A stretch of 64,000 nucleotides of DNA from Draconibacterium orientale (lineage in GTDB: Bacteria > Bacteroidota > Bacteroidia > Bacteroidales > FEN-979), in the NCBI GenBank assembly GCA_020718225.1, contig DYSO01000002.1, positions 5,361-69,360 on the forward strand. The letters are read 5' to 3'. The position numbers were made by a program, and so were the translations under genes. The notes below the pieces were generated by a model. That model ran no database searches and was not told where the DNA came from. It worked only from the letters and a program-made list of their open reading frames with translations. Within the stretch, counting starts at the first letter, position 1. Every line of letters begins with the position of its first letter. Positions 1 through 64,000 of this stretch are shown here, piece by piece.

Positions 1-11
1 TATGGATGTGT

Positions 12-153
12 GACAGGTTGGACAGGTTGAACAGGTTAACCTGGTTAACCTGGTTAACCCGGTTTAACATGGTCAACCTGGTTTAACCTGGTCCAACCTG
101 GTTTAACATGGTCAACCTGTTCCAACCTGTTCCAACCTGTTCCAACCTGTCAG
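12..153. repeat. Tandem array A: about 15 units of 9-10 nt. ACAGGTT-type units lie on the left, AACCTGGTT/AACATGGTC units in the middle and AACCTGTTCC units on the right. The ends are reverse complements of each other.
   Basis: Read directly: gacaggttg x2, aacaggtta, acctggtta x2, then aacctgttcc x3, then aacctgtcag. The right end overlaps the TGA stop (150-152, minus strand) of the transposase gene. Confidence 0.9.
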
Positions 154-713
154 TTTTCCAGGATGAACATTTTTATTTTTTCTTCATCTATTTCGGCAGA
201 GAGGTTTTCAGCAAGGGTTTTGCCATTATAAAAATATTTGGCAAGTTCCTCTTTGCAAATCAGACTTGGGCCGGAAGTAACGGTCGATCTGTACGATGAG
301 AACCGGTATCGTGAGTCATCATCGGCAATGCCATGTTTTCGGGCATTTTGATTGATATACCGGATCATTTCATAAAAATAATATTCCCGACGGATTTCAA
401 TACGCTTGAGTTTGAACTGAAACAATTTTCCTTCCTCTCCATTGTGGTTGTTATGCCCTTTGGCGTAAGCGTTGAAAAGTATGGAAAAAGGTCTGTACAG
501 GCTCCCTTCAGCATCACTTTTTATTCGCACCAGTAGATGAAGATGGTCTTTCAGAAGACAATAAGCATAGGTATCGGCAACAGGTGTGATATGCGATCGA
601 TATAGCCGAAGGAAAAACCGGTAATCTTCTTCATCTTCGAACAGTGGACCGCCATTTCTGGCCCGGTTATATATATGGTAATATTTTCCGGGCTCCAATA
701 ATAAAGTTTTCAT
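150..713 (-). CDS. IS200/IS605-type Y1 (HUH) transposase, RAYT-like
   Basis: 187-aa ORF. The HUH motif sits in KDHLHLLVRIK, and the catalytic-Tyr helix motif is MIRYINQNARKHGIA (the Y-x-x-x-N pattern typical of the Y1_Tnp / COG1943 family). It is flanked by repeat arrays. Confidence 0.8.
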   Translation of the reverse strand: MKTLLLEPGKYYHIYNRARNGGPLFEDEEDYRFFLRLYRSHITPVADTYAYCLLKDHLHLLVRIKSDAEGSLYRPFSILFNAYAKGHNNHNGEEGKLFQFKLKRIEIRREYYFYEMIRYINQNARKHGIADDDSRYRFSSYRSTVTSGPSLICKEELAKYFYNGKTLAENLSAEIDEEKIKMFILEN

Positions 714-822
714 AAGCAGTTTTTCTGCTTAATCGGAAAAACCTCAAAAAGTAATACGATTGTAAATTTTTTCCGAAAAATTCCAGATCCCCCTCTTTTT
801 CCTGTTAAACCAAGAAAAAACA

Positions 823-873
823 AGTTGACCAGGTTGACCAGGTTAACCTGGTTTAACCTGGTTTAACCTGTTA
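823..873. repeat. Tandem array B: 2x GACCAGGTT, a central GGTTAACC palindrome, then 2x AACCTGGTTT. It is an imperfect hairpin.
   Basis: Read directly: agttgaccaggttgaccaggttaacctggtttaacctggtttaacctg, followed immediately by tta, which is the stop codon of the minus-strand gene 871-3840. Confidence 0.9.
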
Positions 874-3840
874 CGGTTTATATACTACCCCCAGGTTCTT
901 TTTTCCGTCTATTGCAATCCGGATGGGTTTTTCGAAGTGGATGTGCCGGAGAAACTCATCTTCATAGGCTGCTGTTTGACCTGCCAGGTATTCAATATCA
1001 TAGAATCCATCGTTGATGAAAGGGTTTACCGTAAAATAGCCCACCCGGAATGAAGTGAGGTTTTGAAAAAAGTGGGTACCCTGGCTTGGGTCAATCCGGT
1101 AATGTTCGAGCCCCGATTCAACAATAAGCCTTGCTGCGCTGATCTGGGGCCATTTAACCGGGATTCCCAGCCATGGATCGCTGGAACCCCAGCGACCGGG
1201 GCCTACCAGTACATAATTTTTTTTCTCTGTTGTGAATTTATCGTTCAGCTTTTCAAGCAGATGAACTATTTCCTGGCTTTTTGAAGCATTAAAATTCTCA
1301 GGTTTTACGTAGACGAAATCGTGGATATTTTTAACGATGCCATTGCCCAGGGCAGTATTTGAAACCAGCAGCATATCTTCTTTACGGATATCTTCCGGCC
1401 GAAGGTTGATGGTTTCATCGCGTCCGGCGATGGGGCGGATCTGAAGCAAGCTGAAAATTTTGGGTTGTCCCTTGGGTAGATCGAGGTTTACCGCAAACTC
1501 AATTTCAACCGGTTTATTCATCTCCCGCTGACCTATTTCCAGCGCCTGGTTAAGAATTTCGGCCAAAGGAAAAGTATCATGATTAAGCAACTGCGAAAAA
1601 GTGATGATCCGTTTTCCATCGAATAAGGTCCCTTCTTTTAGTTGATGGCTCTCAAAATCAAAAGTTGATGCCACCATTTTCAAAGCGTTGTCATTTTCAG
1701 CATCCTTGATCCTCAGTTTCATGAGATTCACGGTATCATCCATGCTTGGTGCAAAACTCTCAGGACGGAGATCGAGGGCAAAAAAAGTTTTCTGTGTTTC
1801 ACTCAAGGCAAGGTCCGGAGTGGATAGTTGCAATATTTTTTTAGGATATTTCGGTGAAAACCGGATACCTATGCCACCATCAACGATATATTTCCCCAAT
1901 CCAAAAGCAATATTGGCAATGCCATCTTCTGGCTTCTCAGGGGCGATTGGATAAAAATTGATGGAACGGGCAACTCCCGAAATAGCCGGATAAAACCGAT
2001 CGCCATACTGGCGGCCGGTGACCTCCTGAAGCACAATCGCCATTTTTTCTTCGTCGATCATGTTAAGGGTCGCTGCCATGTATGATTTGCTATCTTTATA
2101 GTAGGCTGATGCATAAACACTTTTAATAGCATCCCCCAATTTATCGATCATGACCCGGTCGTTAAATTTAATATTTGGGATCATGTAGGTTGAATATATA
2201 CCTGCAAAAGGTTGATAATGTGAATCTTCGAGCAAACTTGAAGAACGGATCGCAATGGGGTTGTTGATACAGGAGATAAAACGGTACAGATCTTCATGGA
2301 TCCGGAAAGGCAACCTTGCTTTGACAAACCGCGCCAGAATATCTTTATCGCTCCGGTCGGAAAGGGCAATTTCATAGAGGTTGTTATCCTCCATAAACTC
2401 ATCAAAAATATCCGTTCCAAGAACCACTGTTCTGGGAATGGAAATAACAACATCCTCATACAGATCGGTAAGCCTGTTCCTTTTGATCAGGGAATCCAGA
2501 AATGCCAACCCCCGTGCTTTTCCGCCAATCGAACCTTCGCCGATACGGGCGAATTGCAGATATTCATCATAGCGGTCGCGGTCGAAATCGGCAATGACCC
2601 CTTTGGCTTTATTGATACGGAAAGCGGTGATGGAATCAAACAAATACCGTTTTGCTTCATCCATATCATTGGCGAATTCGGTTACCGATACTTCTTTAAA
2701 CATCTCGGCAATCGGGAATAAAGAGCGGGCATTCAACCATTTCGAAAAATGGTTCCGTTCCATATGATATAACAGGGAATCGTTCGGGATTTCAAAAATC
2801 TTATCCTGTAGTGATTTCAGGTCTACAGCCCGGGTGATCTCCCTTCCGTTTTTCGGATCGATGAAAATAAAATCGCCAAATGAAAAATATTCATTGATAT
2901 AATTCCGAAGTTCAATGGAAAGTGTTTTGGAAAGTTTGTTCAGGAACCCCACTTTCAGGTCATGGGCCAGGGTTTCGTATTCGGTATCGGTCGATTGAAA
3001 AAGAATGGGCATATAGGCATTTTCTGCACGGACTTTTTCAACGAATTTAATGCCTGCCGTTTTGTCGGTTACCCCGCCCCGCATAAAGCTGATATCGGTG
3101 ATAATCCCCAAAAGGTTTGCCTTATATTTTTCCCACATGCCAACGGCTTCTTCATAGTTGGTAGCAAGTAAAATTTTGCTCCGGCCACGCATCCTTAACA
3201 TTTTCTGGTGCTCGTTAAGGCCTTCGCTTACAGTAGTTTTCGATTGCTTCAGAAGAATTTTGTAAATATTTGGCAAATAGGTTGAATAAAAACGGATGGA
3301 ATCTTCAACCAGTAAGATGGCCTGTACCCCCTGTTTGACATCCTGGTCGATGTTCATTCTGTCCTCAATCAGTTTAATGATGGCCAACAGGATATCGGCA
3401 TTGCCAAGCCAGCTAAACACATAATCGATAGCGCTGAGGTCCTTTTCAACAAGTTTAAGGTTGACTTCGCGTGAAAAGGGAGTGAGTGCAACGATGGGTA
3501 TTGCCGGGTATTTTTTCTTGATCCGGATGGCCAGGTCGAAGGTGTCGGATTTTTCGATGTTCAGCATTGAAATAACCAATTCGACCCGCTTGTCTTCCAA
3601 CACTTCGAAGGCCTCTTCTTCCGAAGTGACTTTGAGAAACTGCGGCGGATAACGCAGGTTTAAAGAAACATATTCCAGAAAAATAGTCTCATCAATGCGG
3701 CCGTCTTCTTCCAGCATAAAAGCATCATAGGTGCTTGAAATAAGCAAGACCTGATATATCCGCCGTTTCATCAGAAGATTAAACGAGGTATCGATAAAGT
3801 AATACTTCTTCGGGTCCAGAACATTCTGTTTGTGCTTCAT
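871..3840 (-). CDS. Signal-transduction protein: pseudo-receiver + receiver + PEP/pyruvate-binding ATP-grasp domain (PPDK_N-like) + conserved C-terminal domain. It has no phosphohistidine swivel or PEP-utilizer TIM domain.
   Basis: 989-aa ORF. The first REC-like domain has VELVISMLNI, with no Asp at the acceptor position. The second has AILLVEDS, LLGIITDISF and PILFQST. ATP-grasp motifs are GGKARGLAFL, IRSSSLLEDS, PFAGIYSTY, and VEIEFAV followed by LLQIRP. The C-terminal domain carries GPGRWGSSDPWLGIPV and SQGTHFFQNLTS. It is a paralog of 10602-14477. Confidence 0.75.
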   Translation of the reverse strand: MKHKQNVLDPKKYYFIDTSFNLLMKRRIYQVLLISSTYDAFMLEEDGRIDETIFLEYVSLNLRYPPQFLKVTSEEEAFEVLEDKRVELVISMLNIEKSDTFDLAIRIKKKYPAIPIVALTPFSREVNLKLVEKDLSAIDYVFSWLGNADILLAIIKLIEDRMNIDQDVKQGVQAILLVEDSIRFYSTYLPNIYKILLKQSKTTVSEGLNEHQKMLRMRGRSKILLATNYEEAVGMWEKYKANLLGIITDISFMRGGVTDKTAGIKFVEKVRAENAYMPILFQSTDTEYETLAHDLKVGFLNKLSKTLSIELRNYINEYFSFGDFIFIDPKNGREITRAVDLKSLQDKIFEIPNDSLLYHMERNHFSKWLNARSLFPIAEMFKEVSVTEFANDMDEAKRYLFDSITAFRINKAKGVIADFDRDRYDEYLQFARIGEGSIGGKARGLAFLDSLIKRNRLTDLYEDVVISIPRTVVLGTDIFDEFMEDNNLYEIALSDRSDKDILARFVKARLPFRIHEDLYRFISCINNPIAIRSSSLLEDSHYQPFAGIYSTYMIPNIKFNDRVMIDKLGDAIKSVYASAYYKDSKSYMAATLNMIDEEKMAIVLQEVTGRQYGDRFYPAISGVARSINFYPIAPEKPEDGIANIAFGLGKYIVDGGIGIRFSPKYPKKILQLSTPDLALSETQKTFFALDLRPESFAPSMDDTVNLMKLRIKDAENDNALKMVASTFDFESHQLKEGTLFDGKRIITFSQLLNHDTFPLAEILNQALEIGQREMNKPVEIEFAVNLDLPKGQPKIFSLLQIRPIAGRDETINLRPEDIRKEDMLLVSNTALGNGIVKNIHDFVYVKPENFNASKSQEIVHLLEKLNDKFTTEKKNYVLVGPGRWGSSDPWLGIPVKWPQISAARLIVESGLEHYRIDPSQGTHFFQNLTSFRVGYFTVNPFINDGFYDIEYLAGQTAAYEDEFLRHIHFEKPIRIAIDGKKNLGVVYKP

Positions 3841-3882
3841 AACGCTATGTTTATCCGCGTTTTAACTCCATGAACAAAGGAT

Positions 3883-4338
3883 TTAATTTTCTCTCAGGAT
3901 ATAGTCATCGTATTCAACTTCAAACCGCAGTTTGTGTTTGGCCTCTTCCTGGGCGAGACTCAGAAATATACTACCGGTCCGGGAATCAGGGGCTGCTTCG
4001 GCTAATTCCGTGTACATCCGGTAGGCGGCCTTTTCCTTTTTCATGGCCAATATCAGGGCATCCTGATAGGTCATGTCCGGTGATGGTTTAATATCGACCA
4101 GGTATTCAGTTATTTTTAAGTCTTTGATTTTGGTCTCTGATAATTGAAAAGAACCATTTTCTTTTACTTTTATCAGATTTACTTTGTGGCGCATCTCCTC
4201 TTCGGCAAAATCGGTAAAGACCTCTTTGCTTTGTCTGCTTTTTGACTGACCGGCTAACATGAGATAAAAATCAACAGCAGCCTGTTCTTCCCCGATTGCA
4301 AAATCGAGGATATCTTCGATTGTTTTAAATTCTTTCAT
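3883..4338 (-). CDS. Rubrerythrin/ferritin-like diiron protein without a rubredoxin domain
   Basis: 151-aa ORF with two E-x-x-H diiron motifs (AEEEMRH, AQEEAKH) plus glutamates in GEEQAAVDFY. It is co-directional with the upstream oxidoreductase genes, with a 29-nt gap. Confidence 0.65.
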   Translation of the reverse strand: MKEFKTIEDILDFAIGEEQAAVDFYLMLAGQSKSRQSKEVFTDFAEEEMRHKVNLIKVKENGSFQLSETKIKDLKITEYLVDIKPSPDMTYQDALILAMKKEKAAYRMYTELAEAAPDSRTGSIFLSLAQEEAKHKLRFEVEYDDYILREN

Positions 4339-4367
4339 ATGGTTTTATTTAATTTTTTGATCCCTGT

Positions 4368-7300
4368 TTATTCTACTGAAAAGGCCTTATTGAATTCCTC
4401 ATCGAATCTTTTCACCAATGCGTCGCACCCATGCTTGAACAGTTTGATATGATTATCGCCGTCAGTGGGTTGCAACGTGTGTTTTTCATGGTCTCTTTTT
4501 CCGGGAAGAAGGGCAATGGCTTCCAAAAAAACATCCTGGGGGTTATCGGCTGCCGGCAATCCAAGCCGGTTGATTATGGAAGACAGTTGTTCCAGGGAAG
4601 TCATGGTTATCTTCGATTTTAACCCGGGATGAAACTCCTGTATCACTTTCTGTGTATTGGTATAGGAGCCACCAGTTTCGACCGGCATGGAAGCGGGCAG
4701 TATTAAATCGGAAGCCATGGCTGTCGGGGTCAGAAAATAATCCTGAACCACTTTAAAAGGCGCTTTCTCAAAAATGTCCTGAACGGTTGTGCTGTCTACC
4801 GCACAACCCATGGGGTCCTCACCGAAAATAAACAAATTTCTGATCCTGCCTTCCATTAATTGTGCATGAAGTGGTTTGGACACACCTCCTGCAATGTTTG
4901 CGGTTTTCCATTGTTCCCGGCATCGTTGGGCAAAGGCTTCATCTGACAGATCCTGGCCTCCGATACCCTTTTCCGGTACAATTCCCATATCAAACAAACC
5001 GTGTGCGTTGTTTTTCTCCTTTAATGAGATGATCCCGTTGGCGGTCTTTCCAAGTTTCCCGGTAATACAGGCAAGATTAAAAATCTCTTTACTGGTATTG
5101 GCTGAAATCTCCTTTTCCGAAAACAAGATGATGGCATTCATTTCCTTGTTATAAGATTCGGCAAAATCAGAAATTTCCCCTCCGGCAATTCCCGATTTCA
5201 TGACCAGATGTTCATAATCCTCCTGCAACAACCCGTTTTTATAGCCTTCCAGTCCTGTTACCCGGTCGTTGAGGAAAAGTCTGTTTTCCAATCCGTGTGA
5301 AAGCAGATAGTGGTTAACCGCTCTGATGAAATAATAATATGATTTTATGGTGAGCAGCCCATCCACTTTATGTGCCATGGTATGGCACTCTTTTTCAGTG
5401 ACCATGATTACCGGCGTTTTCTTCAGATAACGTGCATGCTGTACCATAAACCCCACCACCGCATGATCCTGGTTTATCTCCGTCCCTATGAGGTAGAGTT
5501 TACTGGCATGGGATATCTGGTCAAAAGGCACATTGTATTCGCTGTTGCTGCGATACCCTTCGCCTCTGCCAAGATAATGAAAACTACCGACATTATTTGT
5601 TTTTACAGCCCCCCGTGCCAGCTTCTGTATCATATACAATTCCTCATTTGATAAACGGGCGCCGCCAAAAAATGCATTTTCATCAGGTTTAGCCAAACCA
5701 ATCTTTTCAACAATCACTTCAATGGCTTTTTCGAATGTGATGGTTTCAAATTTGCCATCGACCTTCATTAAAGGTTTAGTAATTCGCTGTTTATCATTGA
5801 AGTATGAATAACCAAAAGCTGCATATTTGCATAGGTTCCCATCGCTGTTTACCAATCCGTTCCGGCCGGTTACACGCATTACAAAACCATTTTTATGGTG
5901 GAGGGTCAAAGCGCATCCAACAGAACAGTAATTGCAGATAGTATCGATGGTATCGGTTTTAACAGGGCCGGGTTTAAACAGGACATTTTCGGAAATAGCT
6001 CCGGTAGGACAGGTTGAGATACACAAACCGCAGGATTCGCAATGGGTGTTTTGGAGAGAATCGCCCATACTTGGGGCAACATAGGTGTCGAAGCCCCGGT
6101 TGATCAACCCAAGGGCATTGGCCCCTGCCACTTCGCGGCAAATCCGGATGCAGCGGGCACAGAGAATACATTTGTTATTGTCGATCTCAACATAAGGATG
6201 GCGAAAATCAACCGTATATTCTTTGAATTCACCGGAATAGGCAGTTTGCCGGGCTTCATACTCTGTAGAATAACGCTGGAGGCTGCAATCAAAAAAAGCG
6301 GTGCAGCCACATTCGAGACACCTTTGGGCTTCGTGTCGGGCCACCTCTTCATTGGAATAGCCCAATTCCACCTCTTTAAAATTAATCCTCTCATTGGCTG
6401 GCAACACAGGCATCTCCTCGCGAAGCTGAAACGCATAATGTCCCTGAAAATCTTCTTTAACCTGTTTCTTAAAATGGTCTCGTTTACTGGTAAATGGTTT
6501 GGGAACGGGCAACATGGGCAATCCCATCAGAAATTGATGGGCGCTGGTTGAGGCAATCCTGGCCTGAGCAATGGCCGCGATGATGGTAGCCGGTCCGGTC
6601 ACCCCGTCGCCGGCGGCAAAAATGGATGAGACCCCTGTTTGCAGGGTTGCTTTATCGGTATCGATATCGCCCCATTTATTGATCTTCAATTCCCCGTTGG
6701 ATGTATTCTGGTTGATATCATGGATAAAATCAACGTCTGTTTTCTGGCCAATGGCAGCCAATATATAATCCACATTCAGTTCGAAATCTGAACCTTCAAC
6801 AGGGACAGGTCTCCGACGACCTGAGGTATCGGGTTCTCCCAATTCCATTTTGATACAGGTAACCGATTGCACTTCACCCCGTTCATTTTTATTGATTTTT
6901 TTGGGTAAGGTAAGAAAAAGATACTCCACCCCTTCCAGTTTGGATTCATGAATTTCTATGGGATTGGCTGGCATCTCCTTTTCCGTCCGGCGATAAATCA
7001 CATATACCTTATCGGCATGGCAGCGAACCGATGTCCGGCAACAATCCATAGCTGTATTTCCGCCTCCCACGACCGCAATGGTCTTCCCCCGGAAATCGTA
7101 GTGTTGGCCGGTAACTTCCATGTTTTTTAAGAAATCGATACCCGAAAATACATTTTCCGCGTCATCGCCTTCACATCCAACCCCGGTCCCTTTCTGGGAA
7201 CCTATGGTGAGAATCAATGCATCATACTTTTCTTTCAGCTCCTTATAGCTCAGGTTGCCACCCAACCGCTGGTTATAAAAAATCCGGACACCCAGGTCGG

Positions 7301-8072
7301 TAATATTTTTTACCTCCTCATCCAGGATGTCATTCGGTAAACGATATTCCGGGATTCCATACCGAAGCCATCCACCGGATTTTGGGGCAGCTTCATAAAT
7401 ATCCGCCTGATGACCTTCAATCTGCATAAAATGGCCGGTTGACAAGCCGCCCGGGCCTGCCCCGATGACAGCAATCCGTTTTCCTGTAGAAGGTTTTACG
7501 ACAGGGATATATCTATTTGGAGATGTCAGGTCATAATCCGATGCAAACCTTTTCAGATAATCAATCCCAACAGGGGCTCCTTCATCCAGAAGGTTGCGAC
7601 GGCATTCGGCTTCACAGGGACGGACGCATACCCGGCCACATATGGCAGGCAACGGGTTTGTCTCCTTAATAAGGGCAACCGCCTCACGATACAGTCCCTT
7701 ATCGATCAAGGAAATATAACCCTGAACATCCACCCCGGCAGGACAAGTTTGTTTGCAGGGGCCTATGCAATCAGCATAATGGTTGCTCAGCATGAGTTCC
7801 AACGCCATCCGGCGCGATTTCCGGATGGCTGCATTGTCGGTAACGATTTTCATCCCTTCCGTAAGTTTCGTGGAGCATGAAGGTTGATGCCCGCGCATCC
7901 CTTCCACTTCGACAACACACAGGTAGCACGAAGTAAAAGGTTCGAGACGGTCGTCGTTGCATAAGGTGGGAATATCAACGCCATGCCGCTTTGCAAGGTC
8001 AAGGATGGTCTCTCCGGAAAACCCCTTTACGATATTTCCGTTCAGAATGATATTTAAAGAATTGTCAGCCAT
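4368..8072 (-). CDS. Multidomain Fe-S flavoprotein: [2Fe-2S] ferredoxin + GltD/NfnB-like NAD(P)H/FAD module + 2x[4Fe-4S] + molybdopterin-oxidoreductase-like (NuoG/FdhA-like) domain
   Basis: The start is taken at MADNSLNI (ATG 8072), because the 37 codons upstream only translate the heptamer array. Motifs: CNDDRLEPFTSCYLC ([2Fe-2S]); CGRVCVRPCEAEC; RIAVIGAGPGGLS (FAD); IAVVGGGNTAMDC (NAD(P)H); AAGDGVTGPATII; CILCARCIRIC and CESCGLCISTCP (ferredoxin-type clusters); CNYCSVGCAL followed by NLCKYAAFG (MopB Fe4S4 domain). Confidence 0.75.
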   Translation of the reverse strand: MADNSLNIILNGNIVKGFSGETILDLAKRHGVDIPTLCNDDRLEPFTSCYLCVVEVEGMRGHQPSCSTKLTEGMKIVTDNAAIRKSRRMALELMLSNHYADCIGPCKQTCPAGVDVQGYISLIDKGLYREAVALIKETNPLPAICGRVCVRPCEAECRRNLLDEGAPVGIDYLKRFASDYDLTSPNRYIPVVKPSTGKRIAVIGAGPGGLSTGHFMQIEGHQADIYEAAPKSGGWLRYGIPEYRLPNDILDEEVKNITDLGVRIFYNQRLGGNLSYKELKEKYDALILTIGSQKGTGVGCEGDDAENVFSGIDFLKNMEVTGQHYDFRGKTIAVVGGGNTAMDCCRTSVRCHADKVYVIYRRTEKEMPANPIEIHESKLEGVEYLFLTLPKKINKNERGEVQSVTCIKMELGEPDTSGRRRPVPVEGSDFELNVDYILAAIGQKTDVDFIHDINQNTSNGELKINKWGDIDTDKATLQTGVSSIFAAGDGVTGPATIIAAIAQARIASTSAHQFLMGLPMLPVPKPFTSKRDHFKKQVKEDFQGHYAFQLREEMPVLPANERINFKEVELGYSNEEVARHEAQRCLECGCTAFFDCSLQRYSTEYEARQTAYSGEFKEYTVDFRHPYVEIDNNKCILCARCIRICREVAGANALGLINRGFDTYVAPSMGDSLQNTHCESCGLCISTCPTGAISENVLFKPGPVKTDTIDTICNYCSVGCALTLHHKNGFVMRVTGRNGLVNSDGNLCKYAAFGYSYFNDKQRITKPLMKVDGKFETITFEKAIEVIVEKIGLAKPDENAFFGGARLSNEELYMIQKLARGAVKTNNVGSFHYLGRGEGYRSNSEYNVPFDQISHASKLYLIGTEINQDHAVVGFMVQHARYLKKTPVIMVTEKECHTMAHKVDGLLTIKSYYYFIRAVNHYLLSHGLENRLFLNDRVTGLEGYKNGLLQEDYEHLVMKSGIAGGEISDFAESYNKEMNAIILFSEKEISANTSKEIFNLACITGKLGKTANGIISLKEKNNAHGLFDMGIVPEKGIGGQDLSDEAFAQRCREQWKTANIAGGVSKPLHAQLMEGRIRNLFIFGEDPMGCAVDSTTVQDIFEKAPFKVVQDYFLTPTAMASDLILPASMPVETGGSYTNTQKVIQEFHPGLKSKITMTSLEQLSSIINRLGLPAADNPQDVFLEAIALLPGKRDHEKHTLQPTDGDNHIKLFKHGCDALVKRFDEEFNKAFSVE

Positions 8073-8085
8073 TGGGATAAGTATT

Positions 8086-8131
8086 GGTGAGGGGTGAGTG
8101 GTGAGTAGTGAGTGGTGAGTGGTGAGTGGTG
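8086..8131. repeat. Tandem array C: 6.5 units of the heptamer GGTGAGT
   Basis: Read directly: ggtgagg ggtgagt ggtgagt agtgagt ggtgagt ggtgagt ggtg, then tta, the stop of gene 8132-9907. The array ends 13 nt before the next start codon at 8072. Confidence 0.9.
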
Positions 8132-9907
8132 TTATGATAGTAAGATAGCATCGAACTTGCATTTTGAGTAGCAAACGCCGCATTTCGTACAGATATTCTG
8201 ATTGATTGTGTGGGGTTGTTTACGTTCTCCTGTGATGGCTTGTACCGGGCAGTTTTTCAGGCAAACCATACAGCCCGTGCATTTTTCGGTATCTACCCGA
8301 TAGGTCAACAAAGGTCGGCAAACCTTTGCCGGACATTTTTTATGGCGGATATGGGCTTCATATTCATCGCGAAAATAACGGATGGTAGTCAATACCGGGT
8401 TGGGGGCTGTTTGCCCTAAACCGCATAACGAATTTTCTTTAATCTGAAAGGCCAGTTCTTCCAGTTTTTCGATATCCCCTTCCTGACCCTGTCCATTGGT
8501 TATGCGATCGAGGATTTCCAGCATCCGTTTGGTCCCCATCCGGCAGAAAGTACATTTACCGCAACTTTCTTTACGGGTAAAGTCGAGAAAAAATTTTGCC
8601 ACATCCACCATACAGGTAGTTTCATCCATAACCACCATTCCTCCCGATCCCATAATGGCACCTGTGGCATTGACCGAATCATAATCAATGATGGTATCGG
8701 CCAGGAATTCGGGGATACAACCACCCGATGGGCCTCCCATCTGTACCGCTTTAAACTTTTTATCGTTTTTTATCCCCCCCCCAAGCTTAAAGATGACCTC
8801 CCGGATGGTCATTCCCATGGGGACTTCAACAAGTCCTGAATGACGTATTTTTCCGGCCAATGCGAAAACTTTGGTCCCTTTGCTTTTTTCGGTTCCGTAT
8901 TGTGCATACGCTTCGGCACCGTTCATGATGATCCATGGGATATTGGCAAAGGTCTCCACATTATTGATGTTGGTGGGCTTTTTCCAAAGACCGGAAACTG
9001 CCGGAAACGGAGGCCGTTTGCGGGGCATTCCGCGTTCGCCTTCGATGGAGGCGATCAGGGCCGTCTCTTCACCACAAACAAAAGCGCCTGCCCCCTCTTT
9101 GATATAAATATCGAAATTAAACTCTTCTATTCCGAAAAGATTTTTTCCGAGATAGCCCCTTTCATGAGCCTGTCGGATGGCAATATTTAACCGCTTGATG
9201 GCAAGCGGATATTCAGCGCGGCAATAGATTACACCTCCTGTGGCGCCGATGGCATAAGCAGCGATGACCATCCCCTCAAGTACCAAATGGGGATCGCCCT
9301 CCAATACAGAACGATCCATAAAAGCGCCGGGATCACCCTCATCGGCATTGCAAATAATATATTTTTCGGCCGATTTATTGGCATGGGCAAATTTCCATTT
9401 CATCCCCGTGGGAAACCCACCGCCCCCACGACCACGCAACCCCGACCTGAGAACCGTATCAATCACCTCTTCCTGCCGCGTCTTTTCTGCGGCAATTTTT
9501 TTTATCGCCAGATACCCTTTCCGTTTTTCATAATCGTCGATGGATTCAGGATCCATATACCCGCAATTCCGGAGTACTATTTTAACCTGGGATTCCAGGA
9601 AATCATTTTCGGGAGCATCAAATAAATCGGTATAAACAATATAATCGCGAATGGGATCGTGCTGATTGATGTGTTTTTCGATGACTTCGATGGCGCGATC
9701 GGCATCTACCTCCCCATACAGATAGGTCCCGGTATCATCGGTAATCTCAACCAAAGGCTCACGGTAACACATGCCCACACAACTGGTTTTCCGAAGTTCA
9801 AAATGTAAGTTTTCGGTCTCCTTTAGCGCCTGGATCTTTTCAAAGGTCTTTTTTGCACCGGCAGCAATGCCGCAACTTCCAAGACCAACTGTGACGGTAG
9901 GTATCAT
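8132..9907 (-). CDS. NuoF/HydB-like NADH-binding FMN/Fe-S subunit with an N-terminal thioredoxin-like [2Fe-2S] domain and a C-terminal 2x[4Fe-4S] ferredoxin domain
   Basis: 591-aa ORF. Motifs: GLRGRGGGGFPTGMKWKF (FMN/NADH site), ESCGKCTFCRMG (N3-type cluster), CTGCMVCLKNCP and CTKCGVCYSKC, and an N-terminal GLGSCGIAAGA followed by CVGMCYREP. Confidence 0.85.
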   Translation of the reverse strand: MIPTVTVGLGSCGIAAGAKKTFEKIQALKETENLHFELRKTSCVGMCYREPLVEITDDTGTYLYGEVDADRAIEVIEKHINQHDPIRDYIVYTDLFDAPENDFLESQVKIVLRNCGYMDPESIDDYEKRKGYLAIKKIAAEKTRQEEVIDTVLRSGLRGRGGGGFPTGMKWKFAHANKSAEKYIICNADEGDPGAFMDRSVLEGDPHLVLEGMVIAAYAIGATGGVIYCRAEYPLAIKRLNIAIRQAHERGYLGKNLFGIEEFNFDIYIKEGAGAFVCGEETALIASIEGERGMPRKRPPFPAVSGLWKKPTNINNVETFANIPWIIMNGAEAYAQYGTEKSKGTKVFALAGKIRHSGLVEVPMGMTIREVIFKLGGGIKNDKKFKAVQMGGPSGGCIPEFLADTIIDYDSVNATGAIMGSGGMVVMDETTCMVDVAKFFLDFTRKESCGKCTFCRMGTKRMLEILDRITNGQGQEGDIEKLEELAFQIKENSLCGLGQTAPNPVLTTIRYFRDEYEAHIRHKKCPAKVCRPLLTYRVDTEKCTGCMVCLKNCPVQAITGERKQPHTINQNICTKCGVCYSKCKFDAILLS

Positions 9908-9988
9908 TTTTTATGTTGTTAAATTTTAAAATGTGAGGTGCTGGCTTTTATATTTTTGTTAAGCCCCCGGTGATTTGTCACTTGATTT

Positions 9989-10510
9989 TCAACCTGCTTT
10001 CTCGTTTAACCGGATATTTTTTACAATTTTTACTGCTTCATTGCCTGTGAGTTTCCCATATGTCTGGTCACCAATCATCATAACCGGGGCAAGGGAACAA
10101 CAGCCCAGACAGGCTACCGATTCGAGGGTATAGAACCGGTCGTCGGTGGTTTGTCCATCCTTAATTCTCAATGCTTCTTCGAGTGACTCACTGATTTCCA
10201 ATGCATTTTGGACATGACATGCGGTTCCATGACAAACCTTAATAATGTATTTTCCTACCGGATGAAGCCTGAATTGGGCGTAAAATGTTGCCACCCCGAA
10301 CAAATCGCTCAAGGGGATCGCGGCATCTCTGGAAATTTTTTCAAAAACAGCTTTGGGAATATGCCCAAAAAGCTCCTGGGCGCCCTGTAAAAGGGGAATA
10401 AGGTTTCCTTTCTTCCCTTTATATTTCACAATCAGGGGATCAAGCAAACTCAGTTCAAGGCCATCACTTTCAATGACCTTATCGATAGAATGTATCCGGA
10501 CAACACGCAT
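9989..10510 (-). CDS. NuoE/HydC-like thioredoxin-like [2Fe-2S] ferredoxin subunit
   Basis: Cluster motifs are CHGTACHV and CLGCCSLAP. The start is taken at MRVVRIHS (ATG 10510), because the 55 upstream codons overlap array D and the 3' end of the upstream gene. Confidence 0.8.
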   Translation of the reverse strand: MRVVRIHSIDKVIESDGLELSLLDPLIVKYKGKKGNLIPLLQGAQELFGHIPKAVFEKISRDAAIPLSDLFGVATFYAQFRLHPVGKYIIKVCHGTACHVQNALEISESLEEALRIKDGQTTDDRFYTLESVACLGCCSLAPVMMIGDQTYGKLTGNEAVKIVKNIRLNEKAG

Positions 10511-10557
10511 ATTTCTTGATTTTATAAAAACACCCTGCAATAACCCCCTATTAAAAA

Positions 10558-10601
10558 CACCTGTCCAACCTGTCCACCTGTCCAACCTGTCCAACCCGTT
10601 C
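10558..10601. repeat. Tandem array D: 5 units of C(A)ACCTGTC, ending in CAACCCGTTC
   Basis: Read directly: cacctgtc caacctgtc cacctgtc caacctgtc caacccgttc, then tta, the stop of gene 10602-14477. It lies 47 nt upstream of the nuoE-like start. Confidence 0.9.
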
Positions 10602-13600
10602 TTACTTTTCCTCTTCCCAGGTAATGACCGAAATACGTTTCTTTCCGTCCATTCTGATACAGAGCGGGTGGTCAAAATGGATGATTGAGAAAAAATCTGT
10701 TTTCCTTAGATTTTTCTGGCTTTTTAAAATATCATATCGGATAAAACTGTTGGTCAATTCAGGCTGGATGCAAAAGTAACCCACATTCATAGAGGTTACA
10801 TTATGGAAAAAATGAGATCCTGACGAGGCATCGAGTGGAAATCCTTCAAGGCTGGTTTCGACAATGATCTTGGCATGGCTGATCTGAGGCCATGCAACCG
10901 GGATACCAATCCAGCGGTCGCGTGTGCCCCATCGTCCCGGGCCAATCAGGACATAATTTTTTCCCTCTCTTCCCATCTCAGCATTAATGGTATCAATCTC
11001 CGCCGCCATTTCAACGGTCTTCGATTTGTCGAAGGTATCCGGATCTACAAAAATTACATCGTAAATATTGTCAATCAATCCGTTGCCCATCTCTTTTTCA
11101 GAATACAGAAGGATTTGGTCCCGGTTGATCTTCTCCATATCAATATGAAAATCGGTAGCATTGCCGATCAGTGGTTTTATCTGAAGCAGATAGAAAGAAG
11201 CTTTATTATCGTCATCCTTGTTCAGATCGATGGCAAACTCCATTTCCACCGGTGAACCCAGCGCCTCTTTGACTACATCGAGCACCACTTCAATGGTTTT
11301 TGCAAGGGGAATATAGTTGTATTTTAAAATATCGGCAAAGTTGAGTACCCGCGGGCCGCCATCGCGTAATCCGGCAGTAATCCGATCATTTTCAACGGAA
11401 TAAACCGAAGCGCAGTGCTTCAGGGTCCCATGCATTTCGGCATCGTAGATATCCATTTTCCGAAGGCCGGCATCTTCGCCTTCCAACAGGTTCATCTCCT
11501 TTTTTTGCAGATCCACGGCATAAAAATAGACCTGCGACCCTTTGTACTGATCCTTTGGCGAATTGATTTCAAGAGTTGGATACAAGGGTGAAAAACGGAA
11601 TGCCTTTTCTCCCTCAACCACATAGCGTCCAAGGCCTAATGCAATTACGGCAAACCCCTCTTCGGGTTTCATATGGGCAAATGGATAATAATTATAGGAT
11701 TGGGCAACTCCGCTGATATGTGGATAGTACACATCGGCATATTGGTTTCCGACGACCTCCTGGATTACAACGGCCATCTTTTCCTGCTCTATGCGATAAT
11801 TAACCGCTTCGATGTACCCCTTGGCAATGGGGGAATACACGGAAGCATAAACCAGTTTGATTGCATCCATCAATTGATCAAGCCGCACTTTTGGGTCCGG
11901 ATGACAATTGGGGATCAGGTAGGTTTCGAAGATTCCTGCAAAAGGCTGATTAAGAGAATCTTCAAAGAGTCCGGAAGAACGTATTGCCAAAGGCTTCGTG
12001 ATATTTTTAATGATTAATTTCAACTTCCGGATAAGGGTTTCTGTGAGCCTGCCTTCCAAAAACCACCTTTTTATCTGGTCATAATCTGACTCATAGACTG
12101 CTTTTTCCCTCAATTTATTCCTGTCAAGGAAATATTCAAATTCATCGGTACCCACAATGGAGGTTTTCGGGGTACGGATTTTAATGTTGGGGATGTGTTG
12201 AGAAAAATCGTAATTGTATATTAACGTGTTGATAAAAGCGAGCCCGCGTCCTTTTCCCCCCAACGCCCCTTCGGTCAGCGCCAGGATATTACGTTCGTCG
12301 GATATAGCCGATTCCTCAAAAGGGATCACCTTCCCGGTATTTTGTTCGTTGCGGAAATGCTGGATCACATTGATGAGGTATTCGCGTAACGAAGTCGGAT
12401 CTTTAAAATCGGTCACTTTTGCCGGGTTCAGTATCTTGGCAACCTGAATTTCTCCACGGGCCATCAGCCAAAGGGAGAAGTGGTCTTTCCGTGCATGATA
12501 TAAGAGAGATTCTTCCGGGATGGTCTTTAGTAAATCCTCAAATTCTTTCAGCGAACGTGCAACAGCGATCTGGGTACCCTCCTGATCGCGATAAATAAAA
12601 CTGCCAAATCCCAGATAATGGGTAATGAAACTTTTAAAATCAAGAAGCAGGGTTTCTGAATTTTTATTAATAAAAGAGGCTTTTAATTCATATGCTCTCT
12701 GGGCATTAATTTCATCGGACGACTGCATCACAATGGGAAGGTCTTTAATCTCCTTCCGGGTCTGCCTGACCAGGCTGAACCCCGCCGTATTGTTCAGTTT
12801 GCCATCCTTTTTAAATTTCACATCTGAAATGAGACAAAGGATAAAGTCTTTGTACTTGTTAAAAATATAGAGGGCCTCTTCATAAGTTGAGGCCAATAGA
12901 ATTTTCGGTCGTGCTTTCAGTCTGAGGATGCGGTACAATTCATCGGTAGTAACATCCTCAATGATGTTTTTAGTCTGTTCCAGCACGATATTGTACAACA
13001 TCGGAAGGTATAATGAATAATACTTTGAGGAATCTTCTACCAGCAGGATGACCCGTGTCATGCCAATGGTGGTATCGTTTTCCACATTGATTTTGTCTTC
13101 CAGATAGTTGATCATTGCGAAGAAGATCTTGGAATCGCCATTCCAGACAAAAATCCGGTCGACCCAGGTCAGTTTTTCAGGTTCTTCTTCATATTTAGCG
13201 ATCTCTGTATTGCTGTTCAATAAAAGGAATACGGGAATATACTGATATTTTTCCTTGACGGTTTTACTCAGTTCTACCGGGAATTGTTTATCCGTACCGA
13301 TCATGATGATGATCAGGTCGTAATGTTTCAGACTGAGTTGTTCCATTACCTCACCGATCGTTGATACACCGGTGATCCGTGGCATGGTACTCAGGCTCAG
13401 TGCATAAAATTCCCCCAGTACATGTTCTGAAAAACGGCCTTCCTTTTCGATGCTATAAGCGTCATAGAGATTGGCGACCAATAATATCTCTTTGACTTTA
13501 AAAGGCATCAGGTCATGATACAGGTCGCGGTTATAGTTGGTACGATTTAAAAAGGTCTGGAGGAGTTGACGGCTGTATTTAACCGGGCCGGAAGCATCCG

Positions 13601-14477
13601 GTTGGGGTTCCGTCACCTCTTTCTGTACCGTTTTCCGCAGGATGGCCTTACCTTTAATAGAATTCAGATAACCGGCGATCAGGTTGGCCAGATTGATAAT
13701 AAGATGGCGCTCCTCTTCAAGGAAAGGTCCTTCAAATTGTGGGGGAAATGCTTTCAGGTAACAAATCTCAATAAACCCCGAAAGGTTGTCAATGGTTTCG
13801 AAAGGTTGAATCTGGGCCCACTGGGTTTCAACGAAACCCGGACTTATAAGTTCGAGGTTCCCATATTTAATACGGCATACCGTATATTCGGGATATTGCC
13901 AGGCCGTAGGCAGGATCAGGCAGATTTGGTGAAGGGCCTCTTCATTTGGTTTCCCTGCGCGAAGGATGGCAGTGGTCTGGTTAATGGCGCTGAGTTCCTT
14001 TAGTCTTTCCCGGGTAATGTACCGCCCCTCCCTGCCTTTTACCGCGTTGAGGTACCCTTCAATCAAACTGGCCAGGTTCAGTATTAAATGGCGCTCTTCT
14101 TTCAAAAATGGCCCCTCATCTGCCTCGGGAAATTCTTTCAGATAAAAAACCTCAATAGAACCAGTGAGGCTGTCGATGGTTTCAAAAGCCTGTAATTGTC
14201 TCCATTGTGTTTCCAGAAATCCCTGACTTGTAAATTCCATCTCTTCGTAACGTATCCGCGCTACTGCATGTCCTGGATATTGCCAGGCATGCGGCAGAAG
14301 CTGACAAATCTCAAAAAGGGTTTCGTAAACAGGTTTATTGCCCCTGATAATAGCAGCTGTTTCATTAATCGCGGCCAATTCTTTGAGCCGTTCCTGATTA
14401 TCATAAGCCAGCTTTTCAAAACTGCCGGAACCCGGGCCGGAGATTACTGAGTTTAATCCTTTATCGTTTGTCAACAT
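10602..14477 (-). CDS. Sensor/signal-transduction protein: 2x duplicated N-terminal GAF-like sensor domain + pseudo-REC + REC + PPDK_N ATP-grasp + conserved C-terminal domain
   Basis: The ATG at 14477 (MLTNDKG) is preferred over the TTG at 14501. The two 120-aa repeats begin ERLKELAAINET and ERLKELSAINQT. The pseudo-REC has YDLIIIMIGTD. The REC has VILLVEDS, LCLISDVKF and VMQSS. ATP-grasp motifs are GGKGRGLAFI, IRSSGLFEDS, PFAGIFETY, and VEMEFAI followed by LLQIKP. The C-terminal domain carries GPGRWGTRDRWIGIPV and SSGSHFFHNVTS. Confidence 0.75.
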   Translation of the reverse strand: MLTNDKGLNSVISGPGSGSFEKLAYDNQERLKELAAINETAAIIRGNKPVYETLFEICQLLPHAWQYPGHAVARIRYEEMEFTSQGFLETQWRQLQAFETIDSLTGSIEVFYLKEFPEADEGPFLKEERHLILNLASLIEGYLNAVKGREGRYITRERLKELSAINQTTAILRAGKPNEEALHQICLILPTAWQYPEYTVCRIKYGNLELISPGFVETQWAQIQPFETIDNLSGFIEICYLKAFPPQFEGPFLEEERHLIINLANLIAGYLNSIKGKAILRKTVQKEVTEPQPDASGPVKYSRQLLQTFLNRTNYNRDLYHDLMPFKVKEILLVANLYDAYSIEKEGRFSEHVLGEFYALSLSTMPRITGVSTIGEVMEQLSLKHYDLIIIMIGTDKQFPVELSKTVKEKYQYIPVFLLLNSNTEIAKYEEEPEKLTWVDRIFVWNGDSKIFFAMINYLEDKINVENDTTIGMTRVILLVEDSSKYYSLYLPMLYNIVLEQTKNIIEDVTTDELYRILRLKARPKILLASTYEEALYIFNKYKDFILCLISDVKFKKDGKLNNTAGFSLVRQTRKEIKDLPIVMQSSDEINAQRAYELKASFINKNSETLLLDFKSFITHYLGFGSFIYRDQEGTQIAVARSLKEFEDLLKTIPEESLLYHARKDHFSLWLMARGEIQVAKILNPAKVTDFKDPTSLREYLINVIQHFRNEQNTGKVIPFEESAISDERNILALTEGALGGKGRGLAFINTLIYNYDFSQHIPNIKIRTPKTSIVGTDEFEYFLDRNKLREKAVYESDYDQIKRWFLEGRLTETLIRKLKLIIKNITKPLAIRSSGLFEDSLNQPFAGIFETYLIPNCHPDPKVRLDQLMDAIKLVYASVYSPIAKGYIEAVNYRIEQEKMAVVIQEVVGNQYADVYYPHISGVAQSYNYYPFAHMKPEEGFAVIALGLGRYVVEGEKAFRFSPLYPTLEINSPKDQYKGSQVYFYAVDLQKKEMNLLEGEDAGLRKMDIYDAEMHGTLKHCASVYSVENDRITAGLRDGGPRVLNFADILKYNYIPLAKTIEVVLDVVKEALGSPVEMEFAIDLNKDDDNKASFYLLQIKPLIGNATDFHIDMEKINRDQILLYSEKEMGNGLIDNIYDVIFVDPDTFDKSKTVEMAAEIDTINAEMGREGKNYVLIGPGRWGTRDRWIGIPVAWPQISHAKIIVETSLEGFPLDASSGSHFFHNVTSMNVGYFCIQPELTNSFIRYDILKSQKNLRKTDFFSIIHFDHPLCIRMDGKKRISVITWEEEK

Positions 14478-14690
14478 CGGGAAATGGGATGGAAATGCCA
14501 AAATTAAAATAATTCTGTTATCAATTTGTAAGATAATGACGACTTTTATAAAGTTCAGTATAATTCGTACTCTTATATACGCAGGATACGTATGTATTGT
14601 AAGTGCATTTCTTATCTAATTGAATAAGAATTAATTATATTTCAATTTATGGTAATTTTTACATCGTTGCATTAAAATATTAGTTAATAT

Positions 14691-14706
14691 TGTGAAAATT
14701 TTCACG
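14691..14706. promoter_or_regulatory. Candidate Crp/Fnr-type operator (TGTGA-N6-TCACG) upstream of gdhA
   Basis: tgtgaaaattttcacg contains the perfect 14-bp palindrome gtgaaaattttcac. Its centre is 65 nt upstream of the gdhA ATG, in the divergent intergenic region 14478-14762. Confidence 0.4.
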
Positions 14707-14762
14707 TTCTTTTATCCATTTTTATACATTATTAATACCCCATCACTTAAAATCCAACCATT

Positions 14763-16121
14763 ATGAACAATGACATGTTAAAAAAGTTAATTGACGAATT
14801 CATGGCAAACATCATTGCTAAAAATCAGGGTGAAAAAGAATTTCATCAGGCTGTAATGGAAGTTGCCGAATCGCTGATCCCATTCATTGAAGAGAATCCG
14901 AAGTACAAGCAGGCTAAGATCCTGGAACGGATGGCTGAACCCGAAAGGGTGATCATCTTCCGGGTACCCTGGATGAACGACAAAGGGGAAATACAGATTA
15001 ACCGTGGCTATCGGATTGAAATGAACAGCGCTATTGGCCCCTATAAAGGTGGTTTGCGCTTTCACCCGACGGTGAATTTAGGAATTTTGAAATTCCTGGC
15101 TTTCGAACAGGTATTAAAAAACAGCCTGACCACATTGCCAATGGGTGGTGGTAAAGGCGGCAGCGACTTCGACCCAAAAGGGAAAAGCGACAATGAAGTG
15201 ATGGCTTTCTGCCAGAGTTTTATGACCGAATTGCAGCGGCATATCGGACCCGATACCGATGTACCTGCCGGTGATATTGGCGTTGGCGGCCGTGAAATCG
15301 GCTTTATGTTTGGACAGTACAAGCGTTTACGCAACGAGTTTACAGGTGTCCTAACAGGTAAAGGATTGGAATGGGGAGGCAGTTTGATCCGTCCCCAAGC
15401 AACAGGTTACGGTCAGGTTTATTTTGCTGAGGAGATGCTCAAAACCCGCGGACTCGATTTCAAAGGAAAAACGGTGCTTGTCTCAGGAAGCGGTAATGTT
15501 GCCCAGTATGCAACCCAGAAAGTAACCCAGCTGGGAGGAAAAGTTGTAACCCTTTCCGACAGCGAAGGTTATATTCATGACCCCAAAGGCATCGATGCCG
15601 ACAAGCTGGCTTTCGTAATGCATCTGAAAAACGTGAAACGCGGACGTATCAAAGAGTACTGCGAAAAATATGCCGAAGCAACCTTTGTCCAGGGTAAACG
15701 GCCATGGGAAGTAAAATGCGATATCGCATTACCCAGCGCTACACAAAATGAAATCGACGGCAACGATGCCCGTACCCTGATGGCCAACGGATGTATGTGT
15801 GTTTCGGAAGGGGCCAATATGCCATCAACCCCGGAAGCCATTGAGATTTATATTGCGAAAAAAATCCTTTATGGCCCTGGTAAAGCAGCAAATGCAGGTG
15901 GTGTAGCCACTTCAGGACTTGAAATGTCGCAAAATTCAATGCGTCTTTCCTGGACACGCGAAGAGGTTGACCAACGACTCCATACCATCATGGTTGACAT
16001 TCATAAAAATTGTGTGAAATGGGGAACCGAGCCCGATGGGTTCATCAATTACGTCAAAGGGGCCAACATCGGTGGTTTTGTTAAAGTTGCTGATGCAATG
16101 ATGGCACAGGGACTGGTATAA
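14763..16121 (+). CDS. gdhA: NAD(P)-specific glutamate dehydrogenase
   Basis: 452-aa ORF with the hexameric GDH family signatures GPYKGGLRFHP and LPMGGGKGGSDFDPKGKS, and the Rossmann motif VSGSGNVAQYA. Confidence 0.95.
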   Translation: MNNDMLKKLIDEFMANIIAKNQGEKEFHQAVMEVAESLIPFIEENPKYKQAKILERMAEPERVIIFRVPWMNDKGEIQINRGYRIEMNSAIGPYKGGLRFHPTVNLGILKFLAFEQVLKNSLTTLPMGGGKGGSDFDPKGKSDNEVMAFCQSFMTELQRHIGPDTDVPAGDIGVGGREIGFMFGQYKRLRNEFTGVLTGKGLEWGGSLIRPQATGYGQVYFAEEMLKTRGLDFKGKTVLVSGSGNVAQYATQKVTQLGGKVVTLSDSEGYIHDPKGIDADKLAFVMHLKNVKRGRIKEYCEKYAEATFVQGKRPWEVKCDIALPSATQNEIDGNDARTLMANGCMCVSEGANMPSTPEAIEIYIAKKILYGPGKAANAGGVATSGLEMSQNSMRLSWTREEVDQRLHTIMVDIHKNCVKWGTEPDGFINYVKGANIGGFVKVADAMMAQGLV

Positions 16122-16147
16122 TCACCTGATTTTGTTTATAATCCAAA

Positions 16148-16180
16148 GGGGGATCCGGGATACCGGGTCCCCCTGTTTTT
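16148..16180 (+). terminator. Rho-independent terminator of gdhA, shared by the convergent gene pair
   Basis: gggggatccgg-gata-ccgggtccccc forms an 11-bp stem (one G-U pair) with a GATA loop, followed by tgttttt. It lies 27 nt after the gdhA stop. Confidence 0.8.
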
Positions 16181-17435
16181 ACATATCCTTTTTCTGTGAT
16201 AATTTCAGTTTCCGACGGCCAACATAGGACAAAACAAGAACAAATACGATATACAAGGTTGAAGATGCCAGCATGGATATGGGAGAAACGATGATTCCGT
16301 AGACAGGCAACAAGGTTAAATTGATAATCACATTAAGTATAACAATAAGGGCTAAAGCAATCAGCATCAGGTTAATTCTGAATATAAACTCCACATACCG
16401 TTGAAGAAGCAGGGCTGTTTGCCAAAGAAAGGCTGAAAGCAGCAATGGAAGATAGATCATCCAGTAATTCATCTCGGGAATATCCAGCCAACTTTCCAAC
16501 AACTTCGATTTGATGACCATAAAGACAATAAAAACAAGAATATAGACCAGTGACTGAAAACTTAAAGCCTCTTTGATTTCACTCCATGCCGCTGCTTTTT
16601 GGTTGGTATGCCAGAGATCAACCATTTTTGCCTGGTACGACACATAAATAGGCAATCCGCTGAATATCACCGCTTTACTAATAAGGTCTTTGAGTGCAGA
16701 ATAACTTCCGGCATTTTGATAGCCAAAATACTCCGCAATAACAAAACGGTCGAATGCCATGAGAATATGGGAAAATAAGAGCCAAAACATTACGCCGTAA
16801 CCAAAAGCGACCGCCTTTCCAAAAAACCGGGAATCCCAATAAAATCGGGTCCTTTTTATGGCCAACAACCCTTTCACCCGGATAAAAAACCGGAGAACTA
16901 ACACTCCAACCAAACCCACTACCAATGCGCCAAATACAAGGGACTGATTTTTCCATCCCAGGATAAAAAGACCCGCCAGAAAGGTCGCGATCATGATCAA
17001 CTGATCAGAACCTTCAATAATGGCTGTACGCACCGACCGGTGATGAACCTGAAGGATGGCCATATGAAAAAGGTAAAAATGGGTCAAAAAGGTAAAGGCA
17101 CAAACCAGTAAAAGTTCCGGTGTGTCAGAATGAAAATAAAAAAAACCTGCCAGAAATACGAGGAATGTGGAAATCAATGCAGTGATAATGGTCAGATCAT
17201 AAAACCGGCCTACAACAATATTGAACTCCCGGGAAGGATGGCCCAGAAATTTTAATATACTGACCTGTACCCAATGATACGTAAAGGTGATAGCAATCAG
17301 GGCAGAATAAAACAAAAGAGAATAGCGGCCATATAAAACAGGCCCAAGATATCGGATTGCAAGGATTATAAAAGCCAGGCTTATAACAGCAGGAACAAAC
17401 CTCCCGGCAAGATAAATAATGGCTTCTTTTTCCAT
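16179..17435 (-). CDS. Polytopic membrane protein, oligosaccharide/polysaccharide flippase-like (MOP/Wzx-type)
   Basis: 418-aa ORF that is almost entirely hydrophobic helices (about 12 predicted by eye). The family call is weak and based on architecture only. Confidence 0.45.
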   Translation of the reverse strand: MEKEAIIYLAGRFVPAVISLAFIILAIRYLGPVLYGRYSLLFYSALIAITFTYHWVQVSILKFLGHPSREFNIVVGRFYDLTIITALISTFLVFLAGFFYFHSDTPELLLVCAFTFLTHFYLFHMAILQVHHRSVRTAIIEGSDQLIMIATFLAGLFILGWKNQSLVFGALVVGLVGVLVLRFFIRVKGLLAIKRTRFYWDSRFFGKAVAFGYGVMFWLLFSHILMAFDRFVIAEYFGYQNAGSYSALKDLISKAVIFSGLPIYVSYQAKMVDLWHTNQKAAAWSEIKEALSFQSLVYILVFIVFMVIKSKLLESWLDIPEMNYWMIYLPLLLSAFLWQTALLLQRYVEFIFRINLMLIALALIVILNVIINLTLLPVYGIIVSPISMLASSTLYIVFVLVLSYVGRRKLKLSQKKDM

Positions 17436-17468
17436 TTTGAAATGATCTCCCGGTCCAATTCTTTGGTT

Positions 17469-18539
17469 TTAGCGAATTTCACCCGGCGCCTCTTTTGTAA
17501 AAAAAGTTTTCGGCCTTAAAACTTTATCAAATGTGAAATATTGAATGAGCGTAAAATCCTGGCCATCATTAACGAGTGCATACAACCGGTCAAGATCATA
17601 AGGCAGAATATTACCCATCGGGTCGGTCTGGCCTTCCGGGCCCTGTTTGTGCCAGGTCCGGATGGTTTTTTGCACCCCCGATGTGTCGGTAAGGGTGATA
17701 ACGATAAACGGCGGAGAAGCAAGAATCGAGTCTTTTCGCCGGCGGTCCATATCGTTGATCAAGGTCTCAAAGTTCAGGTTCCTGAATCCTGATAAAAAAT
17801 TTAACACCCTGAGCGTATCATAATCAGCAATAATCCGGTTGTCATCGATGGATATCAGGGTGAAAAAATTTTTCCCGTCGTTTCTCAATTCATAGGAAAG
17901 ATCGGGAGTCAAGGGTACCTCCACCCGCACAGCGGCAATCTCGGGTATCGTCTTTTTAAATACGGTGTAATCCCTCCAATATTTTTCGATCGGACTGTAC
18001 CGGGGAGAAACAAACCCACGGAAACCGGGAATATAAGTTATGAAAGCACGGGTTGATTTTTCCATCAGCATATAACTGCCCAGATTATTCTGTGTTGCGC
18101 CTCCCACATAATAGACCTTTGTCCTCTTTTCATGTGGGAACATCCGTATCTTATTAAACAAGTCAATCCGGTAAACCCTTTGATAAACCTCAACTTTCAC
18201 TGCATTGACCGCCATTTCACGGATAATATTATCCTGAGCGGCATTGGCCACCGGCTGACTGACCGCCAGGTCGAGCATGGTCTTTAACAGCATTTCAACA
18301 GATAATTTCTGCGCTTGATATTTATCGTTAACGGTCCAATTTCCCGGCGCCTTTTTGACAAGTTTAACCGTATTGTTGTTTTTATCTGATAAGAAAATCT
18401 TTGTTACATTGGAAGTATCATCGACCGCAAAATCGCACAGCTCGCGCTGAAACGTTGAAGATGACTGTGTAAGCCACAAGATCAGGGCGATCAATGAGAG
18501 TACAATGACAACAAGAAAGATAACCTTGTTTTTTTTCAT
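17469..18539 (-). CDS. DUF4340-like protein with an N-terminal membrane anchor, downstream partner of gldG
   Basis: 356-aa ORF with the N-terminal anchor MKKNKVIFLVVIVLSLIALILWL. Its start overlaps the gldG stop by 4 nt (ATGA). The position after gldG is typical for DUF4340. Confidence 0.5.
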   Translation of the reverse strand: MKKNKVIFLVVIVLSLIALILWLTQSSSTFQRELCDFAVDDTSNVTKIFLSDKNNNTVKLVKKAPGNWTVNDKYQAQKLSVEMLLKTMLDLAVSQPVANAAQDNIIREMAVNAVKVEVYQRVYRIDLFNKIRMFPHEKRTKVYYVGGATQNNLGSYMLMEKSTRAFITYIPGFRGFVSPRYSPIEKYWRDYTVFKKTIPEIAAVRVEVPLTPDLSYELRNDGKNFFTLISIDDNRIIADYDTLRVLNFLSGFRNLNFETLINDMDRRRKDSILASPPFIVITLTDTSGVQKTIRTWHKQGPEGQTDPMGNILPYDLDRLYALVNDGQDFTLIQYFTFDKVLRPKTFFTKEAPGEIR

Positions 18540-20317
18540 GGTTGCTTTTTTCGTGCAAAAGGTGCATATATGGCCTTACGGATGCGATATCTGACAAAAC
18601 CAAATCCGAGGATAAACCCTACCGGTAACAAAATATTTAACAATTGCCAGAAAAGTCTGTTTTTGGCAATTTTATTGCCATCGAGCAAACGCAGTTTTAA
18701 CTCCCTCGAACGGATTGAGATCAGGCCGGAATCGTCGATCAGAAAATTGACGGCATTTAAAACCAGCTCTTTATTTCCAAACGTCTGACGCGAATATTGG
18801 TCATAACCCAACGGTAACGGATAACCCTCCTTGTGGGAGAAGTCATTTTTTGCAACATCTCCATCAGAAATCACAATCATTCTGGTATTTTTACTTTTTG
18901 AACGAAATCCAAGTCCTTCATTGGCAGATAGTTCCGGTGGAATACGATAGAGAAATGCCGAAGGAAATTCCCCTTCAAGCAACAGTGCTACCGGCTGTGG
19001 GCCCTTGTTGAACATACGTTCATCGGGAGGTTCCCTGAGAATTTCCAGATCGATTAAGGCAGGGGCATTCACTGTTCGCGAATAGGGAGAAGTTGCCAGG
19101 AGAAAAGTTTTCTTCACCCCCGGTACAGCCACTGTGTCAAGCGAGCTGATGAACTCCGTTTTTACAGCGTTCAGGCCGTTTACAATGGGATGGTTCATGA
19201 CAGGGACCAGAATGGGAAAAAAGAACCATTTGAAAAAATCAAACTGGGGTTGGTTTCCAATTTGTCCTGTTTTTACCGGAATCTGAAGTGCATTCATATC
19301 CTGAACAAGGTTCAGGTTCAACCTTGCTCCATAATTAAACAGGATATCCTCTAGGTTGATGTCGTTTGGTATCCCAATCGTAGTGTTGTACTTCTGAAGG
19401 CTGTCCATGCTGGCAAACACCGGATCGATGAGCCAGAGTATCCGGCCTCCTCGCATGATAAACTGGTCAATCAGAAATTTATCTTTTTCGTCGAAGGGTT
19501 TTACCGGTTTTACGATGATGATGGCCCTGTATTTATTTAAAAGGACATCGTGGCTTGAATCGGATTTTATTCTTACAGCCAAACTGTTGATTTTATGATC
19601 CATAGTGACCCTGTCGACCGAATAAAAAGCCGAAAGTTCATTTTGAAGATCAATGGATTGTATCTGGCTCAGCTCTCCATGTCCTTCGATGATGGCCAAG
19701 CGTGGTTTTACAGGAGTCATTAAAATCTGAACAGCGCTGGCCAGATTGTATTCAAGCGACTGAACAGAAGTGTTGAGTACCTGTTCTGACCCTTCCTGCA
19801 ATTGTGCCATCAGCAGTTGTACCGGTATTTCGTGCCCCCTGTATGAAACCAGCGCACCCGGGAAGATGATCAACTGCGATGATTCTCCCTTTCGGGTAAC
19901 CCGCAGGTCGGTAGGTTGAAGGCCACGCTCAACCAACATGCGATAGGTGTCGTTCCGTTCTTTCACATTCGGATTTTCCGACGGGTCAACAAACTGGTAT
20001 TGGATGTTTTTATTATACGCCCGGAATTCATCGAGCATCTCTTTTGTTTCATTCGAAAGCCGCTGAAACCCCGGTGGAAGATCCCCGTTCAGAAAAACCT
20101 TGAAAAAAACCACATCATCCACTTTTTTTAATAGTTTTTTTGTGGCCGGCGATAAGGAATAGCGTTTTTCTGAAGTCAGATCAATCCGGGTAAATAGAAA
20201 AGAAGCGATGATGTTGACAAGCAAAATAATAACGATTCCAAAAACAAGTTGGTAAACATTGGATCGTCTTATGTTTTTTTTTCTGTTGGTCATCGTCCCT
20301 TCAAAGAGTTTCACCAT
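18536..20317 (-). CDS. gldG: Gliding-motility-associated ABC transporter accessory protein GldG
   Basis: 593-aa ORF with N- and C-terminal TM helices around a large periplasmic domain. It overlaps the gldF stop. The architecture and context match the GldG/ABC_transp_aux family. Confidence 0.7.
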   Translation of the reverse strand: MVKLFEGTMTNRKKNIRRSNVYQLVFGIVIILLVNIIASFLFTRIDLTSEKRYSLSPATKKLLKKVDDVVFFKVFLNGDLPPGFQRLSNETKEMLDEFRAYNKNIQYQFVDPSENPNVKERNDTYRMLVERGLQPTDLRVTRKGESSQLIIFPGALVSYRGHEIPVQLLMAQLQEGSEQVLNTSVQSLEYNLASAVQILMTPVKPRLAIIEGHGELSQIQSIDLQNELSAFYSVDRVTMDHKINSLAVRIKSDSSHDVLLNKYRAIIIVKPVKPFDEKDKFLIDQFIMRGGRILWLIDPVFASMDSLQKYNTTIGIPNDINLEDILFNYGARLNLNLVQDMNALQIPVKTGQIGNQPQFDFFKWFFFPILVPVMNHPIVNGLNAVKTEFISSLDTVAVPGVKKTFLLATSPYSRTVNAPALIDLEILREPPDERMFNKGPQPVALLLEGEFPSAFLYRIPPELSANEGLGFRSKSKNTRMIVISDGDVAKNDFSHKEGYPLPLGYDQYSRQTFGNKELVLNAVNFLIDDSGLISIRSRELKLRLLDGNKIAKNRLFWQLLNILLPVGFILGFGFVRYRIRKAIYAPFARKKQP

Positions 20318-21042
20318 TTCCGGCTTTCAAGTGATAATTTTGTCATCAAAATAAACAGAGCGGTGACACTGATAAAATAGATCACATCTCGGGTATCAAC
20401 CACGCCCCGGCTCATCGACGAATAATGAGAGCTCATTCCCAACGATTCAATCACCAATCCGGCTTTGCCTGATACGATAAAGGTGTATATAAATTCGAAT
20501 CCCATATACATGAAAAAACTGATAAACAAAGCCAGAATAAAGGAAACAATCTGATTGTCGGTAAGGGATGAGGCAAAAGTCCCGATTGCCACAAAACCAG
20601 CCCCAAGAAAAAACAATCCGATATAAGATCCCCAGATGGCTCCCGAATCGAGATTCCCTGGCGATAGTCCCAGAAGATAAACCGAGATATAGTAAACTAT
20701 CGTTGGGGCCAATGAAAAAACAACCAGGATGACCCCTGCAAAATATTTGGCGAGGATCACCTGAAGATCGGTCAGTGGTTGGGTCATTAGAAGTTCCAGT
20801 GTGCCGCTCTTTTTTTCATCGGCAAAAGAACGCATGGTGATGGCCGGAACCAGAAAAAGAAAAATAAAAGGGGCCAACATGAACAATCCATCAAGATTGG
20901 CATAACCATTATCGAGGATGTTAAAACCCAACGGGAACACCCACAGAAAAAGCCCCGTCATTACAAGGAATACTACGATTACAATATACCCTGTCAGGGA
21001 ATTCAGGAAACCATATATCTCTTTTTTTAACAATGCATACAT
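20311..21042 (-). CDS. gldF: Gliding-motility-associated ABC-2 type permease GldF
   Basis: The start is taken at MYALLKKEIYGFLNS (ATG 21042). It is a six-helix ABC-2 permease immediately upstream of gldG. No gldA ATPase gene is adjacent. Confidence 0.7.
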   Translation of the reverse strand: MYALLKKEIYGFLNSLTGYIVIVVFLVMTGLFLWVFPLGFNILDNGYANLDGLFMLAPFIFLFLVPAITMRSFADEKKSGTLELLMTQPLTDLQVILAKYFAGVILVVFSLAPTIVYYISVYLLGLSPGNLDSGAIWGSYIGLFFLGAGFVAIGTFASSLTDNQIVSFILALFISFFMYMGFEFIYTFIVSGKAGLVIESLGMSSHYSSMSRGVVDTRDVIYFISVTALFILMTKLSLESRKW

Positions 21043-21110
21043 ACACCTGTCCATTAAGGGCTTGCAAAAGTACAAATTTTCGGGTTTAAAACGGTAACAG
21101 AAACCGGGTT

Positions 21111-21578
21111 TTAGGGGATTTGCCGTGATATATAAACCGAATAATCGACCAGGCGTGGTTCATATTTCTCTTTTAAAAGATGTGATGAAATCATGAAGTC
21201 GGCCGTTGAACGGTTACAGGCAGTAGGAATATTATATACAACTGTAATCCGCAACAAGGCTTTGACATCCACATCGTGAGGCTGGGGCTGCATGGGGTCC
21301 CAGAAAAAGATCAGAAGGTCGATACCCCCTTCGCTGATAAGGGCTCCCAATTGCTGATCGCCTCCCAGCGGCCCCGATTTCAATTTGATGATCGGGAGCA
21401 TCAGCTCTTCTTCTGGTTCCAATTTATTTAATATGGTCTCTTCAACTAATTTTCCGGTGGTTCCGGTACAAATTAACTGATGGCCCAATAACGTTTTATA
21501 ATTGTATTCAACCCATTCAACCAGGTCTTTTTTACGGTTATCGTGTGCTACAAGTGCAATTTTTTTTGATTTTTCCAT
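21111..21578 (-). CDS. mgsA: Methylglyoxal synthase
   Basis: 155-aa ORF with the MgsA motifs IALVAHDNRKKDL, LICTGTTG, SGPLGGDQQLGALI and LIFFWDPMQPQPHDVDVKALLRI. Confidence 0.9.
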   Translation of the reverse strand: MEKSKKIALVAHDNRKKDLVEWVEYNYKTLLGHQLICTGTTGKLVEETILNKLEPEEELMLPIIKLKSGPLGGDQQLGALISEGGIDLLIFFWDPMQPQPHDVDVKALLRITVVYNIPTACNRSTADFMISSHLLKEKYEPRLVDYSVYISRQIP

Positions 21579-21651
21579 AATTTAAAATATAAATAATTCA
21601 TTAGATATACGTTGGCTCGATCCGAGAGCCAATTCCGGAAGGGCAGGATAT

Positions 21652-22539
21652 TTAATCAGGGATCGCGGGGACCATCTTCAGATGATCCTCTTCAGGCTCA
21701 ATATGTATATGGATTTCGCTACGTTCGATAGCCTGTTTGATCCGGTCCTCCACCGTATGTGAAATCTTATGTGCCTGCTCAATGGTCAATCCCGGGGTTA
21801 CATGAATGTTGATTTCGATAAATGTATCAGCCCCCGAAGTACGGACTTTGACATCGTGAAAGCTCGATATTTGAGAAGTTTGCGATAAAATCCTTTCCAC
21901 CTTTTTTATCAGTTCCGCCGGTGATTTATCCAACAGTACATCCACAGCCCTCTTCCCAAGCCGGAAAGAGAGAGCCAGAACAATCACTGCAACACCAAGC
22001 GCAGCAATGGAATCGGCAAAATGATAGCCAAAACCGGAACAGATCAATCCAATTAAAACAACAGCAGAGCTAAATACATCGGAAGAAAAATGAAGCGCAT
22101 CTGCTTCCAGCGCCTGGCTGTTGACTTTTTTTGCAACCCTTGATAATGCACGCGACCGGAAAAAGTCAATAACAATAGAAACGATCACCACAAGGTAGCT
22201 GAAGATATTTACCTCAATATGGGTATTACCGGTTAACAGGCGGTGAACCGCTTCAAAAATAATCCAGCCACAGGTTATCAGTAAAAGGACCGTCTCAACA
22301 AGGGCAGAAAAATTTTCAATTTTACCATGGCCGTAATGATGGTCGGCATCGGGGGGGCGATCGGAAATCCGGACCGAAAACCAGGTGATAACCGCTGCAA
22401 CCAGGTCAAGCCCAGAGTGAAGCGCCTCTGAAAGCAATCCCAGGCTCCCGGTCATAATACCGGCAACAAACTTCAACCCGGTTAAGAAAACCGCTGCAAT
22501 GACAGAGACCCCTGCAACGTTTTGCTTTTCATTTTTCAT
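21652..22539 (-). CDS. Cation diffusion facilitator (CDF) family metal efflux transporter
   Basis: 295-aa ORF with six TM helices, the metal-site motifs SEALHSGLDLVA and HFSSDVFSS, and a C-terminal cytoplasmic domain. Confidence 0.8.
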   Translation of the reverse strand: MKNEKQNVAGVSVIAAVFLTGLKFVAGIMTGSLGLLSEALHSGLDLVAAVITWFSVRISDRPPDADHHYGHGKIENFSALVETVLLLITCGWIIFEAVHRLLTGNTHIEVNIFSYLVVIVSIVIDFFRSRALSRVAKKVNSQALEADALHFSSDVFSSAVVLIGLICSGFGYHFADSIAALGVAVIVLALSFRLGKRAVDVLLDKSPAELIKKVERILSQTSQISSFHDVKVRTSGADTFIEINIHVTPGLTIEQAHKISHTVEDRIKQAIERSEIHIHIEPEEDHLKMVPAIPD

Positions 22540-22542
22540 AAA

Positions 22543-23322
22543 TCAAAGCAGTTCCACGATTACAAGCTGGTCCATTTTCAGCCCCAGCAAACTACTTGCT
22601 TTTCCCTCACGGATGGCGATTTCAAGATAACCGCTGGCTGAAAGCAGCGCTAACATTTCGCCCTGATGTACATCTTTGTATGATTTACTGATCTCTGTAA
22701 TGCGATAGGAAGGGGAACGAAAGGTGATCGCGAATTTCCGCCCTGTAGTTGCAGAGATGAAAAGAGATTCGGTGATGTTTACGTAAACATTTTCATAATT
22801 ATCAACATAGATCACTTTGCCTTTGATAAGACCTTCCTGAATGACCGGCTGGAAAGCCATTTTTTGTAACACATTATCCTTGGGATGGCCCAGTTCGGAA
22901 AGGGGTTTCCCTTCCGCGATATGACAGGCCACTTTAACAAAAACATCGCGTGCCGGAAAGGTAAAGTAATCAGAATCCTGGATCACATCCAGTTCAATGA
23001 TCTGTTCCGGTTTCTCATCAAACAACAGAGAAAAGATTCCGTTATCAGCGCCGATAAAATAGTGGCCATGATGGCTGACCAGGGTATGGGGTGTTTCAAT
23101 CGCTGCCTCACTGTTAATAGCTATGATGTGAACAGTCCCTGCCGGAAAGACACGATATGAATTGCGCACGATAAAGGCAGCCTGGTTTAAATCGAAAACC
23201 GGAACCTGGTGCGATATATCAACAATCTGTACACCGGGCAACTTTTTTAAAATAGCGCCCTTGACAACGCCGGCATAATAATCTTTGAGCCCCCAGTCGC
23301 TCGTCAGGGTAATAATGGCCAT
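22543..23322 (-). CDS. SAM hydrolase / SAM-dependent halogenase family protein (DUF62, S-adenosyl-L-methionine hydroxide adenosyltransferase-like)
   Basis: The start is taken at MAIITLTSDWGLKDYYAGVVKG (ATG 23322), which is typical of the DUF62 N-terminus (TDFG/TDWG). The upstream 314 codons of the 573-aa ORF are antisense to phoH. A TACCTTTG promoter box lies 25 nt upstream. Confidence 0.75.
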   Translation of the reverse strand: MAIITLTSDWGLKDYYAGVVKGAILKKLPGVQIVDISHQVPVFDLNQAAFIVRNSYRVFPAGTVHIIAINSEAAIETPHTLVSHHGHYFIGADNGIFSLLFDEKPEQIIELDVIQDSDYFTFPARDVFVKVACHIAEGKPLSELGHPKDNVLQKMAFQPVIQEGLIKGKVIYVDNYENVYVNITESLFISATTGRKFAITFRSPSYRITEISKSYKDVHQGEMLALLSASGYLEIAIREGKASSLLGLKMDQLVIVELL

Positions 23323-23332
23323 AAAATATTCG

Positions 23333-23340
23333 TACTTTTG
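23333..23340 (+). promoter_or_regulatory. Bacteroidota -7 promoter box (TAnnTTTG) for phoH
   Basis: TACTTTTG lies 25 nt upstream of the ATG at 23365. Confidence 0.5.
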
Positions 23341-23346
23341 CGTAAT

Positions 23347-23354
23347 CAAAGGTA
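23347..23354 (-). promoter_or_regulatory. Bacteroidota -7 promoter box (TAnnTTTG) for the DUF62 gene
   Basis: TACCTTTG on the minus strand (caaaggta on plus) lies 25 nt upstream of the ATG at 23322. Confidence 0.5.
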
Positions 23355-23364
23355 TAAATTTTTC

Positions 23365-24318
23365 ATGAGCGAGAAAATTATCAACATTGAAACGGTTCAT
23401 CCGTTGGATATTTTCGGGGCCAACGACCAGAATCTTGAATTGGTCAGGAATTTTTTCCCAAAGCTGAAGATCGTTTCCCGTGATAATTATGTTAAAGCTT
23501 ATGGGGAAGAGGCCGATCTGCTCGATTTTGAGCTGAAATTTACTGCGCTGATACTCCATTTCGAAAAATTCGGCCGGTTGAATAAAACCGATATTGGCCA
23601 TCTGCTCGACGCCCATCAGAATGGAATCGACATGACTCCCGAAGCGGTTGCCGATGTGCTGGTTCATGGTAAAAACGGAATGTTGGTCCGGGCACGCACA
23701 GCCAATCAGCAGCGGCTGGTCGACTGCTCCCTGAAAAACGACCTGGTTTTTGCCATCGGGCCTGCCGGGACAGGAAAGACCTATACCGCTGTGGCTTTGG
23801 CCGTGCGTGCCCTCAAAAACAAAGAGGTACAACGCATCATCCTTACCCGTCCGGCCGTGGAAGCAGGCGAAAACCTCGGATTTCTTCCCGGCGATCTGAA
23901 AGAAAAACTTGATCCCTACCTCCAACCGCTGTACGACGCACTGGGCGATATGCTCCCCACGCAGAAACTGTTGCAATATATTGAAGACCGGGTCATCGAA
24001 ATAGCCCCCCTGGCTTTTATGCGCGGCCGGACACTCAACAACGTTTTCGCCATCCTCGACGAAGCCCAGAATACCACCCCGGCACAGCTTAAAATGTTTC
24101 TCACAAGGATGGGAGCCCTGTCCAAATTCATCGTCACCGGTGATATCACCCAGGTTGACCTTCCCAAAAACCAAACCAGCGGCCTGATCCATTGCCAAAA
24201 CATCCTCAATGGGATATCCGGTATCGATTTCGTATATCTCGACAATTCCGATATCATCCGGCACAAACTGGTGAGCCGGGTTATTGATGCATATTCAAAA
24301 GAGAGGCAGGGCCCCTGA
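23365..24318 (+). CDS. phoH: PhoH-like ATPase
   Basis: Motifs are Walker A GPAGTGKTYTAVALAV, ILTRPAVEAGENLGFLPGD, and Walker B/DEAQN in FAILDEAQNTTP. ATG 23365 is preferred over the TTG at 23338 because the promoter box overlaps the latter. Confidence 0.88.
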   Translation: MSEKIINIETVHPLDIFGANDQNLELVRNFFPKLKIVSRDNYVKAYGEEADLLDFELKFTALILHFEKFGRLNKTDIGHLLDAHQNGIDMTPEAVADVLVHGKNGMLVRARTANQQRLVDCSLKNDLVFAIGPAGTGKTYTAVALAVRALKNKEVQRIILTRPAVEAGENLGFLPGDLKEKLDPYLQPLYDALGDMLPTQKLLQYIEDRVIEIAPLAFMRGRTLNNVFAILDEAQNTTPAQLKMFLTRMGALSKFIVTGDITQVDLPKNQTSGLIHCQNILNGISGIDFVYLDNSDIIRHKLVSRVIDAYSKERQGP

Positions 24319-24409
24319 CTTCAGAAAAACCAGGAAAAAGAGTTAAACAGTCCGTCCGGGCCGCAATGAAAACCGCAACAGCCCGTTTCTACCATATTTT
24401 AAAATCCGC

Positions 24410-24417
24410 TATCTTTG
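24410..24417 (+). promoter_or_regulatory. Bacteroidota -7 promoter box (TAnnTTTG) for purC
   Basis: TATCTTTG lies 20 nt upstream of the ATG at 24438. Confidence 0.55.
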
Positions 24418-24437
24418 CATTTTAAACCTCTCGCTTT

Positions 24438-25388
24438 ATGACCCATGTCCTGCAACAAACCAACTTCAACTTTCCCGGCATGAAAAGCCTTTATAAAGGA
24501 AAAGTCAGGGATGTATATAATATTGATAATCAATACCTGGTGATGGTTGCCAGCGACCGGATATCCGCATTCGATGTTGTTTTGCCCCGGGGAATCCCAT
24601 TCAAGGGACAGGTGCTGAATCAGATTGCCTCAACATTTCTCGATGCAACAGCCGATATTTGTCCCAACTGGAAAGTTTCAACCCCCGATCCGAATGTGAC
24701 CATTGGTCGTTTTTGTTCAATTTACCCGATAGAGATGATCATCCGCGGCTACCTGACCGGAAGTTCATGGCGTACCTACCAGAAAGGCATCCGCACCATT
24801 TGTGGCGTACAGGTCCCCGACAACATGAAAGAACATCAGCGTTTCCCTGAACCCATCATTACTCCCACAACCAAAGCCGCAGAAGGGCACGACGAAGATA
24901 TAACCAGGGAAGAAATCATCGCCCGGGGCTTTATTCCGAAGGAAACGTATGAATGCATCGAAAAATATACCTCAGCCTTGTTCCGGCGGGGCACAGAAAT
25001 CGCTGCCTCCAAGGGACTGATCCTTGTTGACACCAAGTATGAATTCGGGAAAGGGGCCGATGGTAAAATTTATCTCTGCGACGAAATCCACACCCCCGAT
25101 TCTTCCCGTTATTTTTATCTTGATGGTTATGATGAACGCCAGGCAAAAGGCGAACCCCAACGGCAACTATCCAAGGAATTCGTGCGTGAATGGCTTATGG
25201 CCAATGGATTCATGGGAAAAACAGGACAGCAGGCGCCCGGGATGAGCGATGCCTGGATCCACGAAATCTCTGACCGTTACATAGAACTTTATGAAACCAT
25301 CACCGGCGAACCATTCATCAGGGCAGATACCGAAAACCTTCAGGAACGCATTGAAAAAAGCATAAACAACTGGCTGAAAAACCGATAA
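24438..25388 (+). CDS. purC: Phosphoribosylaminoimidazole-succinocarboxamide (SAICAR) synthase
   Basis: 316-aa ORF with [19 protein letters not shown] and [11 protein letters not shown], which matches the long-form PurC. Confidence 0.9.
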
Positions 25389-25451
25389 TTCGTTATTAGA
25401 TTACCGGAATTCAATATTCGGAATTCGGTATTCTTCATTAAATAAGCTTCC

Positions 25452-26663
25452 ATGATTCCCTTTAGCCCTCCGAGAATGGATCAGCGTATTGTCGATGAAG
25501 TTGTCGATACACTCTATTCAGGATGGATCACTACCGGCCCAAAAACAAAAAAATTCGAAAAGATGTTGACAGCCTATGGCGGTCATCGGGTTACCCTGTG
25601 CGTCAATTCAGGTTCTGCCGGACTGGAGCTGATGCTCCGGTGGTTTGGCGTTGGTCCGGGGGATGAGGTAATCGTTCCGGCCTATACCTATGCCGCTTCG
25701 GCAAACGTGGTTGTCCATTGCGGGGCAACGGTTGTTTTTGCAGACTCCAATCCCGATTTCAACCTGTCCGTTGAATCCATCCGTAAGGCAATAACACCTC
25801 ATACCAAAGTTATAATTCCGGTTGATATTGCCGGTTGGCCTTGCGATTACGATGCCATCAATGCCCTTGTCAGGGAACCCGGTATTCAACAACTGTTCAA
25901 TCCGGTTACGAAACCCCAGCAGATGCTGAACAGGATACTGATACTTTCGGATGCCGCCCATTCAATAGGAGCCTGGTACAAAGGCAGGATGGCCGGTAAC
26001 CTCACCGACATTACCGTTTACTCCTTTCATGCAGTGAAAAACCTGACTACCGCCGAAGGTGGCGCCGTTTGCCTCAACCTGCCCGAACCATTCAATCACG
26101 ATGAACTTTACCGCGATCTTAATGCCAAATCCCTTCATGGGCAAACCAAAGATGCCCTTGCAAAAATGCAGATCGGAAGCTGGCGGTACGATATCATCGA
26201 ACCGGGATACAAGTATAACATGACCGATATCCAGGCTTCGATGGGAATTGTAGAACTGGAAAGGTATAACGACGATATGCTGGTACGCCGGAAACATATT
26301 TTTGACCGTTATGCACTGGCCTTTTCAAAATACCCCTGGGCCTTGCCACCGGTTTACCAAACCGATGAGCGCAGGTCGTCGTACCATGTTTTTCTGCTGC
26401 GCATCAAAGGGATCACAGAGGGACAACGCGACCAAATCATCCGGGAAATCTTTAACCGCGACGTGGCCGTGAATGTGCATTTTGTCCCCCTGCCAATGAT
26501 GACTTATTACAGGAATGCAGGATACCGGATGCAGGATTATCCGAATGCATATGACAACTATGCACACGAAATCAGTTTACCCGTATATTATGACCTTACC
26601 GACGGGATGGTTGACACCGTCGTTTCAGCAGTTGCCAGCTCAGTCCGGACTGTTATTGGTTAA
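25452..26663 (+). CDS. DegT/DnrJ/EryC1/StrS family PLP-dependent sugar aminotransferase
   Basis: 403-aa ORF with the PLP-lysine motif SFHAVKNLTTAEGGA and an N-terminal region (W)ITTGPKTKKFE that is typical of the family. Confidence 0.85.
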   Translation: MIPFSPPRMDQRIVDEVVDTLYSGWITTGPKTKKFEKMLTAYGGHRVTLCVNSGSAGLELMLRWFGVGPGDEVIVPAYTYAASANVVVHCGATVVFADSNPDFNLSVESIRKAITPHTKVIIPVDIAGWPCDYDAINALVREPGIQQLFNPVTKPQQMLNRILILSDAAHSIGAWYKGRMAGNLTDITVYSFHAVKNLTTAEGGAVCLNLPEPFNHDELYRDLNAKSLHGQTKDALAKMQIGSWRYDIIEPGYKYNMTDIQASMGIVELERYNDDMLVRRKHIFDRYALAFSKYPWALPPVYQTDERRSSYHVFLLRIKGITEGQRDQIIREIFNRDVAVNVHFVPLPMMTYYRNAGYRMQDYPNAYDNYAHEISLPVYYDLTDGMVDTVVSAVASSVRTVIG

Positions 26664-26676
26664 TTTTTAAACCTGA

Positions 26677-27276
26677 ATGTTGATGGTGATCCGGTTTTTT
26701 GATATAGTTTTTTCCCTTACCGGGTTGATCCTCCTCTCCCCACTTTTTTTAATTCTGGCTATTCTCATTGCATTTGATTCGAAGGGGGGCATCTTTTACT
26801 TACAGCGGCGTGCCGGAAAAAACAACCGCGACTTTCTGATGATCAAATTCCGGTCCATGAAAACCGGTTCCGATCAAAAATGGGGCCTCACCATCGGGGT
26901 GCGCGATAGCCGGATTACAAAGATGGGCGCCGTTTTAAGAAAATATAAACTCGATGAACTGCCTCAGTTGCTGAATGTCCTTAAAGGAGATATGAGCCTT
27001 GTCGGTCCCCGTCCTGAGATCCGCAAATATGTTGATCTGTACACGAACGACCAACGAAAAGTCCTTTCCGTCAGACCAGGGCTTACCGATTATGCCTCCA
27101 TTGAATTTATCCATGAAAATGACATCCTGGGAAACTCCCCAAACCCCGAAAAAACATATATTGAAGAGATAATGCCAGCTAAGATCTGTTTAAATATGCA
27201 GTTCATCAACCATCCAACCGTTGGTAATTACTTTTCAATTCTCCAAAAAACCATTAAAAAAATTGTTGTCCGGTAA
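26677..27276 (+). CDS. Undecaprenyl-phosphate sugar phosphotransferase (small PglC/WbaP C-terminal type bacterial sugar transferase)
   Basis: 199-aa ORF with one N-terminal TM helix and the motifs KFRSM, DELPQLLNVLKGDMSLVGPRP and PGLTDYASI. Confidence 0.85.
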   Translation: MLMVIRFFDIVFSLTGLILLSPLFLILAILIAFDSKGGIFYLQRRAGKNNRDFLMIKFRSMKTGSDQKWGLTIGVRDSRITKMGAVLRKYKLDELPQLLNVLKGDMSLVGPRPEIRKYVDLYTNDQRKVLSVRPGLTDYASIEFIHENDILGNSPNPEKTYIEEIMPAKICLNMQFINHPTVGNYFSILQKTIKKIVVR

Positions 27277-27446
27277 TTTTTAAAACTGCTTATCCCTTTC
27301 GGTCAGGCCAGATTAACGGCCATAAAATAAATTACCCCTGGCTTTTGCGCGTCTTCCATTTAAATGCCTTAATTTTTCGCCATGTCGAAGGCACCTCATC
27401 CCCCTAACCCTCCTCCCAAGTGTGAAGGAGAACCTCTCTCCAGTCC

Positions 27447-27488
27447 CACCTGTCCACCTGTTCCACCTGTCCACCTGTCCAACCCGTC
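27447..27488. repeat. Tandem array E: 5 units of CACCTGT(T)C, ending in CAACCCGTC
   Basis: Read directly: cacctgtc cacctgttc cacctgtc cacctgtc caacccgtc, then cta, the stop of gene 27489-28604. It has the same unit family and terminal unit as array D. Confidence 0.9.
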
Positions 27489-28604
27489 CTACTCCACCCG
27501 AATCAATTTCTGCACGGTTTTAGAGTTACCCGATGTAAGTACACAAAGGTAAACACCCGGAGCGCCGGCGCCGGCATTCCATGTAACTTTATGGTATCCG
27601 GAGGGGAGTATCTGACTGATCAGTGTATCCTTCAGTACACCCGTATTATCATACACCATCAGGGTAACCGGAGTATTATCATGCCTGATTTCGAAAGCAA
27701 TGGTCGTCTCCCTGATGAAAGGGTTAGGGAAGTTAGGGAGCAGCCGGGGTTTTCCCAGGTCAACCGGTACCTGGACGGAAAGAGGGTAAAATACCGGACT
27801 TCCAGCCTGGACCCAGGCGGTATAAATTAGGTCGGCAAGCGATCCTGAAGCGCGCCGCAACAAATCGATGGTAAAAAGTCCTGTTTTGTTCCACAGCGCC
27901 TGGTAGTAGGCGTCGGAATTGTTATTCCCTGCTTCGGCCCGGGCTTCATTATCAGCAATCATAATGCTATCGACATATTGATAATTAAAGTAAAGGCTGG
28001 AGAATACAAAACTGCTGACATCGTTGATATAGTGAACCGAGTCTGCCGGATATATAAGCATCGCTTCATAACGGCTGATCATCCGGGACTCATACCGGGA
28101 ATGGACCCCATTCTGACCGGTATATTGACCGTCGTAGTTCCTTGTAATGTGCAGGGGCATGTGTCCGTCACCCACATAATGACCCAGGTCGGCTGCGAAC
28201 AGTGCCGATTTCAGCCAATCATGACGTTCAAAACAGGCCTTGAGTGAATCGAAGGTGATCAGGGTTGCCCAGGGTAAAATTCCCTGGTCTATCACAAAAG
28301 CGTAACCATGTAATGCAACAACGCTATCAAAACGGGTTGGGATATGACCGGTTTGCAAAAATTCGGGGTAGTTGTCGATATCGATATAATGTTTTGGCGA
28401 CTCGTTCGGATCGGTATCTTTACGGTTATCGGCCTCGGAGGCATATAAAGTTACAATGTTGGTCCAGTCGGGCTTCAGGAAGGAAAGACGGACAGGAAAA
28501 AAGTTGGCGGTATTCTGGTTGATGACCCGGTGGCCTTTGTATCCCCAACCGGAAAAAATTACACCAAGGAAAACCAATGGGAGGATAAGCCTGAGTTTTT
28601 TCAT
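27489..28604 (-). CDS. Secreted S1/P1-type zinc nuclease family protein with a T9SS C-terminal sorting domain
   Basis: Signal peptide. S1-P1 motifs are WGYKGHRVI (WGxxGH), HYVGDGHMPLH (HxxGDxHQPLH) and GVHSRYE. The C-terminal 80 aa (FPNPFIRETT through GVYLCVLTSGNSKTVQKLIRVE) form a Por secretion tail. Confidence 0.75.
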   Translation of the reverse strand: MKKLRLILPLVFLGVIFSGWGYKGHRVINQNTANFFPVRLSFLKPDWTNIVTLYASEADNRKDTDPNESPKHYIDIDNYPEFLQTGHIPTRFDSVVALHGYAFVIDQGILPWATLITFDSLKACFERHDWLKSALFAADLGHYVGDGHMPLHITRNYDGQYTGQNGVHSRYESRMISRYEAMLIYPADSVHYINDVSSFVFSSLYFNYQYVDSIMIADNEARAEAGNNNSDAYYQALWNKTGLFTIDLLRRASGSLADLIYTAWVQAGSPVFYPLSVQVPVDLGKPRLLPNFPNPFIRETTIAFEIRHDNTPVTLMVYDNTGVLKDTLISQILPSGYHKVTWNAGAGAPGVYLCVLTSGNSKTVQKLIRVE

Positions 28605-29461
28605 TCAAATGCGTTTAACAAAACTTCCAAATCTTCAATTTTATCATTATTCCCTAACTTCGTATAAGCAAAGATAAGGTTATTGATTAAACGATAGATA
28701 ATATCCTGGTTTGTACAAGGGGCAAAAAAAGAGGGATCGGGTTTTATTTTCATCTGTCTGATAAATAATTCAATTTCCCGACTGGTAAACACTGCTCCTT
28801 TATTGAATGGATTGATATAAAACAGGACATCATCTTCTGTGGGATTATCAATCCCGGTATCGGTAAGATAAGCTAAAATAAAATGTTGGGGAAGGTTGAC
28901 CCCATAAACAGGCATTTCCAGTTTCCGGGCAAGGGACATATAGAGTATTCCCAGAGAAAGCGGGTTCCCCTGATGCGATTCAAGGAGTGTATTGATATAC
29001 GAATTTTGCGGGGCGGCAATGTTGCTCTTGTTTCCGTCAAAATGGTGTACCTCAAAAAAAATGTGGTTCAACACCTTTACATTTTCGAGTGCGGTCAGGT
29101 TTTCGTGGAGTTCGAGCCAGACATCCATCCTGATTGCTTCAATTTTCGATCGAATTTCTGCATCATCCAGGTTGGGATACTGAGTTTTGGTAACCAGTAT
29201 AAAGCCTTTAAGCAAATCGGAAGGGCCCAGTTTCACCCAGTTGACAAAATCGACATATAAATTTTCGCTTTGAATCTGATGGCTGATCTCTTTAATACGT
29301 TCCTGCACCAGCGGGTCGAAGATGTTTTCCCGGGCGGTTTCCAGAGCGGGAAGGGCTTCCATCCCTAACGAATAAATCTGTTCGCGGATGAGTTGAAAAG
29401 TAGTTTCATCCGGCTCATCCAGCAATTTGATCAGGGCGAATATGTTCGAAGAATCTGTCAA
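28601..29461 (-). CDS. Transglutaminase-like / SirB1 (YchA)-family protein
   Basis: 286-aa ORF. GNPLSLGILYMSLARKLEMPVYGVNLPQHFILAY resembles the SirB1 N-terminal transglutaminase-like fold. The stop overlaps the downstream start by 4 nt. Confidence 0.5.
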   Translation of the reverse strand: MTDSSNIFALIKLLDEPDETTFQLIREQIYSLGMEALPALETARENIFDPLVQERIKEISHQIQSENLYVDFVNWVKLGPSDLLKGFILVTKTQYPNLDDAEIRSKIEAIRMDVWLELHENLTALENVKVLNHIFFEVHHFDGNKSNIAAPQNSYINTLLESHQGNPLSLGILYMSLARKLEMPVYGVNLPQHFILAYLTDTGIDNPTEDDVLFYINPFNKGAVFTSREIELFIRQMKIKPDPSFFAPCTNQDIIYRLINNLIFAYTKLGNNDKIEDLEVLLNAFE

Positions 29462-29487
29462 TGAATGTGTTGTGGTTTCATGGCTTA

Positions 29488-29676
29488 TTATGGAACTATT
29501 TTTTCAGGATATAAATCCAAAATTGGAAAAATGAGGTCGTAATCATTCCAGTTGAGGTTTCCATCAGTCAGATTAAAATTTGAAAACTGTTTCTCATCAA
29601 GATACTTTTCTATCGAAGGATGTAATGACTTAGATAAAAATGATAAAAAAACAACCCATATTCTCATGATCATCAT
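29488..29676 (-). CDS. Small hypothetical protein (62 aa) with a hydrophobic N-terminus
   Basis: The ORF exactly fills the gap between two co-directional genes: 4 nt after the stop at 29681 and 26 nt before the start at 29461. It has no recognisable motif. Confidence 0.3.
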   Translation of the reverse strand: MMIMRIWVVFLSFLSKSLHPSIEKYLDEKQFSNFNLTDGNLNWNDYDLIFPILDLYPEKIVP

Positions 29677-29680
29677 TTTG

Positions 29681-30571
29681 TTATTTTCTCAAATTCAACA
29701 TCGCGGCTATTTTCTCCAATACCAGGGCAATAAGGTCATTGACCACCAATTTGTGGTTGGGGTTATAATGGCCGGTTGCCCGGTTGGCAATCAGGGCACA
29801 GATGGTTACCATATCATGGCCCATCAGTGCGCCCAATCCATAGAGGGCTGAAGTTTCCATCTCGAAATTTACAATGCGATGACCGTTGTGGCGGAAACCC
29901 TGAAGTTTGGCGATCATCTGGGGGTCGCTCAGCGGAAGGCGCAGGAAGCGGCCCTGAGGGCCGTAAAATCCGGGCGCTGTGGCCGTAATCCCGGCAACTG
30001 CATAAGGCCTGAATACATCGATCAAACGGTCGGACCCTTTGATTATATAAGGTTTTGAAAGATCCTTTGGCCATGTTGTGTGGGCGGCAAATGCTTCCGT
30101 CAGCTCCGTATCAATGATATCCGGTGTTCCTTTATAAAAATGCAACAGGTTATCCAGTCCGATGGCATGTGTGGACAAACCAAAACTGTTTACAGGAACA
30201 TCGGCTTGAATGCTGCCTGAAGTACCGATCCGGATGATACTTAAAGAACGGTGGACCGGCTTTTGAGTACGTAATACAAGATCAAAATTAGCCAATGCGT
30301 CCAGTTCATGCATTACAATATCGCAATTGTCGGTACCAATTCCTGTGGATAATGTAGTAATTCGCTTACCTTTATAGTAACCGGTTTGCGAGATAAACTC
30401 CCGGTTGGATGCCGTATGGTCTATCCCTGTGAAATGGTCGGAGATTTCATGGACACGCTGTGGATCGCCAACAACAATGACCGTGTCGGCAAGATTTTCA
30501 GGGCGCATGCATAAGTGGTAAACGCTTCCATCTGCATTTACAATTAAATCGGGTTCAGCAAGTAAGGACAT
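29681..30571 (-). CDS. Nucleoside phosphorylase (PNP_UDP_1 family, uridine/purine nucleoside phosphorylase-like)
   Basis: 296-aa ORF with VIVVGDPQRV, RIGTSGS and VNFEMETSALYGL, which are typical of the family. Confidence 0.75.
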   Translation of the reverse strand: MSLLAEPDLIVNADGSVYHLCMRPENLADTVIVVGDPQRVHEISDHFTGIDHTASNREFISQTGYYKGKRITTLSTGIGTDNCDIVMHELDALANFDLVLRTQKPVHRSLSIIRIGTSGSIQADVPVNSFGLSTHAIGLDNLLHFYKGTPDIIDTELTEAFAAHTTWPKDLSKPYIIKGSDRLIDVFRPYAVAGITATAPGFYGPQGRFLRLPLSDPQMIAKLQGFRHNGHRIVNFEMETSALYGLGALMGHDMVTICALIANRATGHYNPNHKLVVNDLIALVLEKIAAMLNLRK

Positions 30572-30586
30572 TTTCTAACATTTTTG

Positions 30587-30594
30587 CAAAGATA
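30587..30594 (-). promoter_or_regulatory. Bacteroidota -7 promoter box (TAnnTTTG) for the nucleoside phosphorylase gene
   Basis: TATCTTTG on the minus strand (caaagata on plus) lies 16 nt upstream of the ATG at 30571. Confidence 0.5.
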
Positions 30595-30647
30595 CGAAAA
30601 ATAGTGGTTTTCTATGGTTTTGAAGATAAGGGGAGCGTTTCTATTGC

Positions 30648-30655
30648 TATTTTTG
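30648..30655 (+). promoter_or_regulatory. Bacteroidota -7 promoter box (TAnnTTTG) for cinA
   Basis: TATTTTTG lies 29 nt upstream of the ATG at 30685. This supports the downstream start rather than the GTG at 30604. Confidence 0.5.
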
Positions 30656-30684
30656 CATCAGGTTTAAACTTATTACTGATACGA

Positions 30685-31941
30685 ATGAAAGTTGAAATCA
30701 TCAATATCGGAGATGAACTCCTGATCGGCCAGGTTGTGAACACAAATGCTGCCTGGATGGCGGAACAACTCAATCTTTCGGGATTTGCCGTACATCAGTT
30801 TACCGTGATCAGCGACACCCGCGAACACATCCTGAAAGCGCTCCGGGAAGCGGAAAACAACGCTGAAATCATCCTTATCTCGGGAGGCATTGGCCCCACC
30901 CGGGACGATGTCACGAAAACCACACTCTGTGAATTTTTTAATACCCGATTGACCTTTAATAACGAGGCCTACCAGGATATAAAAACCTTGTTTGCCCGGC
31001 GTGGCTTTCCGGTGACGGAGCTGAACCGTCAACAGGCGGAATTGCCGGAAGGATGCCTTACCCTGCCTAATAAACTGGGGACAGCCCGGGGCATGTGGTT
31101 CGAAAAAAAACGTCCCGGGGAGGGGAAAACAATATTCATCTCCATGCCCGGAGTCCCTTTTGAAATGAAAGAGATGATGACCAACGAAATCATTCCCCGG
31201 CTGCTCATGTGTTTTAGCGCCCCATTCATTTATCATAAAACCATTCTTACCCAGGGGATAGGAGAATCGTTTCTGGCAAAAAAAATTGAATTCTGGGAAA
31301 ACAACCTCCCCGAAGATATAAAGCTGGCATACCTTCCTCAACCCGGAATGGTCAGGCTGCGGCTCAGCGGGACAGGGAAAGAGGAGCGCCTGGTCAGGAA
31401 CCGGGTTTCATCAGCCATTGGGGAACTGGAAAAGATAATCCCCGAATATATCTTCGGTTATGATGAAGAGACCCTGGAAGAGATCATCGGCAAACTTCTG
31501 CTCGAAAAAGGGAATTCAATGGCAACGGCCGAAAGCTGTACAGGAGGATATATTGCCCATCTGATCACAAGTATCCCGGGCAGCTCGGGATATTTCAAAG
31601 GTGCAATAGTAGCCTATTCCAATGAAGTCAAAGAGAACCTTCTGGGTGTCCCCTCCGGTACGCTTCAGAAGTTTGGCGCCGTGAGCGAAGAAACTGTCCT
31701 TGAAATGGCCATATCGGCCCAAACCCAATTCAATGCCGATTATGTTATTGCCACTTCCGGAATTGCCGGTCCTGATGGGGGCTCCATCGACAAACCCGTC
31801 GGGACTGCATGGATTGCCATTGCCACACCCAATGAAGTCTTTGCCAAAAAATATAGTTTCGGCGATAACCGCAGCCGCAATATCCGAAAAACAGCCCTCC
31901 AGGCAATGGCCCTTTTAAGAAAAAAACTGATCGGTCAATAA
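30685..31941 (+). CDS. cinA: CinA family protein (MoCF-biosynthesis-like domain + nicotinamide-nucleotide amidohydrolase PncC domain)
   Basis: The start is at MKVEIINIGDELLIGQVVNTNAAW. Motifs include SGGIGPTRDDVT, and ATAESCTGG in the C-terminal domain. Confidence 0.88.
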   Translation: MKVEIINIGDELLIGQVVNTNAAWMAEQLNLSGFAVHQFTVISDTREHILKALREAENNAEIILISGGIGPTRDDVTKTTLCEFFNTRLTFNNEAYQDIKTLFARRGFPVTELNRQQAELPEGCLTLPNKLGTARGMWFEKKRPGEGKTIFISMPGVPFEMKEMMTNEIIPRLLMCFSAPFIYHKTILTQGIGESFLAKKIEFWENNLPEDIKLAYLPQPGMVRLRLSGTGKEERLVRNRVSSAIGELEKIIPEYIFGYDEETLEEIIGKLLLEKGNSMATAESCTGGYIAHLITSIPGSSGYFKGAIVAYSNEVKENLLGVPSGTLQKFGAVSEETVLEMAISAQTQFNADYVIATSGIAGPDGGSIDKPVGTAWIAIATPNEVFAKKYSFGDNRSRNIRKTALQAMALLRKKLIGQ

Positions 31942-31988
31942 CCTGAAACAATTTTTACCCCGTGCTTGGTGGTTTAAAATAAAACCCC

Positions 31989-31996
31989 TATCTTTG
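31989..31996 (+). promoter_or_regulatory. Bacteroidota -7 promoter box (TAnnTTTG) for rpmB
   Basis: TATCTTTG lies 36 nt upstream of the ATG at 32033. Confidence 0.55.
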
Positions 31997-32032
31997 CACT
32001 CCATTTTCTAATCCCATTTAATCTGAAATACC

Positions 32033-32272
32033 ATGTCAAGGATTTGTGAAATCACAGGGAAGAGCGCCATAAAAGGAAATTCGGTTTCCCATTCAAATAA
32101 AAAAACAAAACGTTGGTTCAATGCCAATATACAAACAAAAACCTTCTTCGTTCCGGAAGAGAACAGAGAAATTACATTAAAAGTTTCTGCAGCTGGTTTG
32201 CGCCATATCGATAAAAAAGGCGTTTACAACTGTATCAAAGAAGCAAGGGAAAAAGGATTTCTTACCAGGTAA
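32033..32272 (+). CDS. rpmB: 50S ribosomal protein L28
   Basis: 79-aa ORF. MSRICEITGKSAIKGNSVSHSNKKTKRWFNANIQ matches the L28 N-terminal signature. Confidence 0.92.
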   Translation: MSRICEITGKSAIKGNSVSHSNKKTKRWFNANIQTKTFFVPEENREITLKVSAAGLRHIDKKGVYNCIKEAREKGFLTR

Positions 32273-32293
32273 GTTTTTTTTTCATGGGTATGA

Positions 32294-32325
32294 ATGCTGT
32301 TACAGAAAGTAACAGCATTTTTTTT
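32294..32325 (+). terminator. Rho-independent terminator of rpmB
   Basis: A perfect 10-bp stem atgctgttac / gtaacagcat with loop agaaa, followed by a run of T residues. It lies 22 nt after the stop. Confidence 0.9.
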
Positions 32326-32449
32326 GCCCCTTAAACTCAACTTGCATCCCGTAACGGGGTTTGAAAAAACTTCATTTTACAAATAATATTTTTCCTCTAT
32401 AAATCTCGCTGATTTTTATGCGGTGCGTTTATGAATCGTGATTATTATG

Positions 32450-32457
32450 TAAGTTTG
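32450..32457 (+). promoter_or_regulatory. Bacteroidota -7 promoter box (TAnnTTTG) for the Uma2 gene
   Basis: TAAGTTTG lies 21 nt upstream of the ATG at 32479. Confidence 0.5.
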
Positions 32458-32478
32458 TATTAATAAAATTCCCGGAAA

Positions 32479-33069
32479 ATGAAGACGCTTAATTTAGACC
32501 TGAACAAACGTTACACATACGCTGATTATCTCACCTGGATGGACAACGTGAGGCGTGAGTTATACAACGGGTTTATTAATCTGATGACCCCGGCCCCGTC
32601 AAGAAAGCATCAACGTATCTCTACAAATCTTGTCAGTATTTTCTGGAATTTTTTACGATATAAATCCTGTGAAGTTTACCATGCACCATCGGATGTTCGC
32701 CTCCCAAAAGATAAAAACGACTACGATGATAAAACCATAACCACGGTAGTGCAACCCGACATTTATGTAATTTGCGACCTGTCGAAAATGGATGATAAAG
32801 GCTGCCTTGGGGCTCCCGACCTGATTGTTGAAATAGTTTCAGCCAACAATTCAAAACGCGATGTTAAGGATAAATTTGAAATTTATCAGGAACATGGGGT
32901 CAGGGAATACTGGATCGTAAATCCCAACGACGAAAATGTAACGGTCTTTTTATTGGATAAAAATGGAAAGTTTCAGTTCGTTGGCATGTACGCAGGCGAT
33001 GACAAAATTCCGGTAAACATTTTCAAGGGGGATTTGCGAATTGATCTTTCAGAGGTGTTTCTGCCTTAA
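32479..33069 (+). CDS. Uma2 family (DUF820) PD-(D/E)xK endonuclease-like protein
   Basis: 196-aa ORF with YTYADYL, the nuclease core PDIYVICD, and APDLIVEIVSANNSKRDVKDKFEIYQEHGVREYWIVNP (the D-EXK pattern). Confidence 0.8.
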   Translation: MKTLNLDLNKRYTYADYLTWMDNVRRELYNGFINLMTPAPSRKHQRISTNLVSIFWNFLRYKSCEVYHAPSDVRLPKDKNDYDDKTITTVVQPDIYVICDLSKMDDKGCLGAPDLIVEIVSANNSKRDVKDKFEIYQEHGVREYWIVNPNDENVTVFLLDKNGKFQFVGMYAGDDKIPVNIFKGDLRIDLSEVFLP

Positions 33070-33310
33070 ACAACAGTTGAGCCAGAACAGTCGTAGCCAT
33101 ATGAATAGTCATCCAGGTACAACCTTCTCCGATATAGCTATTTCAGGTTATGATTCATAAATGATGATCGAATGATTGACAATGAAAGGAATTCAATCCC
33201 GGAATTTTTAGCCGGACACGATATGATAACAGAAACGGGAATGTAAATATTCAAAAAGAAATAATTCCGGCAATTTTCCGTTATTTGCAGAGCTGTCCCA
33301 ATTACCACGA

Positions 33311-33970
33311 ATGAGAGAATGCTTTCTGTTTTTCCTTCCCTTGCTGTTCTGTCCGTTTTTTTCCCGATCGCAACAGACCCGGGACCCTGATGAGAACCAC
33401 GACCTGGTCCAATTTTCGGGGATCGTCATCACTGCCGACAGCCTGAACCCGGTCCCCTATACCCGCATCCTGGACCAAACCAGCCATCGGGGCACCACCA
33501 GCGATATGACAGGCTATTTTTCATTTGTTGCCCATAAAAATGATACCATCTTTTTTACTGCACTCGGGTTTAAACCCGCTTCGTTTATCATTCCCGATAC
33601 CATTACAAAAAAACGATACTCCCTGATCCAATTGATGACTTCCGATACCCTGACACTGACCCCCGCATACATATTCCCCTGGCCAACATTAGAAGAATTT
33701 AAACGGGCTTTCATTGAAACAAAAATCCCAGACGATGACATCGAAATTGCCCGTAAAAACCTTCTTGCAGCCGATATTCGCATGATGGCCGAAGAGTATC
33801 CCATGGATGCACAGATGAATTATAACAATTATATCGAAAATCAAACCAGTAAACTATACTATTCCGGTCAACAACAGCCCTTCCAGATTTTTAATCCCTT
33901 TGCCTGGGCAAAATTTATCAAAGCCTGGAAAGATGGTAAATTCAAATCACAGGAAGAACGGTTAAAATAA
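33311..33970 (+). CDS. Carboxypeptidase-regulatory-like domain protein, upstream partner of the TonB-dependent receptor
   Basis: 219-aa ORF with a signal peptide and FSGIVITADSLNPVPYTRILDQTSHRGTTSDMTGYFSF, which resembles a CarboxypepD_reg beta-sandwich. Confidence 0.5.
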   Translation: MRECFLFFLPLLFCPFFSRSQQTRDPDENHDLVQFSGIVITADSLNPVPYTRILDQTSHRGTTSDMTGYFSFVAHKNDTIFFTALGFKPASFIIPDTITKKRYSLIQLMTSDTLTLTPAYIFPWPTLEEFKRAFIETKIPDDDIEIARKNLLAADIRMMAEEYPMDAQMNYNNYIENQTSKLYYSGQQQPFQIFNPFAWAKFIKAWKDGKFKSQEERLK

Positions 33971-33980
33971 CAATTTACAG

Positions 33981-36416
33981 GTGAAACACATCGCCCTTCT
34001 GCTTCTTTTACCGCTTGCACTTATTTCGATGGAAAGCAGCGCCCAGCAACCCGTTGCAACGGTGACCGGGAACGTCTTTGTGTCGGGGACAAACCTCCCG
34101 CAGCAGTATGTAAACATTGCTATAAAAGGCACCAGCTCGGGGACAACAACCCTGCAGAACGGACACTATGAATTAACCGTCCCGGCAAATAAGGTAATTA
34201 CACTTTTATATTCTTTTATAGGATATGAAACAGATTCGCTGTCCATACAACTGATGCCTGACGAACGTCGTGAAATCAACCTTACCCTGAAAGCCGTTTC
34301 CACCCAACTGGAATCCATTGAGGTGAGAGACCAGCAGGTACGTACCAACTCGTTCAGCCGTCTCGACCCGAAAGTGATGACGTTTATACCGACCATCAAC
34401 GCAAGCGTGGAAGATCTCATTAAAACCCTTCCCGGTGTGGTTTCACGTAATGAACTCAGTTCACAGTATTCTGTCAGGGGAGGAAATTATGATGAAAATT
34501 TAGTCTTTGTCAACGACATCGAAATTTACCGCCCATTTCTGGTCAGGTCCGGCCAACAGGAAGGCCAGAGTTTCCTGAACCCCGATCTGGTATCGGGAAT
34601 ATCTTTCTCTGCCGGTGGGTTCGATGCCAAATATGGGGATAAAATGTCGTCGGTACTTGACATCCGGTACAAAAAACCAACCTCGTTTGCCGGTTCTTTC
34701 GACATCAGTCTTCTTGGCGCATCTGCCCATGTGGAGGGCCGTTTTGCAAAAAAGTTTTCGTACCTGCTCGGAGCAAGGTATAAAACAAATTCATATCTGT
34801 TAAAATCACTGGATACCAAAGGAAATTACAAACCCAGGTTTTTCGATATCCAGGGAATGATCAATTATGATATCAATAAAAAATGGGAACTCTCCCTTTT
34901 CGGGGCCTATGTCGATAACTCCTATAAATTAATCCCCGAAACCCGGGAGACCAGCTTTGGCACCCTCGATGAAGCATATAAAATCACCATCTACTTCGAT
35001 GGCCGGGAGGTTGATTCGTATCAGAATTGGCTTTCGGCCCTTACCCTGACCTGGAAACCAATACAAAACCTGCGCCTCAAACTGATCTCTTCCGCCTATC
35101 AGACTTATGAAGCTGAAACCTATGATATTTCAGGCGAATACTGGCTGGGAAAACTTGAGATTTTTCAGAATAGCGCTGAAGCCGGCCAGGTAACCGAAAT
35201 TATGGGAGTAGGGGCTTACCTGCAACATGCCCGGAACTATCTCGACGGAACGGTATTCAATATGGAACAACGCGGCTGGTGGGAGAAAAACAACATCAAC
35301 CTGCAATGGGGCGTAAAGTATCAACATGAGTTTTTCAAATATATTGTCAACGAATGGGAGTTGCAGGATTCATCGGGATATTCCCTCCCCAGGCCCGATG
35401 ATTCACTTGGATCGCCCAACCCGCCACACGAAGAGCTCTACCTCTACCATGTGATCCGGAACAACAATACCATCAATACCAACCGGTATTCGGCGTTTAT
35501 TCAAAATACCTGGGTTTTTAAAAATCGACACAACGATATTTCGCTTACAGCCGGATTAAGGGGTATTTATTACGATTACAACAACCAGGTATCACTGAAC
35601 CCAAGGGTGTCTGTTTCCTTTAAGCCTCACTGGAAGCGGGATATGGTATTCAGGCTTTCGTCGGGATACTATTCACAACCGCCCACCTTCAGGGAAATGA
35701 CCGATCTGGAAGGGACCATTGTTAATAACCTGAAAGCACAAACAGCCATTCATGTGGTTGCCGGAAGCGATCTCTATTTTAAAGCCTGGGGGCGGCCTTT
35801 CAAATTCGTGACGGAACTCTACTATAAATACATCCAAAACCTGATCCCTTACGAAATCGATAACATGAAGATCCGTTACTACGGAACAAACGATGCACAC
35901 GGATATGCCACAGGGATCGATTTCCGTATCAACGGGGAATTTGTGAAAGGGGCAGAATCGTGGGCCAGCCTTTCGATCATGAAAACGGAAGAATACTTTC
36001 AGGGCGCCTGGATCCCCCGCCCTACCGATCAACGGTTGAGCCTGGCGATTTTTTTTCAGGATTACATCCCCAAATTTCCAACCTGGAAAATGAACCTTAC
36101 CCTGGTTTATGGTACCGGTATCCCTTTCGGGCCACCCGATTCACCACGTCAAGACCAAACCCTGCGCATTCCGCCATACCGGCGTATCGATATTGGCCTG
36201 TCAAAACAAATAATCGGGGAAAATACCCGGTTTTCACCCAAAAACCCATTGCGGGCATTCAACTCCATGTGGATCACACTCGAAATTTTCAATCTTCTCC
36301 AGATCAACAATACCATCTCATACCTCTGGGTAACTGACATCACAGGAAAAGAATATGCCGTTCCCAATTATCTTACCCCGAGAATGTTCAACCTGAAACT
36401 GATAACCAATTTTTAA
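33981..36416 (+). CDS. TonB-dependent receptor with an N-terminal CarboxypepD_reg domain
   Basis: 811-aa ORF with a GTG start and a signal peptide. It has a CarboxypepD_reg-like segment (VTGNVFV through GHYELTV), a plug region (VRGGNYDENLVFVNDIEIY) and a C-terminal beta-barrel ending in NLKLITNF with an aromatic terminus. Confidence 0.8.
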   Translation: MKHIALLLLLPLALISMESSAQQPVATVTGNVFVSGTNLPQQYVNIAIKGTSSGTTTLQNGHYELTVPANKVITLLYSFIGYETDSLSIQLMPDERREINLTLKAVSTQLESIEVRDQQVRTNSFSRLDPKVMTFIPTINASVEDLIKTLPGVVSRNELSSQYSVRGGNYDENLVFVNDIEIYRPFLVRSGQQEGQSFLNPDLVSGISFSAGGFDAKYGDKMSSVLDIRYKKPTSFAGSFDISLLGASAHVEGRFAKKFSYLLGARYKTNSYLLKSLDTKGNYKPRFFDIQGMINYDINKKWELSLFGAYVDNSYKLIPETRETSFGTLDEAYKITIYFDGREVDSYQNWLSALTLTWKPIQNLRLKLISSAYQTYEAETYDISGEYWLGKLEIFQNSAEAGQVTEIMGVGAYLQHARNYLDGTVFNMEQRGWWEKNNINLQWGVKYQHEFFKYIVNEWELQDSSGYSLPRPDDSLGSPNPPHEELYLYHVIRNNNTINTNRYSAFIQNTWVFKNRHNDISLTAGLRGIYYDYNNQVSLNPRVSVSFKPHWKRDMVFRLSSGYYSQPPTFREMTDLEGTIVNNLKAQTAIHVVAGSDLYFKAWGRPFKFVTELYYKYIQNLIPYEIDNMKIRYYGTNDAHGYATGIDFRINGEFVKGAESWASLSIMKTEEYFQGAWIPRPTDQRLSLAIFFQDYIPKFPTWKMNLTLVYGTGIPFGPPDSPRQDQTLRIPPYRRIDIGLSKQIIGENTRFSPKNPLRAFNSMWITLEIFNLLQINNTISYLWVTDITGKEYAVPNYLTPRMFNLKLITNF

Positions 36417-38152
36417 TGTGGCTCTTTCACCTTGAACCTGTCGCCGGTATTTTCTATCATCTTCCGTTCCCACTCCTTCCCATATCCCGGTTGCATGATT
36501 TTTTTCGGAACACCGCGGTCATTGCCATTATCCAATAGCTGACGATCAACAGATAACTTGATGTTGCCATCCATATATTTCATGAAAAGATAATGATAGA
36601 AGTCCGACCATTTAGAGACAAGCAGATCTCCGCTATATACTGAATAATCGGTAATATAGTTCAGGCAGGCCTTAGGGTCCTCTTTATATAGTATTCCGGC
36701 ACGGTAATCAACAATCTCCGTTTCCCTGATAAAGCGTGACTCCAGTTCTTCCTGATATTTCTGAATTTCAGGATGTATCACATTATACCGTGAATATGCC
36801 CAGTTGTTGACTTGATTAAAAGTCCAGAATGCCGAATGGTCCGACCAGCGGACCATAGCGCCATTACCAATGGCATAACTATGAGGCACGGAGCGGATCC
36901 CGCAATACATCGGAGCATAAACACAACCATCGGAATCATCCACGCCAAACCAGAAAATGCCACCCAGGGGATCGGGCAGCCATGATCTTGATTGTGCCAC
37001 AAAACTATAGCCGGTTTGCTGTGTCGCAATGGCCCGTTCGTTGCAATACAGTACGCTGTCGATGGTAAATTCCAGGGGGCGCCAGCGGTAAGGGTTCTGA
37101 AAAGGGCCAGCCCCAAAATCGTATCGCATGTCAAGTGGTGTATCTTCAAAATGGTCACGCATCCCGTGCATTACATCCTGCAAGGATACCGGTACATCGG
37201 GTTTAACCCAGAGTGGTAACCGATTGGAAACAAAGTGGTTCGGGTTTGGGGAATGGTCCTGAAAATGAGCCCCTTTCAGGATAATGCCCGCTGCATATTC
37301 GTTATAAACGGCATTATCGCGCAGCTCCCGGTTGATCTTTCTGAAAAACGACCAAACCCGGGCATCACAAAAGCGGGCCCCTCCGAAATTCAACGGATTA
37401 TAAACATCTGAAAAACTAAAGTCACCATCATCTCCGTTATAAAAACCATGCGCTTTGGCAAAGCTGATCACATCGGGCGAATGGTAGGTTGTTTGCTCCC
37501 TGTCGCTCCAGTTGTTGTTTTTCTGAAACGGGAATGTAGTAATCCTCGACTGATTGGCATGACCGCTCACATATCCGTCCGGGACCATTCGGGCTACCCA
37601 AACGGCTCCCATTTCATATTTCCCTTTTCCGATAATTTCCATGATCCAAGCTTCATTGGCATCGGATATGGAAAATGATTCACCGGCAGAGGCATACCCA
37701 TATTTTTCGACCAGTTCCGTGATGATACGTATCATCTCCCGGGCCGTTTTTGAACGTTGCAAACCGATTTTCATCAAAGAACCGTAATCAAGGAAGGCTC
37801 CGGGCTGACGTCCCAATGAGTCGAGCCCCCCGAACGTTGTTTCCCCGATGGCTACCTGGTTTTCGTTCATAAACTGCACCACCGAATAGGTATGGGGAAC
37901 TTCGGGAATCTGGCCTAAAAACTTCCCGCTTTCATAGTGTACGATATCGCACATATCACCCGGTTTATGGTCGGATGCAGGATAAAAGGCAATGGCCCCA
38001 TACCGGGTATGCGAATCGGCGGCATAGGTTATCATCACCGATCCATCTTTGCTGGCACCTTTGGTCACAATAAGGTTGGTACATGCAACAGCAGGTTGGT
38101 AAAGGAATCCAACAGCTATTATAAAAGCAGATGCAGCGAGCGCTTTTTTCAT
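36413..38152 (-). CDS. C69 family dipeptidase
   Basis: 579-aa ORF with a signal peptide followed by the N-terminal nucleophile motif ACTNLIVTKGASKDGSVMITY, which is typical of peptidase C69. Confidence 0.85.
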   Translation of the reverse strand: MKKALAASAFIIAVGFLYQPAVACTNLIVTKGASKDGSVMITYAADSHTRYGAIAFYPASDHKPGDMCDIVHYESGKFLGQIPEVPHTYSVVQFMNENQVAIGETTFGGLDSLGRQPGAFLDYGSLMKIGLQRSKTAREMIRIITELVEKYGYASAGESFSISDANEAWIMEIIGKGKYEMGAVWVARMVPDGYVSGHANQSRITTFPFQKNNNWSDREQTTYHSPDVISFAKAHGFYNGDDGDFSFSDVYNPLNFGGARFCDARVWSFFRKINRELRDNAVYNEYAAGIILKGAHFQDHSPNPNHFVSNRLPLWVKPDVPVSLQDVMHGMRDHFEDTPLDMRYDFGAGPFQNPYRWRPLEFTIDSVLYCNERAIATQQTGYSFVAQSRSWLPDPLGGIFWFGVDDSDGCVYAPMYCGIRSVPHSYAIGNGAMVRWSDHSAFWTFNQVNNWAYSRYNVIHPEIQKYQEELESRFIRETEIVDYRAGILYKEDPKACLNYITDYSVYSGDLLVSKWSDFYHYLFMKYMDGNIKLSVDRQLLDNGNDRGVPKKIMQPGYGKEWERKMIENTGDRFKVKEPH

Positions 38153-38154
38153 AA

Positions 38155-39378
38155 CTATGAAAGTTCAGCCAATGATTTTTTTATTATTTCAACGGCTTCA
38201 TGAATCTGTTCTTCATTGATAACCAAGGGTGGCGCAAACCGGATAATATGATCGTGGGTGGGTTTGGCAAGCAATCCGTTGTCGCGCATTTTAAGGCAGA
38301 CATCCCAGGCTGTTTTTCCGTTGAAAGGTTTGATCACAACAGCATTCAGAAGTCCTTTACCACGTACGAGTTCAATATAAGGAGAATGGATTTTACGGAG
38401 TTCGTCCCGGAAGATGATTCCCATTTTCTCGGCATTCTCCGCCAGTTTTTCATCACGGATCACTTCAAGTGCAGCAATGGCTACTTTTGCAGCGATGGGA
38501 TTGCCGCCAAAAGTGGAACCATGTTCCCCCGGATGGATGGTCAGCATAATCTCGTCATCTGCCAGTACGACAGATATGGGATAAACACCACCGGAAAGGG
38601 CCTTTCCAAGGATGAGCACATCCGGACGGACATCTTCCCAGTCGCAGGCCAGAAGTTTCCCTGTCCGGGCAATACCGGTTTGAACCTCATCGGCGATAAA
38701 CAGTACATTTTTTGCCTTACAAAGCGCATACGCTTTTTTCAGATATCCTTCATCCGGGACAAACACACCCGCTTCACCTTGTATGGGTTCTACCAGAAAA
38801 CCTGCCACTGTCGGATCGTCCAATGCTTTTTCAAGGGCATTCAGATCGTTGTAAGGAATGGGAACAAAGCCGGGGGTAAAAGGCCCGAAATCCTTACGTG
38901 CATCCGGGTCGCTCGACATAGAGATCACCGTAATGGTACGCCCGTGAAAATTATTGAGGCAGCAAATGATTTTTGCCTGATTTTCGGGGACCCCCTTTAC
39001 TTTATATGCCCATTTCCGGGTGAGTTTCAACGCTGTCTCATCCCCTTCTGCCCCTGAATTCATTGGCAAGACCCGCTGGTAACCGAAATATTCGGTTATA
39101 AATTTTTCGTACACCCCTAACACATTGTTGTAAAATGCCCGTGAAGTAAGTTCCAGCGTCTGGGCCTGTTCAACCAGGGCATTTACGATCCGTGGATGAC
39201 AATGTCCCTGGTTTACCGCAGAATATGCAGATAAAAAATCATAATAACGCTTTCCTTCAACGTCCCACATGAAAACGCCTTTCCCTTTGGCAAGGACTAC
39301 CGGAAGCGGATGATAATTATGGGCCCCGAACTTATCTTCAAGTTCCATGGCCATTTGTGATGTTTTTACTTCAATCAT
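38155..39378 (-). CDS. rocD: Ornithine--oxo-acid aminotransferase
   Basis: 407-aa ORF with [59 protein letters not shown] and the PLP-Lys region LGKALSGG. Confidence 0.88.
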
Positions 39379-39407
39379 AATCCATTTGGTTTAAAAAAGT
39401 TCTGAAA

Positions 39408-40379
39408 TCAATGACGGATGATGAAAGATCCGGTTCCCAAAGTCTGTCCGGAACCCATCAGCCGGTAATAAAAAACTCCTGAAGAAAGTGAATTCACGCT
39501 GAAACGCCCGGTGGTTTCAACCATGGGGTGTTGTGCAACCAAACGCCCCTGTGCATCAAAAATATCCAAACGTCCCTCTTTCACTGCTTTTTTCATGGAT
39601 ACATGGATGAACCCGGAAGCAGGATTGGGGCTTATGGCAAGCGTTGTTTCCTGTGGAATCAGGTCGTTGACGGCATAGGGCGGCAATCCGGTAAGCGTAA
39701 CATCATCAAACAATGCCTGGGAGCCAACCTGTCCGACAGAGCCAAACATATTGGAAGCATTATATCCCCCACATGACAATAAAAGGATGGTTATGGAGTC
39801 GGGCATCACCGTATTGTTTCGGTAGGCAACTTCTGCATCAAACAAAGTCCAGTCGGTGACAGTCCCGTGAAAAATCAATTTGTTGTAAGCAATGGTATCT
39901 CTTTTCGAAGTCGCTGTGTTCCATTTCGACAACAATAAAATGGCCCCGGTCGAATCGCCGTTCACCGGGTACGATTTGTAATAACCCTGAAACCGCAGTG
40001 GTTTAACGGTCCACAGATAAGGTTCCCCTAAAATGGCAGAATTTCTGGCCCAGTTAATTTTAATATTCCCGATGACCCCCGGGATGAGGATAGACATTAC
40101 ATCGATCCTGCGCGTAATACAACGCGCCGAGTAAGAACCGGCATGGGCGGTATCACATCGATAGACGGTAATTCCCGGAGGCGTGGGGATCGTATCCAGA
40201 ATATTTATGGTATGGAAGAACCCGCCGGTTGGTTCATAAAATGGTTGCGACGGGGGCACCGGGGTGTAAAGGCTCCATCCCTCGAAATCACCATTGGGAA
40301 GAATAAGCTGGGCCTGACTGATCGCATTGAACCCAAGCAAAAACAGAACGAAGGGCAACATTACTTTTTTCATATACAT
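39408..40379 (-). CDS. Secreted protein with a T9SS C-terminal sorting domain. The N-terminal part resembles PCMD-type (putative carbohydrate metabolism) domains.
   Basis: 323-aa ORF with a signal peptide, LPNGDFEGWS near the N-terminus, and a C-terminal tail ISPNPASGFIHV through GVFYYRLMGSGQTLGTGSFIIRH. Confidence 0.6.
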   Translation of the reverse strand: MYMKKVMLPFVLFLLGFNAISQAQLILPNGDFEGWSLYTPVPPSQPFYEPTGGFFHTINILDTIPTPPGITVYRCDTAHAGSYSARCITRRIDVMSILIPGVIGNIKINWARNSAILGEPYLWTVKPLRFQGYYKSYPVNGDSTGAILLLSKWNTATSKRDTIAYNKLIFHGTVTDWTLFDAEVAYRNNTVMPDSITILLLSCGGYNASNMFGSVGQVGSQALFDDVTLTGLPPYAVNDLIPQETTLAISPNPASGFIHVSMKKAVKEGRLDIFDAQGRLVAQHPMVETTGRFSVNSLSSGVFYYRLMGSGQTLGTGSFIIRH

Positions 40380-40399
40380 TTGATTTTATGGTTAATTTT

Positions 40400-42820
40400 T
40401 TAAATGTTCACAACTACCTGCACAGAGGTGGTGCGTGGCGCTTCAATGGTAATTGGCCTGAGCGAATACTCTGTGTTCATAAGGTTATTGACAAGCAGGG
40501 AAACTTTAAAAATGCCAAAAGCATATCCGACCCGGAAGTCGAGGATAAAATTCCCATCGTGGTGCGCCTCCCGGTATTTAACAATCCCCGAATGCATTGC
40601 CTTTGGGGTATCGAGCTGGTACAGAAAAATATCGATATTACGCATATAGCCATAATATCTTCCGGAAAATCCGGCCGAAAAGCGTTTCTTATAGGTAAAC
40701 TGGACATCCGATTTTACCAGGTACTGTAAACGGTATTTAAGGATGTTGTTTGTGGTATCGGTTGAAGTATTCGCATAAGAATAATAACGTGTTTTCTGGG
40801 TAGAGGTTTCAAAATTTTCATAATAGACCTCATCCGGGTTTAATGCCTGGGGTACCGTATAGGTATATCCCATCAACAATGAAAGTTCGAGGTTCCTGGT
40901 GAGTTTCCCTTCTCCTGCAATGGTAAAGTCGGCCCCATAAATCCGTGCCGGCCCTGTATTGAGAAATTTAAAACCAAGACTTTTATTGATTTCGCCATGG
41001 CCCCATATCCCGAAATTGAATTCCACATAGTTCCAATAGTCTTCATAAAACCCTGCCAAATCAATCATCCCGGCAAATTTTCCAACTTTGAAAAGTTGTT
41101 TGACTCCCAGTTCGTACGAATTGCATGTTTCTGACTGCAATGTCGGGTTGGGATAAAAGCCAAACCCTCCTGAATTGGTTGTAATATACCGTTCACCAAT
41201 GCTGGGGGCGCGGTATCCCTGACCTGCAGAAGCGCGGATATAAGTTCCTTTCGAGGCCTGGAAATTCAATCCGGCCCTGAATATCGGTTTGCCCTCAGTC
41301 AGGTCAGCAATGTTATAATATTCGTACCTGGCGCCGGCTTCTATGGTGAGCCGTTTAAAGAACTTCTTGGAGAGCTGAAGGTAAACGCTGAAGTTTTCAG
41401 AATTATAGGTCGCCGACTGATTGGCTGTGGTCGTTCCATCGGGTGCAAGAATACCGCTGAAAACCTGTCCCTCAGAATGAGAATACACATTCATGACCCC
41501 GACAACAAGCGTGAGGCCACCAAAATTTTCAAACCTGCGATTGTATTTAAGCTCATTGAACAATGTTGTATACCGGTTCGACTGGTTGTTGTTGGCATTG
41601 GTATTACCGTAATACACCCTGTTCTTAAAATTGAATTGATTGCCTTTTTTATCGAAATATTTAATATAGGGATCCGCATAAAAACTGAACACTTTAAAAT
41701 GGGATAAGGCGCCTGGATAGGAGCGATAGATATTGGTATCGGCATCATACCAAAAATAGGTCTCCGCGCTTTCGTTGTACATGAAATTGCCATTCAGTCC
41801 ATACGTAAGCCCTTTGACTTTCTTGTTTCGTACGCGGGTATTGAAATAGACTTTGGCGCGCTTGATAAACTCCCCACTATTAAACGCCGTATCGGAAGCA
41901 ACTTCCGGAACGCCGCGGATATACCCCTGATCGTCATAATAACTGGCCCCGACTCCCAGGTCAATGTTGTCGAACTGCTGAAGATGGGATATCGATATTC
42001 CATATTGAATGGGGTTAAAGCCAGACCACGGGGAGGCAAATTTTCGGGAAGGCTTACTATAAATGCCAAAAAAAGAGTTGATTTTTGTTTCAGGTAAAGC
42101 TTTTGGGTAAACGGTCCGGATATTGATAACACCCGTGATGGCTGAAGAACCGTAAACCACTGACGAAGCGCCTTTTACAAGTTCAATCTGTTCTACATCT
42201 TCGATTGGCAGAAACCCCCAGTCGGGCCTTCCTGCATCACCCCTGAGCATGGGGATCTCATCCACCATTACCATGACCCTGCTTCCAAGGCCGGAACTAA
42301 ATCCGCTGCCTCCACGTATCTGAGGTTCATTATCAATGATGGCAATCCCGGGTAATTTATCAATGGCCTTGTCCACACTGGCGGGGTTGGATACATGGAT
42401 GGAGTTTGCTTTCAACACTTCGATGGTGGCTATGGATTCCTCAACTTTCTGGTCATAACGGGAACCGGAAACCACCACTGTACTGAGCTCCTGAACTGTA
42501 GGCTGAATCAGGATATCAAGAGTCATCTCCTTTTTCGTTCCGGAAATATTAACCAATTGTTCAAGCTTTTCATATCCGATGCATGAAATAACAATCACAT
42601 GATCCCCTTTATCCAAATCCATCTTATAATAACCGTTTTCGTCGGTGAATGTAACGCTCGATTTTCCTTTAATACTGATATTGGCAAAAGGGACCGCATC
42701 TGAGTTTGAAGCATCGATCAACCTCCCTTTTACAACAGTAAGGTTCTGGGCCATCAGGTCTGTATCAGGAAGGAATATGAACGTGATTGAAAAAAGAACA
42801 AGAAGTATAAATTGCTTCAT
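40400..42820 (-). CDS. TonB-dependent receptor with an N-terminal CarboxypepD_reg domain
   Basis: 806-aa ORF with a signal peptide, VKGRLIDASNSDAVPFANISIKG, the plug motif IRGGSGFSSGLGSRVMVMVDEIPM, and a barrel ending in VQVVVNI. Confidence 0.8.
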   Translation of the reverse strand: MKQFILLVLFSITFIFLPDTDLMAQNLTVVKGRLIDASNSDAVPFANISIKGKSSVTFTDENGYYKMDLDKGDHVIVISCIGYEKLEQLVNISGTKKEMTLDILIQPTVQELSTVVVSGSRYDQKVEESIATIEVLKANSIHVSNPASVDKAIDKLPGIAIIDNEPQIRGGSGFSSGLGSRVMVMVDEIPMLRGDAGRPDWGFLPIEDVEQIELVKGASSVVYGSSAITGVINIRTVYPKALPETKINSFFGIYSKPSRKFASPWSGFNPIQYGISISHLQQFDNIDLGVGASYYDDQGYIRGVPEVASDTAFNSGEFIKRAKVYFNTRVRNKKVKGLTYGLNGNFMYNESAETYFWYDADTNIYRSYPGALSHFKVFSFYADPYIKYFDKKGNQFNFKNRVYYGNTNANNNQSNRYTTLFNELKYNRRFENFGGLTLVVGVMNVYSHSEGQVFSGILAPDGTTTANQSATYNSENFSVYLQLSKKFFKRLTIEAGARYEYYNIADLTEGKPIFRAGLNFQASKGTYIRASAGQGYRAPSIGERYITTNSGGFGFYPNPTLQSETCNSYELGVKQLFKVGKFAGMIDLAGFYEDYWNYVEFNFGIWGHGEINKSLGFKFLNTGPARIYGADFTIAGEGKLTRNLELSLLMGYTYTVPQALNPDEVYYENFETSTQKTRYYSYANTSTDTTNNILKYRLQYLVKSDVQFTYKKRFSAGFSGRYYGYMRNIDIFLYQLDTPKAMHSGIVKYREAHHDGNFILDFRVGYAFGIFKVSLLVNNLMNTEYSLRPITIEAPRTTSVQVVVNI

Positions 42821-42874
42821 CTGCTTTTTGGTTTACCTGTCAAAAGTATAAAAAATATTGGAACAATCGGGATA

Positions 42875-44806
42875 TTAACCGTAAACGGTTGCCCCGGGAT
42901 TGATTACCAACGATTTAAAATGGAGGGAGGGAGAGGGAATAAAAGAGCCTAATTGCAGAGAACCCCACTGCTGATCTATTTTTGAAATAGTCGTATCATC
43001 CATCACAATTACATTGGGCCAGTTGCGCGTAAAACCATCCAGCTCTCCGGTTTTTCGTGTACCATCCTGACAAAGAACAGCGTACCGCTTACCATCCCCC
43101 TTGTCAGGGTAAAAGCAATCGCGGACTGGATCCAGGTTGTTGGCAACCAGCCAAGTCACTTCCGAAAGAAGGGAAAGGTCGGTGGAGGCATCGGTAAAAA
43201 CCAGAAATTTGACATTTCGGATCCAATCATGCCGAAAAATATCAGCGGTAAGTTGTCGAACCTGGTCTTTCTTCGTTTTCCATATAGAAATGATAATCAA
43301 CGATATACCGTTTTCTAAAAAATCAGAACGAAGGGCGCTGATTTCGGGGAAGGCTCTTAAAATGCTCTCTTCATCCACCTCCGGTGAATTTGACATTTCA
43401 GGATCTGTTCTCTCCTCTGGCAATTTTAAAGTGGCGTCGATGCCTATTTTACTGCCGTAAGCGTAATGTGAACTTGAGTGGTCAAGAATGTCGGCCGGGC
43501 CGCGCAGGATATGAACATCCATCAGCGGATCCACCTGCTTGGATACAATCTGTGCCAATTGCCGGTAATTGTACAGGTCAACGCCCGCATCGAAAACCAC
43601 CATGGTTTTGTTAAACATCATTTGTCCGGCGCCCCATAATGAACCCATGATTTTGGCTGCCTGTCCGGGATACTTTTTATTAATGGAAACCAGCGTAAGG
43701 TTATGAAAAACACCCTCTACCGGCATATGCATATTTTCAATCTCCGGGGCTACGGTCATTTTCAGGGGCAACCTGAAAATACGTTCGGTTGCTTTTCCTA
43801 TCCAGCCATCTTCCTGAGGCGGGATTCCAACAATGGTTGCCGGGAAGATGGCATTTTTACGATGGGTGATGCAGGTAATGTGAAAGCGGGGAAAATAACC
43901 GGTCAATGAATAAAACCCGGTATGGTCGCCGAAAGGGCCTTCAAGGATGAAGTCCTCTGTCGGGTCAATATATCCTTCCAATACAAAGTCGACATCGGAA
44001 GGGACCTCCAGATCGTTTGTCAGACACCTCACCAAAGAGACCCTTTTATGTCGCAGAAATCCGGCAAAAATATACTCATCTAAGTTTTCGGGCAAAGGGG
44101 CAGTTGCCGCATAGGTATAAACCGGGTCGCCACCCAGGGTTACGGTGACGGGCATCCGTTGCCCTGATTTTTTGTATTTGTCGTAATGACCTGCTGAACC
44201 CTTATGGAGGTGCCAATGCATCCCGGTTAGTTCGGGTCCGAAAACCTGCATGCGGTACATCCCGAGGTTCCGTGTACCCGATTCCGGGTCCCTGGTATGT
44301 ACACAGGGCAACGTTATAAACGGGCCGCCATCAGAAGGCCAACAGGTTAAAACTGGCAATTTTGACAAATCGGGCTTATCCATCACAATTTCCTGGCATA
44401 CCCCCCGACCCCCGACCGATTTAGGCATCCATGAAGAGAGATCTTTTAAAACAGGTAAAATTCTTAATTTATCAAGAAAACCCTCCCTGGGGCCAGTAAT
44501 TTTATGAAAAAGGTGACCGATATTCTTTTCAATGTCGTCCAGATGATTAACTCCCAGCGCCATACAAATCCTGCGATCGGATGCAAAGGCATTGATAAGC
44601 AATGGGAATGCAGTGCCGTTGTTTTCGAACAACAGGGCTTTCCCTCCATGTTTTACCATCCGGTCGGCAATCTCAGTAATTTCAAGCCGGGGTGAAACAA
44701 AGGCTTTAACACGTAATAATTCGTCTTCCGATTCAAGAAGAGAAACAAAGTCGTGCAGGGATTTATATACCAAATTTCTTTTCACTGAATTTCGAAGGTT
44801 TCTCAT
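42875..44806 (-). CDS. UbiD family decarboxylase (menaquinone-biosynthesis-decarboxylase type)
   Basis: The N-terminus YKSLHDFVSLLESEDELLRVKAFVSPRLEITEIADR and the motifs GMYRMQV and GPFGDHTGFY indicate UbiD. The start is ambiguous (ATG at 44806 or 44863), and either choice overlaps the ccmE 3' end. Confidence 0.8.
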   Translation of the reverse strand: MRNLRNSVKRNLVYKSLHDFVSLLESEDELLRVKAFVSPRLEITEIADRMVKHGGKALLFENNGTAFPLLINAFASDRRICMALGVNHLDDIEKNIGHLFHKITGPREGFLDKLRILPVLKDLSSWMPKSVGGRGVCQEIVMDKPDLSKLPVLTCWPSDGGPFITLPCVHTRDPESGTRNLGMYRMQVFGPELTGMHWHLHKGSAGHYDKYKKSGQRMPVTVTLGGDPVYTYAATAPLPENLDEYIFAGFLRHKRVSLVRCLTNDLEVPSDVDFVLEGYIDPTEDFILEGPFGDHTGFYSLTGYFPRFHITCITHRKNAIFPATIVGIPPQEDGWIGKATERIFRLPLKMTVAPEIENMHMPVEGVFHNLTLVSINKKYPGQAAKIMGSLWGAGQMMFNKTMVVFDAGVDLYNYRQLAQIVSKQVDPLMDVHILRGPADILDHSSSHYAYGSKIGIDATLKLPEERTDPEMSNSPEVDEESILRAFPEISALRSDFLENGISLIIISIWKTKKDQVRQLTADIFRHDWIRNVKFLVFTDASTDLSLLSEVTWLVANNLDPVRDCFYPDKGDGKRYAVLCQDGTRKTGELDGFTRNWPNVIVMDDTTISKIDQQWGSLQLGSFIPSPSLHFKSLVINPGATVYG

Positions 44807-45170
44807 CTTTATATTTCGATGGACATTTAAGCAGCAAACTGGTCGCAACAAACTGGTCGCCATTCATCGAACCAATAACAACTACTTTTTCGGATTTTTC
44901 AAAATCCTGTGGCTTGGAATTATTGTAAACTACTTTTTTTTTATCTCCGTTTCCATCGACCATAAAAAATGAAAACTGGTTGGCGTTTTTCAGAACATCA
45001 TAATCGATGGGCTTTGAACGATCCAGTGTGCCAATAATGTGCAACTCCCTCCCCGGATTTTGAGCCGCCTCGGCAAATGTTGAATAGGTTCCCGAATCAG
45101 ACAGTGTTGTAACCACCACAGCGATGATCAGCGCCAATACAAGGATAATAATGATATGTATTACTTTCAT
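44763..45170 (-). CDS. ccmE: Cytochrome c maturation heme chaperone CcmE, CXXXY variant
   Basis: 135-aa ORF with an N-terminal TM anchor and an OB-fold-like body. The C-terminal LLLKCPSKYKDE occupies the place of the canonical H-x-x-x-Y heme-binding motif. Confidence 0.7.
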   Translation of the reverse strand: MKVIHIIIILVLALIIAVVVTTLSDSGTYSTFAEAAQNPGRELHIIGTLDRSKPIDYDVLKNANQFSFFMVDGNGDKKKVVYNNSKPQDFEKSEKVVVIGSMNGDQFVATSLLLKCPSKYKDEKPSKFSEKKFGI

Positions 45171-45313
45171 TACCGCTGGTCTGTATTTTTTTCGTTTACC
45201 TTTTTTTCGAGATTCCGTAACTTCCGGTCAATAAAAAAAAGATAGGCAAATAAACCGATGAATATCAGCGATAAAACGGCTACTACGACAAAAGTTTTAT
45301 CAGAATTTTCCAT
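45170..45313 (-). CDS. ccmD: CcmD-like small membrane protein (alternative CcmD family, 47 aa). It is not in the supplied ORF track.
   Basis: My own translation is MENSDKTFVVVAVLSLIFIGLFAYLFFIDRKLRNLEKKVNEKNTDQR. It has a single TM helix followed by a basic tail. Its TAA stop overlaps the ccmE ATG by 1 nt (TAATG), and it sits between ccmC and ccmE. Confidence 0.65.
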   Translation of the reverse strand: MENSDKTFVVVAVLSLIFIGLFAYLFFIDRKLRNLEKKVNEKNTDQR

Positions 45314-45320
45314 AATATCT

Positions 45321-45433
45321 GGACAGGTTAAAACAGGTTAAAACAGGTTAAACAGGTTAAAACAGGTTAAAACAGGTTAAACAGGTTAACTTGGTTAACT
45401 TGGTTAACTTGGTTAACTTGGTTAACTTGGTTT
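45321..45433. repeat. Tandem array F: 7 units of ACAGGTTAA(A) followed by about 5 units of CTTGGTTAA
   Basis: Read directly. The TAA stop of ccmC (45422-45424) lies inside one CTTGGTTAA unit, and the last partial unit encodes the final codons (K-P-S). The array ends 7 nt from the ccmD start. Confidence 0.92.
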
Positions 45434-46081
45434 GTCATTGGTCATTTTTCGGATGCGTATTTTTAGTTGTAAAATCCAGAATCCAAGTAATATCCAACCG
45501 GCCATAGCGGGATAAAAAACAAGTTGCAGGGATGGTTCGAGGTGCTTTGGTAAAACTGTTGACCCATCTGATCCCGGATGGATGCTATCGCCTGACAGGC
45601 GTGGAAGTAACAAAACAAAAACAATCCACAGGATGAAAGCAAAGATGTTATAGGCAGCTCCGATTTTTGCCCTTTTACGGATATCTTCAACAGAACCCCT
45701 CAGTACCATGTAAGCCAGATATATAAACATACCTACTGCCACACCGTTTAGCTTTGGGTCTTTCACCCAGAAGGAGCCCCATGTGAAGCGTGCCCAAAGC
45801 ATTCCGGTAAGAATACCAAGTACTCCAAACATCAAACCAACATTGGCAGATTCTACCGCGATGATATCTTCCTGCTCATCGAATTTTCCAAGGTATCGCA
45901 AGCTGTATATAAAACTGGTAACAAGCATGGCAAACATCCCAAACCACATACCGACATGAAAAAAAAGGTTGCGCATGGTCTGACCGATCATGGTTTCGGG
46001 GAGTTCCACAAGAAACCCGGCAATTATTGCATAAAGTATAAGGGCACAGGTCAGAAACTTCCAATAATCCCGCTTTAACAT
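45422..46081 (-). CDS. ccmC: Heme exporter protein CcmC
   Basis: 219-aa polytopic ORF with the tryptophan-rich WWD-type motif WARFTWGSFWVKDPKLNG and conserved His-containing loops. Confidence 0.8.
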   Translation of the reverse strand: MLKRDYWKFLTCALILYAIIAGFLVELPETMIGQTMRNLFFHVGMWFGMFAMLVTSFIYSLRYLGKFDEQEDIIAVESANVGLMFGVLGILTGMLWARFTWGSFWVKDPKLNGVAVGMFIYLAYMVLRGSVEDIRKRAKIGAAYNIFAFILWIVFVLLLPRLSGDSIHPGSDGSTVLPKHLEPSLQLVFYPAMAGWILLGFWILQLKIRIRKMTNDKPS

Positions 46082-46143
46082 AGCCTTATTGATTGACTTC
46101 CTGACTGAGATAAACTCCGATTAAACCACAAATTGCTTATCTT

Positions 46144-46818
46144 TTAGTCTTTCCAAAGATACGGAAATAACAGATATGCGACAATGATAACAGACATGTT
46201 GATGGTCATCAGGACAAGGAGCAAATTGCCAGCGTCTGTCCAGCTAACGGAGTTTAAGGCCATGCGTGATAATTTCATCAGCAACATCAGCAAGGGCAGG
46301 ATGATAGGAAAACTAAGAATGGCCATCAGTGAAAAATTATGACCGGCACGGGAAGCAATGGCTGCCACCAGCGTTAAAACCGAAGATAAACTGAAGCTCC
46401 CTGATATCAGTGTCAGAAGAAACAGTTGAATATGGATGACCGGGTTTCCCATCAGCAGAAAAAAGAAAATAAAGGATAGTACCGACAGAAGCGTCATCAT
46501 AAAAAAATTGTAGATTATCTTTGAAAGCAGCGCTGCCTGAGGGCTGGCAACGGTATAATAATAAAGGTGCCTGGCCGGGTTTTCCTGAATAAAACTTTTT
46601 GAAATTCCGTTGACCGCAACAAACAATAAAGTGATCCAAAAAAGGGAATTCCAGGTATCACGGTCAATTATATTATCGAAGGCCAGATAGGTTATAAAGA
46701 TGGTGGAAACCAGATAGAGGAGTATGCCATGAAGCGCATACTTTTGCTTGAATTCCAGTCGGAAATCCTTCCCGATCAACGTTTTAATTTCGGTTAATAA
46801 GACAAAAAATGGAATCAT
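46144..46818 (-). CDS. ccmB: Heme exporter protein CcmB (ABC permease)
   Basis: 224-aa six-helix membrane protein directly upstream of ccmC. Its N-terminal KDFRLEFKQKYAL resembles CcmB. Confidence 0.65.
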   Translation of the reverse strand: MIPFFVLLTEIKTLIGKDFRLEFKQKYALHGILLYLVSTIFITYLAFDNIIDRDTWNSLFWITLLFVAVNGISKSFIQENPARHLYYYTVASPQAALLSKIIYNFFMMTLLSVLSFIFFFLLMGNPVIHIQLFLLTLISGSFSLSSVLTLVAAIASRAGHNFSLMAILSFPIILPLLMLLMKLSRMALNSVSWTDAGNLLLVLMTINMSVIIVAYLLFPYLWKD

Positions 46819-46833
46819 GGTAAGTACAAAGAT

Positions 46834-46863
46834 AAAAAAACCCTGCAGGTACCTGCAGGGTTT
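46834..46863 (-). terminator. Rho-independent terminator of the T9SS gene 46921-48744
   Basis: A perfect 26-bp palindrome aaaccctgcaggtacctgcagggttt. On the minus strand the stem is followed by a run of 7 or more T residues. Confidence 0.9.
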
Positions 46864-46920
46864 AAAACGGTAATTTATCAGATCACGGTAAAAGATTAAA
46901 ACCGGAAGGGATAACCGGGA

Positions 46921-48744
46921 TTATTGAACAACAATTTTCCTGGTTTCTTTTTCTGAACCCATCATTACGGTATAAAAATAAATACCGGGTGAGAGGGCGC
47001 TGATATCCAGGGTTAAATCATGATATCCGGCGCTGAGTACCCCTTTCCGGATATTGATAACGTTGGCCCCGGCAATATTGGATACCGTGAGGCTGACATC
47101 GGTTGCCCGGACAAGTTCCACCCGGACACGGGTCATATCCAGGGCCGGATTTGGGAAATTCTGAAATACCCTGTTTTCCAAATTTGTGGCGCTTCCTTCA
47201 ATACCGGTAGGAAACAGGTCACTGGGGTCGATTTCAAAAGCAACGGTATTACAATCGTGGACCGGGATAGAGGTATCGACAATATTGGAACCAGGCTGAT
47301 CGCTCGTTTGATATACAACCTGTAATTTCCCGTCTTTTAAGCCTTTTGCCATACTGGGATAGACAAACTCCTGATAGATATATAAAAATCCGCTGTTCAT
47401 ATCCTTCATATCGGTCAAGTGGGCATGGTCATGAAATTTGATACGGCAATAAATATGACGGTAATTGAGCAGGTCGGCCGAGGGGTTTTCCCAGGTTACA
47501 GCCGACCATACAGCATAAACATTGTTGTATTCGTCGATGGAGAGTTGGGGAAAACTGGAAAGGCCGACGCGGTAATTGGGCACTGTCAGAAGGGTATCGC
47601 CTGGCCCAGGGCCGTCGGATACATATCCGAGTAATTGGCCGTTGGCTTCGAGCACATCAAGATCGAGGCTGTCGGTGACCATCGGCATGGTTGAATTCCA
47701 GTAAACCAGTCCGTTCTGGTTAATGAAAATATATCGGGTGCCTCCTTCCATGTATCCGCCACCGATTCCAAAAGCAATATGAAATACGCCATTATGGTCC
47801 ATTTCAACCGCTATGGCCCCATCCGAATTTTTAAAGGGTGGGACATAGGTTACGCTGGCTGGTAATTTTTTATTTGCATTTGAAAGTACCGGGATTTTTG
47901 TCCATGTTTCGCCATTATCAATTGATTTCATGATAAAAGTATCAACCCAGGGCCCGGATACGGCAAAGTAGATGGTATCGCCATAAGGGGTTCCCCAGGC
48001 ATACTCATCCCCATTGAACCCACCGTAATTGGTAGAATCCAATTGTGGGATGATAACATCTTTTTTATCCCAGGTAACGCCGCCATCAAGCGAACGATAA
48101 TACAGCAAAGCGTAAGAATTGTCTAATCCCATATAACCGGAATAGGTAGTAGCCAGGATATGGACATAGTTGTGGTCAGGGCCGTTGGTCATTGCCCTGG
48201 GCCATGATATATCCACTGCCCCGGCAGGTCCGGCAAGGATGGATTGGGCCCAGTTCCCGGTACTTTTATTGGGCCGTTTACAAACGATCAGCCCCAAAAT
48301 ATCATCATGGGTAACAACCATTTCCCCGTTGGGGCCCCAGGGGACATAGGATGGCCATCCGGCCCTGCGGGTTTCAATCCGGGCAGTAGGTGGATCGCCC
48401 CAGGAAGAACCGTTAAAATAGTTATACCCCGTTCCACGTTGGTTACTAACTGTCGTTCCCCGTATCCATGTTCCACCCATAGTCCCATCGGGATGGAGGT
48501 ATATTCTGTTCTGGATGGCCCCGTTGGTTTGCATATCATACCGGGTTTCGCCAATGATGATATCTTCAAGGACAGATTTTGAATTGGCAACAAAATTAAA
48601 GGGCTGCGAAGGTTCCACCTGTTCTTTGATGGCCTGTGCAGGAATTGCTTTTTTGGCAACAGCGGAATATTTCACCTGCGCCATGGTCATTGCACTGATA
48701 CAAAAGACCATAAGAAATAGTGTAAATTTTTTCATGGAGTTCAT
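46921..48744 (-). CDS. Secreted Asp-box (BNR-like) beta-propeller-type protein with a T9SS C-terminal sorting domain, paralog 1
   Basis: 607-aa ORF with a signal peptide, the Asp-box motifs SLDGGVTWDK and SIDNGETWTK, and the tail FPNPALDMT through GIYFYTVMMGSEKETRKIVVQ. It is roughly half identical by eye to 51154-53007. Confidence 0.7.
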   Translation of the reverse strand: MNSMKKFTLFLMVFCISAMTMAQVKYSAVAKKAIPAQAIKEQVEPSQPFNFVANSKSVLEDIIIGETRYDMQTNGAIQNRIYLHPDGTMGGTWIRGTTVSNQRGTGYNYFNGSSWGDPPTARIETRRAGWPSYVPWGPNGEMVVTHDDILGLIVCKRPNKSTGNWAQSILAGPAGAVDISWPRAMTNGPDHNYVHILATTYSGYMGLDNSYALLYYRSLDGGVTWDKKDVIIPQLDSTNYGGFNGDEYAWGTPYGDTIYFAVSGPWVDTFIMKSIDNGETWTKIPVLSNANKKLPASVTYVPPFKNSDGAIAVEMDHNGVFHIAFGIGGGYMEGGTRYIFINQNGLVYWNSTMPMVTDSLDLDVLEANGQLLGYVSDGPGPGDTLLTVPNYRVGLSSFPQLSIDEYNNVYAVWSAVTWENPSADLLNYRHIYCRIKFHDHAHLTDMKDMNSGFLYIYQEFVYPSMAKGLKDGKLQVVYQTSDQPGSNIVDTSIPVHDCNTVAFEIDPSDLFPTGIEGSATNLENRVFQNFPNPALDMTRVRVELVRATDVSLTVSNIAGANVINIRKGVLSAGYHDLTLDISALSPGIYFYTVMMGSEKETRKIVVQ

Positions 48745-48771
48745 GTTAATGGTTATTGAATTTGCTTGTTA

Positions 48772-48779
48772 CAAACTTA
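48772..48779 (-). promoter_or_regulatory. Bacteroidota -7 promoter box within the conserved TAAGTTTGTAACAA context
   Basis: TAAGTTTG on the minus strand lies 28 nt upstream of the ATG at 48744. Confidence 0.5.
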
Positions 48780-48887
48780 CAAAAAAAAGAGACAGGATCA
48801 ATTTAATTGGGAACTATTTTCAATCTATTCGACAACCTGAAATGAACAAACGGTAAATCTTCTATTTCGCCGGATTAAATTTCGATG

Positions 48888-48923
48888 AAAAAAAAAGCTG
48901 CCCCCTCATGGAAGCAGCTTTTT
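48888..48923 (-). terminator. Rho-independent (bidirectional-looking) terminator of gene 48942-50957
   Basis: Stem agctgc / gcagct with a 12-nt loop. It is flanked by 9 A residues on one side and 5 T residues on the other, so the minus strand reads stem followed by TTTTTTTTT. Confidence 0.75.
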
Positions 48924-48941
48924 CTTTGAAGTTGGAAAATG

Positions 48942-50957
48942 TTACTGAACAATCATTTTCTTTGTGATTTTCTGATCGTTGATCCATGCTGTTACCAGAT
49001 AAACACCGGAAGGAAGTGCGCTTGCATCCAAGGTGTACTGTTTTGTACCGGATACAACCATCCCTTTATCATACGACAATACCTGCTGGCCAACGAGGTT
49101 CGATACAACAATGGTAACCGTTGCCCCCTGGTTCAGATGTAAGATTACGGATGCGGTCTCTTTCACCGGGTTTGGAGAAACAATCATGGTATTGAGATCG
49201 ATGGATTTTTCTTCAGTTCCAACGGGGAATGGCGGATTGGCGACAGGAATTGTAAAGTCGGAATTCTCATAGGCAAAGTCGCAGAGATATTTGAATTCGA
49301 CACTTGCTGCCGGATTGGTCGGCACGGAGAGGAATTCGGTTACAATGGGAAGCGTGTATTTGTTGTTGTCGGTAAAAACATAATGCGAAGTACATTGGAA
49401 CCAGGCCTGTGAGCTGACATCAGAGAAAAGGGAAACGTTGTCGGGTTGATTTCCGTCCCAGGCTGAGGTGATTCTGTTGGTAATGAGGTCAAATCCACGC
49501 GCAAAGACATCGGGCATGCTGTTGTCGTCAACACCTGACATCTGTGTGTCGTCCCAGGTCACAAAAATTTTGTCGCCGGTTTGTGTGCTGGCGATATTAA
49601 CGCGGTTGTCTTCGGTCAGGTCGCCGAAAGTGCCACGGAAAGTCCAGGGGTACCCCATGGCAACGCCGTTCCAGGTAGCGCCGTCATCGGTGGTATAGAT
49701 ATCGAAAACAGCATAGGTACTGTCTTCGGTCATGATGGAATAGTCGGCGGTAGGAACCCCGATGATTACCCCAATGTGGGGATTTCCCCATTTATCAACG
49801 CTGAGGTCGCAATCGAAAGCGGTGGTGTAGGGAATTTCGTCGCGGGTTGGCAGGGGCGGTTCAAACCATTGCGAAATGGTGAAATCGCTCATATAATTTT
49901 TCACCCCTTCAATTCCGTCGGGGCCGTCCAATTGAACCGCAATCGGGTCGCTCCAGGTCAAACCGCCATCGATCGATTTGAACAGGATGGGATAATAATT
50001 GGCAAAATCGCCAATCTGGACCGCGTTTCCATTGTTGGCAAGGACGACAACCCAGACGACATTGCCGTCGGGGGAGGCTGCGATGCGTTCGTTGGAGGGA
50101 CGTTCATTGTCTTTGGTAACTAAGGGCAGTACGCTCTGTGTATAATCGAAAGCGTGGGTTTCGTTATTAAAGATACCTCTTCCAAGAATGATATTGCCCA
50201 TATAGACCACGGAACCACTTTCCCAATTTTGTTCAATATCGGTATAGAAAGCCAACCCGTTTTGAGTAAGGGTAAAACCATCCGCGATGTAAGTATAGGG
50301 GGGTGCGTCGTACCAATACATCGTCTTCACGGAATCGGCCTGGTTTACCAAGTTACAGGAACCATGGCTATAACCGCCCCAGGTGGAAAGAAGATTGGAG
50401 AGGTTTGGCGCAAAATAAACGGCATAGGCGTTTTCAAGATCCATGTTGCCAGCGGGATTGTAAATACCGCCCTGGGGATAACGGCCGGCATCGAGATAAT
50501 ACTGAGCGCCTGGCAAGGTAGCTGCATAGATCTGACGGTTGGGGGTCCAGTCGTCTAAACTTTGTCCCAGGTTTACGCCAAGGTCGGCAGCGAGATATCC
50601 GGATAAACTCGGGGGCGCAGAGCCTGGACCCATGCGGTGAACGTTGATCAGTGCGTTGAGGTTGTCATCGGCCCAGACCATGGTTTTTTGCCCTCCAGAG
50701 TAACCATATCCGTAAGCATTTGCCGAAGTGCCAATGGTAACCACATTGACAAAATCCTTTGAACCTTTTGTGTTTTTCAGTCCTGAAGGTTGTGGTTTCA
50801 CAGTTACATTCCCTGAAGGGTTGTTAGCCGGTTCAATTGCAATTTTCTGGCCGGTAATGGGTTTAGCGGACTGAACCCCCGATTTAAGCTTTACATTTTG
50901 CGCTGTTGTTGCCATTGCAAAAACAAGCGCCAGGCTCATGAGTAAAAATTTTTTCAT
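48942..50957 (-). CDS. Secreted Asp-box (BNR-like) protein with a T9SS C-terminal sorting domain
   Basis: 671-aa ORF with a signal peptide, the Asp-box motifs SIDGGLTWSD and TTDDGATWNG, and the tail VSPNPVKETASV through GVYLVTAWINDQKITKKMIVQ. Confidence 0.7.
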   Translation of the reverse strand: MKKFLLMSLALVFAMATTAQNVKLKSGVQSAKPITGQKIAIEPANNPSGNVTVKPQPSGLKNTKGSKDFVNVVTIGTSANAYGYGYSGGQKTMVWADDNLNALINVHRMGPGSAPPSLSGYLAADLGVNLGQSLDDWTPNRQIYAATLPGAQYYLDAGRYPQGGIYNPAGNMDLENAYAVYFAPNLSNLLSTWGGYSHGSCNLVNQADSVKTMYWYDAPPYTYIADGFTLTQNGLAFYTDIEQNWESGSVVYMGNIILGRGIFNNETHAFDYTQSVLPLVTKDNERPSNERIAASPDGNVVWVVVLANNGNAVQIGDFANYYPILFKSIDGGLTWSDPIAVQLDGPDGIEGVKNYMSDFTISQWFEPPLPTRDEIPYTTAFDCDLSVDKWGNPHIGVIIGVPTADYSIMTEDSTYAVFDIYTTDDGATWNGVAMGYPWTFRGTFGDLTEDNRVNIASTQTGDKIFVTWDDTQMSGVDDNSMPDVFARGFDLITNRITSAWDGNQPDNVSLFSDVSSQAWFQCTSHYVFTDNNKYTLPIVTEFLSVPTNPAASVEFKYLCDFAYENSDFTIPVANPPFPVGTEEKSIDLNTMIVSPNPVKETASVILHLNQGATVTIVVSNLVGQQVLSYDKGMVVSGTKQYTLDASALPSGVYLVTAWINDQKITKKMIVQ

Positions 50958-51005
50958 GGGTTTGGTTTTTGGTTTGACTTGGTTTTTTTAAAATATTTCA
51001 TTGTA

Positions 51006-51013
51006 CAAACTTA
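51006..51013 (-). promoter_or_regulatory. Bacteroidota -7 promoter box within the conserved TAAGTTTGTACAA context
   Basis: TAAGTTTG on the minus strand lies 49 nt upstream of the ATG at 50957. Confidence 0.5.
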
Positions 51014-51098
51014 CAGAAAAAATTCCAATTCGTGGTTATCTCTGAAAAAAACAACAGAACTTTTTGCAGATTGTGTATAAAAACGTAGAATTGGACCC

Positions 51099-51133
51099 AA
51101 AAAAAAGGCTGTTCATCACGAACAGCCTTTTTT
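51099..51133 (-). terminator. Rho-independent terminator of gene 51154-53007
   Basis: A 9-bp stem aggctgttc / gaacagcct with loop atcac. An A8 run on the plus strand gives a T8 run after the stem on the minus strand. Confidence 0.88.
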
Positions 51134-51153
51134 GAAAATCAGATAATGAGCGA

Positions 51154-53007
51154 TTATTCAACTATCATTTTGCGGGTAAACGCTTCACCATTAATCCTTA
51201 CGGTATAAAAATAAATTCCGGGGACCAGCTGGCTGCCATCGATGGTCATGCGGTGAGTGCCGGCATTCATCATGCCTTTGTCGAGGGTCTGTGTTTTCTG
51301 CCCCATGATGTTCGATACTTCCACAACGACAATGGCTGGTTTTTCGAGGTAAATATTAAAAAAGGCAATATCTTTCACCGGGTTGGGATAATTTTGCCCG
51401 ACCTGATTTTTTTCAGCTACTTTATCAGGGCCAACTCCGGTGGGCCAGAAGGTACTTCCCGGTATTTCGCGGTATTGCCAGAAATTATCATGGAAAGGTA
51501 TGGCTCCGGTTGTTCCGACAGCCGTGCCTGGTTGGTCGGCCGTTTGGAAGATAATCCTTAATTTATCGCCGGTTATTTTTTTGGCCATCACCGACCAGAT
51601 AAATTCATACCCATAGTATTCGATCCCTTCATTGAAATCGATGGGGTCGGTTGACCAGGTGGTTTGATCGTGGAATTTGGCGCGGCCGTAAATATGGCGG
51701 TAATTGATCTCCTCTGGGCTTGGATTTTCCCATGTAACCTGGCTATAAATAACATAGAGGTTGTTGGCTGCATCGACCGACATTTGGGGGAAAGTACTCA
51801 GACCCGTACGATAGCTGGTTAAAATTTTCAGTGTATCACCCGGATTGGGGCCATCGGCATAGTATCCAAGTAACTGGCCATGAACGTCAAGGGTATCCAG
51901 ATCGAGACTGTCGACCAGCATGGGCATGGTTGTATTCCAATAGATAAGGCCGTTATTGTATAACCGGATATATCTAGTGCCTGCTTCTATGCTTCCACCA
52001 CCAATGCCGGAGGCAAAATGGATAACCCCGTTCAGGTCCATTTCACAGGCAACCGCACCGTCGGAAGATTTCCAGGGAGGAATGGTCCCGGAAAAGGTGG
52101 ATTTTAATTTTTTATATCCGTTGCTCAGAATGTCAATTTTTGTCCAGGTATCTCCGTTATCTGTTGATTTCATGATAAAAGCATCAACATACGGGCCACC
52201 CATACAAAAATAGATGGTATTCCCATTGGGAGATCCCCATGCATAGGTGTCACCGGAATGGTTGGTATAATTGGAGGAATCCAGTCCTGGCAGTTGAACC
52301 CCTTGTTTATCCCATGTGGCTCCGCCGTCAAGGGAACGATAATAAAGCAGGCATCCGTTCATTCCTTCAAAGAGTGCACCTCCGTTACCGGTCGGGGCAG
52401 TAAGGGCGATCATGTGAACATAATTGTGGTTGGGCCCGTTGGTAATTGTTCTTGGCCACAACATCTCTCTGGTGAAACCGGCTGGTTTGGGTATAATCGA
52501 CTGGGTCCAGGCCCCGGTCCCTTTCGCAGGGCGGGTTGATTTAACCAACCCGGCCGTTGCGCTTTGATGGGCAATAACGATCTCTCCGTTGCCGTTCCAG
52601 GCATTGATGGATGGCCAGCCTGTTTTTAACGTTTCGATTCGTGTTGTTACCAAAGGCATCCAATTTGTCCCGTTAAAATAATTATAAGCAGTGCCACGGT
52701 CCGAAAAAGTTGCATCCTGCATACTGGTGGTCCAGGTTGCAGCCATTGTGCCATCATCATAAATTACAAACCGGTTCTGGATGGCTTCATTCGTTTGAAG
52801 GTCGTAACGGGTCTGCCCTAATTCATCCTCTAAAGCCGATTTGGAATTAACCGATGGGTTGCTCAACTGAGCAGGGTTCATCACCGGATTGTCAATGGCA
52901 ACAGCAGGCACCGATTTAATCAATCGGGAGCTGGTTTCCTTTGGCCGTTGCGCCATGGTTGAAAATCCAACAAAAAGCGCCAACGCAAAAAGTAAAAAAT
53001 TTTTCAT
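51154..53007 (-). CDS. Secreted Asp-box (BNR-like) beta-propeller-type protein with a T9SS C-terminal sorting domain, paralog 2
   Basis: 617-aa ORF with a signal peptide, the Asp-box motifs SLDGGATWDK and STDNGDTWTK, and the tail YPNPVKDIAFF through GIYFYTVRINGEAFTRKMIVE. Confidence 0.7.
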   Translation of the reverse strand: MKNFLLFALALFVGFSTMAQRPKETSSRLIKSVPAVAIDNPVMNPAQLSNPSVNSKSALEDELGQTRYDLQTNEAIQNRFVIYDDGTMAATWTTSMQDATFSDRGTAYNYFNGTNWMPLVTTRIETLKTGWPSINAWNGNGEIVIAHQSATAGLVKSTRPAKGTGAWTQSIIPKPAGFTREMLWPRTITNGPNHNYVHMIALTAPTGNGGALFEGMNGCLLYYRSLDGGATWDKQGVQLPGLDSSNYTNHSGDTYAWGSPNGNTIYFCMGGPYVDAFIMKSTDNGDTWTKIDILSNGYKKLKSTFSGTIPPWKSSDGAVACEMDLNGVIHFASGIGGGSIEAGTRYIRLYNNGLIYWNTTMPMLVDSLDLDTLDVHGQLLGYYADGPNPGDTLKILTSYRTGLSTFPQMSVDAANNLYVIYSQVTWENPSPEEINYRHIYGRAKFHDQTTWSTDPIDFNEGIEYYGYEFIWSVMAKKITGDKLRIIFQTADQPGTAVGTTGAIPFHDNFWQYREIPGSTFWPTGVGPDKVAEKNQVGQNYPNPVKDIAFFNIYLEKPAIVVVEVSNIMGQKTQTLDKGMMNAGTHRMTIDGSQLVPGIYFYTVRINGEAFTRKMIVE

Positions 53008-53054
53008 GGTTATGATTTTTAGTTTAACAAAATGCCTTATTAAAATTATTTGTA

Positions 53055-53062
53055 CAAATATA
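53055..53062 (-). promoter_or_regulatory. Bacteroidota -7 promoter box within the conserved TATATTTGTACAA context
   Basis: TATATTTG on the minus strand lies 48 nt upstream of the ATG at 53007. Confidence 0.5.
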
Positions 53063-53183
53063 ATTAAAAAAGATGAATCGCGAAAACATGGATTAACATT
53101 CGATAATGTAATCGAAAAAATATTTTTACAAAAATATCAAATTTCCATATATCCCGGGTTATTTTGATAAAATTTAACATTTA

Positions 53184-54383
53184 TTAATGACCTTCCCTCT
53201 GTAACGCTTTTTCTTTTGTATCCACCGGAATAATGGTTGAACGTTGAAACTCTATGCTCTCTGAAAACACCTTCCGGTAAGTAATATGCCTTTTTGCAAA
53301 GGTGGCCCCCACCGATTCGTGAAGGGCACGCATTTTGGGATTAAAGTCGCCTACCCATGAAAGTTCCAGTTCGGTAATATGCGGTTTTTTCTTCATCTTT
53401 TCGTTCAGGTGCCAGAAAATTCCGGATTCAAGCCCAAACCTTTGATATTTCGGCTTTACGCCCATGATCACGATCCGTGTCCGCGTCATGGTTTTTTTTG
53501 ATTTGAGATAGAAAAAGCGCAATTTGTTCCAAAGATGCAATTTGCCATGGAGGTGTTTCAGTATCTGGTTGACATCCGGGAACTGGACCAGGAATGCGGC
53601 CGGTTCTTTATCGTGATAAGCAAACCAGATCATTTCAGGATCAACAAATGATCGTGCCTTTTCAAGGGTACGGTGAAGGGTGGATTCATCCATTGGGGTA
53701 AAATTCTCGTGGAACTTCCATGCATCGTCATAGATCTCTTTCAAATCATGCATGAACTTATCTGCCTGGGCATAGGTAAAATGATGAAAGGAAAGCTCCG
53801 GTTTTTTCATGGCCCATTCTGCAATTTTCCAAAATCGTTCCGGAAAGGGTTTGGTAAGGTCCAGATGATTGGAAACCTGTTCAAAGTAATATTTGAAACC
53901 ATAGGCCTCAAAAAGATCTTTGTACCAGGGGGGATTATAATTCATGCCAAATCCCGGATGGATAAAGCCATCTACCAGCAAACCCCAATTAACATCATTT
54001 TCGCCAAAATTGATCGGGCCATCCATGGCCTGCATCCCCCGGGCTGCCAACCAGTCGCGGCAACCATTAAAAAGAAGGAAAGCTGCCTCCTGGTCGCGGA
54101 TACATTCAAAAAAACCCATCCCCCCTGTCGGTTGCTGAAATGTATATGCCTTGCGTTTATTGATAAAAGCCGCAACCCTTCCAATCACTTCGCCACCATC
54201 GCCGGTCAATATCCACCGGGTGGCCTCTCCGTGTTGAAAAAAACTGTTTGTCAACGGATTAAAAACGGATTCTGTTTCGCGGTCCAATGGACGTATATAA
54301 AAAGGGTCACCTTTATAAATAGTATCAACCATGTTTAAAAACTGACGTCGTGTCTTTTGGTTGGCAACTTCTATCAATTTCAT
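53184..54383 (-). CDS. Hypothetical protein, possibly a GNAT-like acyltransferase-fold family
   Basis: 399-aa ORF. The N-terminal pattern FLNMVDTIYKGDPFYIRPLDRETESVF recalls an uncharacterised Bacteroidota family that is often labelled GNAT. This call is from memory and is weak. Confidence 0.35.
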   Translation of the reverse strand: MKLIEVANQKTRRQFLNMVDTIYKGDPFYIRPLDRETESVFNPLTNSFFQHGEATRWILTGDGGEVIGRVAAFINKRKAYTFQQPTGGMGFFECIRDQEAAFLLFNGCRDWLAARGMQAMDGPINFGENDVNWGLLVDGFIHPGFGMNYNPPWYKDLFEAYGFKYYFEQVSNHLDLTKPFPERFWKIAEWAMKKPELSFHHFTYAQADKFMHDLKEIYDDAWKFHENFTPMDESTLHRTLEKARSFVDPEMIWFAYHDKEPAAFLVQFPDVNQILKHLHGKLHLWNKLRFFYLKSKKTMTRTRIVIMGVKPKYQRFGLESGIFWHLNEKMKKKPHITELELSWVGDFNPKMRALHESVGATFAKRHITYRKVFSESIEFQRSTIIPVDTKEKALQREGH

Positions 54384-54489
54384 ATTGCAATGATTAAATA
54401 ATTGTATAACAGAATGTTAACAAAGTTTCGAAAGGATTGGGCCAATGACCGGGTTACAAAAATACAATTATTCACTTCATCTTATTATA

Positions 54490-54497
54490 TATCTTTG
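54490..54497 (+). promoter_or_regulatory. Bacteroidota -7 promoter box (TAnnTTTG) for the LptF/G-family gene
   Basis: TATCTTTG lies 27 nt upstream of the ATG at 54525. This argues against the upstream TTG start at 54402. Confidence 0.55.
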
Positions 54498-54524
54498 CAC
54501 GGGTGCACAAAGGGCATAAAGGGC

Positions 54525-55985
54525 ATGATGAAAAAACTTGATCTGTTTATCCTAAAATCCTATCTCGGGCCATTGGTGATGACCTTTTTTATCGCCCTGT
54601 TTATCCTTTTAATGCAATTTGTATGGAAGTACATCGACGACCTTGTTGGCAAAGGGCTTGAATGGTACATCATTGTGAAATTGCTGTTTTATGCGTCATC
54701 CACTTTTGTCCCCCTTGCCCTTCCTCTGGCTATTTTACTGTCGTCGCTGATGATGTTCGGAAACCTGGGTGAACACTATGAACTGGTAAGCATGAAGGCT
54801 GCCGGGATCAGCCTGAACAGGATCATGCGCCCGCTGATTGTTGTCTCGGTTATGATCAGTATGCTGGCTTTTTATTTTGCCAATGTCGTCCTGCCGGTAG
54901 CCAACCTCAAATTTTTATCCCTTCTTTACGATGTCAGGGAAAAAAAACTGGCTTTCAACCTGAAAGAGGGGGTTTTTTATGATGGTATCGAAGGGTTTGT
55001 GATCCGGGTAGGAGAAAAAGACAACGATGGCAATACCATACGCGATGTCATGGTTTACGACCATACCAAACATCTGGGAAACATTTCCCTTACGGCTGCA
55101 AAATGGGGAAAAATGGAACTTTCACCCGATAAACGCTACCTTGTATTCAGACTTTTTGACGGCACCAACTATGAAGAACGGATTGACCTGAGGGGCAATG
55201 AACTGACCCGGCCCTTTCAACGGACCCGGTTTTCTGAACAATATCAAATGTTTGACCTCTCCACGTTTCAACTGACACGAACCGATGAAAATTTATTCAA
55301 GAAAAATTACGAGATGCAAAACATAGATCAGTTGAGCAAATCCATCGATTCTATTAAAAACCAACTTAAAACCGATAAGCTAAACTACGATCTGGGATAC
55401 ACCAATAACCTGCCATTGTATAGCCTGCTTGTCACCACCCGTTCTCCGGATACCAGTCCCCCGGATACCTTAAAAAACGTAAAACCGAAAAAATTCATTG
55501 CCGACATCCTCACCTATTTTCCTTCTAAAGAACAGTTGGCAATCCTGGAAACAGCCAAAAACAGCGCTGTTAACGTCAAACAGAACCTCGACATCCAGCA
55601 TGATAACCTCTTGACAAAAAGCAAATTGATATACAACCACCAGATTGTTTTTCATAAAAAGTTTGCTTTTTCCTTTGCCTGTTTTCTTCTTTTTTTTATC
55701 GGGGCGCCATTGGGGGCCATAATCCGTAAAGGGGGACTGGGAATGCCGGCTGTGATTTCAACCCTTTTCTTCATTCTGTACTGGGTCATATCTTTCATGG
55801 GCGAAAAATATTCGGCAGAAGGGGTACTACCCTCCTGGCAGGGCATGTGGATATCTTCTGCCGTGCTCCTTCCCATCGGTATTTTCCTTACCATTAAGGC
55901 GACCAACGATGCTTCATTGCTTGATATAGACGCATGGACCCGCTTTTTCAACAAATGGTTTAACCTTCCCAAACGGCGGCTATGA
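54525..55985 (+). CDS. LptF/LptG family permease (YjgP/YjgQ)
   Basis: The start is at MMKKLDLFILKSYLGPLVMTFFIALFILLMQFVW, typical of this family. It has three N-terminal TM helices, a periplasmic beta-jellyroll region and three C-terminal TM helices. Confidence 0.75.
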   Translation: MMKKLDLFILKSYLGPLVMTFFIALFILLMQFVWKYIDDLVGKGLEWYIIVKLLFYASSTFVPLALPLAILLSSLMMFGNLGEHYELVSMKAAGISLNRIMRPLIVVSVMISMLAFYFANVVLPVANLKFLSLLYDVREKKLAFNLKEGVFYDGIEGFVIRVGEKDNDGNTIRDVMVYDHTKHLGNISLTAAKWGKMELSPDKRYLVFRLFDGTNYEERIDLRGNELTRPFQRTRFSEQYQMFDLSTFQLTRTDENLFKKNYEMQNIDQLSKSIDSIKNQLKTDKLNYDLGYTNNLPLYSLLVTTRSPDTSPPDTLKNVKPKKFIADILTYFPSKEQLAILETAKNSAVNVKQNLDIQHDNLLTKSKLIYNHQIVFHKKFAFSFACFLLFFIGAPLGAIIRKGGLGMPAVISTLFFILYWVISFMGEKYSAEGVLPSWQGMWISSAVLLPIGIFLTIKATNDASLLDIDAWTRFFNKWFNLPKRRL

Positions 55986-57289
55986 AGATTCTTTTTTTAT
56001 GCAATAAATCGCCCTGGCCCCCGAAGGAAGGAGGGCCGATGGCCATGAATATGCTGGTGGAAGGCCTTCTGGCTGACGGCCATTCAGTAAAAGTGCTTGC
56101 CGTTAATTCATTTAAATACAACATCAACCTTTCGGACATCCCGCTCCCTTACCGGGAACAAACTGCCATTGAACTGATCCATGTCGATCTGAAACTCAGG
56201 CCATGGAAAGGGTTGACCAACCTTATAACCGGACAATCCTACCATGTGCAACGGTTTATTTCTGCAAATTTCAGAAAAAGGCTGGAAGAGATACTTCACC
56301 AGGAGGAGTATGATATTGTTCAATTGGAGACGCTCTTCATGAGCCCTTACATCGAAACGGTCCGGAACCATTCCCGTGCACGGATCCTACTCAGGGCACA
56401 CAATATCGAACACCGCATCTGGGAAAGGGTAGCCGATGATACGAAAAACCCTCTTCGCCGCTGGTATATCCGGCATCTCGCAAAAACCCTGAAAAGCTAC
56501 GAGCATAAGGTCATTCCTTCCTTCAACGGGATCATCGCCATCACTCCGACCGATGCTGAATATTTCACAGGACTGGCCGTAAAGAATCAAAAATCAAGAT
56601 TCAATATTCAAGTTTCAATTCAGAACCCGGACGAAACAGATAAAGTAAAACTACCACCCCATACCAATGATCCGATACCTGACAACCTTTTTCCTCCCGT
56701 AATCGACATCCCTTTTGGTGTTGACCCGGCGACCTACTCAGTAAACCAGGATGCCATAGAATTTCCTTCCCTTTTCACGTTGGGGGCCATGAACTGGATT
56801 CCCAACCAGGAAGGGGTCCGATGGTTTTTACAAAATGTTTGGCCCGATATCCACAAGGAATTTCCTTCCCTGAAATACTATCTGGCCGGCAGGGAGATGC
56901 CCCCATGGATGCACAACCTTAACCTCGACCAGGTAGTGGTATTGGGTGAGGTGGAAGATGCCCGTGAATTTATCTCCTCCAAAGCGGTGATGATCGTCCC
57001 GTTGTTTTCGGGAAGCGGCATCCGGATTAAAATTATCGAAGGGATGGCTTTGGGAACCGCGATCATATCTACAACCACAGGCGCTGAAGGGATCGATTAC
57101 AAGAAAAACGAAAATATCCTGATCGCCGATAGCCCCTGCGAATTTTTTGAAATGATCTCCATTGTTGTCCGGGACCGGGATTTGTGCCAAAGGATCGGGA
57201 AAGAGGCCCGAAAATTAATTGAAACAAAATACAATTCAGAAATCCTGATCCAAAAACTTATCGCTTTTTATAAACAACTCGCCCGGTAA
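55982..57289 (+). CDS. Glycosyltransferase family 4 (GT-B, Glycos_transf_1)
   Basis: 435-aa ORF whose ATG overlaps the upstream stop (ATGA). It has MKILFLCNKSPWPPKEGGPMA at the N-terminus and the E-x7-E region PLFSGSGIRIKIIEGMALG. Confidence 0.75.
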   Translation: MKILFLCNKSPWPPKEGGPMAMNMLVEGLLADGHSVKVLAVNSFKYNINLSDIPLPYREQTAIELIHVDLKLRPWKGLTNLITGQSYHVQRFISANFRKRLEEILHQEEYDIVQLETLFMSPYIETVRNHSRARILLRAHNIEHRIWERVADDTKNPLRRWYIRHLAKTLKSYEHKVIPSFNGIIAITPTDAEYFTGLAVKNQKSRFNIQVSIQNPDETDKVKLPPHTNDPIPDNLFPPVIDIPFGVDPATYSVNQDAIEFPSLFTLGAMNWIPNQEGVRWFLQNVWPDIHKEFPSLKYYLAGREMPPWMHNLNLDQVVVLGEVEDAREFISSKAVMIVPLFSGSGIRIKIIEGMALGTAIISTTTGAEGIDYKKNENILIADSPCEFFEMISIVVRDRDLCQRIGKEARKLIETKYNSEILIQKLIAFYKQLAR

Positions 57290-57301
57290 TGCACTTTTTT
57301 A

Positions 57302-57309
57302 TATTTTTG
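57302..57309 (+). promoter_or_regulatory. Bacteroidota -7 promoter box (TAnnTTTG) for the second glycosyltransferase
   Basis: TATTTTTG lies 19 nt upstream of the ATG at 57329. Confidence 0.5.
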
Positions 57310-57328
57310 CCTGCTACAAGCTATCTTC

Positions 57329-58489
57329 ATGCGAATATTTTTTCTTTTACCACGGGTCCCCTATCCTACTGAAAAGGGAGATAAATTAAGGGCCTTTCAT
57401 CAGATCAAACATCTTTCAAGACATCATGAAATTATACTCTGTGCCTTGAACGACGGGGTATTACATGAAGACGCCATCCCTGTATTAAAAAAATATGTGA
57501 AGGCCGTCCATATTATCCCTATTTCCAAAATTACCATTGTTTTTAACCTTATCAAGGCCTTGTTCTCCTGGAAACCTTTACAGGTAGGGTATTTTTACAA
57601 TTCATATTCGGTGAGGAAAGTCCATAAACTGATCGATCAGTACAAGCCAGACCATATTTTCTGTCAGCTTATCCGGGTTGCAGAATATGTTAAAGATATT
57701 CCCATTCCAAAAACGCTCGATTATCAGGACGTTTTCTCGAAAGGGGTTGAGCGGCGACTGGCCATTTCCCCTTTTTATCTGAAACCCTTTCTGAAAATCG
57801 AATATCAAAGGCTTCTCCGCTATGAACACATGGCATTTGAAGCCTTTGACCATAAGATCATAATCTCTGCGCCCGACCGCGACCTGATCCCCCATCCTGA
57901 TAAAAATAAAATTGTGGTTGTTGCCAATGGCGTTGATACCGACTTTTTCAAACCCGTGGAAGCCCGGAAACAATTCGACCTGGTCTTCACGGGGAACATG
58001 GGTTATCCACCCAACATCAAAAGCGCTGAATTTTTAGTCAATGAAATCCTCCCAAAAATAAGAGCGCACAAACCCGACCTCCGGTTGCTGATTGCCGGCG
58101 CAAATCCCCATCTTCGCGTTATGGTACTGAAATCACCACAGATAGAGGTCAGCGGATGGGTCCCCGATATGCGCGACTGCTACGCGGCTGCCCGGATTTT
58201 TATTGCCCCCATGCAAATCGGCACAGGACTGCAGAATAAATTGCTGGAAGCAATGGCCATGCAGATTCCCTGCATTACCTCCCCTCTGGCATTCCACGCA
58301 CTGAACGCAAAAGAGGGAGAAGAAATTCTGGTTGCCAGTACCCCCGACGAATACGCCCGTCATATCTTGTTCCTGTTGAATAATCCTGAAAAAGCACAGC
58401 AAATCGCAAAAAAAGGTTTCGATTTTGTCCACCGGAATTTCAATTGGGATAACGAGACCGATAAAATAGAGCGATTGATAGGGAGGTGA
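57329..58489 (+). CDS. Glycosyltransferase family 4 (GT-B, Glycos_transf_1)
   Basis: 386-aa ORF with MRIFFLLPRVPYPTEKGDKLRAFHQIKHLS and PMQIGTGLQNKLLEAMAMQIP. Confidence 0.75.
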   Translation: MRIFFLLPRVPYPTEKGDKLRAFHQIKHLSRHHEIILCALNDGVLHEDAIPVLKKYVKAVHIIPISKITIVFNLIKALFSWKPLQVGYFYNSYSVRKVHKLIDQYKPDHIFCQLIRVAEYVKDIPIPKTLDYQDVFSKGVERRLAISPFYLKPFLKIEYQRLLRYEHMAFEAFDHKIIISAPDRDLIPHPDKNKIVVVANGVDTDFFKPVEARKQFDLVFTGNMGYPPNIKSAEFLVNEILPKIRAHKPDLRLLIAGANPHLRVMVLKSPQIEVSGWVPDMRDCYAAARIFIAPMQIGTGLQNKLLEAMAMQIPCITSPLAFHALNAKEGEEILVASTPDEYARHILFLLNNPEKAQQIAKKGFDFVHRNFNWDNETDKIERLIGR

Positions 58490-58534
58490 GACGGGTTGGA
58501 CATGGGGACAAATTTTTTTAAATAAAACAGGGAT

Positions 58535-60211
58535 ATGTCCGACGATCGTAAAATCATCTTTTCCATGGTGGGTGTCTCCAAGAGTTATCCACCGCACAAA
58601 CAGGTACTGAAAAACATCTACCTTTCCTTCTTTTATGGGGCAAAAATCGGAATCATTGGCCTGAATGGGTCCGGTAAGTCAACATTAATGAAAATCATTG
58701 CCGGCGTTGAAAAATCGTTTCAGGGAGAGGTTGTTTTTTCACCCGGATACTCCGTGGGATATCTTGAACAGGACCCTTATCTGGACGACTCAAAAACCGT
58801 CAGGGAAATTGTAGAAGAGGGGGCCGGCGAAATAGTAAGCCTTCTCAAAGAGTACGAAACGGTCAACAACAGGTTCTCAGAACCCATGAGCGACGATGCG
58901 ATGGAAAAGCTCATCAACCGGCAGGGAGAACTTACGGAATTGTTAGACCAACACAATGGCTGGGAACTCGACAGCAAGCTTGACCGGGCCATGGACGCCC
59001 TCCGCTGCCCGGAGCCTGATTCGCCGGTTAAAAATTTATCGGGGGGCGAACGCCGCCGGGTTGCTTTGTGCCGTTTATTATTGCAGGAACCCGACATCCT
59101 GCTGCTCGATGAACCTACCAACCACCTTGACGCCGAATCGGTACAATGGCTTGAACTCCACCTGCAACAATACAAAGGGACTGTAATTGCCATCACCCAC
59201 GACCGCTATTTTCTCGATAACGCTGCCGGATGGATCCTGGAACTCGACCGTGGGGAAGGAATACCCTGGCAGGGAAATTATACCTCCTGGCTGGAACAGA
59301 AATCGACCCGCCTGGCCATGGAAGAAAAAACAGAAAGCAAACGCCGCAAAACCCTGGAACGGGAGCTGGAATGGGTCCGCATGTCCCCAAAAGCACGTCA
59401 GGCAAAGGGAAAAGCCCGTCTGAATGCCTATGATAAAATGATGAGCGAAGATATCAGGGAAAAAGAAGAACGTCTTGAATTATATATCCCCAATGGTCCC
59501 CGGCTGGGAAACCGGGTGATTGAAGCCATTGACGTTTCCAAATCATTCGACGACAAACTGCTTTTCGAAAAATTGAATTTTTCCCTTCCCCCGGCCGGGA
59601 TCGTGGGTGTTATCGGAGCCAACGGAGCAGGAAAAACAACACTCTTCCGCATGATCATGGGAGCAGAAACGGCATCTTCCGGTTCATTCTCCATCGGCGA
59701 AACAGTCAAAATAGGATATGTGGATCAAAGCCACACCGCCATCGACCCTGAAAAAACCGTTTTCCAGGTGATTTCCGGCGGGGCTGAAAACCTTCAAATG
59801 GGGGGCCGTACCATGAGCGCCCGCGCCTATGTTGCACGATTTAATTTCAGTGGCGCCGACCAGGAAAAAAAATGCGGCGTGCTGTCCGGCGGCGAACGCA
59901 ACCGCCTGCACCTGGCCCTGACCCTGAAAGAAGAGGCCAATGTCCTGCTCCTTGATGAACCAACCAACGACATCGATGTCAATACCCTTCGCGCCCTCGA
60001 AGAGGGATTGGATAATTTTGCCGGTTGCGCGGTGATCATCTCCCACGACCGATGGTTTCTCGACCGGATCGCTACCCATATCCTGGCTTTTGAAGGCGAT
60101 TCTCAGGTAGGTTTCTTTGAAGGGTCCTTTTCTGACTACGAAGAAAATAAGAAAAAAAGAATGGGCGATGATACGCCACACCGGATCCGGTATAAAAAGC
60201 TTAAGGGATAG
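58535..60211 (+). CDS. ettA: Energy-dependent translational throttle ABC-F ATPase EttA
   Basis: 558-aa ORF with two ABC cassettes (GLNGSGKST and LSGGERRRVAL; GANGAGKTT and LSGGERNRLHL). The EttA-type N-terminus is IFSMVGVSKSYPPHKQVLKNI, with an arm/linker region. Confidence 0.92.
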   Translation: MSDDRKIIFSMVGVSKSYPPHKQVLKNIYLSFFYGAKIGIIGLNGSGKSTLMKIIAGVEKSFQGEVVFSPGYSVGYLEQDPYLDDSKTVREIVEEGAGEIVSLLKEYETVNNRFSEPMSDDAMEKLINRQGELTELLDQHNGWELDSKLDRAMDALRCPEPDSPVKNLSGGERRRVALCRLLLQEPDILLLDEPTNHLDAESVQWLELHLQQYKGTVIAITHDRYFLDNAAGWILELDRGEGIPWQGNYTSWLEQKSTRLAMEEKTESKRRKTLERELEWVRMSPKARQAKGKARLNAYDKMMSEDIREKEERLELYIPNGPRLGNRVIEAIDVSKSFDDKLLFEKLNFSLPPAGIVGVIGANGAGKTTLFRMIMGAETASSGSFSIGETVKIGYVDQSHTAIDPEKTVFQVISGGAENLQMGGRTMSARAYVARFNFSGADQEKKCGVLSGGERNRLHLALTLKEEANVLLLDEPTNDIDVNTLRALEEGLDNFAGCAVIISHDRWFLDRIATHILAFEGDSQVGFFEGSFSDYEENKKKRMGDDTPHRIRYKKLKG

Positions 60212-60264
60212 AGAAGTAGCGAGGTAGCGAAATAGCGAGGTAGCGAAATAGCGAAATAGCGAAA
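60209..60264. repeat. Tandem array G: 7 units of the octamer TAGCGARR (the first unit is degenerate), strictly 8-nt periodic
   Basis: Read directly: tagagaag tagcgagg tagcgaaa tagcgagg tagcgaaa tagcgaaa tagcgaaa. The TAG of the first unit is the ettA stop codon (60209-60211). Confidence 0.9.
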
Positions 60265-60331
60265 TCGTTAAACCCTGAAATTTTTTGGGCTATTATTTGG
60301 TAGCAATGGAGAAGGTTTTCATAGAAGAAAT

Positions 60332-60835
60332 ATGATTAAAATCGACACCCGTTTACTTGACGAAATCTCTGCCCTTGGAAAGGCCTCTCCCCGCCGCCGG
60401 ATGAATTATAATTTTCACAAAGAATATTCAGATACCCTTCAGCGGATGCTCAATGCCATGGAGCCCTTTTCATATATTCAACCGCACAAACATGAAAATC
60501 CCGATAAACGGGAAGCTTTCTTAGCGCTTCGCGGAAGATTTGTTGTCATAGAATTCGACGAATTTGGAAATATTACCGATCACACCCTGCTTGACCCTTT
60601 GAAAGGAAACTTTGGCGCCGAAATTCCAAAGTGCACTTTTCATACCATCATTGCACTCGATCCGGATACCGTTGCCTATGAGGTCAAGGATGGACCTTAT
60701 TCACCCAATGACGATAAGAATTTTGCATCCTGGGCGCCAAAAGAGGGATCGCCGGAAGCTGATGATTATCTCCGGAATCTGCTCGATAAATGTAACTATT
60801 CCTTTCAAAATCAGCATCGGAACGTTTTAGAATAG
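60332..60835 (+). CDS. WbuC family cupin-fold metalloprotein
   Basis: 167-aa ORF with SPRRRMNYNFHKEYSDTLQRMLNAMEPFSYIQPHKHENPDKREAFLALRG, which is characteristic of the WbuC cupin family. Confidence 0.75.
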   Translation: MIKIDTRLLDEISALGKASPRRRMNYNFHKEYSDTLQRMLNAMEPFSYIQPHKHENPDKREAFLALRGRFVVIEFDEFGNITDHTLLDPLKGNFGAEIPKCTFHTIIALDPDTVAYEVKDGPYSPNDDKNFASWAPKEGSPEADDYLRNLLDKCNYSFQNQHRNVLE

Positions 60836-60872
60836 GTAACCATCAGAATCGGAACGTTTCAGGATTGGTAAC
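60810..60872. repeat. Tandem duplication of a 31-nt segment spanning the wbuC-family stop codon
   Basis: atcagcatcggaacgttttagaataggtaac (60810-60840) versus atcagaatcggaacgtttcaggattggtaac (60842-60872). 27 of 31 positions are identical. Confidence 0.8.
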
Positions 60873-61041
60873 GATTCGATTTTTTTCGTAAGGAAGGTTC
60901 CTGAAAGTTCGCTCCGAATGGAGCATCCAGGGTTATCGGAGATTGATTTAAAGATTGAGGTTTGTAAAAGATGCTATTTTCTAATCTACTCGCCCGAAAA
61001 ATTTGACCGGGGGTTTAACCCAAAAAGGGTCGGGGGTAATT

Positions 61042-63330
61042 TCATTCTTTCTGATCCAGCAGCCAGTGTTCAAGTTTAGAAAACAGGTCGTCGGGTTTGA
61101 TGGGTTTGGACAGGTAATCGTTCATTCCCGCAGCCAGGCACATCTCGCGATCCCCCTTCATGGCATTGGCCGTCATCGCAATGATGGGGATTTTATCAAA
61201 ATTCAGATGCTCACGGATCTGCCTGGTTGCTGTCAGGCCATCCATTTTTGGCATTTGAACATCCATTAATACCAGTGCATAATTTTTTTCCCGGATTGCC
61301 TTAACCGCTTCTTCCCCATCCGATACAACATCCACCGCAATGTTTGCTTTTTTTATAAGAGTCATGGTAACCCGCTGGTTAATCAGGTTGTCCTCGGCCA
61401 GCAATATACGGATCGTAGGGGGTAATGATTGTAAGCGTGAAAAGATAGAAACGACCGCTTTGCCTGCTGTGCCCTCTTCCGTTGAATCTGGTCCTCCCAT
61501 CAGTGTTAAAATGCAGTCCAGCAGAGCCGATTGCTTTACCGGTTTCGTGGTGCATGAAACATTTTCGAGTCGTTTTAAAATATTTTTTTCACACCAGGAC
61601 CCAAACGCTGTCAGCACAATAGCAGGAACTGGGTTTTTTTTTCGTACCTCCTTCATGAACTCATATCCATTCATTTCCGACATCAGGTAATTGGTGATTA
61701 CCAGGCAATATTTGTCTTTTTCTTCCTTTTGAATGGCCCGCAAGGCATCTCTTGCACTTTCAAATACATGAACAGAAAAACCGAAGCCGGCAAGAATCTC
61801 TTTCAGGACGATCAGATTGGTTTTATGATCATCCACGGCCATAACGGTTAAGCCCTGTAACCTGCCGGGTATTTTCAGACTGATCTCTTTGTTTTTATCT
61901 GAATATTTGAATCGCCCCGTGAAATAAAAAGTACTTCCCTGTTTTACTGTGCTTGTAACCCATATCTCACCTTTCATCAATTCGACCAGATTTTTACTGA
62001 TGGTCAGGCCCAAGCCGGTACCGCCAAACTTCCGGGTAGTCGATGAATCTGCTTGTGAAAAACTTTCAAAAATGGCCTGCTGTCTTTCTTCAGGAATGCC
62101 GATACCCGTGTCCCGCACAGAAAAGATCAGTTCCAGTTCATTTTCCCCCAATGGATGGTCGGCCTGGATATTGCTTGAATTATTGCATACAGTGATGGTA
62201 ATCTCCCCTTTGTCGGTAAATTTCAATGCATTGCTTACAAGGTTTAATACTACCTGCCGCAGGCGCATAGGGTCGCCTACCAGGAATTTCGGTACATCAT
62301 TTCTGATCAGAACATGGATATCAAGTCCTTTATCCTCTGCTTTCTGGATAACTACATCAGACACGCTTTCAATGATTTCGTGCAGGTTGAAATCAATTTG
62401 TTCAAGTTCAAGCAACCCTGCTTCAATTTTCGAAAAGTCAAGGATATCATTGAGCAGGCTCAGCAGTACGTCGGCGCTGTCTTTTGCCATTTTCAGGAAC
62501 TGGTGCTGCTCGGAATTCAGTTTCGTATCCAAAACCAAGTCGAGCATGCCAATAATTCCGTTCATGGGGGTACGGATTTCATGACTCATGTTTGCAAGGA
62601 AATCGCTTTTGGCCCGGTTCGCCTGTTCGGCCTCCGACTTGGCTTTTTCGATGGCAGATGTATTATCCTGCAACTCCCGGTTCAGGGCGACAACACCCCG
62701 GTTGGTCTCCTCCAGCTCATGGTTGATGGTTTCAATCTGGTTGTTTCGCTCCTGAATTTGTTTGAGGAGAAACATCAGTTCGTTGTTTTGAGAGTTGATG
62801 GTATCAACCATACTGGCATCACCGCGTTCAATGGTTTTAGTAAACGCTGACTGAATTTCCGCCAACCTTCCTTTATCATGCCTGACCGCATGGCGGGGAA
62901 GCCATTTTGCTGCCGTGATGGTGGTTCCCATTCCGGCCTGCGACCTGATATTAAAATCATCCATTAAACGCTGCGACCCCATCAGGCCTACACCCATGCC
63001 GGTTTTTGAATGGAAATTTCCCGATTCAATGGATTCCAGCTCACGGATTCCCGGGCCTTTATCGGTAAAAACGATCACAATGCCATCGGATGCCTCTTTT
63101 CTGACTGCAATGGAAAAATTCACTTTCCCCCCCTGTGCGTGTTCGATCATATTGCGCGACAATTCCGAAACGGCAGTCCCGATCCGGATACAGGTTGTTT
63201 TATCGAATTGCAATTCAGAAGAAAGCAACGATGCGAGGTTGCGCGAACGAACCACATCGGATTCGAACTGCACCGGAATTTCGCCAATCTTATATAGCGT
63301 AGCGGATGATAAGAACGGTAGCATCGTCAT
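61042..63330 (-). CDS. Hybrid sensor histidine kinase: N-terminal RsbT/RsbW-like serine-kinase (HATPase_c_2) domain + coiled coil + HisKA + HATPase_c + pseudo-REC + REC
   Basis: The start is taken at MTMLPFLSS (ATG 63330). The RsbT-like part has [59 protein letters not shown]. The H-box is [20 protein letters not shown]. HATPase motifs are VRDTGIGIP and [13 protein letters not shown]1 has CLVITNYLM, with Asn at the acceptor position. REC2 has [14 protein letters not shown] and LSKPIKP. Confidence 0.8.
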
Positions 63331-63994
63331 TGGCTCTTGAAAATTGATTGATAATATGTTCTGCGCTTTTCTGTGGATGTTCGCCCCAGTCAATGTCATC
63401 GGCTTTCCAATGCGTCGTAATTCCATCGGAGTACATGCAAACAAAATCACCGGGGTTAAAATCAAAATCAAAAACCCTTGGGGTACGCATGTTGTGTCCC
63501 ATAATACCGCCATAGGACATCAGGTTTTTCTTGCCTTCCGAAGTAAACAGAAACCCTTCGATATTGCCAATGCCTGAAAACGACAGATTTTGAGCACCGG
63601 TATCGAGGCGTACCAATCCAATGGTTGAACCGCGTGTACCCTGTAAGGCATTGTGCACATGCATCATCAATATGCTGACAGGCAATTCGGCCTTCAGGAT
63701 AATTTGCTCCCTTGCCAGGTGCGATGCAAGGTTGGCCTCGATGCCGTGTCCAAGACCGTCGATTACAGCAGCCACACTCAGGTCTGGCCCGAAATGGTTG
63801 ACAAGGTAACTATCGCCGTTCACCAACTCTCCGGGTTTACTGCGTGAAGCTGCTCCGATCTCAAGTTTTCTGTTTGTACCCATCCAGGACCTGGCAGGTA
63901 AATATTTTAATGTGCGGATGCAGTTCTTTAAAGGAAGATGACCCGAAAAAAATGTTTCCCTGAAATCCGGGGCCAATGAGGGGTTGATTTCCAT
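63290..63994 (-). CDS. PP2C-type (SpoIIE/RsbX-like) serine phosphatase. The 5' end is uncertain and may run off the window.
   Basis: Motifs are [37 protein letters not shown] and MYSDGIT, as in RsbX-type phosphatases. The likely start is [10 protein letters not shown] (ATG 63883), but the frame stays open to position 64000. The 3' end overlaps the kinase gene start by about 40 nt. Confidence 0.7.
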
Positions 63995-64000
63995 TTCATC

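What the first reader, a model, noticed from the sequence alone, without database searches (positions are those of the whole stretch)
1..873. A Y1/HUH (RAYT-like) transposase gene bracketed by foldback arrays of 9-10 nt tandem units
**Seen.** The 187-aa protein has an HUH motif (DHLHLLV) and the Tyr-helix motif RYINQNARKHG. There is no tnpB partner and there are no ordinary IS ends. Both flanks are arrays of very short tandem units.

- Positions 12-153 run from ACAGGTT-type units, through AACCTGGTT/AACATGGTC units, to AACCTGTTCC units. Its two ends are reverse complements, so about 140 nt could fold back on itself.
- Positions 823-873 are 2x GACCAGGTT, then a GGTTAACC centre, then 2x AACCTGGTTT.

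**Known.** RAYTs are single-copy domesticated Y1 transposases flanked by inverted REPs, which they bind and cleave as ssDNA hairpins.

**Inference.** Described REPs are 20-40 nt imperfect palindromes, not microsatellite-like arrays. This could therefore be a distinct REP/RAYT flavour in which the hairpin substrate is assembled from 9-10 nt tandem units. Units of the same family recur at 10558-10601, 27447-27488 and 45321-45433.
Basis: partly seen in the sequence, partly recalled or inferred. Interest (0 to 1): 0.72.

Follow-up and report, generated by a model that had tools for sequence, protein, structure and literature searches.

The report
RAYT gene flanked by tandem-unit repeats
A single-copy, domesticated transposase-like gene (a RAYT) in an uncultured Bacteroidales bacterium is bracketed by fast-changing arrays of 8-10-base units instead of the usual palindromic REP hairpins. 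The same unit family sits just after the stop codons of other genes, so it may be a new form of the REP/RAYT partnership, but that link is not proven.

Summary
Window 150..713 (-) encodes a 187-aa HUH/Y1 protein whose predicted fold best matches E. coli TnpA-REP (4ER8). It is single-copy in the window, syntenic in relatives and under strong purifying selection.

Both flanks are tandem arrays of 9-10-nt units that fold back. Two independent assemblies reproduce them base for base. Units with the same ACAGGT/ACCTGT core recur at four more gene 3' ends in the window and on unrelated contigs from the metagenome sample that yielded relatives L003/L004.

Support for "these arrays are this RAYT's REP equivalent":
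- Homologs of a ~40%-identical sister clade are flanked by classic 15-bp-stem REP hairpins (AGACCTGACAGGTTT...) that contain the array unit GACAGGTT.
- The arrays sit where REPs sit, and their end units supply stop codons, as REP ends do.
- The two arrays flanking the 99%-identical gene are in inverted orientation.

Against it:
- Most of the 187-aa clade has neither REPs nor arrays at its flanks.
- Arrays with unrelated 7-8-nt units abound in these genomes and also abut stop codons.
- Orthologous sites show growth in place from 1-2-unit seeds.
- One-orientation arrays cannot form hairpins.

Verdict: a new variant of a known kind. The RAYT link is plausible (about 0.5), not proven.

The parts
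150..713 (-). 187-aa RAYT-type HUH/Y1 gene. HUH is at H57/H59 and the catalytic Tyr at Y119.
   Evidence: ORF. NCBIfam REP_Tyr_transpos scores 44 bits, below the cutoff of 80. H57 and H59 are invariant and Y119 is at least 90% conserved. AlphaFold pLDDT is 92. The best fold match is 4ER8, E = 2e-8. dN/dS is 0.05-0.1.
11..152 (.). Foldback array that fills the whole spacer between the convergent Metallophos gene (stop TGA at 11-13, + strand) and the RAYT (stop at 150-152). It runs (ACAGGTTG)x3, then GGTTAACCT x3, then 19-nt compound units, then (AACCTGTTCC)x4. Both stop codons lie in terminal units.
   Evidence: Identical in L220 and L221.
823..873 (.). Foldback array between the stop of the 989-aa PPDK_N/response-regulator gene (871-873) and the RAYT promoter region: GACCAGGTT x2, centre GGTTAACC, AACCTGGTTT x2, AACCTGTTA.
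   Evidence: Identical in L220 and L221.
714..730 (-). Conserved hairpin AAGCAG-AAAAA-CTGCTT that abuts the RAYT start codon. It probably lies in the 5' UTR.
   Evidence: About 17 of 24 distinct upstream sequences fold into a hairpin that ends within about 3 nt of the ATG; 21 of 24 fold at or below -2 kcal/mol in some form. Stem sequences differ (GGCU/AGCC, GCGG/CCGC, GCC/GGC).
10556..10601 (-). One-orientation array abutting the stop (10602-10604) of the 1299-aa gene. Sense strand: GAACGGGTTG-(GACAGGTKG)x4.
   Evidence: Absent from the orthologous spacer of L001 and L004.
27445..27488 (-). One-orientation array abutting the stop (27489-27491) of a T9SS-tail protein gene. Sense strand: GACGGGTTG-(GACAGGTG)x4-GGA.
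   Evidence: Relatives have only GACGGGCTGG (L224, L225) or (GAAGGAC)x6.3 (L222) at this place.
45321..45433 (.). Compound array in the ccmC-ccmD spacer: (ACAGGTTAAA)x7 then (GGTTAACTT)x5. The ccmC stop (45422-45424) lies inside an array unit near the ccmC-proximal end of the array.
   Evidence: The 80%-identical relative L215 has 2 units, AACCTGTTTAACCCGTTTT.
58490..58511 (+). Decayed copy, GACGGGTTGGACATGGGGACAA, directly after the TGA of the 57329..58489 gene.

Best explanation
The gene is a vertically inherited, single-copy RAYT-type HUH/Y1 enzyme of an uncultured Bacteroidales (Prolixibacteraceae-like) lineage. The ACAGGT/ACCTGT-core arrays that bracket it, and that follow the stop codons of at least four other genes in the window, are this lineage's counterpart of REP sequences. 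They form a dispersed, non-coding repeat family descended from, or convergent on, the CAGGTT/AACCTG hairpin arms that related RAYTs carry. Here the family is built from 8-10-nt units repeated head to tail.

Where two opposed arrays meet, at 11-152 and 823-873 (and at L124 elsewhere), the ssDNA can form a long slipped hairpin. That structure is the plausible RAYT substrate during replication.

Unit number then changes quickly. The cause is slipped-strand mispairing, possibly helped by RAYT cleavage and rejoining in a shifted register. This makes the arrays behave as VNTRs that differ between strains with about 99%-identical flanks.

Shown: the gene's fold, conservation and synteny; that the arrays are real, variable and dispersed; their position at stop codons; and their sequence relation to sister-clade REPs.

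Inferred: that this protein binds, cuts, seeds or resizes the arrays.
For: 1. RAYT identity.
2. Domesticated behaviour: same neighbours (PPDK_N-RR gene | RAYT | Metallophos, His_Phos_1) in relatives with 78%-identical RAYTs, and the same neighbourhood with inserted genes in the 64%-identical relative L008. dN/dS is 0.05-0.1. One copy in the window.
3. Both spacers flanking the gene belong to one repeat family. With 6 family sites among about 41 spacers, chance is about 0.02. In the 99%-identical allele (L001-L003) the two flanking arrays are reverse complements: (GGACAGGTT)n upstream and (AACCTGTCC)n downstream.
4. About 30 of 37 sister-clade genes (37-45% identity; Chloroflexi, Cytophagales, Methylobacter and others) have REP hairpins with 15-nt stems and consensus AGACC-TGACA-GGTYT / ARACC-TGTCA-GGTCT next to them, most on both sides and often touching the stop codon. 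The array unit GACAGGTT is an 8-mer of that arm. A published subclass-2.6 REP is CCCAGGTTG-loop-CAACCTGGG.
5. Independent arrays share end structures. Stop-GACGGGTTGGACAGGT occurs at 10602, 27489, 58489 and upstream in L001. The centre CAGGTTAA(A)CCTGGTYAACCTGG occurs at window 32, window 839 and L124.
6. More family members lie in spacers on unrelated contigs from the metagenome sample that yielded L003/L004: L124, L128 and L130 (L189 is from elsewhere). None of them carries a RAYT.
7. The ACCTG core is over-represented among arrays near other clade members: 5 of 52 against 1.5% expected, p = 0.001. Arrays are enriched right after the RAYT stop: 10 of 39 against 16 of 167 other ORFs, p = 0.013.
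8. REP-like placement: the arrays lie between co-directional or convergent genes, and their ends supply stop codons, as reported for GTAG REPs (PMC3733652).
Against: - 29 of 39 genes of the same 187-aa clade have no array after their stop, and 0 of 42 have REP hairpins. The protein is therefore conserved without flanking repeats.
- The 78%-identical allele (L004-L007) sits in the same place with bare flanks.
- Three of six window sites are one-orientation arrays that cannot form a hairpin, yet every studied Y1 enzyme recognises a hairpin.
- Arrays with unrelated units (TGGTGAG, ATAGCGAA, GAATGAC, AAGTTTT, CCACTGCA and others) are common in these genomes and also abut stop codons: 25 of 45. A sequence-independent array-forming process therefore exists.
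- Orthologous comparisons show growth from seeds already in place: 2 to 12 units at ccmC-ccmD, and 1 to 5 units at the T9SS gene. They do not show clean insertions.
- AACCTG is generally about 2.3-fold over-represented in the window outside arrays, which weakens the core-match statistics.
- No whole-genome census was possible.
Confidence: 0.5

Rival explanations
1. The arrays are ordinary long-unit simple-sequence repeats (VNTRs). Replication slippage makes and resizes them at permissive spacers next to stop codons, a habit of this bacterial group. The RAYT merely sits between two such spacers and does nothing to them. The shared core reflects common descent of old arrays, ectopic conversion or composition bias.
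For: - 7-12-nt arrays with diverse units occur in many loci, and 25 of 45 intergenic ones start within 12 nt of a stop codon.
- The heptamer array at 8085-8131 is conserved in position while its unit drifts.
- Arrays grew in place from seeds.
- L001 and L002 differ by whole units.
- Most clade members have bare flanks.
- Heptamer direct repeats of unknown origin are already described in Bacteroidetes, Cyanobacteria and Beggiatoaceae (PMC4679880).
Against: Slippage alone does not explain several findings:
- One core dominates 6 of about 9 arrays in 64 kb.
- Independent arrays share the same terminal variant unit and the same foldback centre.
- Both RAYT flanks belong to that family, in inverted orientation.
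- The unit matches the REP arm of sister-clade RAYTs.
Confidence: 0.33
2. The arrays are kept by selection as 3'-UTR or intercistronic RNA or DNA elements. They might act as exonuclease barriers, as terminators, or as binding sites for an RNA- or DNA-binding protein. Their orientation follows transcription, not RAYT action.
For: - After a stop codon, the sense strand reads (G)GACAGGT in about 10 of 12 cases. At convergent gene pairs the array reverses in the middle.
- Foldback arrays would give stable stem-loops.
- REPs themselves are thought to act this way (PMC3733652).
Against: - No intrinsic-terminator signature and no Rfam family.
- Copy number and even unit type differ between strains with about 99%-identical flanks.
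- Arrays are absent at the same sites in close relatives, which argues against a needed function.
- One exception to the orientation rule is the ccm spacer.
Confidence: 0.12
3. This is an active IS200/IS605-type insertion sequence whose ends are the arrays.
For: A Y1 transposase fold with inverted repeats on both sides.
Against: - Single copy in the window, with no tnpB.
- The same chromosomal neighbourhood in relatives down to 64% identity.
- dS is saturated between alleles while the position is fixed.
- No subterminal IS hairpins.
- The arrays vary independently of the gene.
Confidence: 0.03

Closest known systems
REP/RAYT (TnpA-REP, 'REPtron') systems, for example E. coli YafM with REP/BIME (PDB 4ER8) and Pseudomonas REPIN-RAYT
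   Same: - A single-copy, vertically inherited HUH/Y1 gene.
- It is flanked on both sides, in inverted orientation, by a short repeat family that is also scattered in spacers at gene 3' ends.
- The repeat ends supply stop codons.
- The predicted fold is closest to 4ER8.
   Different: - The repeats are head-to-tail arrays of 8-10-nt units, not 20-40-nt imperfect palindromes.
- There is no GT[AG]G foot.
- Half of the sites cannot form a hairpin.
- Copy number is hypervariable.
- The protein scores below the NCBIfam cutoff and has no Pfam hit.
- Most members of its clade have no flanking repeats.
TnpA-Y1 subclass 2.6 of Quentin et al. 2018 (= RAYT group 5 of Bertels et al. 2017), mostly Bacteroidetes, 'flanked by atypical secondary structures' (PMC6006769)
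   Same: - Bacteroidetes host, about 180 aa and low copy number.
- A conserved SS motif after the Tyr helix (S139 and S140 are invariant).
- The sister clade has the YIH[QN]NP-type Tyr motif.
- Flanking repeats lack GTAG.
- One listed REP, CCCAGGTTG...CAACCTGGG, shares the core.
   Different: - All structures listed for 2.6 are single hairpins with 8-10-bp stems; none is a tandem-unit array.
- The window protein has DHLH and YINQNA, with F instead of W in the 'WQ' motif.
- Membership was not tested with the authors' models.
Short tandemly repeated intergenic heptamers: TAACTGA repeats of Beggiatoaceae, Cyanobacteria and Bacteroidetes (PMC4679880); cyanobacterial STRR and the 5-11-bp 'long SSRs' of Mrazek et al. 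2007 (the last two from my own knowledge)
   Same: - Head-to-tail units of 7-10 nt, intergenic and next to coding sequence.
- Strain-variable copy number.
- Compound arrays of different units side by side.
- No known generating mechanism.
   Different: - Those repeats were not linked to any transposase-like gene.
- In the Beggiatoa-like BOGUAY genome they lie mostly just upstream of start codons. Here they lie just after stop codons.
- Here one unit family dominates and brackets a RAYT.
IS200/IS605 insertion sequences (IS608, ISDra2)
   Same: An HUH/Y1 catalytic domain, and an expected need for ssDNA.
   Different: Not multi-copy, no tnpB, no left-end or right-end subterminal hairpins, and a fixed chromosomal position.

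Membership tests
HUH/Y1 endonuclease superfamily (IS200/IS605 TnpA-like) | HUH metal-binding motif on a beta strand | tested here: met
   The motif is DHLHLL. H57 and H59 are invariant in 33 homologs and lie on strand E57-64 of the model.
HUH/Y1 endonuclease superfamily (IS200/IS605 TnpA-like) | Single catalytic Tyr on the following helix | tested here: met
   Y119 in RYINQN lies on helix 110-121. It is at least 90% conserved; two homologs have F or C at this position.
HUH/Y1 endonuclease superfamily (IS200/IS605 TnpA-like) | Pfam PF01797 (Y1_Tnp) match above the gathering score | tested here: not met
   No Pfam hit at E <= 1. Some 40%-identical homologs do carry PF01797.
HUH/Y1 endonuclease superfamily (IS200/IS605 TnpA-like) | TnpA fold | tested here: met
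   Foldseek hits: 4ER8 at E = 2.3e-8 with TM 0.60/0.66, then 2F4F, 2XO6 and 2VJV.
RAYT / TnpA-REP | NCBIfam NF047646 equivalog cutoff (80 bits) | tested here: not met
   44.1 bits, E = 1.9e-11.
RAYT / TnpA-REP | Single copy, chromosomal, vertically inherited | tested here: met
   One copy in 64 kb. The same neighbourhood occurs in relatives at 78% and 64% identity. dN/dS is 0.05-0.1. The whole genome was not searched.
RAYT / TnpA-REP | Flanked by REP hairpins (20-40-nt imperfect palindromes, usually with a GT[AG]G foot) | tested here: not met
   The flanks are tandem 9-10-nt units with no GTAG. 0 of 42 clade members have hairpins with stems of 10 nt or more of REP type, against about 30 of 37 sister-clade genes.
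RAYT / TnpA-REP | Flanking repeat family also dispersed in extragenic space of the same genome | tested here: met
   Four further sites lie in the window. L124, L128 and L130 come from the metagenome sample that yielded L003/L004.
RAYT / TnpA-REP | Protein binds and cleaves its repeat as ssDNA | not testable with these tools
   This needs biochemistry.
IS200/IS605 insertion sequence | Several near-identical copies with subterminal hairpins, often with tnpB | tested here: not met
   no tnpB among the neighbours.
Intergenic short tandem direct repeats (STRR / long-SSR / TAACTGA type) | Head-to-tail 5-11-nt units, non-coding, with copy number variable between strains | tested here: met
   TRF results. 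L001 and L002 have 6.8 and 2 units. The window and L001 have about 99%-identical flanks but different arrays.

The most novel reading that the evidence does not exclude
This Bacteroidales RAYT clade has exchanged hairpin REPs for register-slipping tandem arrays, and the enzyme itself seeds them at stop codons and adds or removes units by cutting and rejoining ssDNA in a shifted register. If so, RAYT-like HUH enzymes would be the missing generator of the stop-codon-abutting 7-10-nt tandem arrays (STRR, long-SSR and TAACTGA type) seen in Bacteroidota, Chloroflexi, Cyanobacteria and Beggiatoaceae.
Probability: 0.15. Interest if true: 0.85.

Novelty: new variant of a known kind. Interest (0 to 1): 0.62.

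Why it matters
RAYTs are the best example of a transposase kept by its host for millions of years together with a population of tiny repeats, but only hairpin REPs have been described as partners. A RAYT whose flanking and dispersed repeats are variable tandem arrays sharing the hairpin-arm sequence of related REPs would show how such a repeat population can change form.

It would also give the first concrete candidate enzyme for short intergenic tandem arrays, whose origin in several bacterial phyla has been unexplained for decades. The test is simple: purified protein against array oligonucleotides.

In practice, these arrays break short-read assemblies (several contigs end in them) and would serve as strain markers.

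Tried and rejected
- **Rfam scan of 1-1200** (E <= 1): only noise hits from the hairpin.
- **Terminator and promoter scan of 1-1000:** no terminator.
It gave a few relevant loci but no census.
- **Array-polymorphic population variants**, sought through exact-protein look-ups: the contigs found were identical strains.
- **Do the arrays mark recombination breakpoints of a mobile RAYT cassette?** No. The switch from L005-like to L001-like sequence lies inside the PPDK_N gene about 2.2 kb away.
- **A shared [GT][GT]AC cleavage-like tetranucleotide in array units:** present in about 26% of units against about 23% expected, by hand count, so dropped.
- **RNAalifold on the 5' hairpin:** Per-sequence folding was used instead.
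- **Canonical sister-clade REP hairpins in the window:** none.
- **Literal REP sequence strings in the literature:** only irrelevant hits.
Full report
**1.

The minus-strand ORF 150..713 encodes 187 aa with DHLHLLV and RYINQNARKHG. Tandem Repeats Finder reports arrays at 12-149 (periods 9, 10, 19 and 39) and at 824-870 (periods 9 and 10), and same-core arrays at 10558-10596, 27443-27489 and 45323-45432.

As ssDNA, 1-170 folds at -46.9 kcal/mol (z = -7.5) and 810-885 at -13.8 kcal/mol (z = -3.2).

The first array lies near the window start. It is nevertheless internal to, and identical in, two independent assemblies from different sequencing runs, L220 and L221, as is the upstream array. There the RAYT is convergent with a Metallophos gene, and the 136-nt spacer between the two TGA stops consists entirely of array units. 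Both stop codons lie in terminal units (T-GACAGGTT).

**2. The protein**

- Pfam gives no hit. NCBIfam REP_Tyr_transpos gives 44 bits, below its cutoff of 80.
- A search of the large protein collection finds 1181 relatives.
- In an alignment of 33 relatives, H57, H59 and the SS pair at 139-140 are invariant, and Y119 is at least 90% conserved.
- A profile of this alignment hits only 4ER8, E. coli TnpA-REP, among PDB sequences.
- The AlphaFold model (pLDDT 92) matches 4ER8 best (E = 2.3e-8, TM 0.60/0.66), then the IS200, ISDra2 and IS608 transposases.
- dN/dS against relatives is 0.05-0.1.
- The window holds one copy and no tnpB.
- In relatives with 78%-identical RAYTs the gene has the same neighbours: PPDK_N response-regulator gene upstream, Metallophos and His_Phos_1 downstream. 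In the 64%-identical relative L008 the neighbourhood is the same, but several genes lie in between.

It therefore behaves as a domesticated RAYT, not as an insertion sequence. Homologs come from Bacteroidales, Prolixibacteraceae and Draconibacterium MAGs.

**3. Two clades with different flanks**

I scanned 80 homolog loci from GTDB genomes.

- **Sister clade** (about 200 aa, 37-45% identity; Chloroflexi, Cytophagales, Methylobacter, Acidobacteriota, and one Bacteroidales member). About 30 of 37 genes have classic REP hairpins with 15-nt stems next to them, most on both sides. The consensus is AGACC-TGACA/TCACA-GGTYT, a loop, then ARACC-...-GGTCT. The hairpins often touch the stop codon.
- **187-aa clade.** No such hairpin occurs in 42 loci. 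Instead, 10 of 39 genes have a tandem array of 7-8-nt units within 40 nt after the stop, against 16 of 167 other ORFs (p = 0.013). Five of those 16 lie in the RAYT's own upstream spacer. Units differ by lineage: GAATGAC, GAATTAC, GATTTAC, AAGTTTT, GTGTTAA, TGGAACC.

The window's unit GACAGGTT (= AACCTGTC) is an 8-mer inside the commonest sister-clade REP arm, AGACCTGACAGGTTT. Among 52 arrays in other 187-aa-clade loci, 5 carry the ACCTG/CAGGT core against 1.5% expected (p = 0.001). AACCTG is about 2.3-fold over-represented in the window in general, so the real significance is weaker.

**4. The array family in this genome**

- With the decayed copy at 58490-58511, six of about 41 spacers in the window hold ACAGGT-family arrays.
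- Independent sites share end structures. Stop codon-GA(A)CGGGTTGGACAGGT occurs at 10602, 27489 and 58489, and a closely similar CGGGTTGGACAGGT follows the stop upstream of the L001 RAYT. The exact 14-mer occurs twice, and 9 matches with up to 2 mismatches occur against 0.38 expected.
- The foldback centre CAGGTTAA(A)CCTGGTYAACCTGG is shared by window 32, window 839 and L124.
It still returned further intergenic family members on contigs from the metagenome sample that yielded relatives L003 and L004 (L124, L128, L130), plus L189 from elsewhere. None overlaps the window and none carries a RAYT.
- Arrays lie between co-directional or convergent genes and start 0-8 nt from the upstream stop. After the stop, the sense strand reads (G)GACAGGT in about 10 of 12 cases, and the array reverses in the middle at the convergent pair.
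- REP ends that supply stop codons, and this same placement, are documented for GTAG REPs (PMC3733652).

**5. Dynamics**

The last 2 kb before the RAYT are 99-100% identical between the window and L001, yet the arrays differ completely.

| Flank | L001 | Window |
|---|---|---|
| Upstream | (GGACAGGTT)x~7 | Foldback of GACCAGGTT and AACCTGGTTT units |
| Downstream | (AACCTGTCC)x5 | 140-nt foldback |

L001 and L002 differ by whole units.

Orthologous sites in more distant relatives show seeds rather than empty sites.

| Site | Window | Relatives |
|---|---|---|
| ccmC-ccmD spacer | 12 units | 2 units in the 80%-identical relative L215 |
| T9SS gene 3' end | GACGGGTTG plus four GACAGGTG | Only GACGGGCTGG in L224/L225; (GAAGGAC)x6.3 in L222 |
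| PPDK_N gene stop | Foldback array 823-873 | A single TAACAGGTC in L004 |

The family is therefore old. It grows and shrinks in place, and it bloomed in the window/L001 lineage.

**6. Context that cuts the other way**

- Arrays with unrelated units are frequent in these genomes. Examples are window 8085-8131 (TGGTGAG), window 60208-60265 (ATAGCGAA), and five different heptamer arrays in a row in L029.
- Of 45 intergenic arrays, 25 begin within 12 nt of a stop codon and 2 within 12 nt of a start.
- Some units are visibly duplications of the gene's own end, for example ...GAAGAATGA-CGAATGA-CGAATGA after the RAYT of L030.
- Heptamer direct repeats with no known mechanism and no transposase link are described in Bacteroidetes, Cyanobacteria and Beggiatoaceae (PMC4679880).

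A unit-independent array-forming process is therefore at work, and the RAYT flanks could simply be two more of its sites.

**7. Literature position**

Quentin et al. 2018 (PMC6006769) define subclass 2.6 (Bertels group 5). It is mostly Bacteroidetes, about 179 aa, has an SS motif, and is 'flanked by atypical secondary structures', copies of which occur elsewhere in the genome. Their table lists only single hairpins with 8-10-bp stems for this subclass, one of them CCCAGGTTG-loop-CAACCTGGG. Di Nocera et al. 2013 describe tandem reiteration only of whole REPs. I found no description of RAYT-associated arrays of 8-10-nt units.

**8. Verdict**

The gene is a RAYT-type enzyme of a REP-less, syntenic Bacteroidales clade. 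Its flanks and several other stop-codon-adjacent spacers carry one hypervariable tandem-unit repeat family. The core of that family matches the REP arms of related RAYTs.

Three lines of evidence, each modest (p about 0.001-0.02) and not fully independent, tie the family to the RAYT:
- both flanks belong to the family;
- the unit matches the sister-clade REP arm;
- arrays in general are enriched right after RAYT genes, and the ACCTG core is over-represented among arrays in RAYT-bearing loci of the clade.

The general abundance of unrelated arrays, the bare flanks of most clade members and the in-place growth from seeds keep the slippage-only rival alive.

| Explanation | Probability |
|---|---|
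| REP-equivalent of this RAYT | about 0.5 |
| Slippage-only | about 0.33 |
| Selected RNA/DNA element | about 0.12 |
| Active IS | about 0.03 |

Noticed in passing
window 714-730 (- strand), and the same place in L001-L053: The hairpin AAGCAG-AAAAA-CTGCTT ends at the RAYT start codon, preceded by conserved GATTA. Other subclades keep a hairpin there with different stems (UGGCU/AGCCA, GCGG/CCGC, GCC/GGC). It resembles the translational stem-loop of IS200, or it could be a residual binding site for the protein.
   Followed up: partly
window 8085-8131; L001 2544-2616; L004 2573-2645; L005 1178-1252: A heptamer array sits between two genes of an NADH-dehydrogenase/hydrogenase-like operon. Its position is conserved but its unit drifts: CTCACCA in the window and L005, TCACTAT in L001 and L004.
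   Followed up: partly
L011-L053 and the window (all short-period arrays): Of 45 intergenic arrays of 6-12-nt units, 25 start within 12 nt of a stop codon and only 2 within 12 nt of a start. Several units contain the stop codon and the last sense codon of the gene (for example GAATGAC after ...GAAGAATGA in L030, L033 and L035).
   Followed up: partly
window about 870-3100 compared with L001 and L005: The window is a mosaic. It is 97-100% identical to L005 up to about 2.2 kb before the RAYT, then 99-100% identical to L001. The two RAYT alleles differ with dS about 2, while neighbouring genes are 84-95% identical. This implies allele exchange by recombination, or old balanced alleles.
   Followed up: partly
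L008 9564-10004; also L009 and L010 (second gene called there); L019 and L020 (inferred from similar coding sequence upstream): In some relatives a second Y1 gene (146 aa, PF01797) lies directly upstream and overlaps the RAYT homolog by 4 nt, giving a two-Y1 operon.
   Followed up: no
P0031 and P0032 (alignment A1, column of Y119): Two otherwise intact homologs have Phe or Cys in place of the catalytic tyrosine.
   Followed up: no
L213 and L214 contig ends; L009 5689-5718; L018 5887-5936: Several short-read contigs stop inside these arrays, so the arrays fragment assemblies and will be under-counted in MAGs.
   Followed up: no
window 45422-45433; L215 2539-2564: The last codons and stop of ccmC lie inside repeat units (CAATGAC heptamers, then CCAAGTTAA), so the protein's C-terminus is partly repeat-encoded.
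   Followed up: no
window 60208-60265 and 60810-60872: An (ATAGCGAA)x7 array overlaps the stop of the 58535..60211 gene, and a 32-nt unit is repeated twice after the next gene. Neither is related to the ACAGGT family.
   Followed up: no
L222 11116-11159; L045 8396-8433; L050 4549-4568: The unit GGACGAG/GAAGGAC recurs as a stop-abutting array in different genomes and after different genes. It is one indel away from GGACAGGT, which hints at a wider unit family.
   Followed up: partly

Follow-up and report, generated by a model that had tools for sequence, protein, structure and literature searches.

Slippage in free intergenic DNA as a possible origin of short tandem arrays at stop codons in Draconibacterium orientale

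The array pattern described here closely resembles that of the GGGNATC and GGGGA(C/T)T heptamers of Xanthomonas and Nostoc, for which proximity to stop codons was reported and a function was not detected (Rehm et al. 2015, PLoS One, PMC4692102). On this point the original prediction on this DNA, which knew of no described element class with this property, is thereby superseded. Prokaryotic repeats with units of 5-11 nt are known as long simple sequence repeats, LSSR (Mrazek et al. 2007), and slippage is given as their proposed origin in the summary found in PMC4679880. The TAACTGA heptamers of Beggiatoaceae, cyanobacteria and some Bacteroidetes have been proposed as the binding site of a translational regulator (MacGregor 2015, PMC4679880).

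The window, by which we mean the whole stretch of 64,000 nt from Draconibacterium orientale that was analysed, contains seven arrays, A to G, for which TRF gave a period of 7-10, a copy number of 2.8-11.6 and 76-100% matches; the stops given below come from ORF lists and from reading of the sequence. Array A (12-149, minus strand; TRF and sequence) is an inverted pair of the ACAGGTTGG/GGTTAACC family and occupies the entire 136-nt spacer between two convergent stops, the TGA at 11-13 (plus) of a metallophosphatase gene truncated by the window edge and the stop at 150-152 (minus). The latter closes a gene for a RAYT-like HUH/Y1 transposase homologue of 187 aa (150-713, minus), which is flanked on its other side by array B (824-870, minus), composed of (CAGGTTAAAC)n followed by (CCTGGTCAA)n and lying directly past the TAA (871-873) that ends a PPDK_N/response-regulator gene. 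Array C (8085-8131, minus; TRF and sequence) is a (CACCACT)6.7 repeat in sense orientation, set in an operon-internal spacer that runs from the stop of a NuoF-like gene (8132-8134) to the next ATG (about 8072). Array D (10558-10601, minus) consists of GAACGGGTT and then (GGACAGGTK)4, directly past the TAA at 10602-10604; TRF places it at 10558-10596, and a degenerate first unit carries its end from 10596 to 10601. Array E (27437-27488, minus; 27443-27489 in TRF) comprises GACGGGTT and then (GGACAGGT)n, directly past the TAG at 27489-27491 of a nuclease-like, T9SS-tailed gene. It is adjoined by a short palindrome-containing element (27393-27436, minus), the end of which matches GGGTTAGGGGGATGAGG and which shares an 18-nt exact match with a 56-nt element found twice inside the ACAGGT arrays of an unrelated locus, L168. 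Array F (45323-45432, minus) is made of (CCAAGTTAA)5 and then (CCTGTTTTAA)7; its first unit, a CCAAGTTAA copy, holds the last two codons of ccmC and the TAA at 45422-45424, and 9 nt separate the end of the array from the CcmD_alt ATG (45313). In array G (60208-60265, plus; (RTAGCGAR)7) the ettA TAG at 60209-60211 lies inside a ATAGAGAA/GTAGCGAG unit, the units being in register with this stop and with the wobble base of the last codon, which is the only part of the ettA coding end that the array overlaps.

The predicted zero-gap geometry is thus borne out by the coordinates in seven of seven cases, every array beginning at or overlapping the upstream stop. Under uniform placement of every array within the spacer that contains it, gaps of at most 2 nt have a joint P of 2e-7, and no trial out of 20,000 with random placement across the window's 4.3 kb of spacers had at least five of the seven arrays at a stop. 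The divergent (promoter) spacers of the window hold no array. A unit with a stop triplet (F, G and the locus L013) overlaps the stop codon, and takes in the last codons as well in F and L013; with a unit that lacks such a triplet (C, D, E), the array starts directly past the stop. Arrays B, E and G lie at the stop even though their terminal spacers are long, and the remainder of each such spacer is assumed to be functional. Degeneracy is higher at both ends of the arrays than in their interior, which fits the expectation for slippage. The list of seven in the prediction is to be corrected, as the window has additional repeats, among them a weak CGGAATT array (25405-25433, plus) that begins 16 nt past the stop at 25386-25388. 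A decayed ACAGGTT mini-array, GACGGGTTGGACATGGGGACA (58490-58510, plus), lies directly past the TGA at 58487-58489 of the glycosyltransferase gene that precedes ettA, a direct repeat of period 16/32 (60810-60872, plus) overlaps the stop of a DUF6016 gene (60833-60835), and a degenerate AAGATTC array (56582-56618, plus) sits within the ORF of a glycosyltransferase (55982-57289), at a hypervariable loop past the conserved DAEYF motif.

Comparison was made with locus flanks of up to 10 kb from other genomes and metagenome contigs. The same gene ends bear arrays in sister strains and in related Bacteroidales MAGs, and arrays are also present in a contig of a different assembly, from a 3.5-Mb record (ctg82139c). 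The stop rule seen in seven of seven cases in the window persists there as a strong trend, but not as a rule, with only 16 of the 29 array clusters of relatives (about 55%) at a stop; other clusters lie inside tolerant protein loops or reach the next start codon, and in Rikenellaceae-like loci arrays are found 60-96 nt past the stop. In-frame arrays within protein loops occur in hisS and in the glycosyltransferase loop, at which position L002 and L006 carry different arrays. Genomes differ from one another in unit sequence and number of copies, and even in the stop codon itself. In the sister strains L081-L083, the two stops that bound array A enclose a (AACCTGTCC)n version of 39 nt, and the site of array C holds (TCACTAT)10.4 in L081/L087 against (CACCACT)6.7 in the window. 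Array G counts 7.2 units in the window and 3.5 in L218, with an identical EttA protein, and at the PPDK end strains carry 6.8 units, 2.4 units, another repeat unit or no array at all. Copy number changes 2-3 fold, and some arrays are absent, between strains with identical or nearly identical proteins. The site of the decayed mini-array (58490-58510) holds in L218 a full inverted pair, (ACAGGTTGG)3 + (TGTCTAACC)3, with a folding energy of -38.6 kcal/mol. The stop codon changes along with the array, and the protein stays equally long: one strain has TGA-CAGGTTGG at the end of the RAYT gene and another TAA-CCTGTCC, and the PPDK gene closes with TAA or TAG. Array-less orthologues of EttA and PPDK show C-termini conserved right up to the final amino acid. 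Among 13 genomes, the glycosyltransferase-to-ettA spacer bears an array in nine, with a median gap of 1-2 nt to the stop and of ~10 nt to the ATG. The arrays add length: spacers with one measure 30-93 nt, of which 53-96% is array, and those without 16-45 nt. Between convergent genes, arrays take up the whole distance from one stop to the other, as array A does in the window and as is seen in L082, L084 (13252-13293) and L093 (19214-19255).

Folding did not find an RNA structure common to the arrays, and Rfam gave no match at gathering score across the whole window. Among the folded arrays of the window, only the inverted pairs A (-71.8 kcal/mol, z = -7.5) and B (-25.7 kcal/mol, z = -4.6) form hairpins. 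The minimum free energy of array C is 0 kcal/mol; array E (-8.2 kcal/mol, z = +0.46), array G and the L084 array fold no better than shuffled sequence. A weak two-quartet G-quadruplex is predicted for array E and for the PPDK array of L081, and none for C, D and G. Since the hairpin of array B is followed by the U-run of UUGUUUUUU, it resembles a terminator; a hairpin is absent from C, E and G, and a scan for the terminator pattern returned no more matches than in shuffled sequence. Other genes of the window end in ordinary hairpin-plus-T terminators. The families have unit sequences that bear no relation to one another and are inconsistent in purine and G content. Single families recur: ACAGGTT occupies six or more non-orthologous sites of the window, and L001 has two arrays of AATGCACG, L011 three of GATGCAG and L013 four of TAGCGAA, the last being common to the window, L013, L102, L162 and L166. 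Among 120 metagenome loci, GGACAGGT arrays that start within ~9 nt of the stop of a long ORF lie on the mRNA-sense side in 19 cases and on the antisense side in 4, and the contigs with such sense-preferring arrays range from 38 to 67% GC.

The arrays are of the same kind as the LSSR, the heptamers termed STRR in cyanobacteria and the GGGNATC arrays of Xanthomonas and Nostoc. Mazel and co-workers are said to have described the STRR in 1990 as tandem heptamers of non-coding DNA with several unit families in one lineage; taxon and unit sequences differ from those of the arrays considered here. With the heptamers of Rehm et al. (2015, PMC4692102) they share short tandem units, a mostly non-coding location, rarity between divergent ORFs and frequent inverted pairs. 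Those heptamers, however, form one G3-tract family with G-quadruplexes, at least four units and a preference for four, whereas the present arrays belong to a different phylum and to many unrelated 7-10-nt families, most of them devoid of G-tracts (ACAGGTTGG, CACCACT, CCAAGTTAA and TAGCGAAA are not GGGNATC units); the stop codon is here often embedded in the first unit, and arrays are found in protein loops too. The head-to-tail units of 5-11 nt, an array length beyond what chance allows and the copy-number polymorphism between close strains are those of LSSR, as are the unit-length class, the common heptamers, the patchy phylogenetic distribution and the proposed slippage origin; as far as the summary of LSSR in PMC4679880 goes, Bacteroidales are not among the LSSR-rich taxa and anchoring at stop codons is not mentioned. 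The TAACTGA repeats are likewise intergenic tandem heptamers, sometimes in mixed arrays, with strain differences in 7-nt steps and a presence in some Bacteroidetes, but they have a single unit, in forward orientation and mostly just upstream of starts (PMC4679880); the arrays here have other units and are anchored at the stop, with a gap of about 1-2 nt to it and ~10 nt to the ATG.

We propose that the arrays are slippage-driven simple-sequence repeats growing in the sole unconstrained DNA, the stretch that separates a stop from whatever functional element comes next, a reading to which we give about an even chance. Slipped-strand mispairing or unequal exchange would lengthen and shorten the arrays and homogenise their inner units, and such presumably neutral arrays would persist only where the sequence may vary. 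Past a gene, this free zone would open at the stop codon and close at the following gene's translation-initiation region of ~10 nt, at a terminator, at a promoter or at a convergent stop. Because duplication of a stop-containing segment would be harmless, arrays could begin in or at the stop, and selection may pin them there, as an array overrunning the stop would be selected against unless its unit itself had an in-frame stop. The outcome would be a zero-gap geometry with a degenerate first unit that bears the stop, often as part of the unit; inverted pairs would form long hairpins incidentally, and direct arrays would be unstructured spacers. The suggestion of an expansion of repeats from gene ends agrees with the data, in that the stop (with the wobble base in ettA) is in register with the first unit and varies with the array. 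Against the slippage reading stand the sense preference of the GGACAGGT arrays and the recurrence of unit families at non-orthologous sites and in different genomes, which purely local slippage does not predict, as well as the presence of arrays at some sites in most relatives and the position of B, E and G at the stop end of long terminal spacers, which the reading does not directly explain.

The arrays may instead be a selected mRNA element past the stop, which could block 3' exonucleases, serve as a terminator, recruit an RNA-binding protein or, in the GGACAGGT family, form a two-quartet G-quadruplex, and might also modulate termination or re-initiation. We hold this to be unlikely, for although the sense bias across contigs of 38-67% GC, the weak G-quadruplex potential of E and the L081 PPDK array, the very stable hairpins of the inverted pairs with the U-run after B, and the more frequent start or stop of transcripts at heptamer repeats than at control repeats (Rehm et al. 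2015, PMC4692102) all point to it, a shared RNA structure is lacking, the units are unrelated, arrays lie within ORFs too and ordinary terminators end other genes of the window. The 2-3 fold changes in copy number and the presence or absence of arrays between strains with identical proteins likewise leave the predicted selected function just past the stop unsupported. The same gene ends do bear arrays across genomes, and their occurrence in the glycosyltransferase-to-ettA spacer of most relatives, despite complete unit turnover, could reflect selection. It is highly improbable that a stop-specific mutational process seeds the arrays, in which ribosome exit would uncouple transcription and R-loops or exposed non-template DNA would promote slippage from the stop. 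The persistence of the zero-gap geometry in the long spacers of B, E and G, and the coincidence of the G-rich strand with the sense (non-template) strand in the GGACAGGT family, would agree with such a process, but arrays within ORFs or reaching start codons require no stop, and the Rikenellaceae-like arrays lie well beyond one. That the arrays are an assembly artefact, or their position a coincidence, is hardly conceivable and was rejected: short-read contigs do often break at arrays (L216, L217, L219 and the end of L081), but the arrays are shorter than the reads, independent assemblies repeat them, with an identical copy in NCBI GCA_973786475.1 (L215) and further arrays in ctg82139c, and the geometry is seen also in sister strains and related genomes, which with the P value given above speaks against chance as well.

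The gene at 150-713 suggests a further origin, in which the arrays would be REP/BIME-like cargo of this RAYT (HUH/Y1), their unit families being moved between gene ends. The protein matches NCBIfam NF047646 over its full length (E = 1.9e-11; 44 bits, under the 80-bit cutoff), its homologues carry the JGI name RayT, and the gene is syntenic and single-copy in relatives. REPs favour 3' gene ends and convergent spacers, and, like REP/BIME/REPIN, the arrays are extragenic at such places and form dispersed families, next to a RAYT that is single-copy and vertically inherited. Flanking arrays are present in L081-L083, and in the window and L081 those on both sides are of the ACAGGTT family in inverted orientation, the classic RAYT/REP layout; a palindromic element also stands beside ACAGGT arrays at two unrelated loci. 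We nevertheless consider this origin distinctly improbable. REPs are hairpin-forming imperfect palindromes of 20-40 nt, whereas the units here are tandem 7-10-mers, most without hairpin capacity, and the direct arrays C, D, E and G are unable to form the hairpin that Y1 enzymes recognise. Six genomes with an orthologous, syntenic RAYT (L084, L087, L090, L093, L220 and L224) lack flanking arrays. Moreover, both flanks are ordinary 3' gene ends, with an estimated chance of about 7% that both have the dominant family, and several unrelated families stand against the one RAYT seen.

At the level of the lineage, the arrays are a trait of a group of environmental Bacteroidales. It can also be conceived, as a quite unlikely extension, that they represent a class of sense-oriented, family-specific 3'-UTR elements, which a trans-acting factor, be it the conserved RAYT or a different protein, would disperse between gene ends and which would act in the RNA of several bacterial phyla, the last point being suggested because GGACAGGTN arrays follow stops in contigs of 38% to 67% GC. 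If this were true, the arrays would have a role at the RNA level, for example in protecting 3' ends or in tuning termination and re-initiation.

In this stretch of an uncultured Bacteroidales bacterium, Tandem Repeats Finder recovered all seven arrays of the window where the original prediction had placed them, and the upstream genes and their stop codons were assigned from ORF lists, Pfam matches and direct reading of the sequence. As had been claimed, every array starts at, or overlaps, the stop of the gene preceding it: a RAYT-like ORF for array A (stop 150-152), a PPDK_N/response-regulator gene for B (871-873), a NuoF-like subunit for C (8132-8134), a second PPDK_N gene for D (10602-10604), a T9SS-tailed nuclease-like gene for E (27489-27491), ccmC for F (45422-45424) and ettA for G (60209-60211). 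Array A occupies the entire spacer between two convergent stops, the second being the TGA (11-13) of a metallophosphatase gene that is truncated at the edge of the window. None of the divergent spacers of the window contains an array. Four weaker repeats had been overlooked: a decayed ACAGGTT mini-array adjoining stop 58487-58489, a repeat of period 16/32 that runs across stop 60833-60835, a weak array 16 nt past the stop at 25386-25388, and a degenerate array at 56582-56618 within a glycosyltransferase ORF. EttA of the window is 90% identical to EttA of lake and sediment MAGs, and NCBI GCA_973786475.1 holds a locus identical to the window at the ccmC array.

The stop-anchored pattern is real and robust. 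With uniform placement of every array in the spacer that it occupies, gaps of at most 2 nt have a joint probability of 2e-7, and random placement over the 37 spacers of the window (4.3 kb) put at least five of seven arrays at a stop in 0 of 20,000 trials. The distance to the stop also departs from the null outside the window: at independent loci, 16 of 29 array clusters start between -25 and +8 nt from the stop of an ORF of at least 100 codons (null 5.9 ± 2.1). On contig ctg82139c (L084), which belongs to a 3.5-Mb record of a different assembly, an array begins one base past a stop and fills a 44-nt convergent spacer, which argues against an artefact of the assembly of the window. Several short-read contigs (L216, L217, L219 and the end of the L081 contig) break within or just past arrays, and spurious small ORFs are called on arrays, for example at L081 10604-10723.

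The comparison of orthologous gene ends, a check proposed in the original prediction, revealed both presence/absence and unit-number variation among related genomes. Several of the ettA ends in the 17 closest MAGs carry an array directly past the stop, with unrelated units: AATGCACG and GTGAAATG in L001, TCACGAC in register with the TGA stop in L003, ATTGCCATNT and CAGTTCAC in L006, and ATTTACG and CGTAAAT in L011. The spacer from the glycosyltransferase gene to ettA contains arrays in 9 of 13 genomes, every unit being different. Hypervariability extends to sister strains with 99-100% identity in the flanking proteins (RAYT 99% in L081-L083; EttA identical in L218). Array G numbers 7.2 units in the window versus 3.5 in L218; at array C the window has (CACCACT)6.7 and L081 has (TCACTAT)10.4; and in the pre-ettA spacer L218 shows a full inverted pair where the window has a remnant. 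The PPDK end reads (CAGGTTAAAC)n, (CGGGTTGGACAGG)6.8, 2.4 units or, in L087, no array at all. The stop codon co-varies with the array and the protein end is retained: the RAYT end is AAC-TGA-CAGGTTGG in one strain and AAC-TAA-CCTGTCC in another, and the stop at the PPDK end is TAA or TAG depending on the strain. Co-occurring strains L081 and L087/L088 apparently have their first ~9.8 kb in common, as judged from gene spacing and an identical array at the NuoF end, whereas their RAYT genes share only 78% identity and the spacers 3' of PPDK are not the same, which suggests recombination or strain mixing at the locus.

The exact boundary of an array is set by its unit. Where the unit contains a stop triplet (F, G and the GCGAATA unit of the related locus L013), the array overlaps the stop codon; where it does not (C, D, E), the array begins immediately past the stop. 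Arrays F and L013 extend over the last sense codons, with a C-terminal extension of three residues in L013, and the last codon at array G contributes only its wobble base to the register. Protein ends are otherwise kept, array-free orthologues terminating at the same residue. Stop triplets are not enriched as an all-frame stop trap would require, occurring in 4 of 8 units against ~37% expected by our own estimate. Glycosyltransferase-to-ettA spacers measure 30-93 nt with an array, which makes up 53-96% of them at a median gap of 1-2 nt from the stop and ~10 nt from the ATG. Orthologous spacers without an array are merely 16-45 nt long; the arrays are therefore added DNA that replaces nothing, and the idea of a length-constrained spacer was rejected. 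CRISPR-like arrays and coding repeats were ruled out for these arrays, since the units have no spacers between them and lie outside ORFs. Arrays sampled from metagenomes are more degenerate towards either end than in their middle, which is what slippage predicts; a growth polarity was rejected because the CGGG variant, noticed at the stop-proximal edge, is in these arrays no more frequent at one edge than at the other.

Arrays also occur away from the stop. Some lie within ORFs, where they occupy conserved loop positions of variable length and leave the frame intact, as in the glycosyltransferase of the window, L002 and L006. In this ORF (55982-57289) tandem heptamer arrays encode a hypervariable loop after a conserved DAEYF motif (window 56582-56618; L002 1045-1104; L006 1091-1174), and the L006 array translates as a repeated SSVIRHP peptide. 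The ORF of hisS (histidyl-tRNA synthetase) likewise holds 7-8-nt tandem arrays at one conserved position, the frame remaining open (L006 5366-5442; L009 4986-5076; L011 5654-5690), those of L011 being an inverted pair GGATGCA / TGCATCC. Second and third arrays of a spacer are necessarily distant from the stop, certain arrays reach 0-6 nt from the next ATG, and Rikenellaceae-like loci have AATTTTG-type arrays 60-96 nt past the stop, near the next start. At Alistipes/Tidjanibacter-like loci (L031, L034, L036, L041, L048, L068, L080), start codons are preceded at 4-23 nt by AATTTTG and AATTCTC heptamer arrays, whose TTTG is similar to Bacteroidetes promoter motifs; these arrays may constitute a separate, start-proximal class.

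The original prediction knew of no described element class with this geometry, which is contradicted by the GGGNATC heptamers of Xanthomonas and Nostoc, whose geometry is essentially the same. These are stop-proximal or stop-overlapping on the coding strand, are rare between divergent ORFs, occupy the same intergenic sites in related species with varying length and sequence, and are commonly found as inverted pairs; their function was not identified (Rehm et al, 2015, PMC4692102). The window arrays differ in phylum, in their many non-G4 unit families, in a first unit that includes the stop codon and in occurring within protein loops, and they match neither the G4-forming heptamers of Rehm et al nor REP elements. 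TAACTGA heptamers have been described as well, Bacteroidetes included (MacGregor, 2015, PMC4679880), and that article also gives a summary of the LSSR survey by Mrazek (2007).

The folding of ten arrays split them into strong hairpins on the one hand and wholly unstructured RNA on the other, and a common RNA structure was rejected on this basis. Inverted pairs form very stable hairpins (array A, -71.8 kcal/mol, z = -7.5; array B, -25.7 kcal/mol, followed by a U-run; the pre-ettA pair of L218, -38.6 kcal/mol), while direct arrays are unstructured, with an MFE of 0 for C and folds no better than shuffled sequence for E, G and the L084 array. A G-quadruplex search gave just weak two-quartet predictions in two arrays, Rfam returned no match to known RNA families, and a scan for terminator and promoter patterns found matches no more frequently than in shuffled sequence. 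Other genes of the window end in normal hairpin-plus-T terminators; at 16122-16178 two convergent genes are separated by GGGGGATCCGGGATACCGGGTCCCCC, a perfect hairpin terminator that works in both directions, so ordinary terminators and arrays coexist.

We propose that slippage-driven arrays expanding in the unconstrained zone from the stop codon onward are the most likely explanation, which we hold at even confidence. Arrays would grow anywhere the sequence is free, the stop codon being the first fixed point that they meet. Mutagenesis directed specifically at stop codons appears very improbable. A selected element acting at the RNA level is unlikely. The unit families recur, both inside one genome and across genomes. 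ACAGGTT is present at no fewer than six sites of the window, TAGCGAA in the window, L013 (four times), L102, L162 and L166, and GGTGAAAT and AATCGTA each in several MAGs. Scanning metagenome contigs for GGACAGGT(N)GGACAGGT(N)GGACAGG yielded 120 loci of 26-73% GC, where the arrays favour the sense orientation: 19 begin within ~9 nt of the stop of a long ORF on the mRNA-sense side versus 4 on the antisense side. Together with an accompanying palindrome, family recurrence and sense bias argue against purely local neutral slippage and keep an RNA-level function or a mobile-element reading alive. The palindrome, CCCCCTTCTCCC-TTGG-GAGAAGGGGG, belongs to a ~56-nt element occurring twice in tandem within ACAGGT arrays at L168 2400-2514, and a diverged copy adjoins array E (27393-27436); as a dispersed element it was found at that one further, unrelated locus only.

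Dispersal of the arrays by RAYT is quite improbable. ORF 150-713 is a RAYT homologue (NCBIfam NF047646 full-length, E = 1.9e-11, score under the curated cutoff), its homologues are named RayT by JGI, and in the window and L081 it is flanked by ACAGGTT arrays in inverted orientation, the classic REP layout. Genomes with 57-99% identity in the gene have one copy of it, in syntenic position, and orthologous RAYT loci in six further genomes are devoid of flanking arrays, which weighs against a RAYT/REP link. Since both flanks are, moreover, ordinary 3' gene ends, the association is probably coincidental. A hairpin AAGCAG-AAAAA-CTGCTT (714-730, minus strand) directly 5' of the RAYT ATG (711-713) is kept in L081, L087, L093 and L220 and not in L084, L090 and L224; it may serve to control translation or to bind RAYT. 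In L084 (9564-10004) and L090 (9569-9994) the RAYT homologue is immediately preceded by a second Y1_Tnp gene (PF01797, 141-146 aa), which overlaps it in L084 and is 6 nt away in L090; the window has no such gene.

Stop-anchored short-unit arrays, earlier represented by one G-rich heptamer family, are lineage-wide and multi-family in environmental Bacteroidales, and their shared families and biased orientation would allow for a real function at the RNA level or as mobile elements. An array can include the stop codon, which then turns over with it. Arrays alter stop codons and, occasionally, C-termini. At the practical level, they fragment short-read assemblies, yield false ORF calls and provide strain-level markers. 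Growth in free sequence offers a simple and testable account of how bacterial 3' spacers evolve.

Follow-up and report, generated by a model that had tools for sequence, protein, structure and literature searches.

Two similar genes, encoding proteins here called A and B, lie at the two ends of a block of redox genes in Draconibacterium orientale, which raises the question of what these proteins do and whether they serve the enzyme encoded between them. In the window (the whole stretch of DNA analysed, 64,000 nucleotides), the relevant genes are the following.

871-3840, minus strand: protein A, 989 aa, an 'X-type' member of a pseudo-receiver/receiver/OrfY-like/ATP-grasp/C-terminal His-domain family
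3883-4338, minus strand: rubrerythrin, 151 aa (Pfam PF02915, E 1e-16), in a position that is kept in related genomes
4368-8183, minus strand: StnC/NfnA-like large subunit, 1271 aa, with 2Fe-2S, GltD-like NADPH flavoprotein and NuoG/Fdh-like FeS-molybdopterin-fold domains (Pfam)
8132-9907, minus strand: StnB/NuoF-like NADH-binding FMN subunit, 591 aa (Pfam Complex1_51K and NADH_4Fe-4S; NCBIfam nuoF_fam, E 9e-148)
9989-10675, minus strand: StnA/NuoE-like 2Fe-2S subunit, maximal ORF (Pfam 2Fe-2S_thioredx, E 2.5e-46, residues 81-221)
10602-14477, minus strand: protein B, 1291 aa from ATG, with the five-domain body of A preceded by two GAF-like repeats
14763-16121, plus strand: NADP-specific glutamate dehydrogenase (GDH; Pfam; NCBIfam NF006929, 773 bits against a cut-off of 536)

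Every gene between 871 and 14477 lies on the minus strand with short gaps, forming the single same-strand block described in the initial annotation. That annotation had missed the N-terminal repeats of B, the Stn/NfnABC nature of what it called NuoEF-like genes, and the GDH gene, which starts just outside the region it described.

A BLASTP comparison of A and B aligns 968 residues at 39% identity, with 9 gaps (E = 0), a similarity far beyond chance that marks them, on sequence grounds, as true paralogues. The reading frame of B is 1291 aa long if the ATG start is used, and its maximal ORF comprises 1299 aa from a TTG at 14501. The two proteins were said to share one architecture, and this held: besides the overall identity, each of the motifs quoted for them (ELVISMLNI / DLIIIMIGTD, LLGIITDISF / LCLISDVKF, GGK(A/G)RGLAF, IRSS(S/G)L(L/F)EDS, PFAGI, LLQI(R/K)P, GPGRWG..D.W(L/I)GIPV.WPQIS and G(T/S)HFF(Q/H)N(L/V)TS) was located in both by regular expression. 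From the N- to the C-terminus, A and B have in common a pseudo-receiver, a receiver, a putatively OrfY/DUF5752-like linker, a PpsA/PPDK-type ATP-grasp and a C-terminal domain of ~170 aa, and this five-domain architecture is kept from Bacteroidota to Thermoplasmata archaea. More than 8000 relatives of A are present in databases, and each of 49 full-length proteins representing clusters at 50% identity aligns with it across ~970 aa. A literature search found no functional study of the A/B family, of which the initial annotation was likewise unaware.

The bracketed operon can be assigned, from the domain content of its products, to the Stn/NfnABC type of NADH/ferredoxin:NADP transhydrogenase, with an accompanying rubrerythrin. 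It has the NuoE-like, NuoF-like and GltD + NuoG-like fusion subunits of the electron-bifurcating transhydrogenases of this type (Bfu family), and its large subunit matches StnC (8oh5_C from the Stn complex, 2e-214) and NfnA (9n5u_A, 4e-183) over most of its length, as well as 9bov_A (1e-228), when compared to PDB sequences. Large subunits of the Stn/NfnA type have been described previously (PMC7483475, PMC10482914). Unlike in Stn/NfnABC, the large subunit of this predicted transhydrogenase has a longer C-terminal molybdopterin-fold domain, and its gene is followed by the rubrerythrin gene. The true start of StnA is probably near 10507, and there is therefore probably no real overlap with B; the relative in locus L167 is 172 aa long.

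Domain boundaries and key residues were defined as follows, with residue conservation taken from an alignment of 24 diverse family members.

3337-3768, minus strand: pseudo-receiver of A, residues 25-168, with Met92 at the acceptor position (weak Response_reg match, E 6e-5)
2896-3333, minus strand: receiver of A, residues 170-315 (Pfam PF00072)
2533-2895, minus strand: linker domain of A, residues 316-436, putative OrfY/DUF5752-like fold
1378-2532, minus strand: ATP-grasp (PPDK_N) of A, residues 437-821 (Pfam E 2.8e-39, profile positions 3-326 of 328)
874-1377, minus strand: C-terminal domain of A, residues 822-989, family-specific
13638-14414, minus strand: N-terminal extension of B, two repeats of ~125 aa, putatively GAF-like (14028-14414 and 13638-14027)
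10605-11117, minus strand: C-terminal His-domain of B, with GPGRWGTRD and SSGSH1222FF

The first receiver lacks an acceptor in all of these members: Asp occupies this column in 0/24 and is replaced by F, V, N, T, M or A. The second receiver of A carries a ~40-aa insertion after strand 1 and has the pocket residues E179, D180, D249 (the acceptor), S283 and K302, of which the acceptor Asp is conserved in 22/24 members, the Ser/Thr in 23/24 and the Lys in 22/24. The PF00072 score of A (41.2 bits against a cut-off of 30.2) is summed from two stretches, each half alone scoring 23-26 bits and thus falling under the cut-off. The receivers of B are under the Pfam threshold, yet B is 39% identical to A through both of them; its key residues are the acceptor Asp552 and His1222, and its catalytic columns are those of A with the sole exception of R802 (Lys in B).

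In the linker of A, W368 is invariant and R372 nearly so. DUF5752 (PF19027) scores 16-19 bits on A and B, under its cut-off of 23, and 25.5 bits, above the cut-off, on the relative P0237; several other relatives have precomputed PF19027 matches. The best Foldseek match of the linker model (AF2, pLDDT 82) is 4cso, OrfY of Thermoproteus tenax, with a probability of 0.97, a TM of only 0.48 and an E-value of 0.45 (rmsd 2.3 A over 85 columns). The N-terminal region of ~320 aa that is absent from A carries both repeats of B, which are 60% identical to one another and homologous (30-36% identity) to the N-terminus of Y-type paralogues from other phyla; relatives contain 1 to 4 copies. Their resemblance to GAF domains is weak (PF01590 matches 2/6 aligned members at E 0.005, and the repeat profile matches the Nlh2 GAF structure 4g3v at E 0.58).

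The ATP-grasp retains all nucleotide and Mg ligands of the PpsA/PPDK type. Its motifs GGK.R, RSS..ED, E.E and Q are invariant among the 24 diverse members (in A: K441, R443, R532, S533, E538, D539, E779, E781 and Q800), and PPDK_N is found in B at residues 738-1105 from the ATG (746-1113 of the 1299-aa TTG-start ORF) with a Pfam E of 1.3e-39. Together with the largely kept receiver pocket, these invariant residues fit the earlier description of A and B as a phosphorylation-controlled, nucleotide-using output module.

The C-terminal domain resembles nothing that we could find. It has the invariant motifs GxGRWG and SxGxHFF (in A: G832-N-G834, G880-x-G-R883-W-G885 and S919-x-G-x-H923-F-F), falls into at least 1764 clusters when grouped at 50% identity, and sits C-terminal to an ATP-grasp in every architecture checked. 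Even though its AF2 model is of high quality (pLDDT 91.3, pTM 0.88), Foldseek gave no PDB match at E <= 1e-3 (best TM 0.36), a Pfam search with the domain alone gave nothing even at E <= 10, and its profile found no PEP-utilizer chain among PDB sequences at E <= 10. Neither A nor B has a Pfam match to the PEP-utilizers swivel domain (PF00391, GG.TSH motif) or to the PEP-utilizers_C TIM barrel (PF02896), Foldseek finds no PPDK, PpsA, EI or RPH chain, and the protein stops ~170 aa past the ATP-grasp; the absence of both domains had already been noted in the initial annotation. The His of GxHFF, singled out there as conserved, is invariant in alignments of 35 and 24 sequences and in the distant Y and S paralogues. 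In the model it lies at a helix N-terminus (fragment residues 125-133) with S-x-G-(T/S) just before it. Small residues leading into a His at a helix N-terminus characterise phospho-His carriers, the G-G-x-T-S-H of PpsA/PPDK being one example. Because the domain is like no known phosphocarrier, a role as catalytic base or ligand is just as conceivable for this His.

With PpsA and PPDK, A and B share a homologous ATP-grasp (PPDK_N, E about 1e-39) with the GGK, RSS..ED, E.E and Q ligands and an invariant His downstream of it, after small residues at a helix N-terminus. They differ in the missing swivel domain and PEP/pyruvate TIM barrel, in placing the His in a ~170-aa domain that has no recognisable structural relative, in carrying ~435 aa of receivers and linker in front, and in having GDH rather than gluconeogenesis genes as genomic partner. 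Family members are typically paired, as A+B, as X+Y or as S-Y fusions, natural S+Y fusion proteins being known from three distinct 50% clusters. Receivers are missing from the Y and S paralogues, which keep the ATP-grasp and the His-domain; the Y type combines these two with a GAF-like sensor and a minimal nucleotidyltransferase with a canonical GS...DxD.

GDH, and not the bracketed redox operon, is the usual and dominant genomic partner of this family across bacteria and archaea. In the window, the GDH gene diverges from B across an AT-rich spacer of 285 bp. Six look-ups in distant lineages (Chrysiogenia, a 383-kb contig, an 'Alphaproteobacteria' MAG, Zixibacteria, a Thermoplasmata archaeon and a JGI contig) all had GDH adjacent (6/6, including the archaeon). 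In 4/6 the GDH gene precedes the family gene on the same strand, 9-140 bp away (9 bp in an unassigned contig); in L082 it is found on the opposite strand, three genes downstream, and L083 has a second GDH copy ~2.9 kb further upstream. Unbiased ORF clustering of 80 diverse metagenome loci recovered GDH in 39/80, whereas the next family reached only 8/80, and GDH is present in 36 of the 65 loci with usable flanks. It lies <=500 bp from the family gene in 37/80 loci (32 of the 65 with usable flanks), on the same strand in 32 of these 37. GDH also ranks first among the neighbours in 80 Bacteroidales genome loci, occurring at 24 of them. Two GDH subfamilies occur near the family (70-77% and 33-35% identity to the GDH of the window), and X-GDH-X sandwiches exist at five loci (L105, L115, L116, L143 and L161). 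About half of the metagenome loci whose flanks are good lack GDH within 10 kb, showing that the link is strong and not obligatory. The shared neighbourhood could also reflect co-regulation only. Trans-acting genes have been reported near gdhA of B. thetaiotaomicron (Baggio & Morrison 1996); we followed these as a lead to the family, and it failed, the neighbouring gene BT_1971 being a catalase.

The best reading of these results is that A and B are members of a large family of response-regulator-type signalling enzymes whose business is the GDH/NADPH node and not the bracketed oxidoreductase as such. GDH connects carbon, nitrogen and redox metabolism, and ammonium is assimilated mainly through it in Bacteroidota and many anaerobes. 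To our knowledge, the classical NtrBC/GlnD/GlnE circuitry is absent from these organisms and the post-translational control of their GDH is unexplained. At least 1764 clusters, intact receiver, ATP-grasp and invariant-His modules, and adjacency to GDH in both bacteria and archaea make the family a testable candidate for this missing control.

The mechanism that we find most plausible, and put forward tentatively, is that A and B form a dikinase-like enzyme pair, gated by phospho-Asp, which uses the invariant His to act on the GDH/NADPH node. An unlinked histidine kinase would phosphorylate Asp249 of A and Asp552 of B (the PAS-HisKA_3 kinase found inside the cluster of some lineages is a candidate, whereas the lack of any adjacent histidine kinase in the window speaks against the model), and this would lift or impose an interdomain block on the ATP-grasp through the pseudo-receiver and the OrfY-like linker. 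The ATP-grasp would then use ATP to phosphorylate a His, as in PpsA/PPDK, here His923 (A) or His1222 (B), with the new C-terminal domain taking the place of the swivel domain, and the phosphoryl group would move on to a recipient, in all likelihood the NADP-GDH encoded next to B or a partner from the family. Nitrogen status may be sensed by the GAF-like repeats of B, A and B may work as a pair (a heteromer or antagonists), and glutamate synthesis or breakdown could thereby be matched to nitrogen status and to the NADPH supply from the co-encoded Stn complex. If this mechanism is true, two-component signalling has a new output class and the PpsA/PPDK enzyme superfamily gains a new phosphohistidine domain.

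Known response regulators such as CheB, PleD/WspR, RpfG and PorX likewise place an enzymatic domain C-terminal to a receiver whose Asp pocket is complete, and a tandem pseudo-receiver and receiver is known, for example, from PleD. The A/B receiver differs in its ~40-aa insertion, and the putatively OrfY/DUF5752-like linker is unique to the A/B family; our literature search found no description of an ATP-grasp or dikinase-type output in response regulators. A broader and rather doubtful extension of the proposal is that the family, with the Y paralogue and a Metallophos phosphoesterase where present, is the core of an unrecognised ATP-driven covalent-control system for GDH, with a new phosphohistidine domain replacing the PpsA swivel; it would be coupled to transhydrogenases that generate NADPH and be shared by lineages from Bacteroidota to Thermoplasmata archaea. 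Such a system would be the GDH counterpart of GlnD/GlnE, which exert nucleotidyltransferase-based covalent control over glutamine synthetase, a central nitrogen-assimilation enzyme, or of AceK, a kinase/phosphatase dedicated to one branch-point dehydrogenase (isocitrate dehydrogenase). EI-Ntr (PtsP), a His phosphotransfer enzyme of the PpsA/EI superfamily with a GAF sensor that reports nitrogen status, offers a further parallel. All three are functional analogies only; the homology of A and B is limited to the ATP-grasp superfamily link to PpsA, and their putative energy source is ATP, not PEP.

An unlikely alternative is that A and B are a self-contained atypical phosphorelay, in which the ATP-grasp and His-domain serve as a non-canonical histidine kinase for the receiver Asp of the same or a partner protein, and the output is a protein-protein interaction with GDH or others without phosphoryl transfer to a substrate. 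The invariant His and conserved acceptor Asp do occur on one polypeptide, the receiver-less Y and S paralogues could be donors for X-type receivers, and the PTS-Ntr EI, where a GAF domain is joined to a PEP-driven His relay, is a functional analogue that senses nitrogen status. No classical kinase was found near most loci: in the window, no histidine kinase is adjacent to A or B and the only one lies 47 kb away. However, no case is known of an ATP-grasp supplying a receiver domain, the 2/24 members without the Asp still keep the His and the ATP-grasp, and some clusters do encode a classical kinase (a PAS-HisKA_3 kinase with a NarL-type regulator in L104, L105 and L161; L115 has a NarL-type regulator with only a short kinase fragment).

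It is equally improbable, in our view, that these are metabolic enzymes, that is, ATP-grasp ligases or dikinases whose substrate is a small molecule from glutamate or 2-oxoglutarate metabolism, or makers of a nucleotide-derived effector, with a C-terminal domain that binds the substrate and a receiver that only tunes activity; in lineages with Y and Metallophos, these proteins together would synthesise and degrade a small compound used for signalling or storage. The strictly conserved catalytic residues, the metabolic character of the neighbouring genes, the nucleotidyltransferase of Y, and the Metallophos gene adjacent at seven loci (L082, L083, L085, L086, L088, L133 and L146) are consistent with this idea. 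The nearest NCBIfam models are also small-molecule enzymes (PpsA, PigC, RedH and rifamycin phosphotransferase), with scores far under the cut-offs: A and B reach 45-52 bits against 1300 for PigC and 18 bits against 999 for RPH, the family cut-offs for RPH, PigC and RedH being 999-1350 bits. Rifampicin phosphotransferase (RPH) and the prodigiosin ligases PigC/RedH resemble A and B in having a PPDK_N-type ATP-grasp without the TIM barrel, an architecture showing that the ATP-grasp module can be reused to phosphorylate or activate other substrates, but they keep a canonical swivel His domain and a dedicated small-molecule-binding domain and lack receivers. Two receiver-type domains and GAF-like sensors on proteins of 1000-1300 aa are instead typical of signalling, Foldseek recognised no candidate substrate-binding fold, and the window contains neither Y nor Metallophos.

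The initial annotation had considered it plausible that the pair is dedicated to sensing or regulating the oxidoreductase encoded between A and B. This part of its claim holds for one Bacteroidales clade, with recurring Stn/Nfn neighbours elsewhere, and not in general; as an explanation of the family we consider it quite improbable. To survey pairing, we compared 54 related Bacteroidales loci, each with >=4 kb upstream, and found B and A in one locus in 35/54 (no B was seen in 19): the oxidoreductase lies between them in 14, they are in direct tandem with nothing between in 18, and other genes intervene in 3. The order B-StnA-StnB-StnC-rubrerythrin-A in those 14 loci, where sequenced close relatives are >=72% identical, recurs in loci L138, L141 and L167, the last of which has an opposite-strand toxin-antitoxin pair between A and the operon. 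Further Stn-like genes occur near family members in L041, L075 and L091; NfnAB-like genes separate B from A in L022 and neighbour family members in L083, L089 and L146. Nevertheless, a NuoF-like gene is present in only 17/80 Bacteroidales loci and Stn-like genes in only 3-4/80 diverse metagenome loci, and many lineages have the family without any such enzyme nearby. Outside the Stn clade, B directly adjoins A, or the two flank NfnAB-like genes, amino-acid permeases or GDH. The loci sampled here suggest that Stn was inserted only once, and late. The redox link itself recurs independently, which is coherent with NADPH supply to an NADP-dependent GDH, and the cargo types found between or near the pair (Stn, NfnAB-like genes and amino-acid permeases) all bear on glutamate or NADPH.

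Lastly, the reading of A and B as plain homologues of PEP synthase or pyruvate phosphate dikinase, whose C-terminal swivel domain has diverged or been permuted, is effectively refuted: a PPDK_N domain is present, database names include 'phosphoenolpyruvate synthase' and G-T-H-F-F superficially resembles T-S-H-A-A, but PEP-utilizers and PEP-utilizers_C have no match even at E <= 10, the NCBIfam models for PpsA, whose cut-offs are 598-883 bits, give scores of 18-54, the pLDDT-91 C-terminal model and the profile search match none of the many PPDK, PpsA, EI and RPH structures, and no sequence is left for a TIM barrel. The label 'phosphoenolpyruvate synthase' is therefore wrong for this family and misleads metabolic reconstructions of Bacteroidales MAGs.

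Protein A (989 aa) and protein B (1291 aa) form a paralogous pair bracketing four tightly spaced genes on their own strand, and a glutamate dehydrogenase (GDH) gene lies divergent from B:

871-3840, minus strand: A, ORF of 989 aa
between B and A, minus strand: rubrerythrin gene
between B and A, minus strand: large subunit of 1271 aa, a 2Fe-2S, GltD-like flavoprotein and NuoG/Fdh-like fusion
between B and A, minus strand: NuoF-like gene
9989-10675, minus strand: NuoE-like gene (maximal ORF), between B and A
10602-14477, minus strand: B, ORF of 1291 aa from ATG (1299 aa from an upstream TTG)
14763-16121, divergent from B: NADP-specific GDH (NF006929, 773 bits)

A and B align over 968 residues (39% identity, 60% similarity, only 9 gaps), and each motif string quoted in the initial annotation was located at the corresponding position in both proteins, so that its description of a paired architecture holds. 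The PPDK_N ATP-grasp domain is nearly full-length in both (Pfam, E about 1e-39), and Response_reg was assigned to A. The 74-nt overlap between the NuoE-like ORF and the 3' end of B is due solely to an upstream TTG; the true start is probably near 10507, because the Pfam match begins only at residue 81 and the relatives have 172 aa. Likewise, with its start listed at 8183, the large subunit overlaps the NuoF-like gene by 52 nt. Scanning positions 600-16400 for promoters (with a model unsuited to Bacteroidota) and terminators gave counts no higher than the shuffled expectation, and the sole feature was a strong terminator 3' of gdh (16147-16174). Directly downstream of A is a REP-associated tyrosine transposase (RAYT) gene (150-713, minus strand; NF047646, E 2e-11). 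About nine related genomes have a RAYT homologue (58-79% identity) downstream of A: it directly follows A in seven of the compared loci (L001, L003, L004, L009, L011, L023, and L040) and lies several kb away in two (L007 and L028). Such a stable placement is unusual for a gene of this mobile-element type.

The conserved partner of the family to which A and B belong (A/B-type members are hereafter X) is GDH. Among distant members on long contigs, GDH was adjacent in all six look-ups: Chrysiogenia, an unassigned 383-kb contig, an 'Alphaproteobacteria' MAG, Zixibacteria, a Thermoplasmata archaeon, and a 327-kb JGI contig. Four of these have a same-strand GDH 9-140 bp upstream (9 bp in the unassigned contig). 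The GDH of locus L082 is encoded on the other strand, three genes downstream, and at L083 there is an additional GDH some 2.9 kb farther upstream. When the archaeal member was used to seed a metagenome scan, 80 diverse loci were retrieved; they carry no taxonomy, and related ones among them are phylogenetically non-independent. Of the 65 loci whose flanks were usable, 36 contained GDH, and about half of the well-flanked loci were without it. GDH lay within 500 bp of a family gene in 37/80 loci (32 of these among the 65), on the same strand in 32 of the 37. Unbiased clustering of flanking ORFs in the 80 metagenome loci recovered GDH in 39, a NarL-type regulator in 8, and a PAS-HisKA_3 kinase in 6, and in the Bacteroidales genomes GDH again ranked first (24/80 loci). 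Five loci (L105, L115, L116, L143, and L161) have GDH sandwiched by two family members. Genomes carry one to three GDH genes per 3-5 Mb, and we therefore estimate chance adjacency at about 0.1-1%. The six distant look-ups, the two GDH subfamilies among the family-linked GDHs, and the varied orientations argue that GDH adjacency has been retained repeatedly. Two leads on GDH itself went no further: BT_1971, beside BT_1970, which we take to be gdhA of Bacteroides thetaiotaomicron, is a catalase, and the lead from literature on genes near this gdhA was dropped for want of support; B. fragilis GDH is reportedly inactivated in a reversible manner, which was set aside after a literature search gave no match.

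The family is large and structurally varied. A word-indexed search with full-length A was saturated at >8000 matches, and with the C-terminal domain alone (E ≤ 1e-3) the number of 50%-identity clusters was 1764. Alignment to A and B extends across about 970 residues for all 49 full-length cluster representatives, and in every architecture checked, the C-terminal domain comes after the ATP-grasp and closes that module. Among the named sources are Bacteroidales, Chlorobi, Zixibacteria, Chrysiogenia, an alphaproteobacterial MAG, and Thermoplasmata archaea. B-like variants carry one to four GAF-like repeats, and the S form is short (about 580 aa), with the ATP-grasp and C-terminal domain alone. 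A further form (Y, about 1060 aa) comprises a B-like GAF-like N-terminus, an unassigned region, the ATP-grasp, a C-terminal-domain homologue that retains GRWG and the His, and a minimal, canonical nucleotidyltransferase. Three proteins (P0127, P0154, and P0196) are natural S+Y fusions. Y occurs at L082, L083, L085, L086, L088, and L146, usually followed by a Metallophos phosphoesterase (Y and Metallophos genes were present in 4/6 distant look-ups), and adjoins X and GDH in bacteria and in an archaeon.

To describe residue conservation, we aligned 24 members down to 31% identity, including a Thermoplasmata archaeon. The acceptor position of the first receiver-like domain is without Asp in 24/24. 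The second receiver has a ~40-aa insertion following strand 1 and retains the acceptor Asp (D249 in A, D552 in B) and the Lys in 22 members each and the Ser/Thr in 23. Searched directly against PDB sequences, A matched receivers only weakly, and its ATP-grasp and C-terminal half gave no match. The only credible structural relative of the linker (A 316-436; model pLDDT 82) is OrfY of Thermoproteus tenax (4cso; probability 0.97, TM 0.48, rmsd 2.3 Å over 85 columns), in agreement with weak Pfam DUF5752 matches. The PpsA/PPDK-type ATP-grasp ligands (K441, R443, R532, S533, E538, D539, E779, E781, and Q800) are invariant. In the C-terminal domain (A 822-989), G-N-G, GxGRWG, GxP, and SxGxHFF are all invariant, thus including the His, an Arg, and a Gly-loop. 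The model of this domain is confident (pLDDT 91.3, pTM 0.88; 35-sequence alignment) and places the His at a helix N-terminus, preceded by S-x-G-(T/S), a position usual for the His of phospho-His carriers. The N-terminus of B consists of two ~125-aa, weakly GAF-like repeats (60% identical to each other) that the initial annotation had not described.

Functional readings draw on sequence, models, and gene neighborhood. The receiver pocket and ATP-grasp are intact, the confidently modeled C-terminal domain has no recognizable relative, family members pair (also as fusions), and GDH adjacency extends over two domains of life. We hold it highly probable that the functional link of the family is to the GDH/NADPH node and not to the transhydrogenase specifically. 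Phosphorylation of the receiver Asp may gate the ATP-grasp, which, by analogy with PpsA/PPDK, would phosphorylate the histidine (His923 in A, His1222 in B); we put this phosphotransfer forward tentatively, as somewhat less than an even prospect. The phosphoryl group would then pass to a target, for which the neighboring GDH would be the likeliest candidate and the partner family member the next, and the GAF-like repeats of B would provide metabolite input. That GDH itself is covalently modified seems unlikely to us, and a GDH-directed covalent control system, equally doubtful, would be categorically new if true. The transhydrogenase complex, in one transcription unit with the pair, would supply or dissipate NADPH used by the NADP-GDH, so that the block would read as a single glutamate/NADPH module. 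The receiver Asp and invariant His could also serve a rival scheme, a self-contained His-to-Asp relay with a protein interaction as output. A further rival, a small-molecule enzyme or effector synthase, is suggested by the nucleotidyltransferase of Y and its Metallophos neighbor, which together gave a single weak PDB match ('putative nucleotidyltransferase'); the window contains neither a Y-type paralogue nor a Metallophos gene.

The initial annotation had proposed that the pair is dedicated to the bracketed redox enzyme. This operon is of the Stn/NfnABC type (Bfu family), by sequence an NADH/ferredoxin:NADP transhydrogenase (PMC7483475, PMC10482914), and its large subunit matches 9bov_A (1e-228), 8oh5_C (StnC of the solved Stn complex; 2e-214), and 9n5u_A (NfnA; 4e-183). 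Among 80 Bacteroidales species-representative genomes with an A orthologue (61-90% identity), the B-Stn-rubrerythrin-A order was limited to the closest clade. At least 4 kb of upstream sequence was available for 54 loci: the oxidoreductase separates B from A in 14, B directly precedes A in 18 (gaps of 12-119 bp), other genes intervene in 3 (NfnAB-like in L022; in L049 and L076, amino-acid permeases plus a symporter), and B was not seen in 19. NuoF-like genes occurred in only 3/80 diverse metagenome loci. NADPH-producing transhydrogenases, of either the Stn or the Nfn kind, form alternative cargo between or beside the pair, as do amino-acid permeases. The proposed co-occurrence with oxidoreductase genes survives by half, because it is clade-limited yet a redox/NADPH theme recurs independently. 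At L167 (3.5-Mb contig), which keeps the B-Stn-rubrerythrin-A order, an opposite-strand AbiEii/DUF6922 toxin-antitoxin pair (7883-9017) splits A from rubrerythrin, so that A would be separately transcribable there.

That A and B are ordinary PpsA proteins is effectively refuted, and the database label 'phosphoenolpyruvate synthase' for family proteins is incorrect. They share the ATP-grasp with PpsA/PPDK, RPH, and PigC but lack the swivel domain, barrel, and equivalog-level scores of these enzymes; in Pfam, A and B matched neither PEP-utilizers (swivel) nor PEP-utilizers_C (barrel), and the initial annotation was right that both domains are missing. A divergent PEP-utilizer swivel, suggested by the resemblance of GNG..., NYVLVGPG..., and GTHFF to G.G.a.G, eILVa..t.P, and TSHAA, was rejected: the C-terminal domain had no Pfam match at E ≤ 10, its model had no Foldseek match in the PDB at E ≤ 1e-3 (top TM 0.36), and its profile retrieved zero PEP-utilizer chains from PDB sequences. 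A circularly permuted swivel is possible. Since A and B also show the response-regulator receiver features assessable in silico, we place them in two known kinds at once, as a variant of enzymatic response regulators and of PpsA-superfamily enzymes. In the searchable literature we came across no response regulator whose output is a dikinase-type ATP-grasp, no PPDK_N enzyme with its His in a non-swivel domain, and nothing on the family architecture, DUF5752, or PF01326 with GDH.

A PAS-HisKA_3 kinase and a NarL-type response regulator lie between the family genes and GDH at L104, L105, and L161 (order X-HK-RR-GDH-X); the kinase ORF is only a short fragment at L115, and L085 has the regulator alone. 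This kinase is a candidate cognate kinase for the family receiver. A hybrid histidine kinase (61042-63513, minus strand), built of HisKA, HATPase_c, and two stretches of receiver, is the only kinase seen in the window; it lies 47 kb away from A and B and showed no link to either. Elsewhere in the window, a 573-aa protein (22543-24264, minus strand) has its SAM hydroxide adenosyltransferase domains confined to residues 318-566, its N-terminal 317 aa being without a Pfam match, and three consecutive paralogues of 607-671 aa (46921-53007, minus strand) have a C-terminal Por_Secre_tail (type IX secretion sorting) as their sole recognized domain.
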